The notes under the pieces are model-generated. The model had not been told where the DNA came from, ran no database searches, and saw only the letters and a program-made list of their open reading frames with translations. 64,000 nucleotides of DNA, from positions 7,805 through 71,804 of the forward strand of contig JBARSF010000017.1 in assembly GCA_049644605.1 (NCBI GenBank), given 5' to 3'. The position numbers and the translations under genes were made by a program. Below are positions 1 to 64,000 of this stretch, piece after piece. This DNA is from Anaerolineales bacterium. GTDB lineage: Bacteria > Chloroflexota > Anaerolineae > Anaerolineales > UBA11858. Numbering within the stretch: position 1 is the stretch's first letter; the number at the start of each line of letters is the position of its first letter.

Positions 1-2994
1 GGTACCTTTTTTTGCATAGCGTTTATCTACAAACGCCTGACCAAGGAAGTACCCCTCACTATCCGTGGCGCAGCTGGTCACTTTACCAATCACCCGTCCC
101 TGCTCATCCATTACTGGATCTCCATAATGCGCTTTGCGAACTCGTTTTTCACTGAAACGGAACCGGGCGATAACATTTTCTCGTTCCTGCTCCTGAGCCA
201 GGTAGGCATCTCTGCCAATGAACCAGGGTTTATTTGTTTTTACATAAGATCCAAATCCAGATCCTCCAACACCAATATTCATCTCTCCAGCCATTTCATT
301 TCCGTATAACGGCAGCCCTGCTTCAGTTCGGAGAGAATCCCGGGCGCCCAATCCGCAGGGTTTTATCCCAAATGGTTTGCCCACCTCCAATAACTTTCTG
401 AACAATGATTCAGCAAGATCTGGATGAACAAAAATTTCAAAGGCTTCTTTTTCCCCTGTATACCCGGTTCGGGAGACAACCAAATCATAGTCACCGCTCT
501 TTACTTCACAAAGTTCTGACCACCGGAGATGATTGATCTTGCGTTCGTCATCCGCATTAAAGCCTAAAGCCAACACGATCTCTTTTGATCGGGGGCCCTG
601 CAAGGCCAGGTCTACGCGTTGATCCTCCCCCTCCTGCGGATCACGCAAGTTGCGAAGGATAGTTTTCCTGCCGTAAACTTTTGCCCAGGGGCGCTGGTTA
701 TCCACCTTAACAGTACCTGCCTGTACTTCATTGAGCCACTTCCATACTTTTGGTTCATTGGAAGCATTAACAACTATCAAATATTCCAGATCTCTCCGCC
801 GGTATATCAGCGTATCATCCAGGACATTCCCTTCAGGATCCAGAAAATGGGTGTAAACGGATTCGCCAACTTCCAGGGATGAGATATTGTTTCCTGCTAC
901 GCTATCTAAAAACGCCATTGCATCAGGTCCCTCAACCTGGAAAACACCCATGTGGGTGACATCAAATAATCCCGCGTTTTCCCGAACTGCAAGGTGTTCC
1001 TCAAGAACAGAATCATATTGAACCGGCATTTCCCACCCAGCAAAAGGAACCATACGGGCTCCTAATTCCACATGCAGATCATAGAGAGCAGTTCTTCGGA
1101 TCGGGGCGTCTTCTGGTTCTGTCCAAACAAAATCCGGTAAGGCTTCCCCTTCTTCTTCTCTCATACCCAGGTAAAACGGTTTTTCCTTACTATAGGGGTC
1201 ACCTTCTACTAAGGAGTCATACTCCCTGTCGGATTCGCGGACAATAACCGGTCCGGGGATCTTTTTCAGTACATCCTCGTCCACTCGTACATAACCATCC
1301 GAGACAGCCCTGAGCCAGGTCAATACCAGGCCTGATTTTTCTGCAGGCACTGTGAGGTGGAAACTTTGCAGTTCATCACAAGTAACCATACCGGGTACAC
1401 GCCCCTCCGGTGTATATAAGAGTGTTGCTTGATTCATTCCGCATTCCAGGGTTTCTATATTACTGCTGACGATGTAATCCAGGAATTCCCTGGATTTATC
1501 CCCACTGATAATATAGGAAGAAGTAATTTTTCCTTCATTCACCTCATCATCAAGATAATAAAAATGGGGGTATCCATGTTTGCCTGGTTTGTAATCAATA
1601 CCAGCGCTCTCTGAAAGATCGCGCACTTTCAACTTGGCATCTTCCAGTGTTTTAAAATCAACTTTAGCGCGTACCTGTCTGCCCTGATAGTACGGCTCGC
1701 AGGAAAACAGGACATCTGCGATAATATCCGCCAGTTGTTTGGTTTGTTCTTCCTTAAATCCACGCTGTGTAATCCAGGGAGTACCCAGGCGGACTCCAGA
1801 TGGATTAAGAGCCGATACATCTCCCGGAATGGTATTCCGGTTGGTAACAATCCCGGCAATATCCAGGATTCTGGCCGCCAGATCTCCACTCAGCCAGGCG
1901 TCATCCTTTCCTCTTACAGATTTTGTATCAATATTTGTAAGATGGGTGTTTGTGCCTCCAAATGGTATCCTGAATCCACGTTTTTCCAAGTGATCATTCA
2001 GAACCTTACAGTTAATTACAATTTGTTTCATTAATGCTTTGAATTGATCTGTCTGGGTCAGTTTAAATGCCAGCGCCATAGCTCCAAAGACATTAACATG
2101 GGGGCCGCCTTGCTCTCCTGGAAAAACAGCCCGATCGATGGCCTGGATAGTATCCAAATCTGTACTCATCAAGATCGCACCCCGGGGACCGAGGAGCGTC
2201 TTATGCGTTGTGGAAGATATGATATGGGCATGTCCAATCGGGGAAGGATATTCTCCAGCAACGATCAACCCGGCCACATGGGAAATATCAGCCAGCAGAT
2301 ATGCTCCAACCTTGTCAGCTATCTCCCGGAAACGAGCCCAGTCCAACTGCCAGGAATACGAGGAAACCCCGGCGATGATCATTTTTGGCCGATGCTGGAG
2401 AGCAAGCCTTTCTATATCATCATAATCAATCATTTCCGTCTCAGGGTCGACTGAGTAAGAGACAATATTGTAAAATTCCCCGGATCGGTTAACCCGGGAT
2501 CCATGGGATAAATGGCCACCGTGCAATAGATTCATCCCCATCACGGTATCTCCGAGCTTCACCAATCCATGATAAACCGCATTATTGGCTGGACCTCCTG
2601 ACAGCGGTTGAACATTTACATAAATATCCAGAGCTGTTTTATCATTGGCAGCAAAGGCTTGGGCGGCTCGCTGGCATGCGATACCCTCCAGGATATCCGC
2701 GTACTCCACTCCCTTGTAATAGCGGTCATCTGAAAAACGCCGGTACTCTGTAAGCAGTTTGTCGTAATCAAATAACTCTTCTTCTGAAAGGCCGCCAGTT
2801 AAATCAAACGAATAGCCTTCAGCATATATATTGTGGAAATAGGACCCAAGTGCTCTCCTGACGGCTTTTGGCGTCATGCTTTCGCTGGGAATGAGAATAA
2901 GTCTCCTATACTGCCGCTCTTGTTCTATCTTCAACAATTCATATAATTTTGGATCAAGGTCTTCAATAGTACCTCGAGTTAAAAAATCATTCAT
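1..2994 (-). CDS. Fused serine hydroxymethyltransferase / aminomethyltransferase (GlyA-GcvT fusion); C-terminus runs off the window edge
   Basis: Absent from the ORF track because it has no stop in the window. I scanned + strand triplets 1-3, 4-6 ... for TTA/CTA/TCA and found none until TCA at 2998-3000. Start ATG (cat) is at 2992-2994 behind GGGAG. The N-terminal half has SHMT motifs (LIPSES, VQPLSGGPAN, SSTTHKTLLGPRG). The C-terminal part has GcvT motifs (RRTALYDLHVELGARMVPFAGWEMPVQY, LFDVTHMG). Confidence 0.85.
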   Translation of the reverse strand, partial: MNDFLTRGTIEDLDPKLYELLKIEQERQYRRLILIPSESMTPKAVRRALGSYFHNIYAEGYSFDLTGGLSEEELFDYDKLLTEYRRFSDDRYYKGVEYADILEGIACQRAAQAFAANDKTALDIYVNVQPLSGGPANNAVYHGLVKLGDTVMGMNLLHGGHLSHGSRVNRSGEFYNIVSYSVDPETEMIDYDDIERLALQHRPKMIIAGVSSYSWQLDWARFREIADKVGAYLLADISHVAGLIVAGEYPSPIGHAHIISSTTHKTLLGPRGAILMSTDLDTIQAIDRAVFPGEQGGPHVNVFGAMALAFKLTQTDQFKALMKQIVINCKVLNDHLEKRGFRIPFGGTNTHLTNIDTKSVRGKDDAWLSGDLAARILDIAGIVTNRNTIPGDVSALNPSGVRLGTPWITQRGFKEEQTKQLADIIADVLFSCEPYYQGRQVRAKVDFKTLEDAKLKVRDLSESAGIDYKPGKHGYPHFYYLDDEVNEGKITSSYIISGDKSREFLDYIVSSNIETLECGMNQATLLYTPEGRVPGMVTCDELQSFHLTVPAEKSGLVLTWLRAVSDGYVRVDEDVLKKIPGPVIVRESDREYDSLVEGDPYSKEKPFYLGMREEEGEALPDFVWTEPEDAPIRRTALYDLHVELGARMVPFAGWEMPVQYDSVLEEHLAVRENAGLFDVTHMGVFQVEGPDAMAFLDSVAGNNISSLEVGESVYTHFLDPEGNVLDDTLIYRRRDLEYLIVVNASNEPKVWKWLNEVQAGTVKVDNQRPWAKVYGRKTILRNLRDPQEGEDQRVDLALQGPRSKEIVLALGFNADDERKINHLRWSELCEVKSGDYDLVVSRTGYTGEKEAFEIFVHPDLAESLFRKLLEVGKPFGIKPCGLGARDSLRTEAGLPLYGNEMAGEMNIGVGGSGFGSYVKTNKPWFIGRDAYLAQEQERENVIARFRFSEKRVRKAHYGDPVMDEQGRVIGKVTSCATDSEGYFLGQAFVDKRYAKKGT

Positions 2995-3058
2995 CAATCA
3001 CTCCCAATAAAGATCATCACTATACTAATGGTCATTTGTAATTCGCCAATTTATTAAA

Positions 3059-5290
3059 CTAGATTTTTTTTAATCCCCGTAATACTCTTTCCGGGGTTAA
3101 GGGAAAATCGTCAAACCAGATTCCGATCGCATTATGAACCGCTGCGGTCACAGCAGGTGCCAGAGGGATATAAGGCATTTCTGCCATCCCCAATGCCCCC
3201 CAGGGTCCATTAGGATCGGGGTTTTCCATCACGACCGATTTAAGAACTGGAGGGACATCCATGACAGTTGGTATCAAATAGGTGGAGAGTTTATCCGTTT
3301 TGACATATCCTCCTTCTTGAATAAAGTTCTCCGTCAGAACATAACCAAGCGCCTGAACGACACCCCCTTCAATTTGACCGACAACCTGACTTGGATTTAT
3401 TGCCCGTCCAACATCATGGGTGGAGATGACATTCTCTACACTGATTCGTCCGGTTTCGATATCCACCAGCACTTCGACGGCCTGGGCAACATATCCGTAG
3501 GCAAAATTTGGATTGGAAGCGCCGGTTTCCGGGTCAAATTTGGTAGTTTTGGGTGCCAGGTATTGATAGGTAGCGATCGCTGGCCGTTCTTCATCTTTCC
3601 ATTTCTCTAACGCAGCCAGAGCAGCCCCGTGGACACTGTTGCCGGACATGAACGTCATTCTGGAAGCAGATACACTGCCGGAATCTTTGGTTTCTCCCGT
3701 GTCAGCGCTGATGATCTTCACTTTTTCATAAGGAACTCCAACAGCATCGGCAGTCATCTGCGTGATTGCGGTATGAGCGCCCTGCCCTACCTCCGCAGCG
3801 GCGTGGCGGATGATCACTTGCTCAATTTCGTCAGTCCCATGAAGCTCAACGGTTGCCCAGGAATTCTCCTGATAGCCCATTGAAAATCCAATATTCTTAA
3901 AACCACAGGCAAACCCGATACCCCTCTTAAGGAAACCATTCTCTTTCTCAGCATCCTCTGTCTTTTTAATCCATTCAGTTCCGGTATTCTTCCAGAAAGA
4001 TTCCTCAGCGCAGCGCTTCAGAACCTCTGATACATTGGCCAGTCCCGGCAGGGGAGATTGAACAGATGTGAGAGAATCCTTTTTCAGTACATTCATTAAC
4101 CGAAGTTCCACAGGATCCATATCCAGCATTTGGGCCAGTTTATTCATTTGGCTTTCCGCCGCAAATGCGCCTTGCGGACCGCCAAATCCTCGGAAAGCTC
4201 CCCCGGGAACTTTATTGGTCGCCACAGCCCTGGTGTCGACCTTAATATTGGGAATTTCATAAGGACCGGTGCAATTTAGGGTGGCATTCGCAAGAACCTT
4301 ATTTGAAGTGTACATGTATGCCCCGCCGTCCGCGGTGATATCCACTTCAGCCCCAGTAACTTTACCCTCCCGGGTAGCTGCCCATCGGGTTTTTATATGA
4401 TAGGCATGGCGCTTATGATGCCCGATAATCGATTCTTCCCTGGACCAGACAATTTTCACAGGCCGGTTAATCCCCTGTTCCCGGAGTCGGAGTACGGCTA
4501 ACCCAAGCACAATCTGGACCGAAAGATCTTCCCGTCCGCCAAAAGCGCCGCCTATCGCCGGATGAATCACCCGCACTTGTTCCAATTCCAATCCCAACGA
4601 ATGCGCGATTTGCTCTTGCTCTTCATGAGCCCATTGTCCCCCTGCTGCAACAGTGATCCGGTCCTGTTCATCATAAAAAGCAAATCCAGCTTCTGGTTGT
4701 AAATAGGCATGCTCTTGTACCGGTGTGTGGTATTCGCTCTCCACGATCAGATCGGCTTCTTGGAAAGCTTTTTTTACGTCACCTTTTCTGATCCGGTATT
4801 TTTCATATATATTTGATTCCCGATCAGGATGAAGTAAAAATGCGCCTTCTTCCCCCGCCTCGAATGGATCCAGCATCAGTGGCAAATCTTCATATTCCAC
4901 CTCGATCAGGTCACGCGCTTCAGCAGCAATCTGCTCAGACTCAGCAACAACAACTGCAACCTGGTCGCCAATAAATCGAACTCGATCTGAATAAGGGATG
5001 ATAGAGCCGGGTCCACACAAGACAGGTTGATCAGAAATCTGAAGCCCATATTCATTAACCGGGACATCTGCTGCAGTTAAGACAAGAAGGACACCTTTCA
5101 CCGCGAGTGCTTCTTCGGTTTTTACAGATTTCACAATAGCATGAGGACGTCCTGCAAATAGGATCTTCATATAAAGCTGATCCGGGCTGTTCAGGTCACC
5201 TGAATATTCAGCCCTGCCAGTTACTTTATCCAGCGCATCAATCCGCTTTTCAGACTTTCCAATAGAATTCATAATAAGACCTATCACCAT
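3059..5290 (-). CDS. Xanthine dehydrogenase/aldehyde oxidase family, molybdopterin-binding subunit (stand-alone)
   Basis: 743-aa ORF. N-terminus KRIDALDKVTGRAEYSGD, then GGAFGGRED and RGFGGPQG type motifs typical of the Moco-binding subunit. Start could be M1 or M7 (5272). Confidence 0.9.
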   Translation of the reverse strand: MVIGLIMNSIGKSEKRIDALDKVTGRAEYSGDLNSPDQLYMKILFAGRPHAIVKSVKTEEALAVKGVLLVLTAADVPVNEYGLQISDQPVLCGPGSIIPYSDRVRFIGDQVAVVVAESEQIAAEARDLIEVEYEDLPLMLDPFEAGEEGAFLLHPDRESNIYEKYRIRKGDVKKAFQEADLIVESEYHTPVQEHAYLQPEAGFAFYDEQDRITVAAGGQWAHEEQEQIAHSLGLELEQVRVIHPAIGGAFGGREDLSVQIVLGLAVLRLREQGINRPVKIVWSREESIIGHHKRHAYHIKTRWAATREGKVTGAEVDITADGGAYMYTSNKVLANATLNCTGPYEIPNIKVDTRAVATNKVPGGAFRGFGGPQGAFAAESQMNKLAQMLDMDPVELRLMNVLKKDSLTSVQSPLPGLANVSEVLKRCAEESFWKNTGTEWIKKTEDAEKENGFLKRGIGFACGFKNIGFSMGYQENSWATVELHGTDEIEQVIIRHAAAEVGQGAHTAITQMTADAVGVPYEKVKIISADTGETKDSGSVSASRMTFMSGNSVHGAALAALEKWKDEERPAIATYQYLAPKTTKFDPETGASNPNFAYGYVAQAVEVLVDIETGRISVENVISTHDVGRAINPSQVVGQIEGGVVQALGYVLTENFIQEGGYVKTDKLSTYLIPTVMDVPPVLKSVVMENPDPNGPWGALGMAEMPYIPLAPAVTAAVHNAIGIWFDDFPLTPERVLRGLKKI

Positions 5291-5304
5291 ATAAAATATT
5301 CAAT

Positions 5305-7035
5305 CTACCCGGACGTTTGCAGACGGTTTTTTTCCAGCTGAATGATTCTTCTGATGATCGCGATAGATCCAGCATAAGTCGGGTCCATCCCATAATAAGA
5401 GAGTGTGCCCGCCCCCAGGTTTTTCCCCTTACTCAGGGGACGATCAGAGGCATAATGGAGTATGCCCAAGTCAAATGGCAGCTGGTCCAGATTTACAATT
5501 TCATCAATCGGGTGTCTTTTTGGTCGGAACATTTCAAACACAGCTGAAAGATAAGGGCCCGCCTCCATTTCAATACCTGTGTACCCTTCCCGGTAAAACA
5601 CATCCATATAGGTTTGATTCTGAAGGAATGTTCCCCGAACCGTGACCGCTTTTTGGTTATCAAGGACAGTTCCGTATATCAGGTAAGGACTTACATCCCG
5701 AGCCTCAAACGCCCGGGGACATAAGTAAGTATTCCTCGAGTGTTCATCGTGAACCACATAGGGAATCATTACATCACCGACAACACCATTCAGTGTAGCC
5801 GCTTTCCCAAGGCAGTATACCCCAAGCATTTTGCCAGCATTTTCAGCCACTTCCATCAGGATATTGTAAGCTGCCAATCCCAGTGGGTAATCAATATTTA
5901 AGATCAACGCGTCACTCTTTTTCAAAAAAGTCAGTTCACCCAGGCCGCCTTTCACCCGCTCATCCATCCAATCAGGGATTAATTCTGAGAGGCGGATCAC
6001 CTGGGCATCCACATCAAAAGAGTGTTCACTATCAATTCTTTGAATGCCGCAAGAAGATTCGTGCTTATTTCTGCGTTTGATAATCTTTTCGGTGTTGGGT
6101 TCCTGTAAATATTTCTTTAAAGCGTAGTACCAGAAATTTTCCCTGCTGGAAGGAACTGTATGGGTTTGGATTTGACGCCACTCATCAATTAGTTCCTGTT
6201 GATCGGCATCGACAAGATATTGGTTGATTTCTTTCTGATTCTGCGAGGCAAACCCAGAAAGAAGATTCATAAAGCTGTGTGTATTGCTGGAGATAAAATA
6301 TATCGGTCGGGATAACAAGTCGGGGACCCGGTCAGCTATAACCCTCCACCAGGCATTGGTTGCCCGGTTGTACTCAATCAGGGAACCGTTTAATAAACGC
6401 ACCTGGAAATAGTGCTCTTTCTTCTTTATTTCATTAACGCGTTGTACAAAATCACACCCGCAGACAGAACGCCAGCGGCTGAGATCGCTGACTGACATCA
6501 TCAACGCTTCGGCGAGATTGTACCAGGTATCGGTTTGTTTATGCGCTTCAGACAGGTTTATATCGTCCGGTAGATGCTGCAGCAGCCGGTGAAGTTTATT
6601 CCACTCGATTTGATAAGCAGTCAGCATGGGAATCACATCATCAATATCCGATCTGCTGGCAATGATACAGGCAAGGATTTCTTTTTCCGCGCTATAAAAG
6701 CAGCGCCTGCGGCGAGCTATCCCATTTACCTGCTCCCAGGACCAGACCTCTCCCATTCCGGCTTCCCGGAATGTGCTCCCGCTCTGTCCCAGGACAACTT
6801 CTTTAGTCTTTCTCACACAATCGGGAAGTCTTAATAGGGAATAAATAAAAGCAGTCATGTCGGGAGCTCGATCCCTGGCATGCTGGTGAAGCAGCGAGTT
6901 CATTCCGGAGTGGACTTCTTCTAAAGAACGGATCTGGACAGCATCGGAAGTTCGCAGGAGAGAATAATAAGTCCGGAGGTATAGTTCTACTTCCTCAGAA
7001 GCAGTATCTGGCACGGTTCTTTCCATAACAGTCAC
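5305..7035 (-). CDS. Hypothetical 576-aa protein; C-terminal part resembles the PNP/UDP nucleoside phosphorylase/nucleosidase fold
   Basis: Long ORF overlapping the upstream sulfotransferase gene by 4 nt (ATGA). The C-terminal segment has NIDYPLG ... GVVGDV ... GIEMEAGPY, reminiscent of PNP_UDP_1 enzymes. I do not recognise the N-terminal ~350 aa. Confidence 0.5.
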   Translation of the reverse strand: MTVMERTVPDTASEEVELYLRTYYSLLRTSDAVQIRSLEEVHSGMNSLLHQHARDRAPDMTAFIYSLLRLPDCVRKTKEVVLGQSGSTFREAGMGEVWSWEQVNGIARRRRCFYSAEKEILACIIASRSDIDDVIPMLTAYQIEWNKLHRLLQHLPDDINLSEAHKQTDTWYNLAEALMMSVSDLSRWRSVCGCDFVQRVNEIKKKEHYFQVRLLNGSLIEYNRATNAWWRVIADRVPDLLSRPIYFISSNTHSFMNLLSGFASQNQKEINQYLVDADQQELIDEWRQIQTHTVPSSRENFWYYALKKYLQEPNTEKIIKRRNKHESSCGIQRIDSEHSFDVDAQVIRLSELIPDWMDERVKGGLGELTFLKKSDALILNIDYPLGLAAYNILMEVAENAGKMLGVYCLGKAATLNGVVGDVMIPYVVHDEHSRNTYLCPRAFEARDVSPYLIYGTVLDNQKAVTVRGTFLQNQTYMDVFYREGYTGIEMEAGPYLSAVFEMFRPKRHPIDEIVNLDQLPFDLGILHYASDRPLSKGKNLGAGTLSYYGMDPTYAGSIAIIRRIIQLEKNRLQTSG

Positions 7036-8213
7036 CCCTCAAATTGTTTCAGCAATTCCTCCCTCAGGGGGAGGTTTAAATCATAGTTCTCAAGAACAGG
7101 TTTAAAATCCTGGATGATTTGATCCTTATCCAGCCTCATCTCAGAAAGTGAATAATTACTGCCGCCGTTGAAATTCCTGGCGAGGATTGTTTCTTCTTCC
7201 AGGATCTTTTGATATTCCGGAGTTAATTCAAATCCAAATTGATTGTAAACTCGCTCAATTTCCTGCTTGGGATCCACTACAAATTTCTCAAATTCAACAA
7301 CCTGGTATCGATCAGGGGGCAAATCAGATAACCGATCATGGGGATACTGATACCAATGTCTGGCATGTTCCTGAAGGATATCCACCAGCGGATACGCCTC
7401 TACAGGAGAACCATATGCCCGCCAGTTATTTGCCCATAGGTTAATCGTAGAAGGCAACATTTGCTCTGGCGGTCTGACAATATTGATAAACTTTGCATTG
7501 GGAAAAAAATCCATAAGCGTTTCGACAGCAGGTGAGAAATCCGGGTTCTTGGAGATATATTGTTTTTCCGGATGGAGATACAAATGCCGTTTTAAGACAT
7601 TTCGATAATATGTAAACTCCTTTTTTCGCCGTTTTTCCGGTACTTGTTGGTCATAATATATATACTTTTTTACCAACTCTGGAAAAGGAAAAACAGCAAA
7701 TAAATTATAAGAAGACCAGCTATGATAGAACAGCTGAGAATCCTGTTCGTAGGTAAACAATCCAGTTCTATGCATTGAATAAATCTCATTCAGAGATCGG
7801 TCAAATGCATTAATGAACTTTACTACTGGATTCCCGATTAATCGGCTAATACGATTGATCAATCGCAGAAATTGTCTCTGGATTATCGCAGGGGAGAAAT
7901 AAATCTCCCAGGCTTTCAGGCAGGTAGATTGCTGATCACGTAATAATAAGCGGTGAAAGAATGTTGATCCAGAGCGATAATTACCAATAATAAATACCGG
8001 ATCTCGATATCGACCCTGTTTATAGGCAGAATAGAATATTCTATCCAAGAAATATCCCAGCCGGATATATACATTCCAGATTGGATAGACAAAAAACAGG
8101 AAAACCAACAGGAAAAACCTCTTTAATGATAAATTTCCAGGAGTCCCTTTCGAGTGAAAAAAGCTGTAATAAAAAAAAGTCAAATAATCAACGATATTAA
8201 GCGGCATAGACAT
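7032..8213 (-). CDS. Sulfotransferase family protein (PAPS-dependent type)
   Basis: 393-aa ORF with a 5'-PSB-like motif GNYRSGSTFFHRLL and a 3'-PB-like IVRPPEQMLPS. There is an N-terminal hydrophobic segment. Confidence 0.75.
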   Translation of the reverse strand: MSMPLNIVDYLTFFYYSFFHSKGTPGNLSLKRFFLLVFLFFVYPIWNVYIRLGYFLDRIFYSAYKQGRYRDPVFIIGNYRSGSTFFHRLLLRDQQSTCLKAWEIYFSPAIIQRQFLRLINRISRLIGNPVVKFINAFDRSLNEIYSMHRTGLFTYEQDSQLFYHSWSSYNLFAVFPFPELVKKYIYYDQQVPEKRRKKEFTYYRNVLKRHLYLHPEKQYISKNPDFSPAVETLMDFFPNAKFINIVRPPEQMLPSTINLWANNWRAYGSPVEAYPLVDILQEHARHWYQYPHDRLSDLPPDRYQVVEFEKFVVDPKQEIERVYNQFGFELTPEYQKILEEETILARNFNGGSNYSLSEMRLDKDQIIQDFKPVLENYDLNLPLREELLKQFEG

Positions 8214-8385
8214 TAGTATTGGTAAAGATCATATAGTTATTAATTCAGGATTCAGTTCCGGCTTTTGTACTTTTTAGAAGAAAACTCTCTACCAGCAGTT
8301 CTATTCCGGGACCACCGCTGCCTGATCCAGACTAATATGAAAGTCAAGAGAGGGGGGTGGAGTTGCTAGAATTTCCCCTGAAGTT

Positions 8386-8715
8386 TTATTTCAGGAGTTT
8401 AAACAAATCGCGGGGACGAGATACTTTATAGATCAGGGAATAAACGATAGTCATGATTCCGAATCCAATCAATATCAGAAAAAACGTAACTATCAGCTCC
8501 GCATACAAATCTGGAGCCCATGAAACGCCACCCTGAATGCCATATGGGACGGCAACCCAGCCCCTGGTTTTATTTGCTTCCACAAGCAAATTTGCTCCGG
8601 CATAAGACATGACTGCAATTATTCCCATCAATAAGAACCCAATCCCACGCCAAATTGGGTGTACCCCTTCAGATGTTTCTTTAGTTTCCCTTTCGTACTG
8701 TTGGTATCGTCCCAT
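8386..8715 (-). CDS. Small membrane protein (2-3 predicted TM helices), unknown function
   Basis: 109-aa ORF whose ATG abuts the stop of the upstream FAD/FeS subunit gene (8716). Hydrophobic stretches are GIGFLLMGIIAVMSYAGANLLV and LIVTFFLILIGFGIMTIVYSLI. Confidence 0.6.
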   Translation of the reverse strand: MGRYQQYERETKETSEGVHPIWRGIGFLLMGIIAVMSYAGANLLVEANKTRGWVAVPYGIQGGVSWAPDLYAELIVTFFLILIGFGIMTIVYSLIYKVSRPRDLFKLLK

Positions 8716-10137
8716 TTAAGCACCTTCTTTTTTACTAGCTTCTTCAATTGCACTGACGATTTTATAATAACCGGTACAGCGGCATAAATTTCCGGAGATC
8801 GCCGTGTGAATTTGAGATACGGAAGGATGAGAATTTTCTTCTAATAATTTTGTGGCAGACATGACAAATCCAGGTGTGCAGTATCCACACTGAACTGCAC
8901 CTTCCTCGATGAAGGATTCCTGAACCGGGTTTAACTGATCCCCATCTGCCAATCCCTCAATTGTGATAATTTCTGCCATGTGCGCTCGCGGTGCAGGCAC
9001 CAAACATGACATGACTGCTTTTCCATCCAGAAATACCGTGCAAGCACCGCATTCCCCTTCTTCACAGCCAACTTTAGAACCTATCAGACCAGCATGATCC
9101 CTCAACAAATGAAGCAAGGATGTTCCATGACCTTCCTGAAAGGTGTATTCTTTTCCATTGATGCGGGTGATAATCGGTTTTTTGCCGGACACCAATCTTG
9201 ACTCTGTAAATTCAGTTGGATCAGAATGCTCCAGTTTTCCCCAAAGCAGGACTGGGGCTTCGGGAAGACGGGCGTCCTCTTCGCCAAGCATAATCTGGGT
9301 TAATCCCCGATTTACCAGAACCCGGGTAATTTCCTGACGGTACAGGGCAGATCCCCGGATGTCATCTATTGGTTTGGCAGCATCTTTCGCTAGTTCAGCC
9401 ACATAATCAATAATATCGCTGGTTAGCTGTTTCCCTTTCAGAAATTCTTCCGCTTTTTCAGCATGGATAATCGTCGGCGCAACCGCTCCCAGGGTTATCC
9501 TGGCATCCCTGACAACATCACCATCAATGGATATGATCGCTGTCATGTTTACAAGGGAAATTGCCTGAGCTTTCCGTAATCCCATTTTTAGATAAACGCC
9601 ATACTGATCTTCACCCATTGCCGGGAAGATCACCTCAGCAACAATTTCATCAGGTCGTAAAACGTGTTTCCTGACTCCAGTATAAAAATCCTTCAAGGAT
9701 ATTGTCCGCTGACCCTCCAGGGATTGGAGAACCAACTCAGCATCCAGCGCAATCAGGGGTACGATAGCATCATTGGCGGGTGAAGCTGTCACAAGGTTTC
9801 CCACAATTGTCCCCGTATTTCGGATCTGCGGAGCGCCAACCTCCCAGGCAGCCAGGGCAAGAGGTAGGGCTTGATTGCGGATCAAATCAGAAGACACACA
9901 ATGATTGTGTGTGACTGTTGGTCCAAGGTGGATCCACCCCTTCTGGTCCAGGGTTATCTTGTCATACTCTTCAATCCGTGAGATATCAATCAGGGTATCA
10001 ATTTCTTGATGAGATCCCTGGCGCATTTCCAGTACCAAATCAGTACCCCCGGCGATGATTCGGGCTTGCTCTCCTTTTTCAGCCAGGATCTTGAGCACTT
10101 GCTTAGTTGAAGCTGCATTGATGTACTCTTTCCACAT
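8716..10137 (-). CDS. XDH-family fused FAD-binding (CoxM-like) + [2Fe-2S] (CoxS-like) subunit
   Basis: The N-terminus has IIAGGTDLVLEMRQG (FAD_binding_5 type). The C-terminus has CEEGECGACTV ... QCGYCTPG ... CRCTGY, the two ferredoxin cluster motifs. Confidence 0.9.
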   Translation of the reverse strand: MWKEYINAASTKQVLKILAEKGEQARIIAGGTDLVLEMRQGSHQEIDTLIDISRIEEYDKITLDQKGWIHLGPTVTHNHCVSSDLIRNQALPLALAAWEVGAPQIRNTGTIVGNLVTASPANDAIVPLIALDAELVLQSLEGQRTISLKDFYTGVRKHVLRPDEIVAEVIFPAMGEDQYGVYLKMGLRKAQAISLVNMTAIISIDGDVVRDARITLGAVAPTIIHAEKAEEFLKGKQLTSDIIDYVAELAKDAAKPIDDIRGSALYRQEITRVLVNRGLTQIMLGEEDARLPEAPVLLWGKLEHSDPTEFTESRLVSGKKPIITRINGKEYTFQEGHGTSLLHLLRDHAGLIGSKVGCEEGECGACTVFLDGKAVMSCLVPAPRAHMAEIITIEGLADGDQLNPVQESFIEEGAVQCGYCTPGFVMSATKLLEENSHPSVSQIHTAISGNLCRCTGYYKIVSAIEEASKKEGA

Positions 10138-10165
10138 AAAACAATCTCCGGTAAATCAACTCCAA

Positions 10166-10963
10166 TTATTTTCTTTCAGAAAGCGAAGTGCCTGTTCCAC
10201 CCCGTTTCACCAATAAGATTTCTGATAATATACTGAGCGCTATCTCTTCCGGCGTATCAGCATAAATATCCAAGCCAATCGGGGCATGGATCCGCTTCAG
10301 CTCATCTTTCTTAACACTAGAATCAAGTAGTTGTTTCTCTGTCAACTTCCATCTTCTTTGAGAGCTGATCACACCGATGTAAGACGCTGGCTCAGCCAGG
10401 ATTTCTGGAAGCCCACTAATATCCACCTGATTATTGCGTGTGGCCAACACAACTGCTGTTTGAGCCGAAAATCTATATTTTGAGGGTAGTTCCTCTAGTT
10501 TACAATGGATATACTCATCCGCCCCGGGCACTTCTTCAGCATTACAATACTCCTGGCGGTCATCGGAAAGGATAACACGGAAACCAAGCCAATTTGCCAG
10601 GTGGACAACCGCCCGGCCAACGTGTCCACCGCCAACAACCACAATATCATCAGGCCGCTTCAGTGGATCAATAAATATCTCCATGGTACCGCCGCAAATT
10701 CCCGGGTCGCCTTTATCTGAGTTGACAAGGTCATAGGAGAGAATTTTCGATTCTCCCGTTCGCAGGGTATCGACTGCTTCCTTAATAACTCTGCTTTCTA
10801 CTTCTCCTCCGCCGATTGAGCCCACGATTTTTCCATCGGGATAAACCAGCATTTTACTGCCCTCTCTCCGGGGAGTGGACCCTTTGGTCTTTATGATTGT
10901 ACAAAGGGCTCCTGAGGTTCCCTTCTGGGATAAATCCGCTAAAGAAGCAAATACTTCATTCAT
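10166..10963 (-). CDS. xdhC: XdhC/CoxI family molybdoenzyme maturation protein
   Basis: 265-aa ORF with ALCTIIKTKGSTPRREGSKMLV and a VVVGGGHVGRAV Rossmann motif, typical of XdhC. Confidence 0.85.
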   Translation of the reverse strand: MNEVFASLADLSQKGTSGALCTIIKTKGSTPRREGSKMLVYPDGKIVGSIGGGEVESRVIKEAVDTLRTGESKILSYDLVNSDKGDPGICGGTMEIFIDPLKRPDDIVVVGGGHVGRAVVHLANWLGFRVILSDDRQEYCNAEEVPGADEYIHCKLEELPSKYRFSAQTAVVLATRNNQVDISGLPEILAEPASYIGVISSQRRWKLTEKQLLDSSVKKDELKRIHAPIGLDIYADTPEEIALSILSEILLVKRGGTGTSLSERK

Positions 10964-10978
10964 AAAATATTCAGCTCG

Positions 10979-12337
10979 TCAGGATAAGGTTTCCAATAAA
11001 CTTAAGATCACGGGCAACAACTGTTTCTTCCGGGAGACGACTCCCTTGGCAAAACGGGTTCCATCCTGGCTGCCAGGATAAGGCAAATCATCAAAAGCTG
11101 GTGGTGGATTGTTGAAAATCAACCGGCTTGATCCCTGAACTACATCCGTCACCATTAAAATCGTAAAATCCAGGCCGCGGTTGAGCCGCAGCCGTTCGAG
11201 GGCTTTCTCCAATTCTTCCAGACGTTTATCAACCTGCATTAAATCTGTCACTTCTGCCTGGGCAATCCCAAAGTCTAATCCACCGGAAGAATACGTTTTC
11301 GTATCAGAGGATACAATCTCATCCGGATCCCTGGTCGAGATACCGGCACCAGCTTTAATAACTGCTTCACCAAATGAGTCGGTTGTTTCACCTTTAAGGG
11401 GGCTCTTTCCCGTAAAAGCCCAGCGTCCCAAACGCTCAACAGCCTTTTTATCTCGGTCAGTGGTAGTTGGAGATGTAAAAAATAAAGTATCGGAAAAAAT
11501 ACCTGCCAGCAGTATGCCTGAAATTTCAGCTGGAGCGCTCAACCCGGCTTCCAATATTCGTTCAGAAATGATTGTGCTGGTGCTTCCTACAACTTCAGTA
11601 GTAAAACGAATTGGCGCTCTCGTAAAGAGATTCCCGAGTCGATGGTGATCAATAATCTCCAGTAATTCAGCCTCTTCCAAGGCGCCAACTGCCTGTTCTT
11701 TTTCATTATGATCAACAAGGACAACCTGGACGCGAGGGGGATTGAGGATATCTCGCTGGCGGGAGAGACCTACATAAAGTCCATCATCATCCACAACAAA
11801 GAAGTAATTCCGCTCTTCCCGTAAAATCCGGTTGACTCCATCTCGAATTCGGCTTCCAGATTTAAATTGAGGTACTCCTGTATCCGCAGCCTCAAGACAG
11901 GGCGTTTCCAGTAATTCTGAGATGCGCATTTCCTGGCGTTTTGGGTGAGGACCAACCATTTCAGCCAGGAAAGTAAACAGGGTTAACCCATTAATTAAAC
12001 CGTAGGGTGTACCGTCATCGTTTACGATAGCGGCAACTCCACCGGTCCGACTGGCAATATCCCAGGCATCTCTGAGGGGTTTGTCAGGACTGGTCGTATC
12101 CATTCTCCTGGCGACAGATTCAAAACGGGGAGATACGTCTGTTAGCAAACAAGGCGGCTCAAGTTTTAAGCGATCCAGCACCCAGCTGGTTTGTGGATTT
12201 ATGGAACCCGCTCGGGCGGCAACTGCATTCACGCCATCCCGCTCTCGCAGCAACCAGGCATACCCAATTGCGGATGCAATGGAATCAGTATCAGGGTTTA
12301 CATGTCCAATAACATAAGTAATCTTTTCCATAGACAT
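10979..12337 (-). CDS. Family II (DHH) inorganic pyrophosphatase with CBS-domain insert (CBS-PPase type)
   Basis: GHVNPDTDSIASAI (DHH motif I), VDHNE, IIDHHRLG (DHH), an inserted CBS-like region and a DHHA2-like C-terminus. Confidence 0.75.
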   Translation of the reverse strand: MSMEKITYVIGHVNPDTDSIASAIGYAWLLRERDGVNAVAARAGSINPQTSWVLDRLKLEPPCLLTDVSPRFESVARRMDTTSPDKPLRDAWDIASRTGGVAAIVNDDGTPYGLINGLTLFTFLAEMVGPHPKRQEMRISELLETPCLEAADTGVPQFKSGSRIRDGVNRILREERNYFFVVDDDGLYVGLSRQRDILNPPRVQVVLVDHNEKEQAVGALEEAELLEIIDHHRLGNLFTRAPIRFTTEVVGSTSTIISERILEAGLSAPAEISGILLAGIFSDTLFFTSPTTTDRDKKAVERLGRWAFTGKSPLKGETTDSFGEAVIKAGAGISTRDPDEIVSSDTKTYSSGGLDFGIAQAEVTDLMQVDKRLEELEKALERLRLNRGLDFTILMVTDVVQGSSRLIFNNPPPAFDDLPYPGSQDGTRFAKGVVSRKKQLLPVILSLLETLS

Positions 12338-12454
12338 TTCCTAGCCAAAACAAGGTCTATTAGTTGATCTTTAATCAAAGTTAAACAACTAGGATTTAAC
12401 TACTAAATTATAACAGATTGATAAAAATCCCGCTTTTTCAGCGGATGTTGTTCT

Positions 12455-12492
12455 AAAAAAAACCGCCCGGGAAAATCTTCTCCCTGGGCGGT
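12455..12492 (-). terminator. Intrinsic terminator after the 12510-15518 gene
   Basis: 10-bp stem accgcccggg / cccgggcggt. On the minus strand it is followed by 8 T (A-run 12455-12462 on +). Confidence 0.8.
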
Positions 12493-12509
12493 TTTCCTGG
12501 AATCCAAGT

Positions 12510-15500
12510 TTACCTGTTTTTTATCAATTCCCTCCAAACTTTCTCCGGTGTGATGGGGTTTTGATCAATATCAGCTCCACAGGCATTATACACAGCATTG
12601 CCAACAGCCGGTGCAACACCATCCATTGGTATTTCCGCCACTGCTTTCACACCAAAGGGATGGGAAGGTTCAAATATTTCAATGAACAAAGTTTCCAACA
12701 CTGGCATTTCATGGGCTTCAAAGATATGATAGTCCCTGAAATTTTTCTCCCGTGCTCTTCCCAGCTCATCATAAACCATTTCTTCTGATACCGCATATCC
12801 CAAAGCCTGCGTCATACCACCTTCTACCTGACCGGAAGCAGTCACCGGGTTTACAATCACACCGCCGTCCAAAGCCATTATCAGTCGGTCAACGACAACC
12901 TGCCCGGTTTCCAGATCAACAGTCACTTCAGCAAATTGAGCAGCAAAAGGAGGAGGAGATACAGGAGACATAAACGAACCAACGGCCATGATTTGTTCCT
13001 GGTTGGCATGATGTAAAGAATGCATAGCAATTTCCTCCAGGGAAACCGCCTTCCCGTCTGGCGCAATTGCACAACGGTTGGAAAGTTCAATATCCGCAGG
13101 GTTGTAGTCTGATTTCCCTGTTCGGGACTCCAGGATCATAACCGCCCGGTCTCGTAATTTATCCGACACCTTAATTGCAGCATCTACAACCGCTGCGCCA
13201 GATATATAGGTGGTGCTGGAAGCATATGCTCCCTTATCAAAGGGGGTAAAATCAGTATCCGATGAATAGACAATCATATCCTCCAACGGAACTCCCAGGA
13301 TTTCAGCTGCCATCTGTGCCAGCACAGTATCAGAGCCTGTCCCTAAATCCGTCGCGCCTACCAGCAGGTTAAATGACCCATCGTCGTTTAATTTAAGACT
13401 CGCCCCGCCCATGTCCAGGTAAGGTATCGCTGTGCCCTGCATGACCAGGGCTGCGCCTAGTCCCCGTTTCAGATAGGGTTTCCCGGGAACATCTTTCCAG
13501 GTTTTGTCCTTCAATTTCTGGTCCCAGTCAATCGCTTCTCTTCCTCGTTGAACACATTCAGCAAGCCCATTGGTTTGAATGATTTCCAGTACCGGTTTCC
13601 GACCTTCACTCCAGGCGATGCTGAAGGGATGACTCTCTCCTGCTCGGAGGGCATTCTTAAGCCTGAACTCAAGGGGATCAAGATTAAGCTGGTGGGCGAT
13701 CTTTTCCATATGCCGCTCTACCGGCCAGTAACCCTGCGGCACACCATATCCTCGATAAGCACCTGCGGGAGGTGTATTGGTATAAACAATATCTGCATAA
13801 AAACGGATATTGGGAGACTCCCGGTACGGTCCACTCCCCACATAAAGCGCCATCGCCTTATGTCCGGTATTGCCAGTAACAGTCAGAGCATGAGCGCCAT
13901 TTGCGCCAGTATCACTGAGGGCATACATCTCGTTGGCTGTCATCGTGCCGTCTTTCTTTACCCCGGTTTTCATGCGGATGCGCATTGGATGCCGGGATCG
14001 GGATGCAATAAACTCCTCTTCCCGGGTGTAAACAAACTGCACCGGTCTTCGGGTGGCGATGGTTAAGTGGGCGGCAACATCTTCAATCAATATTTCCTGT
14101 TTCCCGCCAAATCCTCCCCCTATCCTGGGTTTGATCACCCGGATGCGTTTAATCGGCAAACCCAGGATCGGGGCAATCATCCTTCGCACATGAAATGGGA
14201 CCTGGGTACTAGTCCGGATAACCAATCTATCGTCTTCATCCCAATAGGTAATCACGGCATGCGGTTCAATATGCGCCTGCTGCACCTTGGGAACCTCATA
14301 TTCCCCTTCAATAATGTGGTCAGCCTCCTTAAACCCTTTTTGCACATCACCGATATCAATCCTGATCTCAGCAGCCAGGTTCTTTTTGGGATCGGAATCT
14401 GCAAAATTTACATAATCCTCTTCATCATGAATTATCGGCGCACCAGTTTTCATTGAGTCCCGGGAATCCAGAATTGCATCCAGCAATTCATATTCCACTT
14501 CAATTTTTTTGAGTGCTCTTACAGCAATCTCTTCCGATTCGGCAGCAACAAAAGCAACCCGATCTCCTACAAAACGAACCTTGTTATCCAGTGAAAAACA
14601 ATCCAACGGACCCGGAATCGGATCAGATTGACCAGCGGTTGAGTAGGCTACTCGGGGTAGATCTTTATAGGTCAAGACTGCTGCGACGCCTGGGATTTCC
14701 AGCGCTTTATCTATCTGGATAGATTTAATCCGGGCGTGTGCATGAGGACTGAAAAGCACCTTAGCATACAGCATATCCCGACGCTCAAAATCAGCTGTGA
14801 AGGCAGGTTTACCTTGAACTAATTTCACCGCATCTACTTTTTCTTTGGGTTTTCCGACTTGCTGCCAGAACTCCGGTTTGGTGCTTAATTTTTGTTTTGT
14901 GACTACTTTTTCAGCAGTTAAGGTTCCGCTATCAATCTGGAAGGGTTTTTTCGGGGGAATGGAGCCATCCGGCTGAGAATTGATCCATTCCGGTGGTACC
15001 TGAATGGGGTCCTCGATCGGCGGCACTTCAAGACCTCTTAGTCTTGCAGCAGCTCTGATCACTGCCTCAACAGGCTTTTTGTATCCCGTACAACGGCATA
15101 ATACACCAGACAGCGCATCCCTTACCTGGTCTTCTGAAGGGTCAGGCTCTCGGGAAATTAATTCCTTGGCAGCCAAAAGCTGGGCTGGTGTACAATATCC
15201 ACACTGAATCGCACCGGTTTTTACAAACTCTTGCTGTAAAATATGAAGTCCGCGGGTGTCTTTCCAACCCAGATCAGGATGCTCACCCATTAACTCAATC
15301 GTCTCAATCTCATGCCCTTCTGCCTGGGCAGCTAATACCAGGAAGGAATTAACGGGTTTGCCATCCAGTAAAACCGTATCCGCCCCGGATTTTCCATGTT
15401 CATCGCCAAATTTCACACTGCTGAATCCCAATCTCCTCAGAATTGTGAATAAGCGTTCTCCCGGTGGCACCTGCACATAAAAAGTCTCTTTATTGATAAT

Positions 15501-15518
15501 AAGCTCAAGATCCAACAT
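12510..15518 (-). CDS. XDH-family fused [2Fe-2S] + molybdopterin-binding subunit (1002 aa)
   Basis: N-terminal QCGYCTPAQ and CRCTGY ferredoxin motifs, followed by the a/b-hammerhead and Moco-binding regions (GGGFGGKQE, AYRGYGVPQG). Confidence 0.9.
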   Translation of the reverse strand: MLDLELIINKETFYVQVPPGERLFTILRRLGFSSVKFGDEHGKSGADTVLLDGKPVNSFLVLAAQAEGHEIETIELMGEHPDLGWKDTRGLHILQQEFVKTGAIQCGYCTPAQLLAAKELISREPDPSEDQVRDALSGVLCRCTGYKKPVEAVIRAAARLRGLEVPPIEDPIQVPPEWINSQPDGSIPPKKPFQIDSGTLTAEKVVTKQKLSTKPEFWQQVGKPKEKVDAVKLVQGKPAFTADFERRDMLYAKVLFSPHAHARIKSIQIDKALEIPGVAAVLTYKDLPRVAYSTAGQSDPIPGPLDCFSLDNKVRFVGDRVAFVAAESEEIAVRALKKIEVEYELLDAILDSRDSMKTGAPIIHDEEDYVNFADSDPKKNLAAEIRIDIGDVQKGFKEADHIIEGEYEVPKVQQAHIEPHAVITYWDEDDRLVIRTSTQVPFHVRRMIAPILGLPIKRIRVIKPRIGGGFGGKQEILIEDVAAHLTIATRRPVQFVYTREEEFIASRSRHPMRIRMKTGVKKDGTMTANEMYALSDTGANGAHALTVTGNTGHKAMALYVGSGPYRESPNIRFYADIVYTNTPPAGAYRGYGVPQGYWPVERHMEKIAHQLNLDPLEFRLKNALRAGESHPFSIAWSEGRKPVLEIIQTNGLAECVQRGREAIDWDQKLKDKTWKDVPGKPYLKRGLGAALVMQGTAIPYLDMGGASLKLNDDGSFNLLVGATDLGTGSDTVLAQMAAEILGVPLEDMIVYSSDTDFTPFDKGAYASSTTYISGAAVVDAAIKVSDKLRDRAVMILESRTGKSDYNPADIELSNRCAIAPDGKAVSLEEIAMHSLHHANQEQIMAVGSFMSPVSPPPFAAQFAEVTVDLETGQVVVDRLIMALDGGVIVNPVTASGQVEGGMTQALGYAVSEEMVYDELGRAREKNFRDYHIFEAHEMPVLETLFIEIFEPSHPFGVKAVAEIPMDGVAPAVGNAVYNACGADIDQNPITPEKVWRELIKNR

Positions 15519-15531
15519 CGTTGTTTATTCC

Positions 15532-16302
15532 TTAATTACTCTCAGTAATTTGACTGAGGCAGCGGAGGACAAGAGCTGCCCCGGTATCTGCCCGATACTC
15601 AGCAGTCGCCCACTGGTCACCAGCCCCACTGTAAGCATCCCTGGCAGCAGGTTCTGCTCCTTCCCCATCGGGTCCGTCCAAAACCAAAACCGGTTCAGTT
15701 CCATATCCAGCTAATACAATCCTGGTCCTCCCGGAAGGCCATTGAGTTACCGCAGCGGCAATAATTGGCTGATCAGCTGGTGAGCGGGCGGCATAATGAT
15801 ATGCGGTCTGGATCTGGGAAGGGATTGTAAGCCTGGTTACCAGCTTACCCTGCAGTGTCTCTTCCCGCAAAGGAAAAAAATCTCCCAGGCGAATCTGTTG
15901 AGTTTGATTCTTTTTCCCAACCAGCTCCAATTCAGCGTCCATTGACAATAAAACCGCCCCTATAGGAGAACGTCCATTGGCAGTGATTACTGTTCCTGCT
16001 AGGGTTGCTGCCTGTCGGCGGTTATAGGTTTCCTGGTGTTTGATGCTGCTGGTCAGAGCCGCGGGAAGCCCTTCATGATCAACCAGGTTTTGCAGTTTTA
16101 CTCCAGCGCCCAGGAGATGATTCTTTCCTTTCTTCTCAATCGTATCCAGTCCCAAATTCTGGATATCAACTACTGCAATGGGTCCCTCTTCCTTTTCATT
16201 CAGGTACAATCCGCCTCCTAATACCACTGTACGGGGATCCTTCCTTGTTAAGAGGGAAATCGTTTCCTCGATAGTATTGGGGCGGTGATATTCAATAATC
16301 AT
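15532..16302 (-). CDS. XDH-family FAD-binding subunit (CoxM-like)
   Basis: 256-aa ORF with RTVVLGGGLYL and a CO-dehydrogenase flavoprotein-like C-terminus. It lies 13 nt upstream of the FeS-Moco gene. Confidence 0.8.
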   Translation of the reverse strand: MIIEYHRPNTIEETISLLTRKDPRTVVLGGGLYLNEKEEGPIAVVDIQNLGLDTIEKKGKNHLLGAGVKLQNLVDHEGLPAALTSSIKHQETYNRRQAATLAGTVITANGRSPIGAVLLSMDAELELVGKKNQTQQIRLGDFFPLREETLQGKLVTRLTIPSQIQTAYHYAARSPADQPIIAAAVTQWPSGRTRIVLAGYGTEPVLVLDGPDGEGAEPAARDAYSGAGDQWATAEYRADTGAALVLRCLSQITESN

Positions 16303-16387
16303 GGTTAATATTCCTCATGCGTTGAGCCCTAGATAGATAATTCAAATCCAGGGGATAAACTGCTACCCAGGGCTGTCCCAGGTCTAT

Positions 16388-17386
16388 TTACTCGGCCGCA
16401 AACGTATCAATTAACAGTTTTGGATCGCCGCCAACATCATAGAGGATGGGTGTAGTGCATCCGTTTTCTTTGTATTGGTTAACTTTGGCTTTTGCCTCTT
16501 CCGGTGTTCCGGATGCAGTAATACGGTGAATTAGATCATCCGTAACGAGGTGTTTTGCTGCCTGGATCTGCTCATGAGTGGCCGGCCACCCTAAAATCGA
16601 TTGAATCTCATCCACGACATCATTAGAGACTCCAGAAGCCATGGCAATATGCGGCTGCTGTGCCAAGTATTGTGTTAACAATTCTCGACTGGAATCCATC
16701 GCTTCTGCACCATCCTCAGCAACTGAACAGACAACCAGCTGCGGGCGGTCAATATCATCCAGGGTCTTGCCAGCTCGCTTGGCACCAATTTCAATATTTT
16801 CCAGAGCCATTTTATTATACTCAACTGGCACACAATAGTTCATCACTACCCCATCACAAATCTCCCCGGCCAACTGGAGCATTTTTGGACCTGTGGCGCC
16901 AATCATGATCGGCACATTTCGGGGTTCTGTCCGTCCATGCACGACATCTAATTCGATATTCTTAACCTGGACAAATTCTCCATCAAAGGTGACATTTTCC
17001 ATATTCAGCAAACGTCGCATGACCTCCACCGTTTCACGCATGGCCGTGAGTGGTTTCCTTCGCTCTATGCCCACATTTTCTGCCAGCGGGTCCCACCAGG
17101 CGCCAATCCCGCAAATCATGCGGTTTGGAGCCAGATCATCCAGGGTCAGGAAAGTGGAAGCCAGCAACCCGATATTTCTGGTCCAGTTATTGATCACGCC
17201 AGATCCAATTTTGATTTTTTCGGTTACTGCTGCATAGGCTGCCATGGGCACGATTGCATCCCTTACCAGGCGGGATTCCGCCTGCCAGACAGCATCAAAT
17301 CCCTTCTCCTCAGCATAACGGACATATTCCAGTCCATCCCTAAGGTCATGGGCATCCTGCAAATACAGTGCAACTGGGTCTTTCAT
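16388..17386 (-). CDS. Luciferase-like (LLM class) oxidoreductase, probably F420-dependent
   Basis: LLM-type sequence ([16 protein letters not shown] ... GAWWDP). Start moved to the ATG at 17384-17386 because GGAGG lies 5 nt upstream of it. F420 dependence is inferred from the adjacent cof genes. Confidence 0.7.
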
Positions 17387-17416
17387 GTTAACCTCCATAG
17401 ATCTAATAAAAATTTC

Positions 17417-18028
17417 CTATTGTTCACTTACTCTTAATTCAGCTTCCATTAATGCGAAATCTTCCGGTTCGTCTAAATCCAATTCCAATGAGGGCAAATT
17501 GCATATCTCAAGCCTTGCGCCAGTTTCTCGGGCGCCCTGGCAGTGTTTTTCAAAAGATCCTTTTCCGTATTTAAAGTCAATCAAATCGGGAGGGCAGACA
17601 AACAGCACATTGGTTCCCAGGTTTTTGCGGTCCGGGGCAATCACAACCACAGGTGGATCATTTCTATAGGCCAGGATTGTCTTAATATCCTCTGCAGACA
17701 AACGGGGCAAATCTGCCGGGATGACCAGGATCCCGCAAGTTTCATAGGATTTTGCCACTTCTACAGCCCTGGAAAGGGCGGTATTCAATCCTGGACGACC
17801 ACGCTCCAGGACAGTTCTTGCGCCTAGATCCCGTGCTAAAGCCAAAGCCGCGGTGTCTCTGCTGATCACCAGGATATTATCTATCTCATCAATCGTATTT
17901 AATACACGAATCGTATGGTCTAACAAAGACTGATTTAGATCTGCCCTTTCATCAGCAGATATTACCTTTGCTAAACGTGATTTCCCCCTGCGCAGCGGCT
18001 TAACAGGGATTATTGCCCATAAAGCCAT
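17417..18028 (-). CDS. cofC: 2-phospho-L-lactate (or EPPG-forming) guanylyltransferase
   Basis: MALWAIIPVKPLRRGKSRL N-terminus typical of CofC/FbiD. AGGAGG RBS. Directly downstream of cofD. Confidence 0.8.
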   Translation of the reverse strand: MALWAIIPVKPLRRGKSRLAKVISADERADLNQSLLDHTIRVLNTIDEIDNILVISRDTAALALARDLGARTVLERGRPGLNTALSRAVEVAKSYETCGILVIPADLPRLSAEDIKTILAYRNDPPVVVIAPDRKNLGTNVLFVCPPDLIDFKYGKGSFEKHCQGARETGARLEICNLPSLELDLDEPEDFALMEAELRVSEQ

Positions 18029-18045
18029 CTTTATACCTCCTTCAA

Positions 18046-18978
18046 TTATCGCTGACCAAAATTCAGCACTTCATCTGCTAAACGGACCCGATCTTCCCTG
18101 GTTTTCATCCAGGTATCTGTACATAATACCTTTAATGATTTTGCTGATATACCTTCGATTTCACTAAGTAACTGATGATCTTGTTCATCAATCACAAAAC
18201 CGTCCAACAGCTCTCCATAATGGTGAGCAACTGCAGCTGCTGAGGGGGAAATCCCCATTTCGCGATACATTTTTGCAGCCGGCCCCTTCACTGCTTTTCC
18301 ACCAATAATCGGGGAAATTGCCATGACTGTCCCCTCTTCCAGCGCTGACCGGATTCCAGGGACTGCCAGGATAGGTCCAATGCTCACCCAGGGATTTGAA
18401 GGACAAATGACTATCAAATCTGCGGATTTTATAGCCTGAACGATTCCTGGCGCGGGTTGAGCATGTTCCGCTCCCTGATATGTAAAACCCGACACTGCAG
18501 GTTCACAAGCCGACCGAACAAAATATTCCTGAAATGCCAGTTCTCCCTGATCAGTCAGCACGGTGGTGGGGATTGGATCATCGCTCATGGGAATAACTTC
18601 GGCGCCAACACCCCAGGTTTGAATAAAATCAGCCGTAACCCGACTCAAGGATTCACCGGAACTCAATCGGCGAGTCCTTTCCAGGTGGGTAGCGAGATCT
18701 CTATTCCCCAGGCTGAACCAATCCGGACCGCCCAGCTTCTGTAGTTCCTCAAGTGTTTCCCAAGTCTCATCGGCTCTGCCCCAGCCAGTTTCTGGCCCTT
18801 CAATTCCAGCCAGTGTATAGCAGACAGTATCCAGATCAGGGCTGATCTTTAAACCATAGAGCGAAAAGTCATCTCCAGTATTAACAATCACCGTTAAGTC
18901 AGGCGATGAGCTCGATCGGGCTAAGCCATCGGCTAACTTTGCTCCACCTACACCACCTGCCAGGGCAACAACTTTCAT
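18046..18978 (-). CDS. cofD: 2-phospho-L-lactate transferase (FO phospholactyl transferase)
   Basis: MKVVALAGGVGGAKLADGL N-terminus and overall CofD-like length (310 aa). Confidence 0.88.
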   Translation of the reverse strand: MKVVALAGGVGGAKLADGLARSSSSPDLTVIVNTGDDFSLYGLKISPDLDTVCYTLAGIEGPETGWGRADETWETLEELQKLGGPDWFSLGNRDLATHLERTRRLSSGESLSRVTADFIQTWGVGAEVIPMSDDPIPTTVLTDQGELAFQEYFVRSACEPAVSGFTYQGAEHAQPAPGIVQAIKSADLIVICPSNPWVSIGPILAVPGIRSALEEGTVMAISPIIGGKAVKGPAAKMYREMGISPSAAAVAHHYGELLDGFVIDEQDHQLLSEIEGISAKSLKVLCTDTWMKTREDRVRLADEVLNFGQR

Positions 18979-19077
18979 GGACCAAATACCTGCTTTCTCC
19001 CACTGATTTTATTTCATTATAACTGACGGTCAAAACCACTATCCAGCCTATTAAGGAGGCAGCATTCACCATTTGCC

Positions 19078-19863
19078 TCAACGGAACAAATCTCTGGATT
19101 TATCCCGCTTTAATTCCTCAAAAGAACCATCCCGCAAGGGATAAGGAAATCCTCTGACATGCACTGCAGGATATCCTTCATCCGCCTGCCCCATCAAAAG
19201 CGAAGCAGCTGCCGCCAATTCATCAACGGCGCCGATCTGGGTAATTCTTAACCGGTAATCAAACAGATCCGGTTCTCCGCGCAGATCCACAACCCCTGGC
19301 AAACCTGACAACCCAATCGAGATTCCTACCGTTCCTACCCGCCAGGCTCGTCCATGGGAGTCGATAATTAACACACCAATAGAGACATTTTTCTCAGCTT
19401 CAATTTTCCAGCGTATTTCCTCTGCTGATTGATCCGGATTTTCCGGCAGCAGCAGGACCAGATCCTGGTTATTATCTTCACCTGGACCCACATTGGAATG
19501 ATCAATCCCGGCGTTGGCACAGACAAATCCACGGCGATGCTCCACAATAATCAAGCCCGGGCGACTGCGCAGCACTTCAGTGCTCTCCCTCAGGACCAGT
19601 TCCACTTCCCGGGGATCTTTTCCTGTTTTATCAGCCAGGTCTAAGGCCAGTTTTGAAGGCGAAACAGTCTGCAGGTCAACCATCCTTCCTTCAGCTTTCG
19701 AGACAATCTTCTGGGCAAGGACCAGGATATCACCATCCTTTAAGTTAATCTGGCTTTCGTCCAGGGCTCGAAGCAGGATCTCTGCCAGGTCATCACCGGG
19801 GTGAATTAGCGGAATCCCTTCCAGGACTGTCAGAATAAGTGGAGACCTTTCTCCGGATCTCAT
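19078..19863 (-). CDS. cofE: Coenzyme F420-0:L-glutamate ligase, single-domain form
   Basis: AQKIVSKAEGR ... KDPREVELVL ... GFVCANAGIDHSNV motifs. At 261 aa there is no fused nitroreductase-like domain. Confidence 0.85.
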   Translation of the reverse strand: MRSGERSPLILTVLEGIPLIHPGDDLAEILLRALDESQINLKDGDILVLAQKIVSKAEGRMVDLQTVSPSKLALDLADKTGKDPREVELVLRESTEVLRSRPGLIIVEHRRGFVCANAGIDHSNVGPGEDNNQDLVLLLPENPDQSAEEIRWKIEAEKNVSIGVLIIDSHGRAWRVGTVGISIGLSGLPGVVDLRGEPDLFDYRLRITQIGAVDELAAAASLLMGQADEGYPAVHVRGFPYPLRDGSFEELKRDKSRDLFR

Positions 19864-19874
19864 ACCAGGGACCT

Positions 19875-20525
19875 TTAGGTACCAATTATTTTAATACTGG
19901 CGTGTTTTATGTCGTTGTATTTATTAAGATACACCAGCACTGCTGTTATCCCTTCCAGGGTGATCGCGATATCCAGGTCACCCGCAAAATAAGCATTCAT
20001 TCCAGCGCCCCGGATTAACTCCATCACCTGGGCAGCATCCTCCTGCTGATCAGCACAAACCAGCACATCACTATCCAGTTCTTTGTCCAGATTTTTTAAC
20101 GCGCTGGCCGGAATGTTTTGAAACGCAGCTACAACACGGACTCCCTCTCCAAGAATATCCTGGGCAGTGCGAGCTGCGGAGGGTGGTTCGGGTGGTTTAG
20201 GGTTTGGAAATTGAATTCTGGCCGTAGCATCTACAAGGATTTTCCCCTGTAAATCATCCTTCAACCCCATTACTGCCGCTTCGTGCGCGGTTGCAACTAC
20301 AGTAAGCACATTAATATCCGCTTCCTGGGCGGCAGCCCCGTTCTCCATCCCCCGGATCAGGTTCTCTCCCAAAATCTCGTTTAATTCCCCGCTGACTTTG
20401 AGAGCTTTTTCCTCTTTCCGGGAACCGATAATCACCTGATATCCATTGGATGCCCACCGTAAAGCCAGTCCAGTACCTTCATGTCCTGTTCCACCCAGGA
20501 TTGCTATGGTTGGTTTTTTGGTCAT
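19875..20525 (-). CDS. npdG: NADPH-dependent F420 reductase
   Basis: IAILGGTGHEGTGLALRWASNGYQVIIGSR Rossmann N-terminus characteristic of NpdG; 216 aa. Confidence 0.85.
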   Translation of the reverse strand: MTKKPTIAILGGTGHEGTGLALRWASNGYQVIIGSRKEEKALKVSGELNEILGENLIRGMENGAAAQEADINVLTVVATAHEAAVMGLKDDLQGKILVDATARIQFPNPKPPEPPSAARTAQDILGEGVRVVAAFQNIPASALKNLDKELDSDVLVCADQQEDAAQVMELIRGAGMNAYFAGDLDIAITLEGITAVLVYLNKYNDIKHASIKIIGT

Positions 20526-20572
20526 TCACACCTCTCCTAACTACTTGTTTAACGATTAATTATTCTGATTCC

Positions 20573-21913
20573 CTAGGAATATTTACCAACAAAAGACTCA
20601 TACCTTTCCCAGATAGCAGGAGCAAGGGCTCTGGATTCGGAAGCGATCTTCTCTTCATCCAGGGTCAGTAATTCTTTTTCTTTCATAAGGAATTTTCCAG
20701 CAACCATGGTGGAAGTGATCATCCCTTCCTGGAATCCAAATATAATCTGCCAGGGTAAATTCCCCGCGCTGAGGTGAGTATATGGGTGATAATCAACAAA
20801 AATTAAATCTGCGGCCGCACCCTTAGTGATTACACCCAGGGTAACCTCTGGCAAATAGACCTTTGCTAAAGCGGCGTTATTCCTGATACCCATCTGGATG
20901 ATATCCATGGCATTCATCCGGCGAGGATCCCGATGGTGAACCTTGTGCAGGAAGTAGGCAGTTTTCCATTCCTCCCACATGGCGTGGTAAAACCCGTCGG
21001 TTCCAATTCCTACCTTGATGCCCAGGCGCAAAAAATCTTCTATCGCGGCGACACCCACGGCATTGTTCATATTCGAGCGAGGTTGGTGGGTCAACCAGGT
21101 TCCAGATTCCGCGAGCAGGACTGCTTCCTGCTGATCCATGTGAACGCCATGGGCGACAATCGATTTCGGTCCCAATATCCCGTGTTTTTTCAGGCGATCA
21201 ACCACCCGCAACCCGCTTCGCTTAAGGCTGTCATATTCATCCGCCTGGTGCTCAGCAACGTGAATATGAAAACCGGCTTCCTCACCGATCGCACCCCTGC
21301 AGGCATCCAGAGTTCCATCATCTACTGTCAGACTGGCATGCAATCCAAAGGCAGCGCCTAAACGATCATTCCTGGCTGCTTTTTTTATCATACGAACATT
21401 CTCTTTAATCCCCGCTTTCGCGCCCTCTCCGCCGTTGCGGTCTGTGACTTCATAACATAAAACGCCGCGGAGTCCTGCATCCTCGATGACATCACCAATT
21501 ACATCCAGAGAACCGTCGATAAAGGATGGTGAGGCGTGATGGTCAAATAAAGTCGTAGTGCCGTTTTTAATCGCATCAACGGCAAAAACAAGAGCGGAAT
21601 ACCGCACACCATCCTCATCTAAAGCCATATCCAGCGGCCACCACAGTTTTTCCAGAATCTCGGGAAAGTCCTTCGGGGCATCACCAGGAATCCCCATTCC
21701 CCGGGCATAAGCGCCATAAAAATGGGTGTGGGCGCAGATATTTCCTGGCATTACATACTGGCCCCGGGCATCGAACACTTCTTCCCCAGGATGTTTCTTT
21801 TCCAGGTCCCCTCCGATTTCGCTGATCAATCCATCTTTGATAAGCAGAGAAGAATCTTCAAGGATCCGATTTTCTTCTTCCCAGGTAATAAGTTTCGCAT
21901 TCTTAATAATCAT
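20573..21913 (-). CDS. ssnA: Amidohydrolase of the SsnA / chlorohydrolase-aminohydrolase group
   Basis: CAHTHFYGAYARGM metal-binding motif and LEKLWWPLDMAL. Start set to the ATG at 21911-21913 (GGAGGG 6 nt upstream); the track start is a TTG. Confidence 0.75.
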   Translation of the reverse strand: MIIKNAKLITWEEENRILEDSSLLIKDGLISEIGGDLEKKHPGEEVFDARGQYVMPGNICAHTHFYGAYARGMGIPGDAPKDFPEILEKLWWPLDMALDEDGVRYSALVFAVDAIKNGTTTLFDHHASPSFIDGSLDVIGDVIEDAGLRGVLCYEVTDRNGGEGAKAGIKENVRMIKKAARNDRLGAAFGLHASLTVDDGTLDACRGAIGEEAGFHIHVAEHQADEYDSLKRSGLRVVDRLKKHGILGPKSIVAHGVHMDQQEAVLLAESGTWLTHQPRSNMNNAVGVAAIEDFLRLGIKVGIGTDGFYHAMWEEWKTAYFLHKVHHRDPRRMNAMDIIQMGIRNNAALAKVYLPEVTLGVITKGAAADLIFVDYHPYTHLSAGNLPWQIIFGFQEGMITSTMVAGKFLMKEKELLTLDEEKIASESRALAPAIWERYESFVGKYS

Positions 21914-21963
21914 CTTCAACCCTCCTAAATTGATAATAGAATCTGTCCAAATATTCCTTATAC

Positions 21964-22461
21964 TTAAATACCGCTATGATAATTAATTACAAATTGCTCC
22001 TGGATCCTGTTTTCCATTGCTCCAGGAATTGATTCCCGCACCCAGAGGATTGCCTCCTCCCCGGACAACCCCAGATTTTCCTTTGCCAGACAGGCCATGA
22101 AAGTTCCGGTACGGCCTATTCCAGCCAAACAGTGAACAGCGATATTTTTCCCATCGTTTGCATTCTGGGCTGCTTCTTTAAGTCCCTGATCCCATTTTTG
22201 GAGATCTTCCGGGATTCCAAAATCAGGGACCGGGATGTGGAGTACATCCAAACCGTTGGACAGGTAAAATTCAGGCAGATCTCTTTTAGCATAAACCAGA
22301 TATTCTTGGAGTTCAGTCAGCAGAATAACCAGGTTTATGTTCTCACTCAGGTATGACTGCCAGACATTCCCTCCATCATAAGTGCTATAAGGCATTGGAG
22401 ATCTGAAAATCCGACCCGGAAATATAAAGGGAAGCTTTGTCATCATGCCGTTTATTCTCAT
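21964..22461 (-). CDS. Dual-specificity / protein-tyrosine phosphatase family protein
   Basis: CX5R active-site loop HCLAGIGRTGT. 165-aa ORF; start uncertain (M1, M6 or M7). Confidence 0.7.
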   Translation of the reverse strand: MRINGMMTKLPFIFPGRIFRSPMPYSTYDGGNVWQSYLSENINLVILLTELQEYLVYAKRDLPEFYLSNGLDVLHIPVPDFGIPEDLQKWDQGLKEAAQNANDGKNIAVHCLAGIGRTGTFMACLAKENLGLSGEEAILWVRESIPGAMENRIQEQFVINYHSGI

Positions 22462-22767
22462 AAAATTCCTGAAGGAACTGCCTTAAATCCTGTTCTTCTT
22501 TACCCTGGAGCAAACCTTTGCTCCAGAAAACAAAAATCACAGGAAAATATCCTGTGACACAGTTGATCCAATATCAATAGGTAATATGGCAAGTGGATAA
22601 TTAATCCAATATGATTAGTTGGAAATAGTTTACTTCGATTTTTCATGGGATCGGCGACATTAGCTGATAAGGACGGTAGCACTTTTCGTCAGGATTTTCC
22701 CGACGCCGTTGAGATTATTCCATAATCCACAACGACCACCGATCCACGTTTCTAAAATTGTACCACG

Positions 22768-22810
22768 GAGAAAACAGGAAGAGGAGATGCTTCAAAACAT
22801 ATCCTCTTCC
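22768..22810 (-). terminator. Intrinsic terminator after the 22852-25632 gene
   Basis: Stem ggaagagga / tcctcttcc (22777-22785 / 22802-22810), followed on the minus strand by tgttttct. Confidence 0.7.
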
Positions 22811-22851
22811 GGTATTATTCCCCGGTTCTCAGGACAATCTGGGTCCTTCCT

Positions 22852-25632
22852 TTAATTTTTCTTTTTCTCTAACTGCAGAGCCAGCCAATCCTGGTCAATC
22901 GGAATCTGTTTAAACCTGACGCCACAAGCGTTATAAACCGCATTCACAATCGCTGGTGGTACAGGCATGGTTGAAATTTCTCCCACACCTTTACCACCGT
23001 AAGGGCCTTCTGTGGTTGGATCTTCAACGATAATCACCTTGATTTCTTCCGGGACGTGTTTAATCGATGGCATCCGGTAGCGCGCTAAATAATCTGTGAA
23101 GATTTCTCCATCCTCAACGATGAATTCCTCTGTTAAGGCATGTCCTATTCCCATGATCAATCCGCCCTCGACCTGCCCTTGCAGTCCCAGGGGATTAATC
23201 GCTTTCCCGACATCGGTTGCCCCTACAGCGCGAACTACCCGAACTTCTCCGGTATCAAGATTTACCTCTACTTCTATTGCCTGTGCGGCAAATGAATAGG
23301 CAAAGTGTTTATCCCCTTTTTCACCAAGTGGTGTTGTTATTGGAGATTTATAATCATAAATCAACTTGGGATCGCGGCCTTCCGCCCGTATTAATTGGCC
23401 CACCTCAGCAAAGGACAAGGTTTGGCCATTGACCTGGATCTTTCCATCCTTAAACTGGATCTCTTCTGGAGGAAGGTTATATTTTTCAGCCAGGGTTGAG
23501 AGCATGGTATTTTTTAATGTAATTGCTGCGAACCTGGCGGCATTCCCAGAAATATAGGTCTGCCTGGATCCTGTGGTTGGTCCGCCATCAGGAGTAAGAT
23601 CAGTATCAGATAGATACACATTCACTTTTTCCAGGGGCAATCCAAGCTCCTGGGCTGTAATCATTTGCAGCACAGTAACCAACCCCTGTCCGATTTCCGC
23701 TGACGAGATCCTGGTTTCCACTGAGCCATCCTGCAGCAGCTCTATCTCGGCGGAGGCATTATCAGGAGCGCCCTCTCCCAAGCCTGTGTTCTTAAAGGTA
23801 ACTGCAAATCCCCAGGCCCGGCGCTTATTGGGTTCTCCTTCTACTTCCCGGGCTTTAAAGGGATCTTTTCCTTCGGTGTACTTAAGCATTTCCTGGTGAG
23901 TTTCTTCAATACAATCCAGTAAACCGACACTTTCTTTCAGATGCTGACCAGTGTTGGTTACAGCTCCGGTTCGGAGCGCATTTTTACGACGTAATTCAAC
24001 TCGGTCAATCTTCAGCTCTTCAGCTACCTGGTCCATCAGGCATTCAATTGCGAAGGCCGCCTGTAAAGCACCAAATCCCCGGAAAGCACCGGAGGGAGGA
24101 TTATTGGTATACATGGCATAACAATCGATTTTTACGTTGGGTACAATATAGGGTCCGGTTGAGTGCGTGGTTGCCCTGCCCATCACCTTTGCACCCAAGG
24201 ATGCATAGGCGCCGGTATCTCCGTAGAGTTCAGTCTGGGCAGCGGTGAGGGTTCCATCCTTTTTAAGACCCAGTTTCACTTTAATTTGAGTTGCATGCCT
24301 TTTGGGATGGACAAGTAAACTTTCATGACGGTCATAGAGGATCTTGACTGGTTTTCCTGTGACCTGGGCCAGCAAAGCGGCATGGATTTGGCCCACGATG
24401 TCTTCCTTTCCGCCAAATCCCCCGCCGATCAGTGGACCCCGCACCCGCACCTTCTCAAGAGGAAGATCCAGTGCAGCTGCGACTTGATCCCGGTCCTCGT
24501 AGGGGATTTGTGAACCAACATATATTTCTATCTGGCCATTCTCCAGCGGCCGGGCGATACTGCATTCCGGTTCCATAAAAGCGTGTTCATAGGAGGGAGT
24601 GAAATAAGTATCCTCAATAACGATTTCCGCCTGCTCAAAACCCAGCTTGATATCTCCCTTATTTACCTTGATGTGTTTCAGCAGGTTGCCATCATTATGC
24701 ACCCGGGGAGCATCCTCTGCCTTGGCAGCTACCGGGTTGGTAACTATCGGCAATGGTTCATATTCCACAGCAATTAAGTTGAGGGCTTTCCGGGCAAGCT
24801 CCTGGGTATCCGCAGCCACGATCGCTACTGCATCACCTACGTAGCGGATTTTTTCTCCAACCCCCACCAAAGCAGGCCAATCCTGAATAATCAAACCATG
24901 GTTAATTCGTCCAGGGATATCGGCAGCCGTAAGGACTGCAATAACACCAGGCAGTTCTTTTGCTTTCGCTGTGTTTAGTTTAACAACGCGTCCGTGGGGG
25001 ATCCCAGCTCTGAGTGTAGCTCCGTACAGCATATCCGGGAAGCTGATATCATCGGTGTAGATTGCTTCTCCGGTAACTTTATCCCTTGCTTCCGGGCGAG
25101 GGACCACCTGCCCAACAACTTCCAGATCCCCTCCAAAATCAAAACTGGGAAATTCAATCGGTGTCCCATGGTTGATCTTATCCGCAGCGGCCTGGATGGC
25201 TTTGGTGATCATCGGGTAAGTACCGCACCGGCAGAGAGTATCATTCAAGGCATATTCAATATCTTTGTCTGTTGGATCAGGTTTCTCATTTAATAAGGCG
25301 GTCGCGGTCATGATTTGACCGGGTGTACAAAATCCACACTGGACCGCACCATGTTTTACAAATGCTTCTTGCACAGGATGTAATTCCTCGTCTTTGGCCA
25401 ATCCTTCAATTGTGGTAACCTGTTTTCCAGCGGCTTTTAAGGCAGGATAATTACAGGATAAGATCGGTTCTCCATCGACCAGTACTGTACAGACCCCACA
25501 TTCTGATTCCCCGCAGCTGATTTTGGTCCCGGTTAACCCCAACCGGTAGCGCAATACATCGGACAGCATTTCCCCGGCTTTAATATCCAGGGTATATCTT
25601 TGATCATTGACAGTAAATGTTAAGTTTGTCAT
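22852..25632 (-). CDS. XDH-family fused [2Fe-2S] + molybdopterin-binding subunit (926 aa)
   Basis: N-terminal CGESECGVCTV, QCGFCTPG and CRCGTY, then Moco-binding motifs GGGFGGKED and AFRGFGALQ. Confidence 0.9.
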   Translation of the reverse strand: MTNLTFTVNDQRYTLDIKAGEMLSDVLRYRLGLTGTKISCGESECGVCTVLVDGEPILSCNYPALKAAGKQVTTIEGLAKDEELHPVQEAFVKHGAVQCGFCTPGQIMTATALLNEKPDPTDKDIEYALNDTLCRCGTYPMITKAIQAAADKINHGTPIEFPSFDFGGDLEVVGQVVPRPEARDKVTGEAIYTDDISFPDMLYGATLRAGIPHGRVVKLNTAKAKELPGVIAVLTAADIPGRINHGLIIQDWPALVGVGEKIRYVGDAVAIVAADTQELARKALNLIAVEYEPLPIVTNPVAAKAEDAPRVHNDGNLLKHIKVNKGDIKLGFEQAEIVIEDTYFTPSYEHAFMEPECSIARPLENGQIEIYVGSQIPYEDRDQVAAALDLPLEKVRVRGPLIGGGFGGKEDIVGQIHAALLAQVTGKPVKILYDRHESLLVHPKRHATQIKVKLGLKKDGTLTAAQTELYGDTGAYASLGAKVMGRATTHSTGPYIVPNVKIDCYAMYTNNPPSGAFRGFGALQAAFAIECLMDQVAEELKIDRVELRRKNALRTGAVTNTGQHLKESVGLLDCIEETHQEMLKYTEGKDPFKAREVEGEPNKRRAWGFAVTFKNTGLGEGAPDNASAEIELLQDGSVETRISSAEIGQGLVTVLQMITAQELGLPLEKVNVYLSDTDLTPDGGPTTGSRQTYISGNAARFAAITLKNTMLSTLAEKYNLPPEEIQFKDGKIQVNGQTLSFAEVGQLIRAEGRDPKLIYDYKSPITTPLGEKGDKHFAYSFAAQAIEVEVNLDTGEVRVVRAVGATDVGKAINPLGLQGQVEGGLIMGIGHALTEEFIVEDGEIFTDYLARYRMPSIKHVPEEIKVIIVEDPTTEGPYGGKGVGEISTMPVPPAIVNAVYNACGVRFKQIPIDQDWLALQLEKKKN

Positions 25633-25656
25633 TTAGTTTTCTCCCATCTCAACCAG

Positions 25657-26535
25657 CTAAAGATTGGCCCTCTCAACAGCAGTATCCAGAACCTCCCGAA
25701 GCAATACCGGCAGCAATTTATGGCGATATTCTTTGGTTGCCCGGTGAGCGCTGGTTCGTAAACTAACTTCCTTTCCCAGAATATCAGCAGCTTCTTGATG
25801 TACGGCTCCACTCCAGGTTTTTCCAGATAAAAATTCTTCCGTCTTCCTGGCCCGGAACGGTTTTGGTCCTGCCGGTCCACACGAGATCCGGACTTTCTCC
25901 AGGCTGCCTTCTTCCTTTAATTTCACCCAGGCGGCCATATTCAGGATCGCAATTGCCACGCCTTGAGGACGCATTACCCGCTGAAAAGCAGATGCCTCGC
26001 GGGACCCTTTCTTTTTAAAACGAAAGCCAACAATCAGTTCCTTCCCCCGATCAAATGTGACCTCACCAGGACCGACATAGATTTCGATCAAGGGCTGCCA
26101 TTTGATACCATCCGGGGAGGCTATCTGGACTTCCGTATCCAGCGCTAATAATGAAACAGTCCCGTCTCCTGCCGGCAAGGCATGGGATACATTGCCGCCA
26201 ATGGTGGCGACATTTCTAACCTGCGGGCCACCGATTAACCCACAGCCCTCCACCACACATTGAGCGTGTTCCTGCATGAGCGGATTGCCGATGATTTGTT
26301 TATGGGTAACCCCTGCGCCCAGGTATAGATAATCACCATCCAGGGTCACTTCCTGCATTTCAGGGATCCCGGATACATCAATCAATTGGTTTACCGGGTC
26401 ATGCCGGCCCTGCCGGATATCCAATAAAAGGTCTGTTCCACCAGCGATAACAGCCGTGGTCCCAGGTGCGCTTGACAGGTTTTCCAGCGCTTCTTCAACT
26501 GTAGCGGGTTGTAAATATTCTTGAAATATAGACAT
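25657..26535 (-). CDS. XDH-family FAD-binding subunit (CoxM-like)
   Basis: VIAGGTDLLLDIRQG and IGGNVSHALPAGD motifs. It lies 24 nt upstream of the FeS-Moco gene. Confidence 0.85.
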   Translation of the reverse strand: MSIFQEYLQPATVEEALENLSSAPGTTAVIAGGTDLLLDIRQGRHDPVNQLIDVSGIPEMQEVTLDGDYLYLGAGVTHKQIIGNPLMQEHAQCVVEGCGLIGGPQVRNVATIGGNVSHALPAGDGTVSLLALDTEVQIASPDGIKWQPLIEIYVGPGEVTFDRGKELIVGFRFKKKGSREASAFQRVMRPQGVAIAILNMAAWVKLKEEGSLEKVRISCGPAGPKPFRARKTEEFLSGKTWSGAVHQEAADILGKEVSLRTSAHRATKEYRHKLLPVLLREVLDTAVERANL

Positions 26536-26807
26536 AATCTACCTCGTTAATAATATTCATTTTGCCGTATACTAACCGGGTTGGTGTTAGAAAATACCAA
26601 TTCCGGTTGAAAATTTAGCGCAATCCATTATACCTGAGATAGGGTTATCCTTGCTTGAAAAGTAATACTCAATAATTACTGCCGAATGTAACCCTGGATA
26701 TTATCAAATCACGAGGCAAAATCACTTCAGTTCACACAAAGACAGACCTGCGGTAAAATCATGCCAGTGTCAAACAGACCGAGAACAAGTATTGGAGGAT
26801 TCATCCG

Positions 26808-28178
26808 ATGACTGATCACCGAAATAATGCTTTAAAGTATGCTCAGGATCATAAAGAACAATCCCTGGAAAAAATGAAGGATATTATTTCCATCCCCTCA
26901 ATTTCCACGGATCCAAAGAGAAAAGAGGATATCAAAAAAGCTGCCGAATGGTTAAAAAAGGAACTGCTTGAACTGGGCATGACCCGGGCGGAGATTTATC
27001 CTACACCCCGGCATCCTATTGTGTATGCGGAAAACCTGACCGCTGGAGAGAATAAACCCACGGCTCTAATTTACGGCCATTACGATGTACAGCCAACAGA
27101 TCCAATTGATGAGTGGAATTCGGATCCGTTTACACCAACCGAAGTAGGAGAGTTCCTCTACGCCCGGGGATCAACGGATATGAAAGGACAGATCATCGCC
27201 ACCATCAGCGCTGTGGACGCCATCCTCCAAACCGGTGAGCTGCCTGTAAATATTAAATTCCTGATTGAAGGGGAAGAAGAAATTGGCGGATCTTACTTGG
27301 AAACATTTATCAAAGAAAATAAGGAGCTGCTGGCCTGTGACTTTTTCCTTAATCCGGATACCGGGATGCTCGGGCCGGAATCACCCAGCATCACCTATGC
27401 TCTGCGGGGTATTTCCTATTTTGAGCTCCGTGTTCAAGGAGCCAAACAGGATTTACATTCAGGAACCTTCGGCGGTGCAGTGCACAATCCTGCCCAGGTG
27501 ATGACCGACCTCTTATCTGGACTTCATGATGATAAAGGGCGAGTTACCCTGCCGGGGTTTTATGACAAGGTTCAACCCATCGAAGACGAAGAGCGGGAAG
27601 AGCTCAGCCGATTACCTACCACTGAGGAATTTTTTATCAATCAGGCAGGCGTGAAGAAGTTGTGGGGTGAGGAAGGCTACACCCCGGTAGAAAGAACTGG
27701 CGCCAGACCTACCCTGGAAATCAACGGACTCTATTCAGGGTTTATCGGGGAAGGTCAAAAGACTGTCTTGCCCGCTTATGCCATGGCAAAGGTGTCTACT
27801 CGCTTGGTTCCTGATCAGGTCCCAAATGAAATATATGATATGTTTAAAGTCTATCTCGAAGAAAATGCGCCTGAGACGGTTACCTGGCAGCTTGATAAAC
27901 TGGCTGCGGATTTTCCATCAATCAGCGACAGGAAATCTCCCTGGATCACCGCCTATGTAAAAGCCGCAGAAACGGTCTGGGGTTCACGACCACTCTTTGA
28001 TCGCTCCGGCGGCAGTGTGCCCGTTGTGGTGCATATCCAGCAAAACTTGGGAGTAGATTCAGTGAATATCGGTTTTGGTATTCCCGGCGGAAACCTGCAT
28101 GGTCCAAATGAGAATATTCACCTGCCGACATTCTACAAAGGCGTGGAAGCCCTGGTTCACTTTTTCTTTAATCTATAA
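26808..28178 (+). CDS. M20 family dipeptidase / metallohydrolase
   Basis: YGHYDVQPTDPIDEWNSDPF, RGSTDMKG and EGEEEIGG motifs of M20 peptidases. Confidence 0.85.
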   Translation: MTDHRNNALKYAQDHKEQSLEKMKDIISIPSISTDPKRKEDIKKAAEWLKKELLELGMTRAEIYPTPRHPIVYAENLTAGENKPTALIYGHYDVQPTDPIDEWNSDPFTPTEVGEFLYARGSTDMKGQIIATISAVDAILQTGELPVNIKFLIEGEEEIGGSYLETFIKENKELLACDFFLNPDTGMLGPESPSITYALRGISYFELRVQGAKQDLHSGTFGGAVHNPAQVMTDLLSGLHDDKGRVTLPGFYDKVQPIEDEEREELSRLPTTEEFFINQAGVKKLWGEEGYTPVERTGARPTLEINGLYSGFIGEGQKTVLPAYAMAKVSTRLVPDQVPNEIYDMFKVYLEENAPETVTWQLDKLAADFPSISDRKSPWITAYVKAAETVWGSRPLFDRSGGSVPVVVHIQQNLGVDSVNIGFGIPGGNLHGPNENIHLPTFYKGVEALVHFFFNL

Positions 28179-28181
28179 ACT

Positions 28182-29072
28182 ATGAAAAACCAATTAAAAC
28201 AAACAACCAAACTGCCTAACTACGGTGGCCAGGCAGTTATTGAAGGTGTGATGATGAGGGGCAAAAAAGCAGCGGCGATCGCTATGCGTGCCCCGGATGG
28301 GGAGATCACCATTCACACGGAAGAGCTGAACAAAATCTACCAAAGCCGGATGATGAAGATTCCTTTCCTGCGAGGATTGATTGGTCTTTATGACGCACTC
28401 GTCCTGGGCATGAAAGCATTGACCATCTCCGCCAATATTCAAACGGGGGAAGAGGAAAAGATTGAAGGCCCTGCCCTGTTTTTTACCTTTGCACTTTCAA
28501 TGTCAATCGCAATCCTGATCTTTTTTCTAATCCCTGCGGGAGTCGGACAAGCCGTTGAACGTTTCTTCGGCTGGACCACCTGGGTAGGAAACTTGCTGGA
28601 AGGGTTAATCCGTCTGCTGCTGCTGATCACCTATATGTGGGGGATCGGAAAGATGGAGGATATCAAACGGGTATTTTCCTATCATGGAGCAGAACATAAG
28701 GTAATCAATACCTATGAGGCTGGTGAAGAGCTGGTCCCTGAAAAAGTGAAACCCTTCAGCCTGGAACACCCCCGCTGCGGCACGGCGTTCTTGTTGATTG
28801 TGGTGCTGTTCTCCGTTTTATTATTTACAGCCCTGGGACCGCTGACTCTTTTCTGGCGTTTGGTCAGCAGGATTTTATTGCTGCCGGTTCTCGCTGGTGT
28901 GGCGTATGAATATTTACGCTGGACTGCAGAGAATCAACACCATCCCCTGGTCAAACAGCTGATTAGACCTAATCTCGCCTTGCAGCGGCTGACTACCAAC
29001 GAACCATCCCTGGATATTATTGAAGTCAGCATCGCGGCATTTAATGCTATGCGGGAAGCGGAAGAAGGTTAA
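28182..29072 (+). CDS. DUF1385 family membrane protein
   Basis: YGGQAVIEGVMMRG ... YHGAEHKVI ... HPRCGT motifs typical of DUF1385, plus several TM segments. Confidence 0.8.
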   Translation: MKNQLKQTTKLPNYGGQAVIEGVMMRGKKAAAIAMRAPDGEITIHTEELNKIYQSRMMKIPFLRGLIGLYDALVLGMKALTISANIQTGEEEKIEGPALFFTFALSMSIAILIFFLIPAGVGQAVERFFGWTTWVGNLLEGLIRLLLLITYMWGIGKMEDIKRVFSYHGAEHKVINTYEAGEELVPEKVKPFSLEHPRCGTAFLLIVVLFSVLLFTALGPLTLFWRLVSRILLLPVLAGVAYEYLRWTAENQHHPLVKQLIRPNLALQRLTTNEPSLDIIEVSIAAFNAMREAEEG

Positions 29073-29086
29073 ATTTTTAACTAAAA

Positions 29087-29124
29087 GGGACCAAATCCAT
29101 TAAAAGGACTTGGTCCCTCTTTTG
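29087..29124 (+). terminator. Intrinsic terminator after the DUF1385 gene
   Basis: Stem gggaccaa / ttggtccc followed by tctttt. Confidence 0.7.
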
Positions 29125-29165
29125 AAAATCTCCCGGAGTTTATAGAAACTCCGGGAGATTTTTTG
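29124..29165. terminator. Bidirectional terminator hairpin between DUF1385 (+) and trxB (-)
   Basis: 13-bp stem atctcccggagtt / aactccgggagat, flanked by gaaaa on the left and tttttt on the right. Confidence 0.75.
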
Positions 29166-29193
29166 AATCGATAATCCTTCAAGTTGATTATTT

Positions 29194-30129
29194 TTAGTGC
29201 TCTTCTTCCAGAAACTCTACCACTTCCATGGCTGCGGCCGCACCCATTCCGGCAGAGATCACTACCTGCTGGAAATGAGGATCGCCAACTTCGCCGGCAG
29301 CAAACACGCCCGGTAAATTGGTATGCATTTTATTATCAATGACCAGGTAACCTTGCTCATCCGTTTCTAATTGATCTTTAAACATATCTGTATTGGGAAT
29401 ATGACCAATGAAAATAAATACCCCGTCAATTGGCCTGGTCTCTTCTTGCCCGGTCTTTTTGTTCTTTAACCGGACAGCATTAACTGTTCCGTCACCAAAA
29501 ATCTCGGTCACTACAGTGTCCCAGACAAACTGTATTTTGGTATTTTCTTTGGCTTTCCCTTCCAGATAGGGACCTGCCCTGAGTTCATCCCGCCGGTGAA
29601 CGATGGTCACTGATTTGGCGAAACGGGTTAAGAAAATGCCTTCTTTTAAGGCGCTATCTCCACCGCCCACCACAACCAGGTCTTTATCTTTGAAAAAATG
29701 CCCATCGCAGGTGGCACAGTAGGAAACTCCCTTGCCGGTAAATTCTGTCTCGCCAGGAACGCCAAGCTCCCGGACTGCAGCGCCAGTTGAGATTATCAGG
29801 GATTCTGCCAGGTATTCACCACCGTAGGTTGTAACCTTAAAGGGTCGTTCAGAGAGGTTAACCTCGGTTGCTGAATCAAAGACAATTTCCGCACCAAACC
29901 GTTCCGCCTGTTGTTGGAAGGCAGACACCATGTCTGGTCCATCGATACCATCAGGAAAACCGGGATAATTGTCAATTAGGCCAGTTTTTGATACCTGTCC
30001 TCCCAAATCCATGCCGGAGAGGACAATTGGTTTTAAATTTGCCCGGGCAGCATATAAGGCTGCGGACAATCCCGCCGGACCAGAACCGATGATTAAACAT
30101 TGGAGAACGGTTTTTGGAGATTCAGCCAT
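29194..30129 (-). CDS. trxB: Thioredoxin-disulfide reductase
   Basis: IIGSGPAGLSAALYAAR and the redox-active CATCDG motif; 311 aa. Confidence 0.92.
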   Translation of the reverse strand: MAESPKTVLQCLIIGSGPAGLSAALYAARANLKPIVLSGMDLGGQVSKTGLIDNYPGFPDGIDGPDMVSAFQQQAERFGAEIVFDSATEVNLSERPFKVTTYGGEYLAESLIISTGAAVRELGVPGETEFTGKGVSYCATCDGHFFKDKDLVVVGGGDSALKEGIFLTRFAKSVTIVHRRDELRAGPYLEGKAKENTKIQFVWDTVVTEIFGDGTVNAVRLKNKKTGQEETRPIDGVFIFIGHIPNTDMFKDQLETDEQGYLVIDNKMHTNLPGVFAAGEVGDPHFQQVVISAGMGAAAAMEVVEFLEEEH

Positions 30130-30137
30130 CTCAAAAA

Positions 30138-30425
30138 CTACTGCAAAATGGCCAGGACTTTCTCAAAGTCCATAATGATATATTCCTCACTGCCCAATTT
30201 GATATCAGTACCGGTGTACTTAGGGAAGAGGACCTTATCGCCGACTTTGACCGTGATGGGAGTCTCTTCGCTTCCCTCACCAACAGCAACAACAACACCT
30301 GTCTGCGGTTTTTCTTTGGCGGTATCAGGAATGTATAATCCGCTATCTGTTCTGCTTTCTTCCTCGACCGGTTGAATCACAACGCGTTCACCCAAAGGTT
30401 TAATGCCAAATTCTTTCTTGCTCAT
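30138..30425 (-). CDS. groES: Co-chaperonin GroES
   Basis: IKPLGERVVIQP ... GLYIPDTAKEKPQTG.VVAVG ... GDKVLF.KY.G, the classical Cpn10 sequence; 95 aa. Confidence 0.92.
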   Translation of the reverse strand: MSKKEFGIKPLGERVVIQPVEEESRTDSGLYIPDTAKEKPQTGVVVAVGEGSEETPITVKVGDKVLFPKYTGTDIKLGSEEYIIMDFEKVLAILQ

Positions 30426-30663
30426 GCTTTTTACTCCTTCTTCTTATAGTTATTGAATAACAATTACACTCCCCAATTTTACCAAATTTAAATGAAAATA
30501 TGAGGGTTGTAAGCCAGCCAGGAACAATTTTTTATAAATATTATATACAAGGTACTGGACCGGAAAATCTCTTTAAGGCCTATTAAATTCACTCTTTTGA
30601 TAATTATCCAGCTCCAGAAATAGTAATTTTCTGATGTAATTTTATTGCAGCGTTTTTTAGGAT

Positions 30664-30697
30664 AAAAAAAGGTCCAACGGGATTTTCCGCCGGACCT
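30664..30697 (-). terminator. Intrinsic terminator after pnp
   Basis: Stem aggtcc..gg / cc..ggacct. On the minus strand it is followed by 7-8 T (A-run 30664-30670 on +). Confidence 0.7.
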
Positions 30698-30723
30698 TTT
30701 GCTTTTATAAAATCCTGGTCAAT

Positions 30724-32853
30724 TTATTTCTTTCGGTCGGCTTGTTGGGCTTCTTCCAGAGACCAGCCTTCCAAAACCGCCTGTCTCGATAGCCGGATTT
30801 TGCCGTCTTTGCTGATATCAGTCACCATTACCGTGATCTCATCACCAAATTCAACTATATCCTCCACATTCTTTACATGGCTGGATTCCAGCTGGGAGAT
30901 ATGAACCAGTCCATCGATGCCGGGCAGGATTTCAACGAAGGCACCAAAGGTTTTGATACCAACAACCCTGCCGGTATAAATTCGGCCAACTTCAGGTGTA
31001 GCAGTCAAGCCTTCTATGCGCTCCTGGGCCATCCGGGCGCTCTCACTATTATCCGATGAAATGAATACGATGCCTTCATCATTGATATCAATCCTGGCAC
31101 CTGTTGTCTCCTGGATATCACGGATAGTTTTTCCGCCTGGGCCAATAATCGCACCGATTTTATCCACCGGTACGCGAATGGACTGGATGCGCGGAACATG
31201 GGGTTTCAGATCATCATTGGGCTCTGCAATCGTTTTTAGCATTTCAGCCATAATTTTTGAGCGAGCTACCTTGGCCTCTGCCAATGCTTCTGACATCACC
31301 TGGGAAGAAAGTCCTTTCAGTTTAATATCCATCTGCAGGGCAGTAATCCCAGCTTCTGTTCCGGCAACTTTGAAATCCATATTGCCGATATGATCTTCCA
31401 AACCCTGGATATCGGTCAGGATGGCATAACGGTCACCTTCCATTACCAAACCCATTGCCACTCCGGCTACAGGGGCTTTGATCGGTACCCCAGTATCCAT
31501 CAGGGATAAGGTGGATCCACACACAGAAGCCATGGAGGAGGAACCATTGGAAGACAGTACCTCAGATACCAGGCGCAGTGTGTAGGGGAATTCTTCTTCA
31601 GATGGAATGACGGGCAGCAGTGCCCGTTCAGCCAGGGCACCATGACCGACTTCGCGCCGGGAGGTTCCTCTCAGGAAACGGACTTCTCCCACCGAGAAGG
31701 GGGGGAAGTTGTAGTGGTGCATATAACGTTTGGTTTCCTGGGGGGAAAGATTGTCAATCAACTGGGCATCCCGCGGGGTGCCAAGTGTGGTTAGAGTCAT
31801 CACCTGGGTTTGACCCCTGGTGAATAGACCGGATCCATGGGCCCGGGGGCTGGTACTAACATCACACCAGATATCTCGGACAGTTTTCAGATCTCTACCA
31901 TCAGGTCGTTTCCTGGAATCCAGGATGCGCGCTCTAATGGCCTGTTTTAGGGTTTCTTCAAAAGCTTCTTTGACGTCACCGGAGGAAACATCCTCATCTT
32001 CAGCATATCCTTCGAGAATTTGTTCCCGGAGAGCATCCAATGCTTTCCGAAATTCAACTTTCTCCAGGTCCTTGGCAAGAATATCGTTGATGGGTCCAAG
32101 CGTTTTTCCGTGAACCTGTTCTTTCAGCTCTTCACTGAGTTTAAAGGATTCGTATTCTTTTTTGGTTTTTCCCAGTTCCTGGGCCATTTTTTCCTGGGCG
32201 TCAATCAGCGGTTGAATGGCTTTCTGCCCAAATTCAAGGGCTTCCAGGATAACCTCTTCAGATATTTCTTTTGAATTGCTTTCAACAGTCAGGATCGCTT
32301 CCCGGCTGCCAGCCATGATTAAATCCAGGTCTGATTCTTGAATCTCATCATAGGTCGGATAGGCGATGAATTTTCCAGCAATCCGCCCTACCCTGATAGC
32401 GCCGATAGGACCATCCCAGGGAATATCAGAAATCACCAATGCTGCAGATGCGGAGATGATTCCAATAATATCCATCGGTTGTTGGCCATCAGCAGACAAG
32501 GCATATAAGATCAACTGGACGGAGTTCCGTAAATCTTTGGGGAAAAGCGGCCGCAGCGGTCGGTCAATTAAGCGGGCAGTAAGGGTTGCATCTTCCCCAG
32601 GGCGTCCTTCCCTGCGGAAGAAGCCGCCAGGAATGGTGCCACTGGCGTACATCCGCTCTTCGTAGTTCACAGTCAGCGGGAAGAAATCCGCCCCTTCCCG
32701 GGCATCGTCGCTCATGGTAGCGGTTCCGAGCATCACGGAATCTCCCAATTGGACGGTAACTGCTCCACCGGCCTGACCCGCCAGGGTTCCGGTTTCAATG
32801 ATAATCTCTTTATCCTGCACTACTGCTTTGTATTTTTTTGATTCTGGTTTCAT
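30724..32853 (-). CDS. pnp: Polyribonucleotide nucleotidyltransferase (PNPase)
   Basis: Two RNase PH-like halves plus KH and S1 regions (GRIYTGRVVGIKTFGAFVEI). Start moved to the ATG at 32851-32853, which has AGGAGG 7 nt upstream. Confidence 0.93.
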   Translation of the reverse strand: MKPESKKYKAVVQDKEIIIETGTLAGQAGGAVTVQLGDSVMLGTATMSDDAREGADFFPLTVNYEERMYASGTIPGGFFRREGRPGEDATLTARLIDRPLRPLFPKDLRNSVQLILYALSADGQQPMDIIGIISASAALVISDIPWDGPIGAIRVGRIAGKFIAYPTYDEIQESDLDLIMAGSREAILTVESNSKEISEEVILEALEFGQKAIQPLIDAQEKMAQELGKTKKEYESFKLSEELKEQVHGKTLGPINDILAKDLEKVEFRKALDALREQILEGYAEDEDVSSGDVKEAFEETLKQAIRARILDSRKRPDGRDLKTVRDIWCDVSTSPRAHGSGLFTRGQTQVMTLTTLGTPRDAQLIDNLSPQETKRYMHHYNFPPFSVGEVRFLRGTSRREVGHGALAERALLPVIPSEEEFPYTLRLVSEVLSSNGSSSMASVCGSTLSLMDTGVPIKAPVAGVAMGLVMEGDRYAILTDIQGLEDHIGNMDFKVAGTEAGITALQMDIKLKGLSSQVMSEALAEAKVARSKIMAEMLKTIAEPNDDLKPHVPRIQSIRVPVDKIGAIIGPGGKTIRDIQETTGARIDINDEGIVFISSDNSESARMAQERIEGLTATPEVGRIYTGRVVGIKTFGAFVEILPGIDGLVHISQLESSHVKNVEDIVEFGDEITVMVTDISKDGKIRLSRQAVLEGWSLEEAQQADRKK

Positions 32854-33125
32854 TTTTTTCCTCCTGCCGGTCATTCTTTTGGTCAGGGATTGGGAGCTAG
32901 GGACAATTGATTGTCTTTACCTCCCAATACCCAACCTGACTAGAATGCACGGCTTCAGTACAATTCTAAGATTGAATAAGTAGATAATATAACTTCTATT
33001 ACAATATTCAGTTTTTTGTCCTTGGTGAGAAAGTGATCCACCGCTTTGGCTGGGTCCCCCTTGTATCTCATCCTGCCCGCACCAACTACCGCACTTCCCC
33101 GTAAAACTATATTTCATAAAATCTG

Positions 33126-33168
33126 CAAAAAGAAACCGAGGGGGTGAGATTTTTTTGCACCCACTCGG
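33126..33168 (-). terminator. Intrinsic terminator after rpsO
   Basis: Stem ccgagggggtg / cacccactcgg (one mismatch), followed on the minus strand by tttcttttt. Confidence 0.7.
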
Positions 33169-33178
33169 CTCAGAATAC

Positions 33179-33451
33179 TTATTTTCTTCTTAAGCCCAAA
33201 CGATCACTGATCGCTATATATCTCTGGTAGTCTTCCCGCCGTAAATAGGCTAACAATCTCCGGCGCTGTCCCACCAATTTCAACAATCCCCTCCGGGATG
33301 ATTCATCATGGGTATGACCCTGGAGGTGCCCAGTGAGGTCTGCAATCCTTGTGGTTAACAGGGCAATCTGGACTTCCGGTGAACCTGTATCACTCTGGTG
33401 ACGGCCAAATTCTTTGATGATTTCTTCTTTCTGCGTTTTCGCAATGCTCAT
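33179..33451 (-). CDS. rpsO: 30S ribosomal protein S15
   Basis: 90 aa with [27 protein letters not shown], the S15 signature. Confidence 0.95.
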
Positions 33452-33584
33452 GACGTCTGCTATCTCCTACTGATATATTATTATTTGCTTTCTAGCAGGT
33501 CTCCTAATCCGCAGCAGATGCCGCAGATTGGTCTAGTCAGCACGGAAATTATACCAAAGACATCCTGAATGGCAAGGATGTTGG

Positions 33585-34508
33585 TTATTCCTTTAAAATT
33601 TGAAGGGTTTGATCGATATCCGACTGAATTTGAGCCGTTAAAGCACTCACCTGGTCAAATTTCATTTCATCTCGGAGCCGGTCAATAAAACCTAAACTTA
33701 TCTGTTCTCCATAAATATCTCTGGAAAAATCCAGCAGGTGGGCTTCGATCCGGGGGCTTTCTATCCCCCCTCCAAATGTTGGCCTAAAACCAATATTAGT
33801 GACTGCTTTCCAGGATTTCCCTTGAACATCCGCCTGGCAGGCATAAACACCTGGTTTGATATTGACCATTTCTTCCGGAACTTCGAGGTTCGAGGTTGGA
33901 AAACCAAGGCTTTTTCCCCGGTTCTCACCACTGATCACCCTGCCTGAAATTTGAAATGGTCTTCCAAGGAATGCAGCTGCTTCCCGCATATTTCCTTCCC
34001 GGATACTGCGCCGGATCCGGCTGGATGAAACTAATTCCTCCTTGACATAAAACGGGGGGATCTCCATAAGTTCATATCCAAATAATCCTCCAAGTTCTTT
34101 TAAGCGGTCTGGTGTTCCCTCCCGGTTCTTTCCCAGGGCGAAATCATATCCTACCCAAAGCTGAGAGAAATGGAGCTGTTGATGCAAAACACGAATAAAC
34201 GCCTCCGCGCTCAACAAGGAAGTTTCTTTTGAAAAATTGTAGGTCAGGATAAAATCCACGCCAAGCTCAGCCAGGTATTGAGCCCGCTTCTCAGGAAGAG
34301 TAAGATAAAATGGTCGAGTCTCTTCTTTAATAACCAGCAGAGGATGGGGATGAAATGTGACTACAACGGCAGGTTGTTTGTTCTTATGGGCCTGGGCAAC
34401 CAGGGCGTGAATAATCTGCTGGTGGCCCAGGTGAACCCCATCAAAACTGCCAATGGTTAACCAGGAGTCTTCCAGCTGAATTTCTTCTACGTTGTGGAAA
34501 TGCTGCAT
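33585..34508 (-). CDS. ribF: Bifunctional riboflavin kinase / FMN adenylyltransferase
   Basis: IGSFDGVHLGHQ N-terminal motif and a C-terminal riboflavin kinase part (GFPT.N, IEAHLLDF). Confidence 0.9.
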   Translation of the reverse strand: MQHFHNVEEIQLEDSWLTIGSFDGVHLGHQQIIHALVAQAHKNKQPAVVVTFHPHPLLVIKEETRPFYLTLPEKRAQYLAELGVDFILTYNFSKETSLLSAEAFIRVLHQQLHFSQLWVGYDFALGKNREGTPDRLKELGGLFGYELMEIPPFYVKEELVSSSRIRRSIREGNMREAAAFLGRPFQISGRVISGENRGKSLGFPTSNLEVPEEMVNIKPGVYACQADVQGKSWKAVTNIGFRPTFGGGIESPRIEAHLLDFSRDIYGEQISLGFIDRLRDEMKFDQVSALTAQIQSDIDQTLQILKE

Positions 34509-34532
34509 TTTAAATCCTGCATCATGAGGCGG

Positions 34533-35444
34533 TCAGGTTGTAATAAATACCTTTCGGGGCTGCCAGGTACTTTCCCCTTCGGTTACTTCTAAGAGGGCGA
34601 TCAGATCGCCTTGTTCACTTAATCCCCTCGCCCAACCAGACGCGCCTGGTTCAGCTGAGATGCGGAGCCCGTGTTTGATCTTATCTGTATCTTCTGCAGA
34701 CAATTCAATTGTGTGCCAATCTGCCAGGGTTTCTGCCGCAGGAATGAGGTGTTTATACCAATCCCCGGCTTCAAAGGAATCTTTTAACTCCTGCAGTCGA
34801 ACTGCGTCCCGGAGAGTAAATTGACCGTTTTTGGTCCTTCTCAGGCCGGTCAGATGGGCTCCCACCTCCAGGTCATTGCCAAGATCATTCGCCAGCGATC
34901 GCACGTAGGTTCCCGAAGACGCATAGACATCAATCACTGCCTCCGGAGGAGACCACTCGAGCAGCTCCAGATTATAGACATCAATCATCCTGGGTTCCAG
35001 CTCAACTTCCTCTCCCTTGCGGGCAAGCTCATAGGCTTTTTTCCCATTGATCTTTACAGCAGAGTGAGCTGGTGGAACTTGAGCGATTTTCCCTTCATAA
35101 TCCCGCAGCAGCTGCTGGAAATCATCCTCAGTAATGTGATCAACGGATTTTGTTTCCCCTACTTGTTTTCCTTCCGTGTCATAGGTATCGGTAGCGACAC
35201 CAAATCTAATGATTGCCTGATACCGTTTGTCTGAAGCGGATAGGAATTCACTTAAACGGACAGCCGGTCCAATTAAAACCACCAGCACACCTGATGCTCT
35301 CGGGTCGAGTGTTCCTGTATGTCCGGCTCTACGTATTCCAGTACCGTGCCGAACTACTTTAACAACATCATGGGATGTCATTCCAACTGGTTTATCAATA
35401 ACCAGCGCTCCAGTAATAAAATCTTTTAAATCGTCTTTTTCCAT
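34533..35444 (-). CDS. truB: tRNA pseudouridine(55) synthase
   Basis: IDKPVGMTSHDVV ... GHTGTLDP catalytic Asp motif. Confidence 0.92.
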   Translation of the reverse strand: MEKDDLKDFITGALVIDKPVGMTSHDVVKVVRHGTGIRRAGHTGTLDPRASGVLVVLIGPAVRLSEFLSASDKRYQAIIRFGVATDTYDTEGKQVGETKSVDHITEDDFQQLLRDYEGKIAQVPPAHSAVKINGKKAYELARKGEEVELEPRMIDVYNLELLEWSPPEAVIDVYASSGTYVRSLANDLGNDLEVGAHLTGLRRTKNGQFTLRDAVRLQELKDSFEAGDWYKHLIPAAETLADWHTIELSAEDTDKIKHGLRISAEPGASGWARGLSEQGDLIALLEVTEGESTWQPRKVFITT

Positions 35445-35480
35445 CGTTTTATCTCCCCAGCTTTTTTTAGATGATTTAGG

Positions 35481-36440
35481 TTATCCGCTTCCGTTTAATG
35501 CGTTTTTGGTAGCCTGAAGGACTTCTTCCTGGACCTTTTCCAGTTTTCCCTCTATCTCTGCTCCAGAAGCGGGTATATGTCCACCCCCCCCGAACTGGAT
35601 CGCAATTTTGGATACATCAAATCCAGGGCGAGCCCGCCAACTTACCTTCACAGTCCCATTGGTCTGTTCGACAAAAACCAGACTGATATCAGTATCCCTG
35701 ATCATGGATAGCACATTAATTAAATCCGCGTCATCCCGTCCTGTATAATCAGCCTGTTTCCTGTCATCCAGGCTGAGAGATGTCCAAACCAAGCGATCTT
35801 CCTGGTTTATCTTTGCTAATCCCTGCCCCCAGTATTTAACAGCTTCCAAAGATTTTTCACCAAGCGCTTTGCGATGGAGATCGGGCAGGTCTGCCCCTAA
35901 TTCCTGCAGGTCTGCAGCGATTCTTAATGACTTGGGAGAGGTATTGGAAGTGCGGAAACCCAGGCTGTCGGTAATCAACCCTGTCAAGAGAGCTTCAGCG
36001 ATAGCCTTGTTGAGGGGAAAAGAGAGCTCTTCAGCCAGATCATAAATCATCTCCGCGGTTGCGACAGCGTCCTCTTGAACCAGATTTACACGGGCAAATC
36101 GTGTGTTGGTAGGGTGATGATCAATATTTACATCAGGTTCACCGTACTCATCAAGCACATTGCCAATCCGGTCAATATCGGAACAATCCACAACAACAAT
36201 CAAGTCATACACTCCGGCAGTTTCCCGGAAAACTTTGTCATATGAAGGAAGATGGTGAAAAACTTTGGGCACCCCATCTTCCAGCACCAAATTTACTTCT
36301 TTCCCCAGCTCTTCAAATATCAGGCCTAAGCCAATCAGCGATCCAACGGCATCCCCATCTGGACGAGTATGGGAGATAATCAAAATCCGTTCAGCCCGCT
36401 GTATCAGGCTGTCAAAGGCTTGAATATTTTCCTTATTCAT
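35481..36440 (-). CDS. DHH/DHHA1 family phosphoesterase (NrnA-like)
   Basis: ISHTRPDGDAVGS, DHHP and GGGH motifs. Start set to the ATG at 36438-36440 (GAGGA 5 nt upstream), overlapping the rbfA stop. Confidence 0.8.
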   Translation of the reverse strand: MNKENIQAFDSLIQRAERILIISHTRPDGDAVGSLIGLGLIFEELGKEVNLVLEDGVPKVFHHLPSYDKVFRETAGVYDLIVVVDCSDIDRIGNVLDEYGEPDVNIDHHPTNTRFARVNLVQEDAVATAEMIYDLAEELSFPLNKAIAEALLTGLITDSLGFRTSNTSPKSLRIAADLQELGADLPDLHRKALGEKSLEAVKYWGQGLAKINQEDRLVWTSLSLDDRKQADYTGRDDADLINVLSMIRDTDISLVFVEQTNGTVKVSWRARPGFDVSKIAIQFGGGGHIPASGAEIEGKLEKVQEEVLQATKNALNGSG

Positions 36441-36807
36441 CCAAATCCTCAATCCCTTCTTCCTCATCGAGCTCCGCAAAGATCTGATCTAAGCGGTCCA
36501 CCCGTTCAGGAATGGGATCCCAATGAAATCGCAGTGCTGGAAAGCTGCGTAGGTGAGATAAGCTGTGCGCCAACTGGGAACGGATAAATCCCCCGGCCCG
36601 ATGCAGGGCATCCATAATCTCTTTTTTTCTCTCTGTGCCCTCTATTGCGGAAACGTAAATATCGGCAAAGGTAACTTCTTTGTCCAGATTAACACTTGTG
36701 ACAGTGACACCATCCAGGCGCGGGTCACTAATCTCCTGTAAAAAGATCAGGGATAAATCCCGTTTTATTCTATCGGCTATCCGTACTGATCGCGATTCAG
36801 AAACCAT
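36433..36807 (-). CDS. rbfA: Ribosome-binding factor A
   Basis: 124 aa with R..R....I.R.LS.I...EI.DPRL..VT.T.V....D. pattern; conserved position after infB. Confidence 0.9.
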   Translation of the reverse strand: MVSESRSVRIADRIKRDLSLIFLQEISDPRLDGVTVTSVNLDKEVTFADIYVSAIEGTERKKEIMDALHRAGGFIRSQLAHSLSHLRSFPALRFHWDPIPERVDRLDQIFAELDEEEGIEDLDE

Positions 36808-36812
36808 ACCTC

Positions 36813-38618
36813 TTAGTACTCCGATACCATTTCAATTACATAACTTTCCAGGATATCGCCCTCTTCGAATGCAGAAAATCCTTTTAACCCGATCCCGCAT
36901 TCAAAACCATCCCGGACTTCATTAATATCATCCTGATGCCGTTTTAAGGAAGCGATTTCACCTTCAAAAGCAACTTTGCCTTCCCGGAGTACCCGGATCT
37001 TGGCATTCCGGCGGATCTCTCCAGTATCAACCCGGCAGCCGGCGACTTGGTTGTATTTACCGGAAGGGAATACAGCCAGCACTTCTGCCCGGCCAATCAG
37101 GATCTTCTTTTCCACCGGTTCAAGCATACCTTTGAGGGCTTTCTCAATATCATCAATCAGATGATAAATAATATTGTATTTACGGATTGAGATCCCATCC
37201 GCATCAGCCAACCGTTTTGCAGCGGCGTCCGGTCCAACATTAAATCCAATAATAATCGCGTTGGTGGCGGATGCCAGCATAACATCATTTTCACCTACAT
37301 TCCCGGTTCCCGCGTGGATCACTTTTACGCCAATATCCTGATCCCCTCCACTTTTCAAGTCAGAAACAGAGGAGACGATAGGTTCTAATGATCCCTGAAC
37401 ATCCGCTTTGATAATCAAGCGCAGTTCCTCTTCCTCACCAGCCTGGACCCGCTCAAAGAGCTGCTCCAAATTAGTTACTTGATCCTCTTCCGCTTCTACT
37501 TTAACAGAGCGGATCTTTCGTTTTTCTATCAGTTCCCGGGCTACTTTTTCACTCTCAACTACATTAAAGAGCTCTCCGGCCTTGGGAACATCACTTAAAC
37601 CCATTATAGATACAGGAACTGAAGGCCCAGCCAGTTTTATCTTATTCCCTTTGTAATCAAACATGGCTTTTACTCTACCGCAAGTTGTGCCGGCAATTAC
37701 TGTATCCCCCACTTCTAATGTTCCATTTTGAACCAGCAAGGTAGTCATCACACCTCGTCCCCGGGTAAGTTCAGCCTCAATCACAGTTCCAAATACATCA
37801 CCCTGGGGATTGGCAAATATTTCCAGATCCTCTGAAACCAGCAAGATCGCTTCCATGAGGTCGTCCAATCCTGTTTTCTCAATCGCAGAAATCGGAACAA
37901 TAATGGTATCGCCCTCCCAGTCATCTGGAACAATTCCAATATCAGACAGCTGTTGTTTAACCTGATCAGGTGCGGCGTTATCCTTATCAATTTTATTCAA
38001 GGCAACAATCATCGATACTTGGGCTGCCCGTGTATGCGCGATAGCTTCTTCAGTCTGGGGCATCACCCCGTCATCAGCAGCAACGACCAGGACAACAATA
38101 TCCGCTCCCTGGGCGCCGCGTGCTCGCATAGCTGTGAAGGCAGCATGGCCGGGAGTATCCAGAAAAGTAATGGTTTTCCCATCATGCTCAACTTGGTATG
38201 CACCGATATGCTGAGTAATCCCTCCGGCTTCCCCGGCGGCTACCGAGGTATCCCGGATCGCATCCAGCAGAGTGGTCTTTCCATGGTCAACATGTCCCAG
38301 GATGGCTATCACGGGAGGCCGTCTTTCCAACTGCTCCTGGTCCTCATCCTCTAATTTTTTCCGCCAGAGGGGAATTTCAACCACTTCCTGATCCTCTTCT
38401 TCTTCGATCTGGAGCGGGACAGCTTCAAAACCCATTTCCTCCGATACAATGGCAGCTGTGTCAAAATCAATCTCCTGATTGATGTTAGCCATCATCCCGT
38501 TTGCCATTAAAGTCTTGATTATCTCTATCGGACTGGCATCCAAGGATTGGGCCAGCTCCCGGACAGTTATGCTGATAGGCAGTTCTATTTGTTTAATCTC
38601 TTGTCCGTTTTCACTCAT
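36813..38618 (-). CDS. infB: Translation initiation factor IF-2 (short form, 601 aa)
   Basis: [17 protein letters not shown] and NKID GTPase motifs plus a conserved C-terminal part. Confidence 0.95.
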
Positions 38619-38671
38619 GTATTACCTCATTGGTGGTGGTGTCAATACCAATTTATTCATTGGAATATATT

Positions 38672-38968
38672 TTATTGATCAGATTCCTGCTGGCTCTGCT
38701 CCGAAAGGGTTATCTGGAATAAAAGAAGTCTTTCCTGATCCTGTTTTGAAAATTCTGTTTTCAGGGCTTTTTGAAGCGATTTCTTCAACCCAATCTCCCA
38801 GCAGGAGGGATCGGCATGCAGATAAGCTCCCCTGCCTGCCAGCTTTCCAGTTTCGTCTACAAAAACCCCTTCTTTCGTCCGGACAATCCGGATCAAGGAT
38901 TTTTTGTCCTGGCTCTGCCGGCAAGCAACACACATCCTTTGCGGCTTGTGTTTTCGTCGCGCCATCAA
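38672..38968 (-). CDS. ylxR: YlxR/RnpM family (DUF448) RNA-binding protein
   Basis: RMCVACR....K..LIR.V ... GRGAY motifs; located between nusA and infB as in many bacteria. Confidence 0.85.
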   Translation of the reverse strand: MMARRKHKPQRMCVACRQSQDKKSLIRIVRTKEGVFVDETGKLAGRGAYLHADPSCWEIGLKKSLQKALKTEFSKQDQERLLLFQITLSEQSQQESDQ

Positions 38969-38979
38969 AATATTCCCAA

Positions 38980-40968
38980 TTACTCCTCTTCCTGATCTTC
39001 AGGATTATCCTCAGGCCGATCAGAACTCTCCGGTTCAGGATCTTCATCCCCGGTATCTGCCTCTTCCTCGGCAGATTCTTCTTCTGAGTCAGTCTGTTCT
39101 CCTTCAGCGTCGGATATTGGCTCATCTCCCGGTATTTCTTCTTCTACAACCTCTTCCACTTCAGAATCGGTTTCCTGGTTTTCCTCGGTTTCTAGCTCAG
39201 CTTCCGATTCAGCTTCCGATTCCCCTTCTTGATCATCTTCTAGATCTTCAGGGTCTTCTTCCATTTCAGGTTCGAGTTCTTCACCGTCTTTTTCTGAGGG
39301 TTCTTCCTCATCTGTACCAGGCTCTTCACCCTCAATTTCAGCTTCAGTTCCAATATCGCCTTCTACCTCTGCAGCGGGTTCCTGACCATCCTCATGCTCT
39401 TTTTCTGCGGTCGGGCTTTGATCTTCCACCAGCAAATCTTCCTCAACATCCAATTCCTCTGGAAGCGGTTGATAACCTATCATCACTTCCAGGGCGTTTT
39501 CGATTTGTTTGATATAGGATGGTCCGATGCCGTCGATATCACCAATTGAACTGGGCACCAGGAGCAGCCGATAAGCCAGTTCTCCAACGTTGGCAAACCC
39601 GGCTTCGCCGAGCAGATTTTCCACTTTCGTCGGTAAACCCAGAGTCATGATTGGCAGATCGTAGGCATCATCCGGTACTGCCCCTTTCGCAGCCTGGATC
39701 CTGGCTTGCTGCTGTTTTGTCACTTGCTTTCGTTCTTTAATCAAACCGGTCTCAACTCGATTGTTAAAATAGTGTAGTTCCCGGTACTCTTCCGGTGTAA
39801 TCGGCCTGCCTTCAGCCTTTTTACCCATAATTATTTCGATCCTCGGAATTGTGGTCGCTTCCAGATCCTGGTACTGGGTATACTTGGGATCATTCTGGAT
39901 TTTATACAGCGTATCGGAAATCGCTTCAAAGAGACCTTTGATATCTATTCGCCAGCCGGATAATTTAGCAGCCAGGCGGGCATTTTGGCCGTTCCGCCCA
40001 ATCGCCAAACTGAGCTGATCTTCCGGGACAACCACAGTCGCTGTTGGCATACCATCGGTTTCTTTGTTAAGGAATACACTCAAAACCCGGGCAGGACTTA
40101 ATGCCTTGGCGATAAACTCTTCCGTGTTTGGATTCCATTCGATAACATCGATTTTTTCATCACTTAATTCACGCACAATGGCTTGTATCCGGACTCCGCG
40201 GATGCCAACACAGGCCCCAACCGGATCCACGCCGGGTTTTAGCGCGGAGACCGCAACCTTGGATCGGTATCCAGCTTCCCGGGCGATCGACCGGATTTCC
40301 ACTAATCCCTGGTAAATTTCAGGGACTTCATTTTCCAGCAGCCGGCGTAAAAAATCCCTGTGCGCTCGGGAAAGGATAATTCGCGGTTCGCGGGTAGTTT
40401 CCTCTACATCCAGCAATAAAGCCCGAATCCGGTCATGCACCCGGTAATATTCCTTGGCGATTTGCTGGTTGCGGGGCATTTTGCCTTCGGCATTAATATT
40501 TAACCCAATCGTTAGCTCATGGCGGTGAACTGCCTGAATCACACCAGTTACAATCTCGCCGGTTTTTCCAATGTAATATTCATATTGGGCAAGACGCTCA
40601 GCCTGACGAATGCGCTGCTGAATGACCTGGCGGGCAGTCTGGGCAGCCACTCGGCCAAAATCGTCCGGTGTGCTTTCCACCATTTCCAGATCCCCGTACT
40701 GGGTATCCTTGTTAACTTTTTGGGCTTCAGCCAGGACCACTTCAGTCCGATTATCCTGAACTTCATCAACCACTTCTTTTTCAACAAAAACCGTCACTTC
40801 CCCGGTCTCAAGATCGATCTCAGCCTCAACCTTTTGGGCGCTGGATGCATTTACAGACCGCCTGTAGGCGGAAACCATGGCGTCTTGTAACGCCTCAACA
40901 ATGATTTCCTCAGGAAGGTTTTTGTCATTTAGGACCTGTTTAAAAGCCAAAGCAAATTCTGTTTTCAT
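38980..40968 (-). CDS. nusA: Transcription termination/antitermination factor NusA with a ~200-aa extremely acidic C-terminal tail
   Basis: [13 protein letters not shown]-terminus, then S1, KH1/KH2 and a helix-hairpin-helix region. Start moved to the ATG at 40966-40968 (GGAG 8 nt upstream). The track start at 41022 would include a terminator T-run. Confidence 0.9.
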
Positions 40969-41022
40969 TTCTATTTCTCCAACTACTCTTGATGGGGAGG
41001 AGTTATTTTCCAGCGGTGGCAA

Positions 41023-41046
41023 TAAAAAAAGTGGGGTTGACCCACT
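41023..41046 (-). terminator. Terminator-like hairpin in the nusA leader (possible attenuator)
   Basis: On the minus strand: stem agtggg / cccact with loop, then 7 T. It ends ~55 nt before the nusA ATG. Confidence 0.5.
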
Positions 41047-41097
41047 TTCCGTCGCCGCCAGTATTGCTGCCTCCCTCTAAAAATCATTTTATCACGA

Positions 41098-41130
41098 ACA
41101 AAAACCGCTGGCAAGGCATCCCCCTGCCAG
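41098..41130 (-). terminator. Intrinsic terminator after the DHH-CBS-CCA gene
   Basis: Stem ctggca.gg / cc.tgccag, followed on the minus strand by cggttttt. Confidence 0.6.
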
Positions 41131-41202
41131 AAATATTCCCCGTTATATCCGGGCTTCAAAAACCAGGCTTGTTCTATTCCAAAATGCCTGAAATGGAGGG
41201 AT

Positions 41203-43830
41203 TTATTCATTTTCATCCTCATTATCTTCAGAAAGTAACCTTTTTAACATTGCCTTTTCATCTTTTTTGGTGTTTATTTCTTCATCCAACCAGGCATTTC
41301 GGATTTTGGATAATATCTCTGCGTACTTTGGTCCAGGATCTAATCCAGCCTGTTTCAAATCGTCGCCTGTGACATTCGATTCTACGTGCTGCCAGGAAGA
41401 CAAATAGCGAGACAAAATTCCTTTATATTTCGCTTCTCCCGCCTCCAGATAGACAGCATAAATTGCCAGGTTTGATATCCGATCCAAGGCTGCTGTCACC
41501 TGGCTGGGCGGTTGATTGAAGAGAGCTTTTAGTTTAACCCGGAGCCTGGACGCCTCCCGAATGACCTCAGAAAGTGTGCGTATCAGCTTTAATCGTTTGT
41601 GAACTCCGCTGCTTTCAGGAGCTCTCATCAGCCAAACGGTATAGAGGATCGCCCGGTTGATTGGCAGCCCGCCACTCTGCCCTTCAATTTTCCATTCCGG
41701 AGGATGTTCTTTATCTGGCAGGGACTTAACCAAACGGGTCAGGGATTTATCCCAATCTAAATCCGGATGAATTGCCTTTAATATCGTCAGCTGTTGCAGC
41801 CTGTTCATCATTTTTACGGCATTTTCTTCATTAAAAATCCGGTCCAGTTCATGGCGTATCCTGTCGCCGGATACCCGCCTTAACATTTCCTTTGCTTCCA
41901 GTAATAACTCCTGGGTTCGCTGGTCCAGCTGAAAACCATAACGCTGCTCATATCGCACAGCCCTTAAGATGCGGGTTGGGTCATCAATAAACGACAGGGA
42001 GTGCAGCACCTTGACCAATTTTCCTTTCAGATCGGCAAGACCACCCCAATAATCATACAACTCACCATAATGGTGCCCATCCAGCCGCAGAGCCAGGGTA
42101 TTAATCGTGAAGTCTCTCCGGTGCAGATCCAGCTTGATACTGCCCCACTCCACGGTGGGCAGCGCCGTGGGGTGAGTGTAAAATTCGGTCCTGGCGCTGA
42201 TAAAGTCCAGGTTCTCGGGCAATGATTGGCGAAGTTTTTTGGTGGAACCCAAAATTGTGAGCTGATCCTTATCGATAAACCATTTTGCTGTCCCAAACCG
42301 GTTATGGCTGGTCACCCTGCCCCCATATCGTTCCTGGATTTTCACTGCCAGGGCAATCGCATCCCCTTCCACAACCAGATCAAAGTCCACACTGGGGTGA
42401 TCAAGCAGCAAATCGCGCACAAATCCACCAACAATGTAAAGAGCAGATTTTTGCTCGGCAGCGATTTCGGCTATTTTATTCAAGAGCTCCAATCTACCTT
42501 CTGGTAAGGTCGCTTCCAGGCGCGGGGCAAGATTTTGCCTACCGGGAGTCGGACGACTCGGGGCCAGAATTTTAATCATATCTGTCCGGGTAACAATCCC
42601 AACGATCTTTTTGGACCGGGAACTGACAACCGGGATTTGACCCCAGCCGGAATCAGTCATCACATCCTGGATATGCTCTATGGAGTCGGCCGGGAAAACC
42701 CGGATATTTCCGGCTTCCATTAAACTGGCGGCCGTTAGATTCAGTTCATGCACCAGCGCCTTGTCGACCGCCCGGCGGGTGAGTAAACCAACAATCTTTC
42801 CATCTTCCTCTACCGGAAACCCCTCATAGCCGAACTTCATCATCATTTCAGCTGCTTCTTTTACCGGTGTATCCGGAGAAAGAGTTAAAGGATCGCGGGA
42901 CATAATGTCCTTCGCTCGGACAGCCGGCTTAACATATTGGGGAAGGGTTTTTACCAGCTTATGATACACATCGTCGATGGATACATCATTTATAAGGGCA
43001 GCGGCAGCCCTGGGATGGCCTCCCCCAGCTTCAAAAATTGTTAATACTTCACAAACATCAATATGATCATCCATGGACCGGGCGATAACCTGCACTCCAC
43101 CTGAGGTAGTTAACAGGATGAATACTGCATCAGGATCCAGTAAATCCCTTAACTTATGAGCCACACTGGAGAGTTCTTCATCCAGGTTGGTAGCATCCGC
43201 CTGGGCAATAATCAAGTTATGACCGTGAATGATTAAGCTTTCCGAACAAGCCCTCAAATCTTCATATATTTTCTGCTGAGCCAGCGACAGGGGATGGTTG
43301 ATATAATCCGAGACAATCGACAGGCTGGCACCTCTCTCAACCAGGATACCGGCCGCAAAGATATCCTCAGCTGTGGTCCGGGTATAGGTTAAGGAACCAG
43401 TATCTTCATAAATACCCAACAGCAGCAAGGTGGCCTGGATGGGTGTCAGAAGAATGTCCATCTCCTGGATCGCCTGGACAAAGATGGTTGCTGTGGCTCC
43501 GGTTTCCCGGATGATCTTTTCCCAATTCTCCGGCACATCTACTCGCAGCGGATGATGATCAATGACCTTAACTTTCGGATTCGATACCATGCCTTTGATG
43601 CTGGTCATGGATTGGGTATCTACCAGGCAAACCGACTCAATGGGATCTCCGGTTAAATCCCTGGGATCCAGGAACGGCAGCTCCACCCCGTAGAGCATTA
43701 AGAAAGCTTCTACATTCCTGTTCAACTGGCGGGGTAAAACCGGGATGAGGTTTTTATCGAGCAGGTAGGCTCCCAACAGGGACGCCAGTCCGTCAAAATC
43801 TGTCCGTTCGTGGGTTAGGATGATATCCAT
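41203..43830 (-). CDS. Multidomain DHH-DHHA1 / tandem CBS / poly(A) polymerase-CCA-adding nucleotidyltransferase
   Basis: N-terminal HERTDFDGLAS ... DHH and GGGH. Middle part has two CBS-like repeats. C-terminal part has LYIVGGFVRDLLL ... DFDLVV ... RRDFTINTLA (PolyA_pol head). Confidence 0.85.
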   Translation of the reverse strand: MDIILTHERTDFDGLASLLGAYLLDKNLIPVLPRQLNRNVEAFLMLYGVELPFLDPRDLTGDPIESVCLVDTQSMTSIKGMVSNPKVKVIDHHPLRVDVPENWEKIIRETGATATIFVQAIQEMDILLTPIQATLLLLGIYEDTGSLTYTRTTAEDIFAAGILVERGASLSIVSDYINHPLSLAQQKIYEDLRACSESLIIHGHNLIIAQADATNLDEELSSVAHKLRDLLDPDAVFILLTTSGGVQVIARSMDDHIDVCEVLTIFEAGGGHPRAAAALINDVSIDDVYHKLVKTLPQYVKPAVRAKDIMSRDPLTLSPDTPVKEAAEMMMKFGYEGFPVEEDGKIVGLLTRRAVDKALVHELNLTAASLMEAGNIRVFPADSIEHIQDVMTDSGWGQIPVVSSRSKKIVGIVTRTDMIKILAPSRPTPGRQNLAPRLEATLPEGRLELLNKIAEIAAEQKSALYIVGGFVRDLLLDHPSVDFDLVVEGDAIALAVKIQERYGGRVTSHNRFGTAKWFIDKDQLTILGSTKKLRQSLPENLDFISARTEFYTHPTALPTVEWGSIKLDLHRRDFTINTLALRLDGHHYGELYDYWGGLADLKGKLVKVLHSLSFIDDPTRILRAVRYEQRYGFQLDQRTQELLLEAKEMLRRVSGDRIRHELDRIFNEENAVKMMNRLQQLTILKAIHPDLDWDKSLTRLVKSLPDKEHPPEWKIEGQSGGLPINRAILYTVWLMRAPESSGVHKRLKLIRTLSEVIREASRLRVKLKALFNQPPSQVTAALDRISNLAIYAVYLEAGEAKYKGILSRYLSSWQHVESNVTGDDLKQAGLDPGPKYAEILSKIRNAWLDEEINTKKDEKAMLKRLLSEDNEDENE

Positions 43831-44037
43831 AAAAGTGTCTCAGGTTGTGGAGGATAACCAAGGGTATTGTAACATCTATTGGGGGCCGAATTATCTTCAG
43901 GCGTATGGATCTTTTGAGGGCAAAGAGGGACCGGGGACGGGCCCTTCGATTGCGCGCTTCGCTTCGCAAAGCAATCCGCTCAGGACGGCACAGAAGTCGT
44001 GTGAAAAGCCCTCTCCCAGATAGTTTATAATTGAGCC

Positions 44038-44583
44038 ATGAAAACAATCACTGTCTTCGGCGGATCGTTACCAAAACCTGGATCTGCCGCGTATTTAGAT
44101 GCAATCCGGTTAGGCACTTTACTTGGAGCCGGAGGGTATACGGTCCAGACTGGCGGATATATCGGCACCATGGAAGCCATCTCCCAGGGCGCGGCAGAAG
44201 CCGGGGGACATGTTATCGGGGTTACCTGCGATGAAATTGAAAGTTGGCGGCCCGTTGCGCCCAATCGCTGGGTAAAAGAGGAAAAACGCCGTCAGACCCT
44301 CAGGGAACGCCTTTATGTCCTGATTGACAGCTGTGATGGCGCCCTGGCATTACCCGGGGGTATCGGCACCCTGGCGGAAATCGGCTTGATGTGGTCCCAG
44401 CTCCAAATTCACCCCAATCAAGCTAAACCGCTAATCATGATTGGATCCGGCTGGGAAAACACCGTAAATATCTTTTTTACTGAGTTGGGAGAATATGTGC
44501 CCCCTGCAGACCAAAACCGAATCAGGACTGCACCAGATGTTGAGTCCGCTTACAAAATACTCCAAGAAGTGCTCCCTTTATGA
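44038..44583 (+). CDS. LOG family protein (TIGR00730-like nucleotide phosphoribohydrolase)
   Basis: ITVFGGS ... GGY.GTMEA ... ALPGGIGTLAE motifs. Confidence 0.8.
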   Translation: MKTITVFGGSLPKPGSAAYLDAIRLGTLLGAGGYTVQTGGYIGTMEAISQGAAEAGGHVIGVTCDEIESWRPVAPNRWVKEEKRRQTLRERLYVLIDSCDGALALPGGIGTLAEIGLMWSQLQIHPNQAKPLIMIGSGWENTVNIFFTELGEYVPPADQNRIRTAPDVESAYKILQEVLPL

Positions 44584-45380
44584 CAGCGATTAATCCAGCC
44601 CGGTTAAAGGTCCAATCGGCCGAGTTGAGTGCCCATTTTTCTGATCCGGATACTTTCCTGCCCAAGCTGCATACCCTGCTGGATTTTTATGCTGTCCGGA
44701 TTCAGAAAACCAGCATATCCCGCCCATCGCTGACCCTGAGATCTTATCAGGTCGCTGCTCCGGTGTTGAGAGCGGTGGAACGGGAGTTAAAAGAATCTCT
44801 TAATACAAACCCCTCTCAAGGACTGCTGCTGATTGATGCCCTCTGGGAAGAGGAGTGGGTTGAGACCCAGATCCTGGCCGTCGATCTGCTGGGCGCTCTT
44901 CCGCCGATAAATACAGAATCAATATTCAAAAGACTCAGTTACTGGATCTCTTCCAGCGGGGCGGAAGTGATCCGGAATATCCTGACCACCCGGGGAGTCT
45001 CTCGCCTGAGAAGCAAAAATCCGGATTTGGTATTGGATTTTTTCCAGGATTTGCTGTTATCCCCTGGCAAAGGAAATTGCCAGGCTGTTCTATCTGGTTT
45101 GGTTCCTTTTGCAGAAGACCAAGACTTCGATAACCTTCCGATCATTTACAAGTTATTAAGCACAATTTTGCTGGTTGAAGAAAAAGGATTGATAAAGGAA
45201 ATCCTGGCGGTCCTGAAAGCCTTAATCAAACGGTCTGAACAGGAAACCTTATATTTCCTTGAACGGCAGCTCGCCACAGCCGCAAAACCAAGGATAATCC
45301 GGGCAACCCGGCAAATATTAGCGGTATTTTCAGAAAATAATCAAGCCAAGCTGAAAAAGACACTGCTAACCTACAGCTAA
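44580..45380 (+). CDS. Hypothetical helical-repeat protein (possibly DNA alkylation repair / HEAT-like)
   Basis: 266-aa ORF overlapping the LOG gene stop by 4 nt. Predicted helical and leucine-rich. The family assignment is tentative. Confidence 0.4.
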   Translation: MTAINPARLKVQSAELSAHFSDPDTFLPKLHTLLDFYAVRIQKTSISRPSLTLRSYQVAAPVLRAVERELKESLNTNPSQGLLLIDALWEEEWVETQILAVDLLGALPPINTESIFKRLSYWISSSGAEVIRNILTTRGVSRLRSKNPDLVLDFFQDLLLSPGKGNCQAVLSGLVPFAEDQDFDNLPIIYKLLSTILLVEEKGLIKEILAVLKALIKRSEQETLYFLERQLATAAKPRIIRATRQILAVFSENNQAKLKKTLLTYS

Positions 45381-45434
45381 ATTCATTCATTTTATTCTTC
45401 TTAGATTCCCAACATAATTTAATGGTTAAAATAT

Positions 45435-45465
45435 TCAACGTTAAACATTAAACGTTTAACGTTAG
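45435..45465. repeat. AACGTT-rich palindromic repeat, copy 1 (shares a 20-nt identical core with 49492-49511)
   Basis: tcAACGTTaaacattaAACGTTtAACGTTag. The core ACATTAAACGTTTAACGTTA (45445-45464) recurs exactly at 49492-49511. Confidence 0.8.
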
Positions 45466-45550
45466 TGCTGTTCATTATTTGACCTCTGGCTGGTACATAA
45501 TACAAGGACTTTAGAAATATCTAATAGTGAGTGAACCCTTAAGCTAAACC

Positions 45551-45579
45551 TTGACAATCAAAACCGCATTCCTTATACT
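45551..45579 (+). promoter_or_regulatory. Sigma-70-type promoter of the thiamine operon
   Basis: TTGACA (45551-45556), 17-nt spacer, TATACT (45574-45579), ~15-20 nt upstream of the riboswitch. Confidence 0.65.
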
Positions 45580-45594
45580 GTCCTTAAAGAATTA

Positions 45595-45687
45595 TTAGCA
45601 CGGGGAGCCGAAGTTGAGGCTGAGAGGAAAACAATCGTTTTCGACCCGCGAACCTGATCCGGTTCATACCGGCGGAGGGATGCCTAG
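45595..45687 (+). promoter_or_regulatory. TPP (THI-box) riboswitch aptamer
   Basis: ggggagcc ... ggCTGAGAgg ... gACCCgcgAACCTGATCcGGtTcATaCCgGCGgAGGGA matches the conserved THI element. It lies upstream of thiamine genes. Confidence 0.85.
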
Positions 45688-45692
45688 ACAAA

Positions 45693-45717
45693 ACTCCGCC
45701 GACTGGCGGAGTTTTTT
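45693..45717 (+). terminator. Riboswitch expression-platform terminator
   Basis: actccgcc gact ggcggagt followed by TTTTTT. The aptamer segment ggcggag (45671-45677) duplicates the 3' arm and can form the alternative antiterminator with 45693-45700. Confidence 0.8.
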
Positions 45718-45885
45718 AATACCAGGTTTATGGGCAGTAAATAATCTTAGCCAACATTTATCCAGGGCACGAAGAATAAACAAGAGGAGATTTCCCCATC
45801 CTCCTCCAGCACTCGAGCCCGTCCCCGGGCGAGGACAACTAAGTCAAATATTCCAAGACGAAGCAGCATCGACCAAGAGGACATT

Positions 45886-46539
45886 ATGAAAGCGATAATT
45901 TTTGCTAACGGCGAGTACCGCCCCACCGATAACCAAATCAACATCATCGAGGATGAACTGATCATCGCCGCGGACGGGGGCAGCGCACAATGTGCCTGGT
46001 TGGGAATCATCCCAGATATCCTGATCGGTGATCTGGATTCAACTGACCCTGACCTGATCCAGAAATGGGAAGCTGCCGGCGTAAAAGTAATCCGCTACCC
46101 GGCGGACAAGGATCAAACCGACCTGGAACTGGCGCTTTTACACGCTCAAGCGGAAGGAGCTGACAAGATCGTGGTCTATGGTGCAATTGGAGGGCGGTTG
46201 GACATGACTTTTGGAAATCTGACGTTGCTGGCTCACCCAGCCCTAAAAATATTGGTTAAACTGGTTTATGGGGAAGAAGTAGTTCGACTGCTTCGGGAAG
46301 GTGAGCTCCTCACTTTACCGGGCGCTATCGGGGATACCATTTCCCTGATCGCACTCGACTCGAGGGGCGCGTTCGTCACCACCACTGGCCTGGAGTTTCC
46401 ATTGGACAAGGAAGTTCTGGAATTTGGACTGACAAAGGGAATCAGCAATCGTTTTGTTAAGAAACAGGCCACGATCTATCTTGAGAGAGGGTTGCTGGCT
46501 GTGATTCATTCCCAGCAGGACCCACTAGAGGAAAAATAG
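45886..46539 (+). CDS. thiN: Thiamine diphosphokinase
   Basis: IIFANGEY ... IIAADGG ... IGDLDS ... DKDQTDLELAL motifs of TPK. Confidence 0.85.
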   Translation: MKAIIFANGEYRPTDNQINIIEDELIIAADGGSAQCAWLGIIPDILIGDLDSTDPDLIQKWEAAGVKVIRYPADKDQTDLELALLHAQAEGADKIVVYGAIGGRLDMTFGNLTLLAHPALKILVKLVYGEEVVRLLREGELLTLPGAIGDTISLIALDSRGAFVTTTGLEFPLDKEVLEFGLTKGISNRFVKKQATIYLERGLLAVIHSQQDPLEEK

Positions 46540-46540
46540 G

Positions 46541-47590
46541 ATGAAAAAATATCTTAACCTGGTGTTAGGTTTGTTCCTTATATATGCAGCGGCTTGTACT
46601 CCCCAACCCGGACTGGAAGAAATCCGCACTTTAACGGTGATGACCCACGACTCCTTTGCAGTCTCAGAAGGGGTGGTGGCATCCTTTGAAGAGTTGTACG
46701 GTGCCCAGGTCCAGTTCCTCGAAGTCGGGGATACAGGCACAGCGGTAAACAAAGCCGCGCTCTCCAAAGATAACCCTCTGGCTGACGTTTTTTACGGGGT
46801 GGACAATACCTTCCTGAGCCGGGCACTGGAGGAAGAGATTTTTGAACCCTATCGCTCTCCTCTGCTGGATGAGATCGACCCGGTCTTCCAGCTGGACAAA
46901 ACCTATCAAGCCCTGCCGGTGGACTTCGGGGACGTATGCCTGAATTACCAGAAATCGTATTTCACGGACCAGGGTCTGGCACCGCCAGATTCGCTGGAGG
47001 ATTTAGTAGATCCAGCCTATAAAGGGCTGCTGACAGTCCAGAATCCAGCCACCTCTTCCCCGGGTTTAGCATTTTTATTCACAACCATCGGCTATTTTGG
47101 AGAGGATAGTTACCTGGAATTCTGGCAGGCGCTGGTCGAGAACGAGGTAAACATCGTTAACGATTGGGAAACCGCCTATTATGCTGAATTCAGCCAGGCT
47201 GGCGGACCGGATCCAATTGTCGTTTCTTATGGATCCAGCCCACCTTTTGAGGTGCTGTTCGCGGAAGAACCGCTCGAAGATGCCCCAACCGCAGCGGTGA
47301 CTTCAGCGGGAAGCTGCTTCCGTCAGATTGAGTTTGTGGGTATCCTGAAAGGAACAGCCAATCGGGACCTGGCGGAAAAATGGGTAAACTTTATGCTCTC
47401 GCTTGAATTTCAGGAAGATATCCCATTAAATATGTATGTCTTCCCGGTCAATAGGAATGCGGAGCTGGAGGAAACTTTCCAGAAATTCCTGGAAATCCCG
47501 GAGATCACCGCGGAGGTCAGCCCGGAAATGATCTCTCAAAACCGGGAGAAGTGGATCAATGACTGGACTGAAGCGGTACTTCGTAAATAA
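46541..47590 (+). CDS. thiB: ABC transporter substrate-binding lipoprotein, thiamine (TbpA/ThiB)-like
   Basis: Lipobox LIYAAAC. Fe/thiamine-type SBP fold sequence (LTVMTHDSFAVS ..., NPATSSPGLAFL). Specificity is inferred from the TPP riboswitch context. Confidence 0.75.
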   Translation: MKKYLNLVLGLFLIYAAACTPQPGLEEIRTLTVMTHDSFAVSEGVVASFEELYGAQVQFLEVGDTGTAVNKAALSKDNPLADVFYGVDNTFLSRALEEEIFEPYRSPLLDEIDPVFQLDKTYQALPVDFGDVCLNYQKSYFTDQGLAPPDSLEDLVDPAYKGLLTVQNPATSSPGLAFLFTTIGYFGEDSYLEFWQALVENEVNIVNDWETAYYAEFSQAGGPDPIVVSYGSSPPFEVLFAEEPLEDAPTAAVTSAGSCFRQIEFVGILKGTANRDLAEKWVNFMLSLEFQEDIPLNMYVFPVNRNAELEETFQKFLEIPEITAEVSPEMISQNREKWINDWTEAVLRK

Positions 47591-47658
47591 ATATCTATGC
47601 CAAGGGACCTGGTTTCTTAAACTTACCTTTGTATTCATCAAATCACGTGGAGAGGATA

Positions 47659-47686
47659 AAAACGCTCCCGTCTCCGGGAGCGTTTA
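47659..47686 (+). promoter_or_regulatory. Intercistronic hairpin between the SBP and permease genes
   Basis: Perfect stem aacgctcccg / cgggagcgtt with loop tctc. It has only a weak T tract, so it is more likely an mRNA stabiliser or partial terminator. Confidence 0.45.
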
Positions 47687-47698
47687 GCAAAATATTAA

Positions 47699-49438
47699 AT
47701 GATGGAATCTCGCACACACCAGTCCCTCCGTCACACTTTCTCAAAGTCACCCAGTTTCCTGCTCTGGCTTCTCCCCCTGTTATTCCTGGGGATCTTTTAC
47801 TTTTACCCGCTGGCGGAGATCCTGGGGCTGAGCTTTTCCCGGGCGGAGGTCGGCATCCTGGCCGGTTTTGTGGAATCGGTGACCTCCCCCACCGTTCAAA
47901 AAGTCCTGGGATTTACTTTTAAACAAGCCCTTTTATCTACCCTGCTGACCCTGCTGGTGGGGCTGCCGGGTGCATACCTGTTTGGCCGGCATCAATTCAG
48001 GGGCAAAAAAGTCCTCCGGGCCCTGACCGGAGTCCCCTTTGTGATGCCCACCCTGGTGGTCGCGGCCGGGTTTTATGCCCTGGTGGGTCCCAATGGCTGG
48101 TTAAATCTCCTGTTAATGCGGGTTCTTAATCTTAATCTACCGCCAATCCGCTTTGTTAACAGCTTTGCTGCCATCCTCACCGCCCATGTTTTTTACAACA
48201 CGACCATCATTCTGCGGATTGTAGGAGACTACTGGAGCCGGTTGGATCCCCGCCTGGAGAGCGCAGCCCGGACCCTGGGCGCGAACCGGTGGAAAACCAT
48301 CCGGGAAATCACTCTGCCCCTGCTCCTGCCGGCTGTCGCAGCGGCTTCCCTGCTGGTGTTCATATTTGACTTCACTTCCTTTGGGGTGATCCTGGTGCTG
48401 GGGGGACCCCAATTTGCCACCCTGGAAGTGGAAATTTATTACCAGACCATCAGCCTGTTTAATCTGCCCCTGGCAGCCACACTTTCAGTCCTCCAGGTAG
48501 GTTTCACCTTGGTACTGACCGTGTTGTATACCCGGATCACCGCCGGCCTGAGCCGGCCGGTCAGTCTATCCTCCAGGAAAAGAACCCAGCGTCCCCTTCA
48601 GAGAGGAAAAACCAGGTTGGCCGCAGGATTATTTATCTCGCTCTTATTGGTTTTCTTAATCTCCCCCTTGGCTGCCCTGGCAGGGCATTCAATCACGCCC
48701 CTGGCCGGAAGTGGAGGGCAGGGAGAAGGGATCGGATCCATTTTTACGCTGTCTTTTTATCAGGCCCTAGCCCAAAATCCCCAGCAGTCGCTCTTTTATG
48801 TTCCCCCCACTACCGCCCTGGGTGTGTCCCTGGGGTATGGGTTGATTACGGTGGTTCTGGCTTTGGTCCTGGGGCTGCCGGCCGCCTGGGCCCTGGCAAA
48901 AAAGAATTTGACGTTTTTAGATCGGGTATTGGACCCTGTGTTAATGCTGCCGCTGGGTACCTCGGCTGTGACGCTGGGGTTGGGATTCCTGGTGGCGCTG
49001 GATCACCCTCCGTTAAACTTACGAACCTCCCCCCTGCTGGTACCCATCGCTCACACCCTGGTGGCCTTTCCGTTTGTGGTCCGCAGTTTAACCCCGGCTT
49101 TAAGCAGCATCCAACCGGAGCTGCGCCAGGCAGCATCCGTTCTGGGCGCCTCCCCGGTCAGGATCTTCAGGGAGATTGACCTGCCGCTGATTGGGCGGGC
49201 CCTGCTGGTAGCAGCCTCGTTTGCTTTCACAATCTCAATTGGTGAGTTTGGCGCCAGCTCGCTGATTGTCCGACCGGAATATCCCACCGTGCCGGTTGTG
49301 ATTTACCGGCTGCTCTCCCGACCTGGTGCTCTGAATTATGGTCAGGCCATGGCGTTAAGCACAATCCTGATGGGAGCGGTATTGGTTGGCATGTTAATAA
49401 TGGAACATTTCCGCCTGGGCGAAGTAGGAGAGTTTTAA
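47699..49438 (+). CDS. thiP: ABC transporter permease with duplicated transmembrane domain, ThiP-like
   Basis: 579 aa, about 12 TM segments, two EAA-like loops (ESAARTLGANRW, RQAASVLGASP). No ATPase gene follows. Confidence 0.78.
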   Translation: MMESRTHQSLRHTFSKSPSFLLWLLPLLFLGIFYFYPLAEILGLSFSRAEVGILAGFVESVTSPTVQKVLGFTFKQALLSTLLTLLVGLPGAYLFGRHQFRGKKVLRALTGVPFVMPTLVVAAGFYALVGPNGWLNLLLMRVLNLNLPPIRFVNSFAAILTAHVFYNTTIILRIVGDYWSRLDPRLESAARTLGANRWKTIREITLPLLLPAVAAASLLVFIFDFTSFGVILVLGGPQFATLEVEIYYQTISLFNLPLAATLSVLQVGFTLVLTVLYTRITAGLSRPVSLSSRKRTQRPLQRGKTRLAAGLFISLLLVFLISPLAALAGHSITPLAGSGGQGEGIGSIFTLSFYQALAQNPQQSLFYVPPTTALGVSLGYGLITVVLALVLGLPAAWALAKKNLTFLDRVLDPVLMLPLGTSAVTLGLGFLVALDHPPLNLRTSPLLVPIAHTLVAFPFVVRSLTPALSSIQPELRQAASVLGASPVRIFREIDLPLIGRALLVAASFAFTISIGEFGASSLIVRPEYPTVPVVIYRLLSRPGALNYGQAMALSTILMGAVLVGMLIMEHFRLGEVGEF

Positions 49439-49488
49439 TCCCGGGGCTGTTTAATGAGATTACAGTGTCTGCCAGCTTAGACAGGTCC

Positions 49489-49522
49489 TCAACATTAAAC
49501 GTTTAACGTTAACCGTTCAACG
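49489..49522. repeat. AACGTT-rich palindromic repeat, copy 2
   Basis: tcaacattaAACGTTtAACGTTaaccgttcaacg. It contains the same 20-nt core as 45445-45464. Confidence 0.8.
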
Positions 49523-49575
49523 AATTTTTCACACTAACTCAAGGGGGAGTAATTGTTTAAGTATCTTGACTGGAT

Positions 49576-49603
49576 TATGTGATGTGATAGAATATTTTTC
49601 GCT
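49576..49603 (+). promoter_or_regulatory. Promoter of tRNA-Asp
   Basis: TTGACT (49576-49581), 16-nt spacer, extended -10 TGaTAGAAT (49595-49603), ~10 nt before the tRNA 5' end. Confidence 0.65.
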
Positions 49604-49613
49604 GGGGGCGTGG

Positions 49614-49689
49614 TGTAGCGGTTAACATGCGGCCCTGTCAAGGCCGAGATCGCCGGTTCGAATCCGGTCGTCCCCGCCAGGTAAAGAGA
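49614..49689 (+). tRNA. tRNA-Asp(GUC): tRNA-Asp (anticodon GUC), CCA encoded
   Basis: Folded by hand. Acceptor GGGGGCG/CGTCCCC, D stem GTGT/ACAT, anticodon stem CGGCC/GGCCG with loop CTGTCAA, T arm GCCGG-TTCGAAT-CCGGT, discriminator G, CCA. Confidence 0.9.
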
Positions 49690-49697
49690 ACCACTCG

Positions 49698-49724
49698 AAA
49701 AGAGTGGTTCTTTTGGTTTAAGTC
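49698..49724 (+). terminator. tRNA terminator hairpin (copy 1 of 3)
   Basis: gaaccactc gaaaa gagtggttc TTTT. Near-identical copies occur at 58686-58712 and 60294-60320. Confidence 0.8.
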
Positions 49725-49810
49725 CACACTAAGGACTTTTTACAGATCATGCCGTGAGGGATATGTTACACTGTCATTGTAGGTAATAAATAAATCTGAC
49801 AAAGGGTAAT

Positions 49811-49888
49811 GATAAATACTTATCCTTCACTGAGTCAGAAAATAGCTTATTCATTTATCACGCGTTTGAAAGCTAATTAACGTTAGGC
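49811..49888 (+). other. attI-like recombination site A (two 20-22-nt direct repeats + core GTTAGGC)
   Basis: gataaatacttatccttcac (49811-49830) and gaaaatagcttattcatttatc (49838-49859), then a 22-nt spacer ending taattaac, then GTTAGGC (49882-49888). The same layout occurs at 60421-60506. Confidence 0.6.
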
Positions 49889-49915
49889 ACCGTATCAATA
49901 AAAGGAGGTTAAACG

Positions 49916-50353
49916 ATGAAAAGTGTTTATAACACTGGTGATCGTGCATCAAAATGGATCCGTTGGATTGCACGTATTTGGTCCTCTCCGATCATAATTT
50001 ACTCTCTGATAATGGTTGCCGGCTATGCATGGAACTGGGTGACAACCGGTGTAGCAGACCCCTATGCGGTGGAAGGATATCCCCCCACAGAAGCCCTGCC
50101 CCCCATCTTAATGTTTCTGAGTATCTTGGGATTAGGCATCGCCTGGCGTTGGGAGAGACTAGGGGGAGCGATTACCCTTGTTTTCCTATTAGCAACGGTT
50201 TCGTTGCTTCTTATTCAAAGCCCGATCACTGATGATTTCTATCACTCAGCGATCCCTTATTTTATGTCGGTGGTGATTGCCATCCCTGGAATATTGTTCT
50301 TGGTATGTTGGTGGCGATCGAGAACGGTGCCAATAGTTAAGAACGGTGCCTAA
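49916..50353 (+). CDS. Cassette 1: small integral membrane protein, unknown function
   Basis: 145 aa, 4 hydrophobic segments, AGGAGG RBS. The stop TAA lies inside the R'' core GCCTAAC. Confidence 0.75.
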   Translation: MKSVYNTGDRASKWIRWIARIWSSPIIIYSLIMVAGYAWNWVTTGVADPYAVEGYPPTEALPPILMFLSILGLGIAWRWERLGGAITLVFLLATVSLLLIQSPITDDFYHSAIPYFMSVVIAIPGILFLVCWWRSRTVPIVKNGA

Positions 50354-50422
50354 CCCCCGCTGCACCCGACCCTTCGATCCGCCCTGCGGGCTACTCAGGG
50401 CAGGTGAGCTCTTCCGTTATGC
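50348..50422 (+). repeat. attC1 (75 bp)
   Basis: GCCTAAC ccccgctgcaccc ... gccctg/cagggc stem ... ggtgagctcttcc GTTATGC. The R'' core is the reverse complement of GTTAGGC at 49882. Confidence 0.85.
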
Positions 50423-50473
50423 GCTATCTTTTTTTTGTATGCTAAAGTTCGATGTGTTTGAAGGAGGAAAGCA

Positions 50474-51157
50474 ATGGATTTGTCCTTACTAAAACCATAT
50501 CATGGTTACCAATCATCAATTATTCCATTCTCTAGTGGTTATTATCTCTATCTTGCAAGCTGGGACAGCACACCAACCAGCTTTTCTTCCTTCTCCAATA
50601 TTTGGGTGGTCACGCCAGAAGATAAAAGAATACTATTCGCAGATCCTCCAGCTTCGAGCGAAATTGTCTGTATTTATCATGATTTCCATGAAATCTATGG
50701 AGCGTCAATATCTCTTGATTGGGCTTTAGAAAATCATCTCCGGATTCAATGTGCGTCTCTTAATAATGACAACGAACTGGACGCTGAATTTTACTTACAG
50801 GAGACTCTATCGTCACGATTGCTTGTTTCCCTTGCCAGTAGTCCCCCCACACGGTTCATGGTTTCCAAACCCCTGGTAACAATATCAAACTTCTTGGTGA
50901 ACTTATTTGTAGCCAAGGGAGGCTCGACATTACTTGGAAAAACTGAAACCGGTCAGACTTTCTATAATGGCTCGACTGACCGATTATTTAAAGTCATTCA
51001 AGGTTCTGCAACCTTGAATGGCAAGGATTTGGGAGAGGTTTCAAGACCCACTTGGCCTGTAGAATTTGGTGATGCTATTCCATTTGTTCAGCCTGTGATT
51101 AAGTTGGGAACTCTCTACATACCTTACGAAGAAGAAATGCTGGAGAATAGCGCATAA
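50474..51157 (+). CDS. Cassette 2: hypothetical soluble protein (227 aa)
   Basis: GGAGG RBS. The stop TAA lies inside the R'' core GCATAAC. No family recognised. Confidence 0.75.
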   Translation: MDLSLLKPYHGYQSSIIPFSSGYYLYLASWDSTPTSFSSFSNIWVVTPEDKRILFADPPASSEIVCIYHDFHEIYGASISLDWALENHLRIQCASLNNDNELDAEFYLQETLSSRLLVSLASSPPTRFMVSKPLVTISNFLVNLFVAKGGSTLLGKTETGQTFYNGSTDRLFKVIQGSATLNGKDLGEVSRPTWPVEFGDAIPFVQPVIKLGTLYIPYEEEMLENSA

Positions 51158-51275
51158 CCCCCGCTCCACCCGACAGCCGGTAAAGACGGAAGACGGGGGA
51201 CGGAGGACAGGAAAGGCAAAGCCCGGCTGCGGGTGTCCTTCGTTAGCTCAGGATAATTAAGCTCATCCGTTGGGA
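51152..51275 (+). repeat. attC2 (124 bp, composite 3' end)
   Basis: GCATAAC ccccgctccacccgacagccgg ... cccggctgcgggtg ... GTTAGCT (51242) ... ataattaagctcatcc GTTGGGA (51269). The R'' core is the reverse complement of GTTATGC at 50416. Confidence 0.8.
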
Positions 51276-51288
51276 GGCAACAAAAACT

Positions 51289-52173
51289 ATGTTGATTGAT
51301 CCAAACGAAAATCGTAAAAACATCGAAAAATACTTGAGTAAGAATCTGGGATACCAGGTAGAGTTAGTTCAAGTAACGAAGTTAACGAAAGGCACGCGAG
51401 AAGCCCCCTGGAAATTAGTGATTGAAGCTAATGGAAAAGATGAATCATATGTGCTTCAGTTAGATCAAAAGAGCCTGGATTATGAATATCAAGTTCTAAA
51501 AGTAATGGAACGGATTCCGATTCCCACTCCAAAAGCATATGGACTGGAATTATCAGGGAAAGAAATTGGAGTTCCATGTTACTTTAGTGATTTCATTGAA
51601 GGCGAATCACTGCTAGAGCCAATGCTTGCAGGTGATTTTTGGGCTGAAGAGTTGTACATCAATACAGTCAGTGAATTACAATCAGTCACAGAAGAAGAGT
51701 TAGGAAGTTTTGCCAAGACATTAAAATATGAAACCGCTGAAGATGTGTTGGAAGAAGCATATTCTGACCTGAAAACCGCATCGCGTTCTTTAGTTGATGA
51801 TGCATACAGAGAACTGAAAAACACTATGCTGGAGTTACCCGCAGTACAGTTTAGCAATGGGGATTTATGGCTAGAGAACTTTATCGTGAAAGATAGGAAA
51901 TTAGCGGGTGTTATCGATTTTCCAAACGCAACGTTTAGCGATCCGATATATGAGTTCTTATTGACATTCTTTGTTGCACCAGAACTGCAAGGACGGGGAA
52001 TAGAAGAACGGTATTGTCGCCAAATGGGATATGACCCGTCTGCACTTCATTGGTATCACGGCCTAGAGTATTTTGACACATGGCGCTGGGTCTTAAAAAC
52101 TGGCGAAGGTTTTGTTCATCATACAGCTGAAAGTTTAGAGACAGATTTACGGAATTGGTTAGGTGGTAAATGA
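51289..52173 (+). CDS. Cassette 3: aminoglycoside/choline-kinase-type phosphotransferase (APH family) protein
   Basis: 294 aa with a Brenner-like motif NGDLWLENFIV and a downstream VIDFPNATFSDPIYEF (DFG-like) segment. Confidence 0.7.
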   Translation: MLIDPNENRKNIEKYLSKNLGYQVELVQVTKLTKGTREAPWKLVIEANGKDESYVLQLDQKSLDYEYQVLKVMERIPIPTPKAYGLELSGKEIGVPCYFSDFIEGESLLEPMLAGDFWAEELYINTVSELQSVTEEELGSFAKTLKYETAEDVLEEAYSDLKTASRSLVDDAYRELKNTMLELPAVQFSNGDLWLENFIVKDRKLAGVIDFPNATFSDPIYEFLLTFFVAPELQGRGIEERYCRQMGYDPSALHWYHGLEYFDTWRWVLKTGEGFVHHTAESLETDLRNWLGGK

Positions 52174-52193
52174 CTAAAGAAGCAGACGTTGCC

Positions 52194-52320
52194 GCACAAC
52201 CCAAGTTGCACCGGACTTGGCGATAGCCAAGGGGGTACGTGGCGCGATTTGCTGATTCTAGTTTTGGTTCAAGGATGGATCAGAGCAAATACCGCCAAGC
52301 CAGTGAACAAACCGTTATCT
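52194..52320 (+). repeat. attC3 (127 bp, long family)
   Basis: GCACAAC ccaagttgcaccgg ... gcgcgatttgct ... ccagtgaacaaacc GTTATCT. The R'' core matches the upstream core GTTGGGA at only 5 of 7 positions. Confidence 0.7.
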
Positions 52321-52338
52321 GGCAAAGGAAGCCCTCTC

Positions 52339-53493
52339 ATGAGACTTAATCCATTCAAACTTGAACGCTACTTCGCTAAGCATGAGTTCTCGACCCCGTA
52401 TTTGCTATGTTCCTCGGATTGCGAAAGCATAGAACTGCGGGACCTGCTGGCCCTCGAACCAGGGGCACCAGAGCGGCTATCCGCGCTTTGGCTCGGCTAC
52501 ACGGAGTCACTAGGCAATCCTGAGCTTCGGCATGCCATAACAACACTGTATGATCATATAGAGGCCAATCAGGTTCTTGTGCACGCAGGAGCCGAAGAGG
52601 CGATCTTCAATTTCATGAACGTCGTTCTCAGCCCTGACGATCACGTCATCGTGCATTCGCCCCACTACCAGTCTCTTGGAGAGGTGGCTCGGAGTATCGG
52701 TGCCAACGTATCCGAATGGCAAGGCAATCCGGATAATACGTGGGAACTCGACCTTAAATTTCTGGAAAGTTCTCTCACCGCTCGTACGAAGGTGGTAGTG
52801 GTCAACTTCCCACACAATCCAACCGGGTTTCTGCCTAGGTCCGAGTTCGTACGCGAGCTATCGGCGCTCTCCGATCAGCACGGTTTCATCGTCTTCTCTG
52901 ATGAGGTGTACCGCGGACTGGAACTCGATCCGTCCGACCATTTACCCGCCTTCACCGATCTAAACAATCGCGCTGTATCGCTTGGTGTGATGTCGAAGAC
53001 CTACGGCCTCGCCGGATTGCGAATCGGCTGGATCGCGACTCGTGACGACCGTCTCTTCCGCGAGCTTGCAGCGTTCAAGGACTACACGACCATCTGCAAC
53101 AGTGCTCCAAGTGAGTTCCTGGCGACTCTTGCATTGCGACATGCCGAAGTAATTGTCGAACGAAACCTGCAGATCATCCGCGACAACCTCGATCGCCTCG
53201 ACTCTTTCTTCGACTCTCATACGGATCTGTTCGGCTGGTATCGTCCCAAGGCTGGGTCTATAGCATTCCCCTCGCTGCTACGGGGAGCGGTTGATGAGTT
53301 CTGCGCCGATCTGGCTGAAAAGTCAGGAGTCCTACTGCTGCCGGGAACCCTCTATGGAGAAGAGTACAACTCGTTCCGCATCGGCTTCGGCCGCAAGAAC
53401 TTGCCCGAATCTCTTAAAAGGTTCGAGGCGTACCTGCGAAGACCAGATAACAAGGCTAATTCAGCCGACGTAAAAAGCCGCGCTGCTAATTAG
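52339..53493 (+). CDS. Cassette 4: class I/II PLP-dependent aminotransferase
   Basis: MRLNPFKLERYFAKHEF N-terminus and an SKTYGLAGLRIGW lysine motif. Start moved to 52339 (AAGGAAG upstream) because the track start at 52189 lies inside attC3. The C-terminal codons read into attC4. Confidence 0.8.
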   Translation: MRLNPFKLERYFAKHEFSTPYLLCSSDCESIELRDLLALEPGAPERLSALWLGYTESLGNPELRHAITTLYDHIEANQVLVHAGAEEAIFNFMNVVLSPDDHVIVHSPHYQSLGEVARSIGANVSEWQGNPDNTWELDLKFLESSLTARTKVVVVNFPHNPTGFLPRSEFVRELSALSDQHGFIVFSDEVYRGLELDPSDHLPAFTDLNNRAVSLGVMSKTYGLAGLRIGWIATRDDRLFRELAAFKDYTTICNSAPSEFLATLALRHAEVIVERNLQIIRDNLDRLDSFFDSHTDLFGWYRPKAGSIAFPSLLRGAVDEFCADLAEKSGVLLLPGTLYGEEYNSFRIGFGRKNLPESLKRFEAYLRRPDNKANSADVKSRAAN

Positions 53494-53504
53494 CAGCGTT
53501 AGGC
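53445..53504 (+). repeat. attC4 (60 bp)
   Basis: AGATAAC aaggctaattcagcc ... gctgctaattagcagc GTTAGGC. The R'' core is the exact reverse complement of GTTATCT at 52314. Confidence 0.8.
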
Positions 53505-53510
53505 TGTTGA

Positions 53511-54350
53511 ATGAGTAAAGTGAAAATGATTAGTTTGGAAGAGATACGAATGATACGAATCGATGCTGGACCTTTCACTATGGGAACCAGCGAACGAGAG
53601 ATCGATATAATAGAAAGGCAAGATGATCTCGCCAAGAAATGGAGAATCAAAGGCAACTTCAGTAGAGAACAGCCACAATGCACTATTTCGCTGAAACCAT
53701 ACTTGATATCAAAGTATCCCGTAACAGTTGGGGAATACAGAAAATTCCTAAAAGCAAAAGGATATCAAACACGGCAGTATTGGACAGAAACGGGATGGTT
53801 ATGGGTGCAATCAAATAATAGAAAGCAACCTGATTATTGGAATGAACAAAAATGGACCTGGAATGATAAGCTCCCAGTGATAGGAGTAAGTTGGTATGAA
53901 GCAATGGCATATTGTCACTGGATATGTGAAAGTACAGGAAAGAAAGTGCGCCTGCCAACGGAAGCAGAGTGGGAAAAGGCAGCACGTGGAAGGGATAAGA
54001 GGATATATCCTTGGGGGAATGAGTTTGATGTAAATATGTGTAACACAAGATTGAGTGGACTGAATAAAACAATACCAGTTGATGAAGCTAGCCCAAGTTC
54101 CGAAAGCCCATATAAATGTTGTGACATGGCAGGGAACGCGTCTGAGTGGACGATAAGCGAATTCAAGCCATATCCTTACAAGGGAGAAAATGGAAGAAAC
54201 GAAATTGAAGGAGAGAAATTGCGGGTTGTTCGGGGAGGTTCTTGGTTCAAACCACAAATAAGAGCCAGAGTATCGGCTCGTGGGATGAACGATCCATTCT
54301 TTACAGATAACGATGTAGGATTTAGATTTGTGTGTGAAGCATATGGATAG
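53511..54350 (+). CDS. Cassette 5: formylglycine-generating enzyme (SUMF1/FGE-sulfatase) domain protein
   Basis: [35 protein letters not shown] and RVVRGGSW motifs. Start (53511 or 53526) is uncertain. Confidence 0.8.
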
Positions 54351-54357
54351 AAGCACA

Positions 54358-54481
54358 GCCTAACCACCGCTCCACCCGACAGCCAGGGGCGGGACCGGGG
54401 ACGAGGACGGAAGACCGGGAATAATAATCTGGCTGCGGGTGCCCTTCGTAAGCTCAGCATAATTAAGCTTATGCGTTAGGT
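54358..54481 (+). repeat. attC5 (124 bp, composite 3' end)
   Basis: GCCTAAC caccgctccacccgacagcc ... ggctgcgggtg ... GTAAGCT ... ataattaagcttatgc GTTAGGT. The R'' core is the reverse complement of GTTAGGC at 53498. Confidence 0.8.
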
Positions 54482-54503
54482 CGCAGTTTGTCAGGGAGTG
54501 ACT

Positions 54504-55169
54504 ATGATACGGGCTATTGTAGTGACAGTGGCATTATTCCTCCTCCTAGGAGGGTGCTTATTCGGCGGCGCCGGCACTATGTCATGGCCTATAGCTTGGG
54601 CTGTTCTGGGTATTTATTCCGCCTCCAAGGCGGCTACCTTCGCCTTCGTCGACCCAGCACTCATCAAGGAACGGGCGGCACCCGGGCAGGGCGTGGACCG
54701 CGTTGATAAGGTGCTCGCGACCTTGGGATATCTGGGCCTGTACCCTGGTTCATTTGTGGCCGCTGGGCTTGATGCGGTTCGCTTCGGCCCCTCCATCCCC
54801 ATCCCCCAATTTATCAAGCTGACGGCGCTCCTCATCTTTGCTCTCGGCTATGGCATAGCATTCTGGGCAGTACTTTGCAACCCGTTCTTCTCCACCTTTG
54901 TGCGAATTCAGGATGATCGTGACCACTCGGTCGTCTCATCAGGCGCGTATGCTCTGGTTCGGCATCCTGGCTATGCGGGCGTTCTTCTCGCCCACTTGGC
55001 CCTTCCGCTCGCGCTTGGATCTATCTGGTCTTTGGTACCAGCGGCTGTGGGCACGATCTTGTTCGTGGCGCGAACAGCACGCGAAGATCAAACGCTTCGA
55101 GACCATCTTGTCGGGTACCGTGAGTATCAAACCCGGGTTCGTTGGCGACTTTTACCAGGAGTTTGGTAG
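54504..55169 (+). CDS. Cassette 6: isoprenylcysteine carboxyl methyltransferase (ICMT/PEMT superfamily) membrane protein
   Basis: GAYALVRHPGYAG ... REDQTL ... YREYQTRVRWRLLPGVW. Start set to the ATG at 54504 (GGGAG 5 nt upstream); the track start is a GTG at 54498. Confidence 0.8.
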   Translation: MIRAIVVTVALFLLLGGCLFGGAGTMSWPIAWAVLGIYSASKAATFAFVDPALIKERAAPGQGVDRVDKVLATLGYLGLYPGSFVAAGLDAVRFGPSIPIPQFIKLTALLIFALGYGIAFWAVLCNPFFSTFVRIQDDRDHSVVSSGAYALVRHPGYAGVLLAHLALPLALGSIWSLVPAAVGTILFVARTAREDQTLRDHLVGYREYQTRVRWRLLPGVW

Positions 55170-55202
55170 CCGGATGCCTGCGGGTGAGCTCTTTCGTTGG
55201 GC
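55170..55202 (+). repeat. attC6 remnant (3' half only)
   Basis: ccggatgcctgcgggtgagctctttc GTTGGGC retains the L'/R' half. The expected R'' core (ACCTAAC) and L'' box are absent. Confidence 0.6.
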
Positions 55203-55232
55203 GCGTCTTGGAAACGGTCACGGGAGGTTACC

Positions 55233-55904
55233 ATGAAACATGCCGTTGAATTATTTTTTAGGATTGCCCTTTTGGTGCTCACCTTGTTTATTTGGCTGTG
55301 GGCGCTCAATCAACCGAGTTCAAATACAATGAATCTGATCCTCATTGCAGGAAGTGTATTGTTGGTATTCCCAACCGTTTGGCTCGGGAGGATGATCCTC
55401 GACAGACAGCCAACAACGAGCCGCGCCGCCTGGATAACCATCTTTGTCCATTATGCCGTGTTGATCATATTTGGCATTGCCATCATTCAAGCAGTAACCA
55501 CTCATCAAGATTGGTCTGGCTGGGTACTCCCAGTACCAACTGAAATCGGCTTGTTGTTAGTCATTATTACCGGGGCAGCCGCACTGTTCTCCGTGATAAA
55601 CCTTGCCTTAAAAGGGCTCGGTGCACCTTTTGCGATTGCGCTCAGCAAGAAATTGGCGGTAGATTGGATGTATGCCTGGACGCGTAATCCCATGGTGCTT
55701 GCAACTCTGGCCCTTCTGCTGTCATTGGGAATCTGGTTTCAGTCAGTGCTGTTTGTGCTCTGGGTACTCATCCTGTTTACACCGGCATTGCTTGTCTTCG
55801 TGAAAGTGTATGAAGAACGAGAACTAGAGTTACGCTTTGGGGCATCCTATCTGGAGTACAAATCCAGAACGCCGATGTTGTTTCCAAGAAAGCCAAGAGG
55901 TTAA
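55233..55904 (+). CDS. Cassette 7: second ICMT/PEMT-superfamily membrane methyltransferase
   Basis: MYAWTRNPMVLA ... YEERELELRFGASYLEYKSRTPMLFP. Start set to the ATG at 55233 (GGGAGG upstream). Confidence 0.78.
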   Translation: MKHAVELFFRIALLVLTLFIWLWALNQPSSNTMNLILIAGSVLLVFPTVWLGRMILDRQPTTSRAAWITIFVHYAVLIIFGIAIIQAVTTHQDWSGWVLPVPTEIGLLLVIITGAAALFSVINLALKGLGAPFAIALSKKLAVDWMYAWTRNPMVLATLALLLSLGIWFQSVLFVLWVLILFTPALLVFVKVYEERELELRFGASYLEYKSRTPMLFPRKPRG

Positions 55905-55914
55905 ACCATGTGCC

Positions 55915-56041
55915 GCCCAACACCGGCTCCAGCGGACAGCGGCTCTGCCGCTCGAAAACCGGTGCGATTTGCCAGAAATAGTCCATAATTGAGAAAGAGT
56001 CTCGCCAGCTCCGCGGCTGCGGCTGAGCTCATCCGTTGGGC
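55915..56041 (+). repeat. attC7 (127 bp, long family)
   Basis: GCCCAAC accggctccagcgg ... ggtgcgatttgcc ... ggctgagctcatcc GTTGGGC. The R'' core is the reverse complement of GTTGGGC at 55196. Confidence 0.85.
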
Positions 56042-56084
56042 GGCAATAAATGACTCGCTGGAATATTAGACAAAGGAAGAACAC

Positions 56085-56465
56085 ATGAAGCTGGCAAGAT
56101 GGACTTTTCGAACCGCAGGTATCTTTGGTTTAATCGTGATGGTTCCACTACTTTTTGCTGAGAAGTTGATCGTTCAGATCATGCCACCAGTCGTAAATCA
56201 TCCAGAGTTCTTTTATGGTTTCGTTATTCTGAATATATGCTGGCAGATTTTGTACCTTTTCTTGTCCAAGGATCCGGTCCGATTTCGCCCTATAATGATC
56301 CCTTCCTTTTTCGCAAAAGCAAGCGGACCGGTTGCTTTGATGTGGTTATATTTTCAAGGTCGGATTTCCAGGCAGTGGATTACGACTACAATACTGGATG
56401 GAGTTTTCGCTATCCTATTCTTAATCTCGTTTTGGTTAACAGGGCAGGAAACCAGCAGTGCTTGA
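56085..56465 (+). CDS. Cassette 8: small integral membrane protein, unknown function
   Basis: 126 aa, 4 hydrophobic segments, AAGGAAG RBS. Confidence 0.7.
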   Translation: MKLARWTFRTAGIFGLIVMVPLLFAEKLIVQIMPPVVNHPEFFYGFVILNICWQILYLFLSKDPVRFRPIMIPSFFAKASGPVALMWLYFQGRISRQWITTTILDGVFAILFLISFWLTGQETSSA

Positions 56466-56594
56466 ATACAATAGAGAAGACCAAAAAAAGACTCTAATTT
56501 CGTAGTTGTTTTAAGCAGCCTTCCGGAAGATCCTTATTTCACTTGTTTCTCTCAAGATTTGATTTTGGAAAATAAGAAGTCAAGGGAAAAAGCC

Positions 56595-56651
56595 GCCCAA
56601 CCCCCCAGGCACATGACCGTGCTGCGCTGGGGAGGAAGCGGCGCGTTTTGC
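56595..56651 (+). repeat. attC8 (57 bp, non-canonical R' core)
   Basis: GCCCAAC cccccagg ... ctgggg aggaagcggcgc GTTTTGC. gccGCCCAAC is the reverse complement of GTTGGGCggc at 56035. Confidence 0.7.
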
Positions 56652-57041
56652 AGCATTTGGCTCTGGCTAAACCAGCTTCAGGAACAAAAACGCACGGCAA
56701 ATGATGTCATCGTTAGCCTGGCAAAACTTGCAGATTGAATAATCATTTGGCTGCCTGGACCCGGAATAAGGATTCTGTGAAAATTAATTATGTGGTTTCC
56801 GGAACGATTCGTGCTGGTTATTTTATGATTTATGCTGATCGAGATAAAAATATGGTGGCGTGAATATTCATAAGAAACAATCATTGAATCACCCTTAATA
56901 AATCTCGCTTTTTTAGCTTGATCCCATTTCGGGTAGAAGATGGTGCTGATTATCAGGTTTAAATCCCTTATTCTTGCTATAATCTAGTAGTTACTCAAAA
57001 CCAGATTCTGGATATGTGTTGGACCTCTAGGAGTAATGATT

Positions 57042-58523
57042 ATGGCGCATGATGTGTTTATCAGCTACTCAACCAAAGACAAGACTGTCGCTGATACGAT
57101 TGCAGCCTCACTGGAGGGAAAACAAATCCGCTGCTGGTATGCGCCCAGAGACATCAAAGCCGGGGCCGATTGGGGGGAAGAGATCGCCCAGGCCATTAAC
57201 GCCAGCACGATTTTTTTGCTGATCTTCTCCAGCAGCGCCAACCAGTCTCAACGGGTGCTGGATGAGCTGAATCTGGCCATAACAAAAGAAGCGGTTATTC
57301 TGCCCTTCCGGATCGAAAAGTTGGATCCCAGCGGCGCCATGCAGCTGCATCTTTCTTCCAGGCATTGGTTGGATGCATTCCTACCCTCCTGGGAAAAACA
57401 CATTGATAACCTTGTCAACAGCGTTTTCTCCAATCTGGAAACCGGCGAAAGCACCGCAGCAGTTGATTATGCCAGATCTTTTGATCAAACCTCAAAACCG
57501 AAAAAAAGAAAACTCTGGCTGTTTGGGGCTGTTGGGACCGTTGTTATTGCCGGCTTGGGGGCAATTTTTGGCCTCCCAAAGCTTTTTGGCCCACCTGATA
57601 TCATCCCAACAGAATTAGCACCGACTGTAACTACTCATTCGACGGCGATTATTCCCACCGACACCAGCGTTCCCACACCCATTCTCCCGACCCTGGGCAG
57701 CGCAGAAGCTCCCCTGATCTGGATGTACGTTCCCAGGGATGATATCGACTTTAACGAGGTCAGTACCACAGTTGATGAAATCGTCAAGGATTTTCAAGAA
57801 ATAAATCCGAATTTATCCCTGAAGATTATCCCCGCTACCAATGAAATCACAATAATTGAAGCGCTCTGTGCCGGGGAAGCGCACATCGGATCACTTAATG
57901 CCTTCACATTCATGGCCGCGTCAAGCCGGGACTGTGCTGAAGCCAAATTAATCTGGAGTGCGTACGGCGATATCAACGTTGGAGGTATGATCGTTACTAA
58001 CGCAGACAGTGGGATTACTGATATTTCAGCATTAGAAGGTCAACCGCTTTGCATCCCTAACTATACTAGTACTTCCGGATGGGTATTGCCCTCCCTCGAG
58101 ATTCAAGCATCCATAGAGAGGGATCCTGATTCCTTTTTTAGTGAGATTATCGAAAAAAATGGACATGATAAAGTTATTTGGGAAGTTTATAACGGGAATT
58201 GCATTGCGGGAACAGCCTTTTATGATGCTCGGTTAAATTATTCAGATATCCCTGATATCAATGACCGTGTTGTTATACTCTCTACTACCACCTCTGTCCC
58301 CCTATCAAACTTCAGTTTCAGTAAAATCATTCCACCCGAACTCTCCCAAAAGCTGATTGCCTTTTTCCTCAATTCTGCGGAATTAGATAATTTATCAATC
58401 ATTTGTGGGTATTCCCATCATACAAATCCCATCAAATTAATTGAGATCAATGATTATTACTATAACGAGATCTGGGATTTGTTCCAGCGGGCCGGGGAAA
58501 ACCCGGAAGATTATTTACGGTAG
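57042..58523 (+). CDS. TIR domain - single TM helix - PhnD-like periplasmic solute-binding domain fusion protein
   Basis: N-terminus DVFISYSTKDK ... CWYAPRDI ... IFLLIFS ... VLDELN (TIR_2-like, conserved Glu). KPKKRK then TM LWLFGAVGTVVIAGLGAIFGL. C-terminus ALCAGEAHIGSLNAF, GMIVTNADSGITDISALEGQPLCIPNYTSTSGW (phosphonate-bd-like). AGGAG lies 8 nt before the ATG at 57042. Confidence 0.8.
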   Translation: MAHDVFISYSTKDKTVADTIAASLEGKQIRCWYAPRDIKAGADWGEEIAQAINASTIFLLIFSSSANQSQRVLDELNLAITKEAVILPFRIEKLDPSGAMQLHLSSRHWLDAFLPSWEKHIDNLVNSVFSNLETGESTAAVDYARSFDQTSKPKKRKLWLFGAVGTVVIAGLGAIFGLPKLFGPPDIIPTELAPTVTTHSTAIIPTDTSVPTPILPTLGSAEAPLIWMYVPRDDIDFNEVSTTVDEIVKDFQEINPNLSLKIIPATNEITIIEALCAGEAHIGSLNAFTFMAASSRDCAEAKLIWSAYGDINVGGMIVTNADSGITDISALEGQPLCIPNYTSTSGWVLPSLEIQASIERDPDSFFSEIIEKNGHDKVIWEVYNGNCIAGTAFYDARLNYSDIPDINDRVVILSTTTSVPLSNFSFSKIIPPELSQKLIAFFLNSAELDNLSIICGYSHHTNPIKLIEINDYYYNEIWDLFQRAGENPEDYLR

Positions 58524-58632
58524 ATAACTCTTACCCCTGTGGAATAAAGCGGGAGAATTCAAGCGAAACATCATTCTTATGATCGGCGGGAGCAGAACTG
58601 ATTAAGGTCTGGGAACCACTGCTATAAAATAT

Positions 58633-58677
58633 GGGGCAATAGCCGAAATCGCCGGTTCGAATCCAGTCGTCCCCTCA
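58633..58677 (+). pseudogene. Decayed tRNA-Asp copy (3' half retained, D and anticodon arms missing)
   Basis: agccgaaatcgccggttcgaatccagtcgtcccctca (58641-58677) matches tRNA positions 49652-49689 with about five differences. It is preceded by ggggc, resembling the 5' acceptor strand. Confidence 0.75.
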
Positions 58678-58685
58678 GTGAAAAA

Positions 58686-58712
58686 GGACCACTCGAGAGA
58701 GGGGTTCTTTTT
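58686..58712 (+). terminator. Terminator hairpin copy 2 of 3
   Basis: ggaccactc gaga gaggggttc TTTTT, a degenerate copy of 49698-49724 in the same position relative to the tRNA remnant. Confidence 0.65.
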
Positions 58713-58875
58713 GTGTTAAAGGAGGTATAATGGCAATTCTCCCTAGTAGAATTAGCTGCCCTGCTGAGACCATACCATCACTCAGGGCAGATGTTTGTAA
58801 TCCAAAATCCATAAATGGGGGGATCATCATTGAAGTTATCAGAGAAATTCAATTAAGCAGTCCTTTAGGAGCTCT

Positions 58876-60069
58876 ATGATGGCTAAACAATATTTGAAGT
58901 TTAAGCTTTGGATAATCCCAGTCCTGCTGATTTGGATGGCGATCAGCACATCTTGCGAGCGTGTGGAGGGGGGAGAGGACCAAGAAACCCCGGCATTGCC
59001 GCAGGCGACTGTCCCGGTAGCAACCCTGGAGGATAATCAATCATCCAGCGAGGATGGAGAACCTGAAGATTTATCGACCCCTCAGTCGCCAGAACACCTG
59101 GTTTCCGGGCTTGTCCTTGGAAGTATGAGCGAAACATTCTATGTGGATCTGACCGGCCAGGTTGTACTCCTGGTGGATCAAACTCTTGCGCAGCTCAACG
59201 CTGACCATGATCTAGTTCTTTTTGCCCGTGAGGATCCAGCCAATTATAAAAACGATATCTGGATTTTGGATCTAGAGAGCGGGGAAGAACAAAACTTGAC
59301 CCAAACTCCAGACCGGGATGAAATCTTCCCTCAGTGGTGGCCGGCCCATCCCGAGATGGCTTTTTTTGTATCGGGGGAAGAAACCGGGATGATGAACAGC
59401 GAACAGCCGACAATCGTCAACCTGGATGGTTCTGGATATCAAGTCCTTGATGAGAATCAAGGGGGACCCAATACTTTGGCGTCCGATGGAACAATGATTG
59501 CTTACGGGGGATTTGATCAAGTTGGGGTTATCTATCATTGGGATGGTAAATTTGAAGACTTCTACCCCGAGGACTATGGCTTAAATGTAGAGAAAATATT
59601 CCAACCCGCATTCTCGCCGGACGGGCGCTTCCTGGCCTGGAAAGTGGCCGGCGACTTAAATGGGGATGGCAGCTACGCAATTGGCCTGGCAATCTTTGAT
59701 CTCCAGGAACGAACAGCGATCCTGACCCATGTCTACATCGTGCAGGGAGGAGGTATGGTCCCTCATTATGTCGCCTGGAGCCCGGATGGGAGTTGGATTG
59801 CTTATGTCACTTTCGGCGAGGGACCCGCTGTTGAGCGAGAACCCAATCTGTGGATTCTGCGCCCGGACGGCAGCCAGGAAATGTTTGTTGACATTGGCCT
59901 TGACCCTACCTGGAGCCCCGATGGCTCAAGTCTGGCGTACATTCGCACGACCATGGAAGGTGAGCAAGGACTGCAAATCATGGATCTCAAGAGCTTAAGC
60001 ATCACGCCAATTGATGATCTGTCGTTCCCGGGTGCACTGAATTTCATCATCGACTGGATTCAGCCTTAA
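58876..60069 (+). CDS. Lipoprotein with TolB-like PD40 beta-propeller repeats
   Basis: Signal peptide with lipobox-like ISTSC. Repeated FSPDGRFLAW, WSPDGSWIAY and WSPDGSSLAY motifs. Confidence 0.78.
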   Translation: MMAKQYLKFKLWIIPVLLIWMAISTSCERVEGGEDQETPALPQATVPVATLEDNQSSSEDGEPEDLSTPQSPEHLVSGLVLGSMSETFYVDLTGQVVLLVDQTLAQLNADHDLVLFAREDPANYKNDIWILDLESGEEQNLTQTPDRDEIFPQWWPAHPEMAFFVSGEETGMMNSEQPTIVNLDGSGYQVLDENQGGPNTLASDGTMIAYGGFDQVGVIYHWDGKFEDFYPEDYGLNVEKIFQPAFSPDGRFLAWKVAGDLNGDGSYAIGLAIFDLQERTAILTHVYIVQGGGMVPHYVAWSPDGSWIAYVTFGEGPAVEREPNLWILRPDGSQEMFVDIGLDPTWSPDGSSLAYIRTTMEGEQGLQIMDLKSLSITPIDDLSFPGALNFIIDWIQP

Positions 60070-60255
60070 GATCAGATCATGGGGGTCCTGGCGGCCGCGA
60101 AGCACATCCCGGCGGCTCAACCGAGCGCCATAAGTGACTGCGGTTTTTCGCCCTTCAGCGACGATACCGGCACATCCCGGGAAATCGCCTTTGCGAAAGT
60201 GGCAGCCCGGGTGCAGGGCACCGAGCTGGCCGCGGCCCAGCTGGGGGTTGCCTAA
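60070..60255 (+). pseudogene. Fragment resembling the C-terminus of a cobalamin-independent methionine synthase (MetE-like) family gene
   Basis: Visibly GC-rich 186-nt stretch open in frame from the preceding stop. It encodes ...SDCGFSPFSDDTGTSREIAFAKVAARVQGTELAAAQLGVA*. There is no N-terminal part, and at 58 aa from its ATG it is too short for the track. Confidence 0.45.
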
Positions 60256-60293
60256 AGCCAGTCTCTAAGAGATAAGTTTCATTTAATTAAAAA

Positions 60294-60320
60294 GAACCAC
60301 TCGTGAGAGTGGTTCTTTTT
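60294..60320 (+). terminator. Terminator hairpin copy 3 of 3
   Basis: gaaccactc gtga gagtggttc TTTTT, with stems identical to 49698-49720. Confidence 0.75.
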
Positions 60321-60420
60321 GTGTTTAAGGACAACCCCACGCCAGGTTTTGTCAGCGGCGTAACAACTATGCTACACTGTCATTAGAGGGAGTAGATTTC
60401 GCCGGGTACGATGGATGCCA

Positions 60421-60506
60421 GATAATAACTTATTCATTTAGCAGGAGACATACTGGATAACTACTTATTCAGTTATCCCGCAGTTACAAGATAATTAACG
60501 TTAGGC
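60421..60506 (+). other. attI-like recombination site C
   Basis: gataataacttattcatttagc (60421-60442) and gataactacttattcagttatc (60456-60477), then a 22-nt spacer ending ataattaac, then GTTAGGC (60500-60506). Confidence 0.6.
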
Positions 60507-60550
60507 CACTCGTTTCTGAAAGTGTCTATTCAAGTAAGGATAATCTCAAG

Positions 60551-61501
60551 ATGAATGACAAATTGGATATGAAACGCATTACTATTTTCCTTACCTTCAC
60601 CTTTGGAATCGCCTGGCTCAATGGCTTGATCATCTATCTTACTGGGGGCTTAGTCGATAGCCCGGAAATTATCCCAGGCAGTGGAATCACTATCTCCCTG
60701 GTGCTTTTGGCTGGGGGCTATATGTGGGCACCTGCGTTGGCACACATTCTCACCCGTCTGATCACGCGCGAAGGCTGGAAGGACACTTACTTGCGTCCCC
60801 GAAGGCAAGGATGGCAATACTGGATTGCGGCCTGGTTCATACCGTCTATCATGACTATCCTAGGTGCGGGACTATTCTTTGTTGTTTTTCCAAAATACTT
60901 TGATCCATCGCTCAAAGTGCTTCAAGAGATGCTAGCGAAAACGGGCCAGGACACCTCGACCCCTTTGTGGACGATTGTTATTTTTCAAACTCTCTTTGGT
61001 GTACTGATTGCTCCGTTCATCAACAGCTTATTTTCTTTTGGCGAAGAGTTTGGTTGGCGGGCCTATTTACAGCCCAAACTTATGCCGCTCGGTGGACGTA
61101 AAGCTATACTGTTGATAGGACTGATCTGGGGTGTGTGGCATTGGCCCGTTATCGCAATGGGGCACAATTATGGTCTTGAATATCCTGGTGCACCTTGGCT
61201 GGGTTTGTTGATGATGGTGTGGGTCACAATAGGCCTTGGAACATTCTTGGGATGGCTAACAGTACGGGCAGGCAATGTATGGCCGGCCGTAATCGGTCAC
61301 GCTGCCATTAACGGTATTAGCGGACTGGCTGCCGTATGCGTATTGGGCAACCCTAATCCTTTGCTGGGCCCATTGCCAATTGGTCTAATAGGCTCGGCGG
61401 CATGGGTTTTGCTGACTTTGGCGATTCTCCTGAAGCCTGGTACGCTCGACGCGGGTCATGTTGAGTCGCTCCAGGTGGATGAAGCAAATCCAAAAGTGTA
61501 A
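60551..61501 (+). CDS. Cassette 1': CPBP family intramembrane glutamic endopeptidase (CAAX protease/Abi family)
   Basis: EEFGWRAYLQP, GVWHWP and IGHAAING motifs; multiple TM segments. Confidence 0.82.
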   Translation: MNDKLDMKRITIFLTFTFGIAWLNGLIIYLTGGLVDSPEIIPGSGITISLVLLAGGYMWAPALAHILTRLITREGWKDTYLRPRRQGWQYWIAAWFIPSIMTILGAGLFFVVFPKYFDPSLKVLQEMLAKTGQDTSTPLWTIVIFQTLFGVLIAPFINSLFSFGEEFGWRAYLQPKLMPLGGRKAILLIGLIWGVWHWPVIAMGHNYGLEYPGAPWLGLLMMVWVTIGLGTFLGWLTVRAGNVWPAVIGHAAINGISGLAAVCVLGNPNPLLGPLPIGLIGSAAWVLLTLAILLKPGTLDAGHVESLQVDEANPKV

Positions 61502-61558
61502 TATCAGACGATTCTGAAAATTGAAGAAGTACAAGCAGATTTCGAGAATAGGGGTGCG

Positions 61559-61576
61559 GCCTAACCCAAGTTAGGC
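61559..61576 (+). repeat. attC1' reduced to an 18-bp palindrome
   Basis: GCCTAAC ccaa GTTAGGC, with no inner L boxes. Both cores agree with the cassettes on either side. Confidence 0.65.
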
Positions 61577-61649
61577 CTCATAAATCTATGAATTCTTATT
61601 GTTGATACAATTTGGTAATAAATCGAATAACAAAAATAGAAAAAAAGGA

Positions 61650-61892
61650 ATGAAGGAAATGATACATTTACATGAAAAAGGAACGAAAACTCTAGTAGGA
61701 AATATTAGCGAACAACAGCTACAAGTTTTGATAGATCAGCTCGAAGAAGAATGGTTAGAAGATAAAGATTATTCAATAACACCCTTAATACTTGATGCTT
61801 TTGAAGCTGAAGGTGTTGATTCGGAATTGATCTCAATATTATGGGCTGCTCTTGGGGATCGAGATGAGATCGTGGTTGTTTGGAGTAAATGA
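61650..61892 (+). CDS. Cassette 2': small acidic hypothetical protein (~78-80 aa)
   Basis: ORF rich in D/E (LIDQLEEEWLEDKDY). Start ambiguous (61650 or 61659; the track start at 61599 is unlikely). Confidence 0.55.
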   Translation: MKEMIHLHEKGTKTLVGNISEQQLQVLIDQLEEEWLEDKDYSITPLILDAFEAEGVDSELISILWAALGDRDEIVVVWSK

Positions 61893-61899
61893 ATGTGAG

Positions 61900-62000
61900 G
61901 CCTAACCCCCGCTCCACCCGACAGCCGGTTAAGGACGGACGACCGCGGACGGAGGACCGGAAAGGTAAAGCCCGGCTGCAGGTGAGCTATTCCGTTATGC
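61900..62000 (+). repeat. attC2' (101 bp)
   Basis: GCCTAAC ccccgctccacccgacagccgg ... cccggctgcaggtgagctattcc GTTATGC. The R'' core is the reverse complement of GTTAGGC at 61570. Confidence 0.85.
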
Positions 62001-62004
62001 GTCA

Positions 62005-62610
62005 TTGATCAATACAGGAGTTAAACAATTTCTTTGGAGATTTCTGGTGGAATCAATACTTAGATTAAAGAATCGGAAGATTCGTTTCTTATGGTCCTTT
62101 CTATTCCTTTTTATTACTTCTAGTATTGCTGCATTTCTTGTCTACTATGGAATCATATTGTTGAAAATTGGAAATAATTATGATGCCCCAATCAGGATTT
62201 CTGATGGATATCACGGAGGTTATCTATCGTTGATCTCTGAACACCCTTTCCCTTTTCTTATGTCTATTTCACTAATTCTCGCAATTTCAGGAACCCTATG
62301 GGTTGTTAGTATACTACCTAAATTTCAACGCTTCCAATTCTTACAGATTTTACTAATCCCGTGGATTTCACTAATTATCGCGAGTCCCATCTGGGGTTTG
62401 ATATGGTCAATTTATCGCTGGCCCCCTCAAGGATTTTCAGATTCCTCCGTAATGTGGATGTACTATCGGCATGACTTATTATTCGGGCTTAGATTAGGTT
62501 GGTTATCAGCTCTCCTGTCATTTCCAATTAACATTATCAGTTACGTTTTCGCAGTGGGATTGATCTACCTTAGTTCAAGAATATTCATGATGAAAAACCT
62601 AGACATTTAA
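62005..62610 (+). CDS. Cassette 3': AT-rich integral membrane protein, unknown function
   Basis: About 5 TM segments. The track start is a TTG at 62005; a GTG at 62047 with GGAGA 6-7 nt upstream is an alternative. Confidence 0.65.
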   Translation: MINTGVKQFLWRFLVESILRLKNRKIRFLWSFLFLFITSSIAAFLVYYGIILLKIGNNYDAPIRISDGYHGGYLSLISEHPFPFLMSISLILAISGTLWVVSILPKFQRFQFLQILLIPWISLIIASPIWGLIWSIYRWPPQGFSDSSVMWMYYRHDLLFGLRLGWLSALLSFPINIISYVFAVGLIYLSSRIFMMKNLDI

Positions 62611-62624
62611 CCAGTATTTTATCC

Positions 62625-62749
62625 GCATAACCTCCGCTCCACCTGCGCGCCGGGCAAGCCGGGCGCCCGATCGCTTCTCCCCTTACCAGTTTTTTAATCT
62701 ATAATCAACATTAACTGGCCCCGGCGCCAGGTGAGCTCATCCGTTGGGC
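62625..62749 (+). repeat. attC3' (125 bp)
   Basis: GCATAAC ctccgctccacc ... ggcgccaggtgagctcatcc GTTGGGC. The R'' core is the reverse complement of GTTATGC at 61994. Confidence 0.85.
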
Positions 62750-62788
62750 GGACGTGGCAATCAGGCTGTCACACCAGAGAGAACATCA

Positions 62789-63592
62789 ATGACCACGAAT
62801 ACCAGATTGACGCTAACCCCCGAGCAAGAAACCCTGCTGATTACACTCTATGCTAAGGCGCAACCAGGTAATCCGCTGTTCTTTGACCAGACGGCCCAAG
62901 ACGTTCTGAATCGGGTGGACTATGACTTTACCCGCTTGCATGTCCCCTTCATGACCGTCTTTCTGGTTTGCCAGCGGGCCAAGAAGCTGGATGCCATCAC
63001 CCGTGACTTCTTGGCTGAGCATCCCGGCGGCGTGGTGTTGCAGCTGGGTTGCGGTTTGGATAATCGCTTCTGGCGTGTAGACAACGGTAGCGTCACCTGG
63101 TATGACCTAGATATGCCACAGGTGGTAGAGCTTCGCCGTCAGTTCTTCACTGGAAGCGAACGCTATCACCTGATCGCCGCTTCCGTGACAGACCGGGAAT
63201 GCCTGGCTACAGTCGTGTCAGGTGGGCGGCCGGTGCTTGTGGTGGCGGAAGGATTGCTGATGTATCTGGGCGAGGCCGAGGTGCGGCGGCTAGTGCTCCA
63301 ATTGCACGAGACCTTTCCAGGCTGTCGACTGATCTCGGACGTTTTTAGTCGATTGATGGCACGCTCGGCTTCCAAACATCCTTCGCTAAAATATACCGGT
63401 GCGACCCTCGGTTGGGGCATCGATGATGCGCATGAGTTGGAGGCTTGGGCACCCGGCCTTCGCCTCTTGGAAGAGTGGTATTTCACTGACGACCCCGACT
63501 TGGCTCGTCTTTCTTTTGGGTATCGCATGGCATATAGGCTTTATGGCGCTTTACTGAAACGGGCCCATCGTATCGTGTACTATCAACTGTAA
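62789..63592 (+). CDS. Cassette 4': class I SAM-dependent O-methyltransferase (TcmP / leucine carboxyl methyltransferase-like)
   Basis: LTPEQETLLITLYAKA ..., VVLQLGCGLDNRFWRV and WYDLDMPQVVELRR motifs. Start moved to the ATG at 62789 because the track start lies inside attC3'. Confidence 0.78.
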   Translation: MTTNTRLTLTPEQETLLITLYAKAQPGNPLFFDQTAQDVLNRVDYDFTRLHVPFMTVFLVCQRAKKLDAITRDFLAEHPGGVVLQLGCGLDNRFWRVDNGSVTWYDLDMPQVVELRRQFFTGSERYHLIAASVTDRECLATVVSGGRPVLVVAEGLLMYLGEAEVRRLVLQLHETFPGCRLISDVFSRLMARSASKHPSLKYTGATLGWGIDDAHELEAWAPGLRLLEEWYFTDDPDLARLSFGYRMAYRLYGALLKRAHRIVYYQL

Positions 63593-63601
63593 TCTATGCC
63601 C

Positions 63602-63724
63602 GCCCAACAACCGCTTGCAGCCGACCCCGCGGGCTGCGCGATTTGCTAACAAAGGCACTGGTATGGGACCCTTTAATAGCAAGCCAATATCCGAGCGGGG
63701 CAGCTGAGCTCAAAACCGTTATGC
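63602..63724 (+). repeat. attC4' (123 bp, long family)
   Basis: GCCCAAC aaccgcttgcagcc ... ctgcgcgatttgct ... cagctgagctcaaaacc GTTATGC. ccGCCCAAC is the reverse complement of GTTGGGCgg at 62743. Confidence 0.85.
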
Positions 63725-63754
63725 AGCTTTGAGTTTTTCTTCTGAGATTGATCA

Positions 63755-64000
63755 ATGGATGATACTAAAACCGTTCAGATAATTCACAGATTTGGGCTTG
63801 AGTCTGTCTTATCCTTTGAGGATGATCCTTTCCTTTGGGCAAGTGCTATAAAGAAATATTGGATAAAAGGACGTGGTTTCTCCAATCAGAATCATTCTCT
63901 TTACTTAGATGTAGCGGTCGCAGATCATGAAAGCATGGTCGGCTTGCGAGTAATTGAAAACTGGAGATTTGAACACCGGATGGATGGGCGGTTTAAACCT
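63755..64000 (+). CDS. Cassette 5': hypothetical protein, 3'-truncated by the window edge
   Basis: ATG at 63755, then 82 codons with no stop to position 64000 (MDDTKTVQIIHRFGLES...). It is absent from the ORF track because it has no stop. Confidence 0.55.
   Translation, partial: MDDTKTVQIIHRFGLESVLSFEDDPFLWASAIKKYWIKGRGFSNQNHSLYLDVAVADHESMVGLRVIENWRFEHRMDGRFKP

Follow-up and report, generated by a model that had tools for sequence, protein, structure and literature searches.

An integrase-less attI platform and cassette array between a tRNA-Asp gene and its displaced 3' half in an Anaerolineales genome

Islands that insert into tRNA genes are reportedly flanked by direct repeats made from the 3' part of the tRNA gene, with the crossover located in either the anticodon or the T loop. 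In Proteobacteria, integron-bearing islands such as SGI1, or tRNA-linked islands with class 1 integrons, carry their own island integrase, an intact intI1 and a large amount of backbone DNA. Arrays that include an attI site and are led by tRNA genes or tRNA fragments were not found described in the papers searched. Clusters of attC sites that lack an integrase have been named CALINs; 95% of them have no intI pseudogene nearby, and their origin was left open (Cury et al. 2016, PMC4889954).

The window analysed here is a 64,000 nt stretch of a 210 kb Anaerolineales contig (C17). A block of approximately 9 kb that consists only of an attI landing site and cassettes separates the only tRNA-Asp gene of the genome from a displaced duplicate of the 3' half of that gene. 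Such a layout is what DNA usually leaves behind when it inserts into a tRNA gene, and the cargo in this case is an integrase-less integron. The features of the region are as follows.

47699–49438, + strand: ABC-transporter permease gene (BPD_transp_1; Pfam), conserved to the left of tRNA-Asp throughout the genus
49566–49593, +: tRNA-Asp promoter (TTGACT, 16 nt, TG-n-TAGAAT), sigma70-type with TG, 10/12 matches
49604–49679, +: intact tRNA-Asp(GTC) gene (ARAGORN; Rfam, 65.6 bits)
49643–49679, +: left repeat copy, tRNA-Asp positions 40–76
49684–49714, +: terminator hairpin 1, followed by GTTTAAG (-19.7 kcal/mol, z -5.6)
49762–49888, +: Pc/attI-1 platform (extended -10, GATAA/TTATC repeats, core)
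49889–58533, +: array 1, seven cassette-like units (Pfam; attC covariance model); units 1–3 are DUF7670, a 227-aa ORF, and APH with aminotransferase and FGE-sulfatase; the remainder are two PEMT/ICMT-like methyltransferases, a 126-aa ORF and TIR-PBP
50348–50422, 51152–51248, 54358–54454, 55126–55202 (decayed), 55915–56041 and 56595–56718 (degenerate): attC sites of array 1
57036–58523, +: gene for a TIR plus phosphonate-type solute-binding protein (TIR-PBP; Pfam), last unit of array 1
58534–58641, no strand: junction DNA of 108 nt, without detected homologues
58642–58678, +: displaced tRNA-Asp 3' half (positions 40–76), right repeat copy
58681–58712, +: terminator hairpin 2 (decayed), followed by GTTAAAG (-15.4 kcal/mol)
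58876–60069, +: PD40 beta-propeller protein gene (PF07676; Pfam)
60085–60255, +: 3' stump of a MetE-like gene (PF01717), last 55 codons and stop
60288–60321, +: terminator hairpin 3, followed by GTTTAAG (-21.1 kcal/mol, z -7.3)
60368–60506, +: Pc/attI-2 platform (TTGTCA, 18 nt, TG-TACACT, core)
60507–64000, +: array 2 (CAAX protease, 97-aa ORF, 201-aa ORF, LCM methyltransferase and more)
61900–62000, 62625–62749 and 63602–63724: attC sites of array 2

Both arrays have the make-up of an integron, with attC sites (imperfect inverted repeats with RYYYAAC and GTTRRRY cores) between ORFs on the same strand and an attI site of the kind that adjoins an integron integrase. A covariance model built from 33 attC sites of this same genome returned seven sites in the window at E ≤ 5e-4, and two decayed sites with filters off. 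The attI-like segments that the initial annotation had placed after hairpins 1 and 3 proved to be platforms in both positions. In attI-1, the extended -10 TATGTTACACT is at 49762–49772 and the core, CTAATTAAC followed by GTTAGGC, is at 49873–49888, while the attI-2 core, GATAATTAAC followed by GTTAGGC, is at 60491–60506; the GTTAGGC parts occupy 49882–49888 and 60500–60506. The same architecture is found divergent from a full-length intI (TIGR02249, 444–470 bits) in 9 of the 12 relatives that have such an intI, where TATGCTATACT, approximately 100 nt and GATAATTAAC with GTTAGGC lie upstream of the gene, as in the window. Array 2 extends past the window edge, reaching at least C17:75316 on the contig. 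At the other end of array 1, an orthologue of the TIR-PBP gene (84% DNA and 80% amino acid identity) begins directly at an attI core in the metagenome contig SDBS01004048.1, with homology limited to 56718–58533, and no attC fold was found 3' of the TIR-PBP gene.

Neither array has an integrase beside its attI. No integrase or excisionase gene was found in 49680–58641 or on the contig, which contains no PF00589 or TIGR02249 match, so that the search beyond 64 kb suggested in the initial annotation found none anywhere on its 210 kb. In the assembly, intI is represented only by N-terminal stumps on C32 (residues 1–103) and C35 (residues 1–81), and no intact intI is present. Downstream of tRNA-Asp in relatives, no integrase was found except intI in G015.

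Like islands inserted into tRNA genes, the block runs from an intact tRNA gene to a displaced direct repeat of that gene's 3' part, the repeat begins at the anticodon stem/loop, within the range of boundaries (anticodon loop or T loop) of such islands, and the region downstream of the tRNA is highly variable among relatives. Unlike them, it lacks an integrase or excisionase, contains an attI platform and cassettes alone, and has a repeat that continues through the terminator. With sedentary chromosomal integrons and CALINs the arrays share same-strand cassettes, a single attC family and the lack of a nearby intI, but they retain a complete Pc/attI platform, stand in tandem, and about half of those in this genome are led by a tRNA or tRNA fragment. 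The integron is cargo of a chromosomally integrated island, as in the Proteobacteria, but here with neither integrase and almost no backbone.

The left side of the locus is ancestral in appearance, with the order permease gene, tRNA-Asp, terminator shared throughout the genus. Permease orthologues that are 57–81% identical lie upstream of tRNA-Asp in same-genus relatives, the promoter motif is conserved in relatives, and hairpin 1 has orthologues after tRNA-Asp in five of them (G001, G002, G005, G007 and G011). The tRNA gene, which is the only tRNA-Asp of the assembly, is intact as first annotated, but lies at 49604–49679 rather than 49614–49689 (ARAGORN, Rfam); its promoter was correctly recognized.

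The displaced 3' half is also real, though at 58642–58678 instead of 58641–58677. It matches tRNA-Asp, its best match among all tRNAs, at 31/33 bases, after which 3 of the last 4 bases differ, and its region has no tRNA-like fold (z = 0.48). Homology begins at tRNA position 40 and the left flank is unrelated; from position 40 through the terminator, the direct repeat is 83.75% identical over 80 nt. A remnant of the -10 region and 5' acceptor had been proposed to the left of the fragment. However, the best local alignment there scores 16 against 14.3 ± 2.1 for shuffled sequences (p = 0.24). This best alignment is not the one originally claimed. The 108 nt junction matched nothing else in the genome or in the genus, resembles neither the promoter nor the 5' half of the tRNA, and contains no attC or core site. 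The hairpin at 58757–58789, which the initial annotation described as sharing the central stem sequence of attC1, is not confirmed as an attC relic: it does fold (-15.9 kcal/mol), but reaches only 1.7 bits with the attC covariance model (E = 7.8).

The initial annotation also described one terminator hairpin in three copies, each followed by GTTTAAG or GTTAAAG, and both parts of this description hold. It is not a generic repeat, as AACCACTC...GAGTGGTT was found at this locus and otherwise at a single place, on contig C74. Hairpin 2, which is 91% identical to hairpin 3 over 43 nt, is probably the original tRNA-Asp terminator. Hairpin 3 lies 33 nt past the MetE-like stop codon, and an equivalent hairpin is placed alike in G003.

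Between hairpins 2 and 3 are the PD40 gene and the MetE-like fragment, as annotated. The stump (60085–60249) shares 69% identity with the final 55 residues of a PF01717 (MetE-like) protein of relatives, and lies 1.4 kb past the displaced tRNA fragment. Full MetE-like genes are found 1.5–3.3 kb downstream of tRNA-Asp in four relatives (G002, G003, G005 and G007), and there is no intact copy in this genome. As the stump matches a gene found near tRNA-Asp in those relatives, the fragment appears to mark the old chromosome, and the MetE-like gene is, judging from this synteny, an ancestral neighbour of tRNA-Asp. The PD40 gene is a replacement of ancestral genes; its 69% identical homologues in G040 and G016 have different surroundings, with no tRNA, attI or attC.

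Comparison with relatives revealed a true second tRNA-Asp 3' half in only 1 of 37 genomes of the genus, the present one; the 36 others, of which four keep the MetE-like gene near the tRNA, are different species and the region is hypervariable. Comparison of the two modules with one another revealed that identity falls along the unit, from 94% in the tRNA part to 74–83% in the terminator, 67% from terminator to promoter (between-species range, 50–68%) and 62% in the attI platform. The two platforms are no closer to one another than to other platforms of the genus (60–65%). At a neutral divergence of approximately 33%, two or fewer changes in 33 nt have p ~3e-4 by our binomial estimate. As the divergence is uneven, the modules had already diverged when they were joined, and the tRNA/terminator/attI repeats are not the product of a recent local duplication.

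We consider it somewhat better than an even chance that tRNA-Asp took up, by recombination, a 9.0 kb integrase-less module made up of a tRNA 3' half, terminator, promoter, attI and seven cassettes, TIR among them, and that this module came to lie in front of an older array that was already present. A single recombination in the 3' half of tRNA-Asp, at or just past the anticodon loop, would have inserted the module, bringing its own tRNA-Asp positions 40–76, terminator, Pc promoter, attI and seven cassette units, with TIR-PBP last. The incoming 3' half would now complete the sole tRNA-Asp gene, and the original 3' half and terminator would have been displaced 9 kb downstream, where they would still precede the ancestral remains, namely the 55 MetE-like codons and their terminator, partly replaced by PD40. 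The older resident attI platform and array 2 would lie beyond these remains. Each array would be shielded from upstream transcription by a terminator and served by its own predicted extended -10 promoter, and the arrays would be static as long as no integrase acts on them in trans, because there is no intact intI in the assembly. The recombinase may have been a tRNA-targeting tyrosine integrase acting in trans; alternatively, a circle from a related tRNA-Asp-linked integron may have entered by Campbell-type homologous recombination. The layout of the locus, its differences from relatives and the way divergence is distributed are direct observations; we infer both the recombinase and the direction of insertion, the latter from synteny with species of only approximately 75–80% identity. 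It counts against this reading that no integrase was found in the block, on the contig or, apart from intI in G015, downstream of tRNA-Asp in relatives.

The polarity could be the reverse, with tRNA-Asp, terminator 1, attI-1 and array 1 native, and the fragment, terminator 2, PD40, MetE-like stump, attI-2 and array 2 a piece of a relative's tRNA-Asp locus that was added downstream of array 1, either through illegitimate recombination or by an integron integrase that moved it like an oversized 'cassette'. In G011 and G040, tRNA-Asp, terminator, Pc and attI are directly consecutive, with attI approximately 150–215 nt from the tRNA; these are possible donor-type loci, but module 1 could be native, which counts against the favoured reading. 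So does the finding that, in pairwise similarity, neither module is clearly closer to relatives, a measure that does not discriminate between the two polarities. Precedents within the genome include a platform led by a tRNA fragment inside an array on C55, 75 nt past an attC, and the common tandem order attI–array–attI (C20, C39, C19, and C54 joined to C72). However, this account needs two junctions in place of one reciprocal exchange, leaves the exact start of the incoming piece at the anticodon stem/loop unexplained, and has to contend with a junction (58534–58641) that lacks an attC or core site. We regard it as unlikely.

A head-to-tail doubling in situ of a unit that starts at tRNA position 40 and takes in terminator, attI and array, with later cassette turnover and erosion of the second copy, is more improbable still. 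Module 1 is colinear with the fragment, terminator 2 and Pc/attI-2 once the 1608 bp PD40/MetE-like piece is removed, and TACACTGTCATT is common to both Pc regions, but tandem copies should be closest to each other and evenly diverged, and here divergence runs from 6% (tRNA) to 38% (platform) and the platforms are not mutual nearest relatives by pairwise identity. Moreover, arrays 1 and 2 have no cassette in common, no second right end (TIR gene or 108 nt junction) was found within 27 kb beyond, and the proposed remnant of the tRNA 5' end lacks statistical significance. Thus, of the two alternatives offered in the initial annotation, this one fits poorly, and an island at the 3' end of tRNA-Asp is better supported by the homology starting at position 40, the MetE-like neighbour after the fragment and the tRNA part being best conserved. 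The repeats themselves stand, with corrected coordinates and without the 5' remnant and attC relic, but 'segmental duplication' of a tRNA/terminator/attI module overstated the case, because the attI similarity is family-level conservation, terminator 3 follows the MetE-like stop codon as in G003, and no integrase lies beyond 64 kb or elsewhere on the contig.

Misassembly, in which two populations are fused at conserved tRNA/terminator sequence, is most improbable: the assembly is of metagenome type (74 contigs) and the tRNA-Asp 3' half is identical in most of the genus, but a chimeric join at a repeat yields one copy, not a full gene and a diverged half after unique DNA, the fragment has two substitutions of its own, and no repeat is longer than 43 nt, compared with a contig-end overlap of 127 nt.

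The genome contains 18 attI platforms, and a tRNA gene or fragment lies 115–605 nt upstream on the same strand of 8 of them, where we estimate that approximately 0.1–0.2 would be expected by chance. A probable second insertion scar, identified from a short interrupted fragment (12 + 8 nt) and a contig-end overlap, is at tRNA-Val(tac), where the order is tRNA, an HTH_17/Xis-like remnant (PF12728, 30.3 bits) seen only in this example, attI, at least 12 attC, a decayed tRNA-Val 3' end and a hairpin of the same type as at tRNA-Asp. In G043, a leader made up of partial tRNA-Met and tRNA-Val, terminator, Pc and attI is 92% identical over 423 nt to a leader in this genome; such modules appear, from comparisons of this kind, to move between species. 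We tentatively raise the possibility, while doubting it on balance, that attI platforms without intI but with a leader of tRNA 3' end and terminator form a family of non-autonomous, horizontally moving modules that insert into tRNA genes via integrases acting in trans, or ride as outsized cassettes, and pile up in tandem. If so, they would provide a concrete route for the multiplication of integrase-less arrays (CALINs), the origin of which is an open point in integron biology. This genome offers a readable example, a complete attI platform and array within a classic tRNA insertion scar. If the pattern fails, what remains is an ordinary island scar at a tRNA gene, resolved in good detail; if it holds, the integron arrays of this group would move as whole units by way of tRNA genes, in addition to spreading one cassette at a time.

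The only tRNA-Asp in the whole assembly (74 contigs, 3.76 Mb, 46% G+C) is an intact tRNA-Asp(GTC) gene at 49604–49679, in the 210,722 bp contig C17, of which the window covers positions 7805–71804. The initial annotation had recognised this gene but placed it ten bases too far to the right; the promoter proposed for it is present at 49566–49593 (TTGACT, 16 nt, TG-n-TAGAAT). Positions 40–76 of the tRNA are repeated, as had been described, at 58642–58678, where 31 of 33 bases match and three of the final four then mismatch. The hairpin reported to occur three times was recovered at 49684–49714 (−19.7 kcal/mol), 58681–58712 (−15.4 kcal/mol) and 60288–60321 (−21.1 kcal/mol), here called terminators 1, 2 and 3, with copies 2 and 3 sharing 91% identity across 43 nt. 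Across the genome the motif AACCACTC...GAGTGGTT was found only at this locus and at one site in contig C74 (C74:12548), and the idea of a generic repeat was rejected on that ground. A remnant of the promoter −10 and 5′ acceptor had been suggested to the left of the tRNA fragment, but local alignment against shuffles was at chance level (p = 0.24). At 45591–45697, a TPP riboswitch (Rfam RF00059, 64.4 bits) precedes a gene for thiamin pyrophosphokinase; also downstream of the riboswitch are the ABC transporter genes located ahead of tRNA-Asp.

Past 49.9 kb every ORF is on the forward strand, and the ORFs are spaced by GCCTAAC...GTTRGGC repeats, which are integron attC sites. A covariance model built from 33 attC sites of this genome itself gave seven hits with E ≤ 5e-4 in the window, plus two decayed sites once the filters were off. 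The hairpin at 58757–58789 that had been noted to share the central stem sequence of attC1 scored just 1.7 bits with this model, also with filters off, and was rejected as an attC relic. GTTTAAG and GTTAAAG were considered as integron core sites and rejected, as they do not fit GTTRRRY and the TTAAG past the terminator is kept in relatives that lack attI. Full-length integron integrase genes (intI; TIGR02249 above cut-off) are present in 21 of 37 genomes of the genus. At nine of 12 such loci in relatives, the region divergent from intI contains TATGCTATACT, approximately 100 nt with GATAA/TTATC repeats, then GATAATTAAC abutting GTTAGGC. This layout agrees with 49762–49888 and 60368–60506 in the window, and what had been called an attI-like segment is thus a real attI. 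These two Pc promoter and attI pairs, platforms 1 and 2, lead arrays 1 and 2, and the position of intI is occupied by the tRNA and terminator in platform 1 and by the terminator in platform 2. The attC sites at 51225–51279 and 54431–54485 have in common an extra piece of ~26 nt (…TTCGTWAGCTCAGSATAATTAAGCT…) ahead of the final GTTRGG core. Within this piece is the attI-core motif GATAATTAA, and at least two further attC sites of the genome have the piece as well.

The block between tRNA-Asp and its probable old chromosomal continuation is 8999 bp (49643–58641). Past attI-1, array 1 contains six attC-bounded units, and the seventh unit is the TIR-PBP gene. An orthologue of this gene in metagenome contig SDBS01004048.1 (84% DNA and 80% amino acid identity, with homology limited to 56718–58533 of the window) begins directly at an attI core, and the 5′ edge of the gene is on this comparison a cassette boundary. 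No attC-like fold was found 3′ of the gene in the window or in SDBS01004048.1; the gene is followed by 108 nt with no homologue and then by the tRNA fragment. The cassette containing APH and aminotransferase genes (51260–52317) is 96–100% identical to pieces of contigs in G040, a relative of the same genus, whereas the permease gene of G040 shares only approximately 75% DNA identity with that of the studied genome, an indication that cassettes were recently exchanged between species.

The order permease, tRNA-Asp, terminator is kept across the same-genus relatives examined, and the DNA 3′ of tRNA-Asp is hypervariable among them. A conserved block of five genes lies 2 to 15 kb past tRNA-Asp in G015, G014, G007 and G005 and is on a different contig in the studied genome. 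In G002, G003, G005 and G007, a MetE-like gene (PF01717) is located 1.5–3.3 kb past tRNA-Asp. No intact MetE-like gene was found in the studied genome, and the fragment noted previously is the last 55 codons of one (60085–60249), 1.4 kb past the tRNA fragment. Terminator 3 sits 33 nt past its stop codon, and a very similar hairpin (GCCACTC...GAGTGGC) is found ~35 nt past the stop codon in G003. From this shared neighbour and terminator position, the DNA that extends from the tRNA fragment, via terminator 2 and the MetE-like stump, to terminator 3 appears to be the old chromosomal continuation of tRNA-Asp. It has apparently been partly overwritten by the PD40 gene, which lies between hairpin copies 2 and 3, as described earlier. 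Homologues of that gene in G040 and G016 are at other loci without a tRNA, attI or attC, and an exact-protein look-up returned no record of its product. The reverse polarity, with module 1 (tRNA 3′ half, terminator 1, Pc, attI-1 and array 1) native and a block led by the fragment incoming, is an unlikely reading of this locus.

Module 1 runs colinearly first with the fragment and terminator 2 and then with the DNA past terminator 3. Duplication in situ is one, rather improbable, reading of this arrangement. Divergence along the module is very uneven:

Nucleotide identity between copies of the module
tRNA 3′ half: 94% (31/33)
Terminators: 74–83%
Terminator to promoter: 67%
attI platforms: 62%

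The terminator-to-promoter value falls inside the interspecies range in this genus (50–68%), and platforms 1 and 2 are no closer to one another than to other platforms in their own or other genomes (60–65%). A pseudogene fragment drifting like its flanks would be expected to carry approximately 11 changes per 33 nt, and two are seen (p ~3e-4, our binomial estimate). Arrays 1 and 2 have no cassette in common, and no second unit end was found within 27 kb beyond. Together, the uneven divergence, the lack of a common cassette and the missing second end argue that the two modules had already diverged before they came together. Misassembly scarcely comes into consideration as an explanation.

Prior divergence fits the entry of a module by recombination in the tRNA, which is the favoured reading. 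The source may have been a related integron linked to tRNA-Asp, like those in G011 and G040, which with the studied genome are the only ones with attI within 700 nt of tRNA-Asp. The crossover would have taken place in the conserved tRNA sequence; the direction is a deduction from sequence comparison. A true second tRNA-Asp 3′ half was found only in the studied genome among the genus genomes compared. G004 holds two perfect copies, but as both are at contig ends this is probably assembly redundancy. The repeat starts at the anticodon stem and loop, reportedly (Williams 2002) one of the two sites at which tRNA-targeting integrases classically cross over. No integrase was found in the block, beyond 64 kb or anywhere else on the 210-kb contig, and the 20 kb beyond the window contains more cassettes and housekeeping-type genes. 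Integrase-bearing islands were also not found in the up to 20 kb examined downstream of tRNA-Asp in relatives, except for intI in G015. The enzyme is therefore only inferred: a recombinase acting in trans may have inserted the module or, alternatively, Campbell-type homologous recombination could have occurred across the 37-nt tRNA identity.

The locus has the scar of a tRNA-integrated island but lacks an island integrase, and has the content of a sedentary integron or CALIN but lacks intI, so that one defining feature of each family is missing. In Proteobacteria, islands with integrons have been described and carry both integrases, whereas the block studied here carries neither.

There are 18 attI platforms in the studied genome, and the only remains of an integron integrase are N-terminal stumps on contigs C32 and C35. 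Eight of the 18 have a tRNA gene or fragment (Asp, Val, Met, Lys or Arg) 115–605 nt upstream, in every case on the same strand. Given that tRNA genes and fragments number ~95 across 3.76 Mb, we estimate that approximately 0.1–0.2 such platforms would be expected by chance. In relatives, platforms that lack intI are likewise led by tRNA genes or fragments. G043 and the studied genome share, at 92% identity over 423 nt, a leader made up of tRNA-Met′, tRNA-Val′, terminator, Pc and attI, a value far above the usual non-coding identity between the two species. Only one of 12 canonical intI loci in relatives has a tRNA nearby, and the pattern is therefore not explained by an integron beside a tRNA simply losing its intI. 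No description of tRNA-led attI platforms was found in a full-text literature search or in Cury et al. 2016 (PMC4889954). At C32:13855–14400 (L058), the largest array in the genome (17 attC matches to the model) retains attI and Pc, and its intI is truncated after approximately residue 107, beyond which lie unrelated DNA and a 573-aa gene in convergent orientation.

A second complete case probably exists at tRNA-Val(tac), where the ends of contigs C14 and C74 share a 127-nt overlap. The joined order begins with tRNA-Val(tac), an HTH_17/excisionase-like remnant (PF12728, 30.3 bits) and attI, and continues with 12 or more attC sites, the decayed 3′ end of a tRNA-Val and a hairpin of the same CCACTC...GAGTGG type as before. 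We grade it only as probable because the tRNA-Val fragment is short and interrupted.

A unit consisting of a sigma70-type promoter, the exact tRNA-Arg(TCG) 5′ half (positions 1–39) and a conserved tail of ~190 nt is present in at least seven copies, in two cases directly upstream of an attI platform:

Locations of the tRNA-Arg(TCG)-headed unit
C43, positions 423, 1955, 4055, 9458 and 14100, minus strand
C22:1996
C19:7740
L089, at ~5280–5500

The C43 repeats had no Rfam match, and the unit may represent a tRNA gene that is split or interrupted, the end of an island or a tRNA-headed RNA of no known type. At C28:12306–12420, a tRNA-Arg(TCG)-like gene is broken by two short hairpin inserts, one of which (CCTTCGACTGTGCTCAGGACAGG) is similar to the middle portion of the attC family. 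Outside tRNA genes, the studied genome contains 46 tRNA-fragment loci, among them approximately ten copies of tRNA-Met(CAT) positions 39–74, many at contig ends. This number of loci suggests heavy traffic of tRNA-targeting elements in this genome.

Follow-up and report, generated by a model that had tools for sequence, protein, structure and literature searches.

Two tandem attI-bearing integron platforms after a tRNA-Asp gene on an Anaerolineales chromosome, with their integrase probably encoded elsewhere

The 64 kb stretch of DNA analysed here (the window) very probably carries two tandem integron platforms, each with its own attI, located after a tRNA-Asp gene on an Anaerolineales chromosome and probably dependent on an integrase encoded elsewhere and acting in trans. 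The names attached to close thiP homologues place the host in the Anaerolineales, in agreement with the Chloroflexota origin proposed in an initial annotation of this DNA. Each platform consists, in this order, of a terminator hairpin, a ∼170-nt leader with a -10-like box, attI and a cassette array. The attI comprises two direct repeats resembling the core plus the core itself, GATAATTAAC|GTTAGGC, and the cassettes of the array are co-oriented, carry single genes without promoters and are each closed by an attC site. The integrase responsible for loading and shuffling the arrays would bind at the attI repeats and at attC sites folded from their bottom strands. The initial annotation was incomplete rather than wrong: it overlooked the attI and promoter leaders at both arrays, a 3' fragment of tRNA-Asp, three copies of a terminator and the recurrence of the whole layout in relatives.

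All features described below are on the + strand. Array 1 (49883..56719) holds eight cassettes with the attC sites S1 (50348-50422), S2 (51152-51275), S3 (52194-52320), S4 (53445-53504), S5 (54358-54481), S6 (∼55177-55202, 3' half only), S7 (55915-56041) and S8 (56595-56719, degenerate); S2 and S5 have a 24-nt insertion in the 3' arm. Array 2 (60501..64000) has four complete cassettes plus the beginning of a fifth, with sites S9 (61559-61576, a minimal site formed by a bare 18-nt R''/R' palindrome), S10 (61900-62000), S11 (62625-62749) and S12 (63602-63724), and continues past the window. The cassette boundaries are inverted-repeat sites, as described in the initial annotation, but the strict RYYYAAC...GTTRRRY form given there does not hold for the cores GTTATGC and GTTATCT. 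Stop codons at 50351 and 51155 do fall within the R'' core. All ten core pairs said to be exact reverse complements were found to be so at their coordinates when re-read from the sequence. Of 11 testable cassettes, 10 have a closing core complementary to their own opening core; the ten matches previously counted stand but not their denominator of 12, since S6 has no 5' half. Comparison of the closing core with the R' of the physical site to which it belongs gives only 2 matches in 11. A shuffle test on these cassettes gave a mean of 2.7 matches (P ∼1e-5), and family-wide there are 63/73 own-cassette matches against 2/73 same-site matches, a circular permutation that bears out the suggested IntI crossover at G|TT. 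When folded, the bottom strands of S1, S5, S7, S10, S11 and S12 showed an R box, an unpaired spacer and an L box, and the bulged bases were on the '' arm, confirming the bulged pairing of the inner boxes.

The window sites are real integron attC sites of a Chloroflexota family. They were tested with surrogate models, namely a covariance model and arm matrices from other loci. The covariance model, trained only on those other loci, scored S1 at 59 bits (E 1.4e-15). Compensatory changes were found at 7 pairs of the attC stem and 88.7% of cells were paired, falling to 28–43% when the partner was slid as a control. In other Chloroflexota contigs the family adjoins bona fide integron integrases, which supports the original reading of the region as a sedentary chromosomal integron or CALIN; the intI of one such locus, L010, scores 450 bits on TIGR02249 (cut-off 265). 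Being imperfect palindromes between genes, the sites might be taken for REPs, MITEs or another class of palindromic intergenic repeat with no relation to integrons. However, all matches of the arm matrices were on the + strand at 50.3–62.8 kb, with no attC arms in the other 49 kb of the window, so the dispersed repeats against which the initial annotation had advised checking were not seen. The sites also carry the permutation signature, lie beside TIGR02249 integrases elsewhere and mark the G|TT at which cassette homology stops. A repeat origin, which has next to no probability, is refuted on these four grounds.

The initial annotation expected an attI on the left without an intI there, and attI was found at both arrays. 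The leader and attI of array 1 (49720..49888) are homologous to the intI-adjacent leaders of L010 and L040, and the leader is colinear with those of L127, L083, L144, L145 and L148. Its elements are the box ATGTTACACT (49763-49772), DR2 GATAAATACTTATCC (49811-49825), DR1 (49838-49852) and the core GCTAATTAAC|GTTAGGC (49872-49888, crossover G|TT at 49882/49883), in which GCTAATTAAC replaces the consensus GATAATTAAC. The leader and attI of array 2 (60326..60506), the positional orthologue of the L144 leader, contain the box ATGCTACACT (60369-60378), DR2 GATAATAACTTATTC (60421-60435), DR1 GATAACTACTTATTC (60456-60470) and the consensus core followed by GTTAGGC (60490-60506). A -10 box and a TTATCNCGC-N10-TAATTAACGTTA end are common to the window leaders and integrase-linked leaders, and in orthologous leaders the attI motifs are conserved while the intervening spacers fall to 53–69% identity. 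The conserved extended -10-like box (ATGYTACACT) in the ∼170-nt leader is presumably the cassette promoter Pc, a call made from conservation and from a consensus scan whose overall match count was not above chance; in leader 2 the scan found TTGTCA-18-TACACT with TG.

As previously claimed, no integrase was detected in the 64 kb, either with Pfam among 50 ORFs (all those of at least 145 aa and most of at least 80 aa) or in tblastn searches that used four tyrosine recombinases as queries. In each of the 22 integrase-linked loci the intI is divergent and starts 104–135 nt upstream of the attI pattern. That position is held by tRNA-Asp and a terminator at array 1 and by terminator copy C at array 2, and neither platform has an intI where integrase-linked relatives of the same leader carry one. 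Five related Anaerolineales contigs, likewise integrase-less at this junction, show the colinear succession terminator, TTTAAG(G), leader, attI; their thiP proteins are 82–93% identical where measured and their thiP-region DNA is 72–85% identical. The first cassette is different in each of the five, the turnover for which a comparison of relatives had been proposed. The junction without an integrase gene is ancestral and inherited across related lineages. In one relative, L148, the crossover is mutated (AGC|ATT) and no attC arms lie downstream. Among public contigs an intI lies alongside only 11 of 55 distinct attI leaders of the window's family, the resulting 80% integrase-less figure being possibly inflated by a search pattern partly built from integrase-less examples. 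Same-strand attC arms follow attI in 35 of 41 integrase-less loci, and an intI remnant is present in only 1 of 53 integrase-less leaders. The comparisons suggest that an integrase encoded elsewhere still serves such orphan platforms in trans.

The products of array 1 are a DUF7670 protein, an unknown, an APH-family kinase, a class I/II aminotransferase, an FGE-sulfatase, two PEMT/ICMT methyltransferases and another unknown; those of array 2 are an Rce1-like/CPBP protein, unknowns of 80 and 201 aa and an LCM methyltransferase. The cassettes were noted before to have their own SD sequences and a mixed composition. Both points hold: most cassette ORFs have a Shine-Dalgarno-like sequence in front of them, clearly so in cassettes 1, 2, 7, 8 and 10, and GC is 0.36–0.57 in cassettes and 0.48–0.50 in most housekeeping ORFs (thiP 0.56). 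In L155 a copy of cassette 1 with 96.5% identity lies inside another array, and the homology begins precisely at 49883, on the TT of the G|TT in attI1. Cassette 3 (51270-52314) is 98.96% identical to a copy in L152 with different neighbours, and here the edges of homology fall at the two R' cores. The chromosomal flanks of the closest relative are only 85–89% identical to the window. The cassettes have moved recently, and they entered by recombination of the integron-integrase type at G|TT. Over 60230-61572 the window is 99.9% identical to a Logan contig, L001.

The intact tRNA-Asp (GTC) gene (49604..49679; ARAGORN, Rfam tRNA 65.6 bits) has a promoter-like TTGACT-16-TAGAAT at 49566-49593 in the promoter scan and occupies the side of attI where complete integrons have intI. 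It is followed by terminator hairpin A (49688..49714; GAACCACTC..GAGTGGTTC and a T run; repeat family D4), which is kept in seven orthologous leaders. The window has two further copies, B (58687..58713) and C (60294..60320), which are 91% identical to each other, with C immediately 5' of leader 2. The 3' part of tRNA-Asp, from the 3' side of the anticodon stem to the 3' terminus, occurs a second time as a fragment (58642..58680) that directly repeats 49643-49679 (repeat D9, 94% identity, 33 nt) and is found also in L144 and L083; this fragment has its own terminator copy, and copy C lies 1.6 kb downstream of it. A gene for a TIR and phosphonate-binding-like fusion (57036..58523; Pfam TIR_2 4.9e-24, Phosphonate-bd 1.1e-26) is not a cassette and gave only generic TIR matches in PADLOC. 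In L144 this gene stands alone between tRNA-Asp and the tRNA-Asp fragment, in a block of 89% nucleotide identity with the window, and the 7.07-kb module 49720-56794 (leader, attI1 and eight cassettes) is missing. Relative to L144 the segment 58876..60255 is an insertion by indel mapping. There lie a PD40 beta-propeller gene (58876-60069; Pfam) and the 3' remnant of a Meth_synt_2 (metE-like) gene (60079-60255) that is intact in relatives, with 77% nucleotide identity to the gene end in L083 and Meth_synt_2 also in L146 and L147. The 3' end of tRNA-Asp may be a hot spot of integration or duplication at which modules (the TIR gene, the metE-like gene, the array 1 module) were added, either adjoining tRNA-Asp itself or flanked by repeats of its 3' half and terminator. 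These additions would have given rise to the tandem platforms.

A classical integron with its intI in cis outside the window, for example past array 2 or moved away by an insertion, is improbable. The window does stop inside array 2, with the 3' context beyond it, and a raised distance threshold merges some CALINs with an integron (PMC4889954). However, the fixed divergent position of intI in the integrase-linked loci is taken up at both arrays by the elements described above, no PF00589 gene is present in the available 4–7 kb downstream of attI/tRNA-Asp in L144, L145 and L148 or, for L146, less than 10 kb from tRNA-Asp, and loci with 7–13 kb upstream of an orphan attI are likewise without IntI. 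A somewhat better case, though still an unlikely one, can be made for fossil arrays, frozen remnants of a once-complete chromosomal integron that lost intI and are drifting towards ordinary chromosomal genes. Loss of intI is listed as one CALIN origin by Cury et al. (PMC4889954) and the mutated crossover of L148, with no attC sites after it, is in favour of this reading. Given the half-site S6, the degenerate S8, the minimal S9, the insertions in S2 and S5 and the deviant attI1 core, array 1 may be partly decaying. Against fossilisation, the attI motifs are conserved between diverging spacers, every orthologous locus has different cassettes, the copy of cassette 1 elsewhere is homologous from the attI1 crossover, cassette 3 is 99% identical in a different array when even the closest relative's flanks are far less so, and an intI remnant is absent here as in almost all integrase-less leaders.

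There is a tentative but appreciable chance that the modules of leader, attI and cassettes are the cargo of tRNA-targeting integrative islands moved by a non-IntI tyrosine integrase, whose targeting of tRNA genes would account for both the tRNA link and the tandem copies. Such islands complement the trans-acting platforms and do not exclude them. The direct repetition of the tRNA-Asp 3' half and terminator, the clean presence or absence of the array 1 module relative to L144 from right after the terminator, and the location of a single gene between tRNA 3' repeats in L144 (the TIR gene) and in L083 (the metE-like gene) are consistent with islands. At other loci an orphan attI follows tRNA-Val or tRNA-Met genes or their 3' fragments, which start in the anticodon loop or T arm. 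A T-loop motif lies upstream of 15/52 integrase-less and 0/18 intI-linked attI (background 0.06 per 400 nt). L153 has a Xer-like recombinase between a degenerate tRNA and the cassettes, but it has no homologue in the other loci. Nor is there an island integrase in the window or L144, the right end of the array 1 module has no visible tRNA fragment, and 30 of the 55 leader clusters are without any trace of a tRNA.

[quoted passage not shown] 2016, PMC4889954), delimited as two or more same-strand attC sites spaced by less than 4 kb and away from any intI. The arrays of the window, with same-strand attC sites at such distances and neither an intI nor an intI pseudogene nearby, are both CALINs by definition, and they count as two by the 4-kb rule since the gap from S8 to S9/S10 is 4.8–5.2 kb. 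The definition ignores attI, whereas these arrays open with an intact attI and a promoter-like leader, and their integrase-less junction is inherited across related lineages. As attI and leader are homologous to integrase-linked ones, an origin by secondary-site insertion or array splitting is excluded. Complete Chloroflexota integrons (L010, L040, L055, L068, L126 and others) have the same attC family, attI end, -10-like box, cassette orientation and types of cassette content, but carry a divergent intI (TIGR02249) ∼30–40 nt upstream of the -10-like box, where the window has tRNA-Asp or a tRNA fragment with the terminator. Sedentary chromosomal integrons (the Vibrio superintegron, the ilvD-linked Xanthomonas integron) resemble the window in a chromosomal location conserved across relatives, homogeneous attC sites (here 75–93% identical between loci), cassettes of mostly unknown or accessory function and toxin-antitoxin cassettes, here in the related arrays L145, L152 and L156. 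The window differs in its two tandem platforms without intI in cis and keeps no intI remnant, whereas in Xanthomonas the inactivated intI is reported to be still recognisable (bioRxiv 10.1101/2025.06.18.660453). With genomic islands at tRNA genes it shares the tRNA 3' direct repeat from the anticodon stem, module presence or absence between close relatives and serial accretion beside an intact tRNA, but it has no island integrase, its repeat reaches into the terminator and its cargo is an integron platform. Cassettes away from the integrase, with trans action implied, are also found in SALINs and attG insertions (Loot et al., bioRxiv 10.1101/2022.09.11.507474); in the window, by contrast, the arrays are long and cassettes are inserted at a bona fide attI rather than a secondary site in the genome.

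The first 49 kb of the window consists of ordinary chromosomal genes, including nusA, infB, truB, ribF and pnp, F420 biosynthesis genes and several xanthine-dehydrogenase-type clusters, and no recombinase was found among them. A TPP riboswitch at 45591-45697 (Rfam RF00059, 64.4 bits) precedes a thiamine operon of thiamine pyrophosphokinase and a thiamine ABC transporter, the last gene of which, thiP, ends at 49438 and has close homologues under source names such as 'MAG: ... [Anaerolineales bacterium]'. An intact tRNA-Asp gene follows at 49604-49679. The initial annotation had seen no integrase in the 64 kb and the searches agreed with this. PF00589 was present in none of the 50 ORFs scanned by Pfam, which included all those of at least 145 aa, and tblastn of the window with IntI_L010 (the recombinase of contig L010), IntI1, XerC and the recombinase of contig L153 gave no match. 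The window thus lacks the intI gene that adjoins attI in a complete integron.

CALINs are about as common as complete integrons. IntegronFinder applies the term where two or more attC sites on the same strand are separated by less than 4 kb and intI is not in the vicinity (PMC4889954), and this describes the window sites. Since the gap between the arrays exceeds 4 kb, the window holds two CALINs by this definition: array 1 at 49883-56719, with eight cassettes and sites S1-S8, and array 2 from 60501, with sites S9-S12. A sedentary chromosomal integron is recognised by the same locus across a species or clade, or by more than 19 attC sites; 12 are visible in the window, which ends inside array 2.

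attC sites from an IntI-associated family delimit the cassettes, which are circularly permuted at the G|TT crossover. The ten core pairs picked out by the initial annotation are exact reverse complements and lie where it had placed them. Its claim that the core closing a cassette complements the core opening that same cassette also stands, although the count is 10 of 11 testable cassettes and not 10 of 12. By comparison, only 2 of 11 closing cores are complementary to the R' within the same physical site, and shuffling gave a mean of 2.7 matches (P ~1e-5). Among 73 consecutive site pairs from related loci, 63 matched within the cassette and two within the site. A crossover between G and TT should leave just such a pattern, with the TTRRRY of every R' being part of the cassette that follows. 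The sites are chimeric in the manner of attC, in the window and in the related loci alike. The inverted triplets of R'' (..AAC) and R' (GTT..) stand at the cassette ends, AAC and GTT being invariant or nearly so in an alignment of 35 sequences. Stop codons do lie inside the R'' core of cassettes 1 and 2, Shine-Dalgarno-like sequences precede most cassette ORFs and cassette GC is heterogeneous (0.36-0.57, against 0.48-0.50 for most housekeeping genes), broadly as first noted.

The L''/L' boxes, the unpaired central spacer and the extrahelical bases of the '' arm that characterise attC were also found. The bottom-strand DNA of S1, S5, S7, S10, S11 and S12 folded into an R box, an unpaired spacer and then an L box, where a G and also a T bulge out of the '' arm. 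S3 and S4 match the same plan by manual alignment of their arms. S6, S8 and S9 depart from it, S6 being a 3' half only and S8 degenerate. S9, at 61559-61576, is a perfect 18-nt R''/R' palindrome (GCCTAACCCAAGTTAGGC) and the only sequence between cassettes 9 and 10, apparently an attC of which just the R box is left. In S2 and S5 the L' arm contains an insertion of 24 nt. Sites of this sub-family read GGTG|TCCTTCGTTAGCTCAGGATAATTA|AGCTCATCCGTT (51236-51275 and 54442-54481 in the window) and were seen in contigs L114, L118, L023 and L075, with a longer version at the same place in L144 (7800-7912).

Rfam contains no attC family and surrogate tests of attC identity were used, for which the stem alignment and a covariance model were made from 35 attC sites, none of them from the window. 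In this alignment 88.7% of cells were paired, against 28-43% when the partners were slid, and seven stem pairs showed compensatory changes. Helix 2 was 93% paired, with bulges at columns 40 and 47. Outer R-box pairs were unpaired in 13-17 of the 35 sites, as expected of chimeric sites. A covariance model of a 'mini-attC' (R1; 27-nt arms joined by GAAA, trained on non-window sites) scored S1 at 59.1 bits (E 1.4e-15). It penalises long central parts (15.7 bits for S10) and was therefore rejected as a general detector and replaced by position matrices for the 5' and 3' arms, again trained without the window sites. These gave seven 5'-arm and six 3'-arm matches, all on the + strand from 50348 to 62749 and every one directly 3' of an ORF. 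Scores were 17.7-41.4 bits except for the S3 5' arm (12.9) and the S2 3' arm (10.5), the shuffled maximum being 10.3. There were no matches in the other 49 kb of the window or on the - strand. Repeats of the REP/MITE kind would be dispersed in both orientations and independent of gene ends; the confinement of the arm matches to one strand, to ORF ends and to 50.3-62.8 kb leads us to reject this reading, and the dispersal against which the initial annotation had cautioned is not seen within the 64-kb window.

When a genome collection was scanned with the 5'-arm pattern, 50 loci matched, of which about 30 are in Chloroflexota MAGs, long-read MAGs such as MFD09964.bin.2.149 and MFD09964.bin.1.182 among them. 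Together with the source names of the thiP homologues, this identifies the host as an Anaerolineales bacterium; the organism or close relatives of it are present in samples SRR28062745 and ERZ25073486/ERZ25073498. In two of the 50 loci, L010 and L040, a tyrosine recombinase ~50% identical to IntI1 adjoins such attC sites; the L010 protein reaches 450 bits against the 'integron integrase' model TIGR02249, for which the cut-off is 265.

Each array in the window begins at an attI, with no integrase in cis. The site had been predicted at the left, and both arrays do open with TTATCNCGC-N10-TAATTAACGTTAGGC, the stretch 49846-49888 being repeated at 60464-60506 with TAATTAACGTTAGGC as its end. It occupies the integrase-proximal array end, as attI does in a complete integron, and is homologous to the site adjoining TIGR02249 integrases. 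The region from the intI start to the first cassette in L010 and L040 contains the same elements as the two window leaders, that is, the stretches of ~170 nt that follow a terminator hairpin. These are a box (ATGCTATACT in L010 and L040, ATGTTACACT at 49763 and ATGCTACACT at 60369 in the window), core-like direct repeats (GATAAYWACTTATYC) and the attI end TTATCNCGC-N10-TAATTAAC|GTTAGGC, the core of which is itself an inverted repeat (AATTAAC / GTTAGGC). On this homology the window's two leaders are bona fide attI regions. Among integrase-linked leaders, those of the L126/L068 type come closest, having the box in its ATGTTACACT form as the tRNA-Asp-linked leaders do. Conservation of the box, ATGYTAYACT, extends over integrase-linked leaders and orphan leaders (attI without adjacent intI). 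A consensus promoter scan found TTGTCA-18-TACACT with TG at 60349-60378, in a scan whose overall promoter count equals chance. Transcription would start from this conserved extended -10-like box, a candidate Pc. The position of the intI start is occupied in the window leaders by the terminator hairpin. Upstream of this hairpin lies the intact tRNA-Asp gene in array 1 and, in array 2, a tRNA-Asp 3' fragment 1.6 kb away, beyond a PD40/metE-remnant insertion. The tRNA terminator would shield the array against read-through.

Five related contigs have a platform at the tRNA-Asp locus, and two, L146 and L147 (thiP 78% identical to that of the window in protein), have none there. After tRNA-Asp and its terminator, L144 (thiP 93% in protein, DNA blocks 85-89%) has a TIR gene, a tRNA-Asp 3' fragment, a terminator, leader, attI and cassettes (TfoX_N and others). 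L127 (thiP 82% in protein) has a leader, attI and an alcohol-dehydrogenase-like cassette, and L083 (75% in DNA for thiP) a metE-like gene, tRNA fragment, terminator, leader, attI and a methyltransferase cassette. L145 (thiP 83% in protein) has a leader with a variant core (CCTTAAC|GTTAGCC) and then cassettes with attC sites. In L148 (thiP 84% in protein) the same leader, at 5775-5817, has a mutated crossover (AGC|ATT; ATAATTAGCATTAGGT) and no attC arms after it, which makes it a 'dead attI' control supplied by nature. From the terminator through to the core, seven leaders are colinear, with an overall identity of only 53-69%; conserved among them are the terminator, TTTAAG(G), the -10-like box, the core and the two repeats. 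This colinearity and conservation indicate that the integrase-less junction predates the split of the lineages, and the functional motifs of the leader have been kept while the spacers drifted. Cassette turnover in related genomes, suggested at the outset as a check, was evident as the first cassette is different in every orthologous locus.

Two clean insertions distinguish the window from L144, one of 7.07 kb directly after the terminator (49720-56794; leader, attI1 and eight cassettes) and one at 58727-60288 comprising a PD40 gene, a metE-like 3' remnant and a terminator copy. The remnant, a 58-codon ORF at 60079-60255 with a GC of 0.67, belongs to a Meth_synt_2 (metE-like) gene that is intact beside tRNA-Asp in L083 (minus strand, about 1945-882) and L146 (14296-15363). 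Contigs L149 and L151 end right after thiP/tRNA-Asp, as in several related assemblies, and such breaks are consistent with a repeat-rich, strain-variable locus.

The tRNA-Asp terminator is present in three copies, at 49688, 58687 and 60294, and the 3' half of tRNA-Asp recurs at 58642-58680 (49643-49675 and 58642-58674 are 94% identical). A direct repeat of the tRNA 3' part therefore flanks an insert, here and in L144 and L083, as it does in tRNA-targeting genomic islands. Unlike in such islands, no island integrase was found in 49.7-64 kb of the window or in L144. Both the tRNA 3' repeats and the presence of two arrays in tandem suggest that integration or duplication has happened more than once at the 3' end of tRNA-Asp, and the two arrays may have arisen in this way. 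A fusion of TIR (N-terminal) to a periplasmic phosphonate-binding-like domain is encoded at 57036-58523 of the window and 4855-6351 of L144. In L144 this gene stands alone between tRNA-Asp and the repeat of the tRNA 3' half with its terminator, much like a one-gene island. PADLOC found no defence system among the window's cassettes, giving only generic TIR matches to this non-cassette gene.

A metagenome scan with the attI pattern TTATCNCGC-N10-TAATTAACGTTA returned 92 stretches. Together with L010, L036 and the window's two sites, 70 attI sites had at least 400 nt upstream and formed 55 clusters at 90% identity. intI was alongside attI in 11 of the 55, always divergent and with its start 104-135 nt from the pattern; the corresponding figure of 80% orphan clusters may be inflated because three of the four sequences behind the pattern were orphan. 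A tRNA gene or T-loop-bearing fragment lay within 400 nt on the same strand in 14 clusters, and the remaining 30 showed other contexts. Counted per site, such a tRNA element accompanied 15 of 52 integrase-less sites versus 0 of 18 intI-linked sites, with a background of 0.06 per 400 nt. Same-strand attC arms followed the orphan attI in 35 of the 41 loci with enough sequence, and another array lay upstream, as in the window, at 6 of 34 orphan sites with at least 1.5 kb upstream. Remnants of the intI 5' end were found upstream of one orphan leader in 53 (L134).

The tRNA fragments beside orphan leaders derive from tRNA-Val and tRNA-Met and begin in the T arm or anticodon loop, the usual crossover places of tRNA-targeting integrases. 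No repeat of the tRNA-Val 3' end was found downstream of the long arrays L100 and L122. In L036 (826-1050, 3436-3456), L054, L057, L078 and L117, orphan leaders come after piles of 3' fragments of tRNA-Met and tRNA-Val, every fragment with a terminator behind it. A junction 'tagttatcaaaacc | tRNA-Val T arm' is conserved in four contigs, and several contigs contain two attI platforms within a few kb. The tRNA fragment, leader and attI might together be a cassette that recombines at attI, which predicts a preceding R' of GTTAATT, the complement of the attI L box AATTAAC. This is present in L117 and absent in L078, L087 and the window, and the idea was rejected.

Cassettes differ between orthologous platforms and have near-identical copies in other arrays with boundaries at the crossover. 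Cassette 3 (APH-family, 51270-52314) is 98.96% identical over 1059 nt to a copy in L152, which comes after a metallo-beta-lactamase-fold gene and before Fer4, PhdYeFM/ParE and LCM cassettes. The homology runs from the R' core (GTTGGGA against GTTGGGC) to GTTAT|C against GTTAT|T, which are the two crossover points. Cassette 1 (DUF7670), adjoining attI1, is 96.5% identical to a copy in L155 and 88.8% to one in L156, both inside other arrays, with homology beginning exactly at 49883 and 49882, respectively, the G|TT of attI1. Given that the chromosomal flanks of the closest relative are only 85-89% identical to the window and that the orphan junction is older, these insertions or reshufflings most simply took place when intI was already absent from the locus. 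It is chiefly this inferred order of events that argues for an integrase in trans. Such an integron integrase, with its gene elsewhere, would bind the repeats of attI and the bottom strands of attC in their folded form and insert circular cassettes at attI1 and attI2, excision being by attC x attC recombination.

CALINs have been proposed to originate by integrase loss, rearrangement or secondary-site insertion (PMC4889954; bioRxiv 10.1101/2022.09.11.507474). Rearrangement and secondary-site insertion do not fit the window arrays since each begins at an intact attI leader. Loss of the integrase does fit, but it came before the split of the lineages, and turnover went on after it. For this Anaerolineales integron family as a whole, the chances seem to us evenly balanced that attI is usually 'orphan', with platforms of promoter, attI and array that stand apart from intI, often after a tRNA gene and terminator, are vertically inherited, sometimes in tandem, and are kept working by one integrase elsewhere in the genome.

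Chloroflexi integrons are already known and the arrays as such are ordinary objects for a specialist; what is out of the ordinary is that the orphan attI is conserved, persistent and prevalent. The literature covered, which was incomplete and is not proof of absence, contained no account of platforms at tRNA genes that have attI and lack an integrase. [quoted passage not shown] In the present case attI can be recognised for an entire environmental integron family. Arrays that lack an integrase have kept it, together with its repeats and a promoter-like box, and these arrays persist across related lineages despite cassette turnover. If the platforms are indeed orphan in this sense, many CALINs would be satellite integron platforms under purifying selection and not debris. 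Should an integrase elsewhere serve them, one integrase could run several arrays, surveys anchored on intI would undercount active platforms and the question 'are CALINs alive?' would become directly testable.

An APH cassette copy of 80% identical DNA, with homology from exactly window position 51269, occurs in L153 (7880-9130) and L154. On the same strand, 180 nt upstream of this copy, is the gene of a 304-aa Xer-like tyrosine recombinase, which scores only 89 bits on TIGR02249 and has a degenerate tRNA and terminator ahead of it. With an attI-like AATTAAC-N5-GTTGGAT junction and a different attC family, L153 and L154 may represent a different kind of cassette platform. The L153 recombinase was rejected as a general partner of the arrays, no close homologue being present in the window or 150 loci. 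No toxin-antitoxin was seen among the window's 13 cassettes. Such cassettes are described for sedentary chromosomal integrons (PMC13108822) and were likewise seen in the related arrays of L145 (13299-13930), L152 (3407-3975) and L156 (327-665), as HigB/HTH_3, PhdYeFM/ParE and PemK.

Follow-up and report, generated by a model that had tools for sequence, protein, structure and literature searches.

The 64-kb stretch of DNA analyzed here (the window, on contig C17 of a 3.76-Mb MAG of 74 contigs that is 96.9% complete) holds two arrays of gene cassettes, each starting at a site that resembles the attI of an integron, and intI is absent from the whole window, so neither locus adjoins one. Are these true attI sites, and, if so, which integrase filled them? 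Both arrays begin, as the initial annotation had it, at a common junction, TAATTAAC-G|TTAGGC, and its two positions were verified (G of GTT at 49882 and 60500). The 15-mer TAATTAACGTTAGGC is unique to the two starts, with exactly two occurrences in the window (49874–49888 and 60492–60506) and zero matches expected by chance (100 shuffles of the window). A TATGyTACACTGTCATT box and two repeats of ~22 nt precede each array start. The parts of the two platforms are as follows.

49762–49778, + strand: platform-1 promoter box TATGTTACACTGTCATT, extended −10 TG-T-TACACT, directed toward the array (the upstream motif of the initial annotation); predicted
49811–49830, + strand: attI #1 repeat 1, GATAAATACTTATCCTTCAC; degenerate, a putative accessory IntI-binding box pair
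49838–49859, + strand: attI #1 repeat 2, GAAAATAGCTTATTCATTTATC; family consensus ATAAC-N~10-RTTATC
49860–49888, + strand: attI #1 spacer (CGCrTTTGAAAg) and core TAATTAAC|GTTAGGC; crossover between G49882 and T49883
60349–60384, + strand: platform-2 promoter, TTGTCA, 18 nt, TG-n-TACACT, within TATGCTACACTGTCATT; predicted by promoter scan
60421–60442, + strand: attI #2 repeat 1, GATAATAACTTATTCATTTAGC (sequence reading, repeat search)
60456–60477, + strand: attI #2 repeat 2, GATAACTACTTATTCAGTTATC (sequence reading, 40-copy alignment)
60478–60506, + strand: attI #2 spacer and core TAATTAAC|GTTAGGC; crossover between G60500 and T60501

A repeat search between the two regions gave matches of 43 nt (84%), 25 nt (88%), and 30 nt (80%). 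Exactly 22 nt separate the end of repeat 2 from the G of GTT in both copies, an interval that nearly all of the 40 aligned copies, from at least five genomes, have in common. The upstream motif TACACTGTCATT is found at 49767–49778 and 60373–60384. The spacing, the shared motif, and the positions of the repeats all hold as initially described; the simple direct-repeat nature of the latter does not, each of them being an inverted GATAAY...RTTATC pair. The word on which all four repeats were said to be built, ACTTATTCAKTTA, is exact in both array-2 repeats and carries one mismatch in array-1 repeat 2, but four in array-1 repeat 1. It corresponds to the center and right arm of a box pair and occurs in one subfamily only; likewise, the ACTTATTCA center is restricted to one subfamily and is not conserved across the family.

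The platform consensus reads, 5′ to 3′, terminator-like hairpin (in many copies), extended −10, box pair 1 (GATAAY-N~10-RTTATY), box pair 2 (ATAAC-N9–10-RTTATC), and a fixed 22-nt segment, in which CGCAnTTGAAAnA and the L box TAATTAAC lie and which leads into G|TTA. When the 19 copies of the genome studied were aligned with MAFFT, and 40 copies drawn from several genomes without gaps, the best-conserved columns were CGCA-TTGAAA-ATAATTAAC-GTTA; conservation stops right after GTTA, and the downstream sequence is unrelated from copy to copy. The 40-copy alignment also shows conserved ATAA and TTATC columns and nearly invariant GTTA columns, with the GTT crossover inside a GTTRRRY R box that has an inverted L box. 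We read the repeats as box pairs in double-stranded DNA (GATAAY-N9–10-RTTATC) rather than as hairpins. The attI region forms a stable fold on neither strand (z = −0.1 and −0.4), and no covariation between the box arms was found beyond the conserved ATAA/TTAT, which fits a double-stranded protein-binding site, like known attI sites. With arms that do not covary, strands without a stable fold, and no Rfam match there, a hairpin or RNA element was rejected as an explanation of the repeats. The GTTAT within the boxes resembles the R′ cores (GTTATGC) of attC sites of the same genome, which makes it reasonable to suppose that IntI binds the boxes.

The upstream motif is predicted to be an extended −10 promoter aimed at the array. 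A TATGyTAyACT box lies 95–125 nt before the crossover in 13 of the 19 copies of the genome studied and is also found between intI and attI in congeners. A consensus promoter scan returned TTGTCA-18-TACACT with an upstream TG for copy 2; for copy 1 the expected box was not called, and only the extended −10 is convincing on reading the sequence. The box before attI #1 is found 3′ of tRNA-Asp in two congeners (G005 and G007) at loci without attI, and it nearly equals the intI-linked Pc of another, G002, whose box is TATGTTACACTGCCATTAT. This promoter may be native to the tRNA-Asp locus or may have been brought in as an integron Pc. Genome-wide enrichment of the TATGCTATACT box was not supported, its 164 hits (at most one mismatch) being close to a rough estimate of the chance level; only its fixed position within the modules is meaningful.

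The position of the module in relatives bears directly on its identity. At the 12 congener intI loci that we read, the core TAATTAACGTTA lies 158–175 nt upstream of the divergent intI start, with the TATGCTATACT box in between (G014, G009, G015, G024, G011, G003, and G016, as well as G002, G007 with two copies, G046, and G010). The full-length intI genes of the first seven genomes score 444–470 bits against the TIGR02249 profile, whose cut-off is 265. Both intI remnants of the genome studied (contigs C32 and C35) also carry the module ~150–180 nt upstream, on the opposite strand and directed toward the cassette array. This intI-proximal position is the defining position of attI and Pc. The subfamily to which the two window copies belong had no intI-linked member among the 14 intI-linked sites examined. 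An intI with a different attI, which the initial annotation had named as a counter-case, was not found in the genome studied; in one relative with 10 modules (G021), the sole intact intI has an upstream region unlike the module.

Downstream of the two junctions lie the following elements.

49883–56043, + strand: array 1, with clear attC sites at 50348, 51152, 54358, and 55915 plus partial ones; a decayed attC-like stretch extends to ~56720
49883–50422, + strand: first cassette of array 1, a DUF7670 ORF (49916–50353; Pfam) and an attC (50348–50422, GCCTAAC ... GTTATGC)
60501–64000, + strand: array 2, running beyond the window end, with further attC sites at 61900, 62625, and 63600
from 60501, + strand: first cassette of array 2, a CPBP/Rce1-like protease gene (60551–61501; Pfam), closed by a mini-attC
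61559–61576, + strand: 18-bp mini-attC GCCTAAC-CCAA-GTTAGGC, closing the first cassette of array 2

The attC sites start with GCCTAAC or GCATAAC...CCGCTCCACCCGAC and end with ...GAGCTCWTCCGTTRKGC, and when their bottom strands are folded, the outer (R) boxes pair and so do the inner (L) boxes, around an internal loop. The attC-type motif has more than 100 matches genome-wide. [quoted passage not shown] The initial annotation had also considered that the same segment might be found without cassettes; in the genome studied, most copies are followed by them.

The junctions carry a record of how the first cassettes arrived. Eight words occur at the junction of the 19 copies (GTTAGGC, GTTATGT, GTTAGGG, GTTAGCA, GTTGGAG, GTTAGGA, GTTAGGT, and GTTATGC). 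The exact reverse complement of the junction 7-mer lies just 3′ of the first ORF in 12–14 of the 19 copies, and two more have it with one mismatch; the chance of finding a given 7-mer in a 60-nt stretch is ~0.004. Copies in relatives show the same complementarity between junction 7-mer and first attC. In the window, GTTAGGC at 49882 is matched by GCCTAAC at 50348, the R″ of the first cassette and its exact reverse complement, and GTTAGGC at 60500 by GCCTAAC at 61559. Upon attI × attC insertion, the TTRRRY of the cassette itself comes to the attI junction and the complementary R″ stays at the far end. The covariation of the junction 7-mer with the R″ of the first attC is hence the signature of such insertion. 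The boundary between conserved platform and variable cassettes is exact, and the downstream sequences are unrelated in three genomes that share the tRNA-Asp locus. The intI-adjacent position, the homology boundary at G|TT, and the junction/attC covariation all agree with the attI reading of the initial annotation, and together they indicate that both are genuine attI sites, which took up cassettes by crossover at G|TT.

The genome studied contains ~19 attI modules, and only two of them adjoin intI, in both cases a pseudogene. A degenerate 31-nt pattern, allowing at most one mismatch, gave 14 matches in this genome, 10 in G021, five in G019, four in G011, and zero to two in the other 33 congeners (one each in the near-closed genomes G003 and G046); the reversed control pattern gave none in the 37 genomes. 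A profile HMM built from 21 copies of relatives only produced 18 hits at E ≤ 5e-5 in the genome studied, both window copies included (attI #1, E = 6e-7; attI #2, E = 1.3e-8), and one more at E = 0.03. Most well-assembled congeners hold zero to two modules, and three others hold 4–10. In the species-representative collection, exact matches came from Anaerolineales-type MAGs in all cases but one, a MAG labelled Nitrosomonadaceae. Modules lie on large contigs with core genes (C17, C35, C54, and C58), several are on contigs of 125–320 kb, and on five contigs two or three modules occur together; the high copy number is thus no artefact of binning. Some small module-bearing contigs of the 74-contig MAG could be mis-binned.

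Tandem placement behind another array is seen for eight modules. By their variable part, the modules group into subfamilies that several genomes have in common. Between the two window copies 40% of the 42 variable positions differ, and each has closer relatives, on other contigs and in other genomes, than the other window copy. They are thus old paralogues, and a recent local duplication of one attI is excluded. The initial annotation had called the sites duplicated, which does not fit this divergence; it had also called a duplicated attI without intI unusual, which understates the matter, with ~19 sites instead of two.

What integrase could have served these sites? All contigs of the genome studied were searched with the TIGR02249 profile at its cut-off (265), and no match above it, hence no intact intI, was found. 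The best matches were N-terminal fragments of 110 and 58 bits, at C32:14003–14311 and C35:115107–115316. Both are deletion pseudogenes: the C32 copy joins ~105 N-terminal residues directly to the last ~10, and in the C35 copy two segments are deleted. A complete integron, with a functional intI adjacent to attI and cassettes, was accordingly not found in the genome studied. Nor did an integrase turn up in or beside the arrays, Pfam showing no recombinase domain on any ORF from 41 to 64 kb. By comparison, 21 of 41 sampled relatives of the genus have an intI above the cut-off. One of them, G011, combines a single intact intI with at least five attI modules, including one downstream of tRNA-Asp as in the window, and relatives with one intact intI carry 4–10 modules.

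Since only two of ~19 platforms adjoin intI, and both genes are broken, we infer that the window platforms were served in trans by an integrase encoded elsewhere. At present the arrays are probably static; only an intact intI in the ~3% of the genome missing from the assembly, or one gained by transfer, would change this. No duplicated cassettes of at least 95% identity were found in the genome, a weak test given that MAG assembly would collapse such repeats; nothing thus indicates recent shuffling. The initial annotation had offered a trans-acting integrase or a lost one as the explanation of such sites. The two are not exclusive: G011 fits the former, and the two broken intI genes fit the latter.

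The surroundings of the two platforms are those of a tRNA-Asp locus.

49604–49679, + strand: intact tRNA-Asp(GTC) gene, directly upstream of platform 1 (ARAGORN; Rfam tRNA, 65.6 bits)
49687–49715, + strand: terminator-like hairpin AGAACCACTC-GAAAA-GAGTGGTTCT with T run, one of three homologous copies (sequence reading)
58642–58674, + strand: displaced 3′ part of tRNA-Asp, 94% identical, starting just 3′ of the anticodon loop
58681–58712, + strand: second copy of the tRNA-Asp terminator hairpin (repeat search)
58876–60255, + strand: PD40 beta-propeller gene with an in-frame TAA at 60067–60069 (Pfam PD40, translation, tblastx synteny)
60289–60320, + strand: third terminator hairpin, 14-bp perfect stem, upstream of platform 2 (repeat search)

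The hairpin at 49687–49715, for which homologous hairpins are present 3′ of tRNA-Asp in congeners too, is a predicted terminator that would insulate platform 1 from tRNA transcription; a simple terminator scan did not call it. The thiamine ABC permease gene and tRNA-Asp are syntenic throughout the genus. In most congeners the locus consists of tRNA-Asp, the terminator, and then ordinary genes, including the PD40 gene, a native neighbor of tRNA-Asp there. In the window the order is tRNA-Asp, terminator, promoter, attI #1, array 1, a TIR-domain gene, the tRNA-Asp 3′ part, terminator, and the PD40 gene, after which come terminator, promoter, attI #2, and array 2. Congeners of the G003 type represent the empty site (tRNA-Asp, terminator, and PD40 gene with no array); with the G003 state as reference, the array-1 unit is an insertion. 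Following the PD40 gene, congeners have a terminator and a GTTACACT promoter at a position matching the platform-2 promoter. The context of the PD40 gene differs in G021 and G011.

The displaced 3′ part (58642–58674, 94% identical to 49643–49675) and the intact tRNA-Asp gene bracket array 1. The unit at 49680–58641 has thus the marks of a tRNA island, a tRNA gene with a direct repeat of its 3′ part and an empty site in relatives; as to an integrase of its own, no recombinase domain was found on any of the 10 ORFs from 49916 to 58523. G011 and G021 likewise carry an attI behind tRNA-Asp, terminator, and promoter. Cassettes behind the tRNA-Asp-linked attI sites of G000 (the genome studied), G011, and G021 showed no similarity by tblastx. 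The sites of G000 and G011 belong to different subfamilies, so turnover at one orthologous site is indistinguishable from independent arrivals: cassettes may have been replaced at an old orphan site, or platforms may have reached this tRNA separately.

The association with tRNA extends beyond this locus. The genome has 34 tRNA fragments outside tRNA genes, and 13 of these lie at most 3 kb from an att site, as against 9.7% of the genome. Nine or 10 modules (about half) follow a same-strand tRNA gene or tRNA fragment at a distance of 140–600 nt. On contig C73, a degenerate attI with a cassette comes after an intact tRNA-Met, and 3.2 kb further along lies a 3′ fragment of tRNA-Met. Contig C39 has two tandem attI-plus-cassette units bounded by three tRNA-Met′ fragments. 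On C43, a promoter with the 5′ half of tRNA-Arg is repeated five times in tandem (100% identity over 21–39 nt), and behind one of the five copies stands an attI with three or four cassettes. Fragments of tRNA-Asp and tRNA-Met begin at the anticodon loop, the classical crossover region for one class of tyrosine integrases. Tyrosine recombinase genes adjoin tRNA-Arg (C10) and tRNA-Met (C51) and are candidate integrases. No tRNA gene was found within 1.5 kb of intI in the canonical integrons of relatives, and the tRNA link is a property of the orphan modules.

This pattern is that expected of repeated site-specific integration of small units with an attI platform at their head, and the platforms may travel as tRNA-targeting units. 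A fuller version of the idea, which we put forward tentatively and regard as possible though somewhat doubtful, is that attI and promoter form the leading end of small integrase-less units that insert at the anticodon-loop side of tRNAs (Asp, Met, Val, and Arg) and build up in tandem. IntI would move the cassettes, and a tRNA-targeting recombinase acting in trans would move the platforms. The outcome would be a distributed integron, with many independently transcribed first positions and a single or even foreign integrase.

A simpler account of the orphan sites would be that each intI-less module is the stump of a complete integron whose intI was deleted, with no use in trans ever. The intI gene is indeed visibly decaying in the genome studied, as the C32 and C35 deletion copies show, and the same first cassette (184 aa, core GTTAGGA) stands behind an intI-linked attI in G024 and behind an orphan attI on C58 here. 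Yet no intI remnants are present upstream of 17 modules, so that 17 clean deletions would be required, and eight modules stand in tandem behind other arrays. Moreover, the terminator and promoter upstream of both window modules are also present at the same loci in congeners that lack attI, and the relatives that have a single intact intI nonetheless carry 4–10 modules. We consider this account unlikely.

Readings that leave out the integron altogether fare much worse. Placed after a promoter and ahead of the first gene, the module would be transcribed, and its dyad-symmetric boxes are like repressor targets; a transcriptional operator or 5′-leader RNA element with no role in recombination is therefore conceivable. 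But conservation ends at G|TT regardless of the downstream gene, the junction 7-mer covaries with the first attC, the module is linked to intI at 12 congener loci, and there is no Rfam match, stable fold, or stem covariation. This reading is already largely refuted, and we give it very little credence. We hold it just as improbable that the module is the end (att or terminal repeat) of some mobile element other than an integron, with the cassette arrays as coincidental neighbors. Such an element would account for a module that is multi-copy, dispersed, one-sided, and often beside tRNA fragments; a partner end, however, inverted or direct, was not found, every well-resolved copy precedes attC-bounded cassettes in the same orientation, and in canonical integrons the module holds the intI-proximal place.

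The best explanation, and in our judgment a highly probable one, is that both sites are bona fide attI sites of a chromosomal integron family of this Anaerolineales (Chloroflexota) genus, equipped with a terminator and an outward extended −10, served in trans, and probably frozen now. Following the mechanism known from integron biology, IntI protomers would occupy the core as duplex DNA (L box ATAATTAAC, R box GTTAGGC), together with the GATAAY/RTTATC boxes upstream of it. Bound IntI would synapse with the folded bottom strand of the attC of a circular cassette, and one strand would be exchanged between G and TT. The cassette would thereby be placed immediately 3′ of the promoter and hence be expressed.

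The attI1 site of class 1 integrons spans ~65 bp and comprises direct repeats DR1 and DR2 and a simple site of L and R boxes, with crossover in GTTRRRY. The sites described here are similar to attI1 in their G|TTAGGC crossover at the boundary of platform and first cassette, in their two upstream repeats at fixed spacing, in having a predicted cassette promoter upstream, and, in the canonical copies of relatives, in the divergent intI. Unlike in attI1, the repeats are dyads (GATAAY-N9–10-RTTATC) and not single direct boxes, and the L box abuts the R box (TAATTAAC|GTT); the two are not known to share sequence beyond the GTTAGGC core. There are, in addition, ~19 sites in the genome studied, mostly without intI, and IntI binding to them is putative.

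CALINs are about as frequent as complete integrons; attI is unknown for most integrons and for this reason was not searched near CALINs, and intI pseudogenes were found near only 5% of CALINs (Cury et al., 2016; PMC4889954). Off-target insertion, intI loss, and rearrangement have been proposed as their origins. The arrays described here are CALINs by definition, yet each starts at an attI with its own predicted promoter and an upstream terminator. The Vibrio cholerae superintegron (attIA, VCR repeats) likewise has a lineage-specific attI and a homogeneous attC family, is chromosomal, and holds many cassettes of unknown function. It has, however, one intI and one attI with a very long, largely silent array, whereas here there are many short arrays, each with attI and a predicted promoter. 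With tRNA-integrated genomic islands of the anticodon-loop att class our system shares the position of array 1 between tRNA-Asp and its displaced 3′ part and, elsewhere in the genome, tandem units bounded by tRNA-Met′ and tRNA-Arg′ fragments; unlike in these islands, the bracketed unit has no integrase gene, and its cargo is an integron platform with cassettes. A limited literature search turned up neither a paper that deals with multiple or orphan attI sites in Chloroflexota nor a description of a CALIN as a complete platform minus the enzyme, an arrangement repeated ~19 times in the genome studied.

These results suggest that integrase-less cassette arrays can still be real platforms for capture and expression. 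A genus-wide attI can be defined from sequence, and in this genome it heads nearly every array. Integrase-less arrays can accordingly be complete docking and expression platforms rather than debris or off-target insertions, which touches on the origin and function of CALINs, both open questions in the field. A single integrase, possibly acquired by transfer, could load many chromosomal sites, and a cassette pool split into ~19 promoter-headed mini-arrays would have many more of its cassettes expressed than a single long array that is mostly silent. Given the recurrent link to tRNA fragments, whole platforms may be mobile as well, at a second level. Congeners supply intact IntI together with cognate attI and attC sequences, which makes the idea, and with it CALIN function, testable.

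The only integron-integrase genes (intI) in the genome that holds the window (G000) are two deletion pseudogenes. The one on contig C32 (13985-14347; L001) retains ~105 residues from the N-terminus fused to the last ~10, and that on contig C35 (115093-115320; L002) has suffered an internal deletion and then truncation. The congener genome G021 has a single full-length intI, whose upstream region (L017, contig C106) differs and lacks the TAATTAACGTT core. G021 nevertheless carries 10 modules of the attI family, and this intI may have either a second type of attI or a site that has diverged. The promoter stretch of this intergenic region, TATATAATACAGATAAGC, was found again upstream of the C43 module in G000. 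On contig C58 of G000, the attI module has a first cassette that also occurs in the integron beside intI in a second congener, G024; the non-coding stretch upstream of this module (C58:212500-212900) is GC-rich and appears structured.

Three kinds of site or junction stand out within the two cassette arrays of the window:

51236-51276 and 54440-54480, composite right ends of two long attC sites, each with two GTT cores
53482-53504, short palindrome GCTGCTAATTAGCAGC followed by GTTAGGC, inside array 1
61559-61576, reduced attC, GCCTAAC-CCAA-GTTAGGC, lacking L boxes

In the composite ends, a GATAATTAA or CATAATTAA box similar to the L box of attI separates the two GTT cores; such ends could be left over from the formation of attI x attC hybrids. 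The palindrome junction, placed between the aminotransferase and FGE-sulfatase genes, is attI-core-like or minimal attC-like. The cores of the reduced attC, the first of array 2, still match the adjoining cassettes.

Three further features lie before array 1, at the distal end of its unit and beyond it:

45591-45697, TPP riboswitch (Rfam RF00059, 64.4 bits)
57036-58523, ORF of 495 aa in which a TIR domain at the N-terminus is fused to a periplasmic binding domain of the phosphonate type
58876-60255, PD40 beta-propeller gene, native to the locus in congeners

Downstream of the riboswitch lie the gene for thiamine pyrophosphokinase and a gene pair for a solute-binding protein and a permease; this is an ordinary operon for thiamine salvage and uptake that ends just 5' of tRNA-Asp. 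The TIR fusion ORF, possibly a gene for defence or signalling, lies at the far end of the array-1 unit and lacks a clear attC. The PD40 gene is interrupted by an in-frame TAA (60067-60069), beyond which the C-terminal 55 codons are conserved with the frame unchanged; it is probably a fresh pseudogene.

Elsewhere in G000, a TTGACT-N17-TATAAT promoter joined to the 5' half of tRNA-Arg(TCG) occurs in seven copies (contigs C43, C22 and C19), which match at 100% over 21-39 nt. Copies on C43 are located as follows:

423-461
1955-1993
4055-4075
9458-9496
14100-14124

At least five of the seven are followed on the 3' side by a related stretch of ~200 nt with repeated TTGCACC words, and the intact tRNA-Arg on contig C10 is adjoined by an integrase gene. 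The repeated copies look like the product of tandem accumulation by elements integrating at the anticodon loop of tRNA-Arg.
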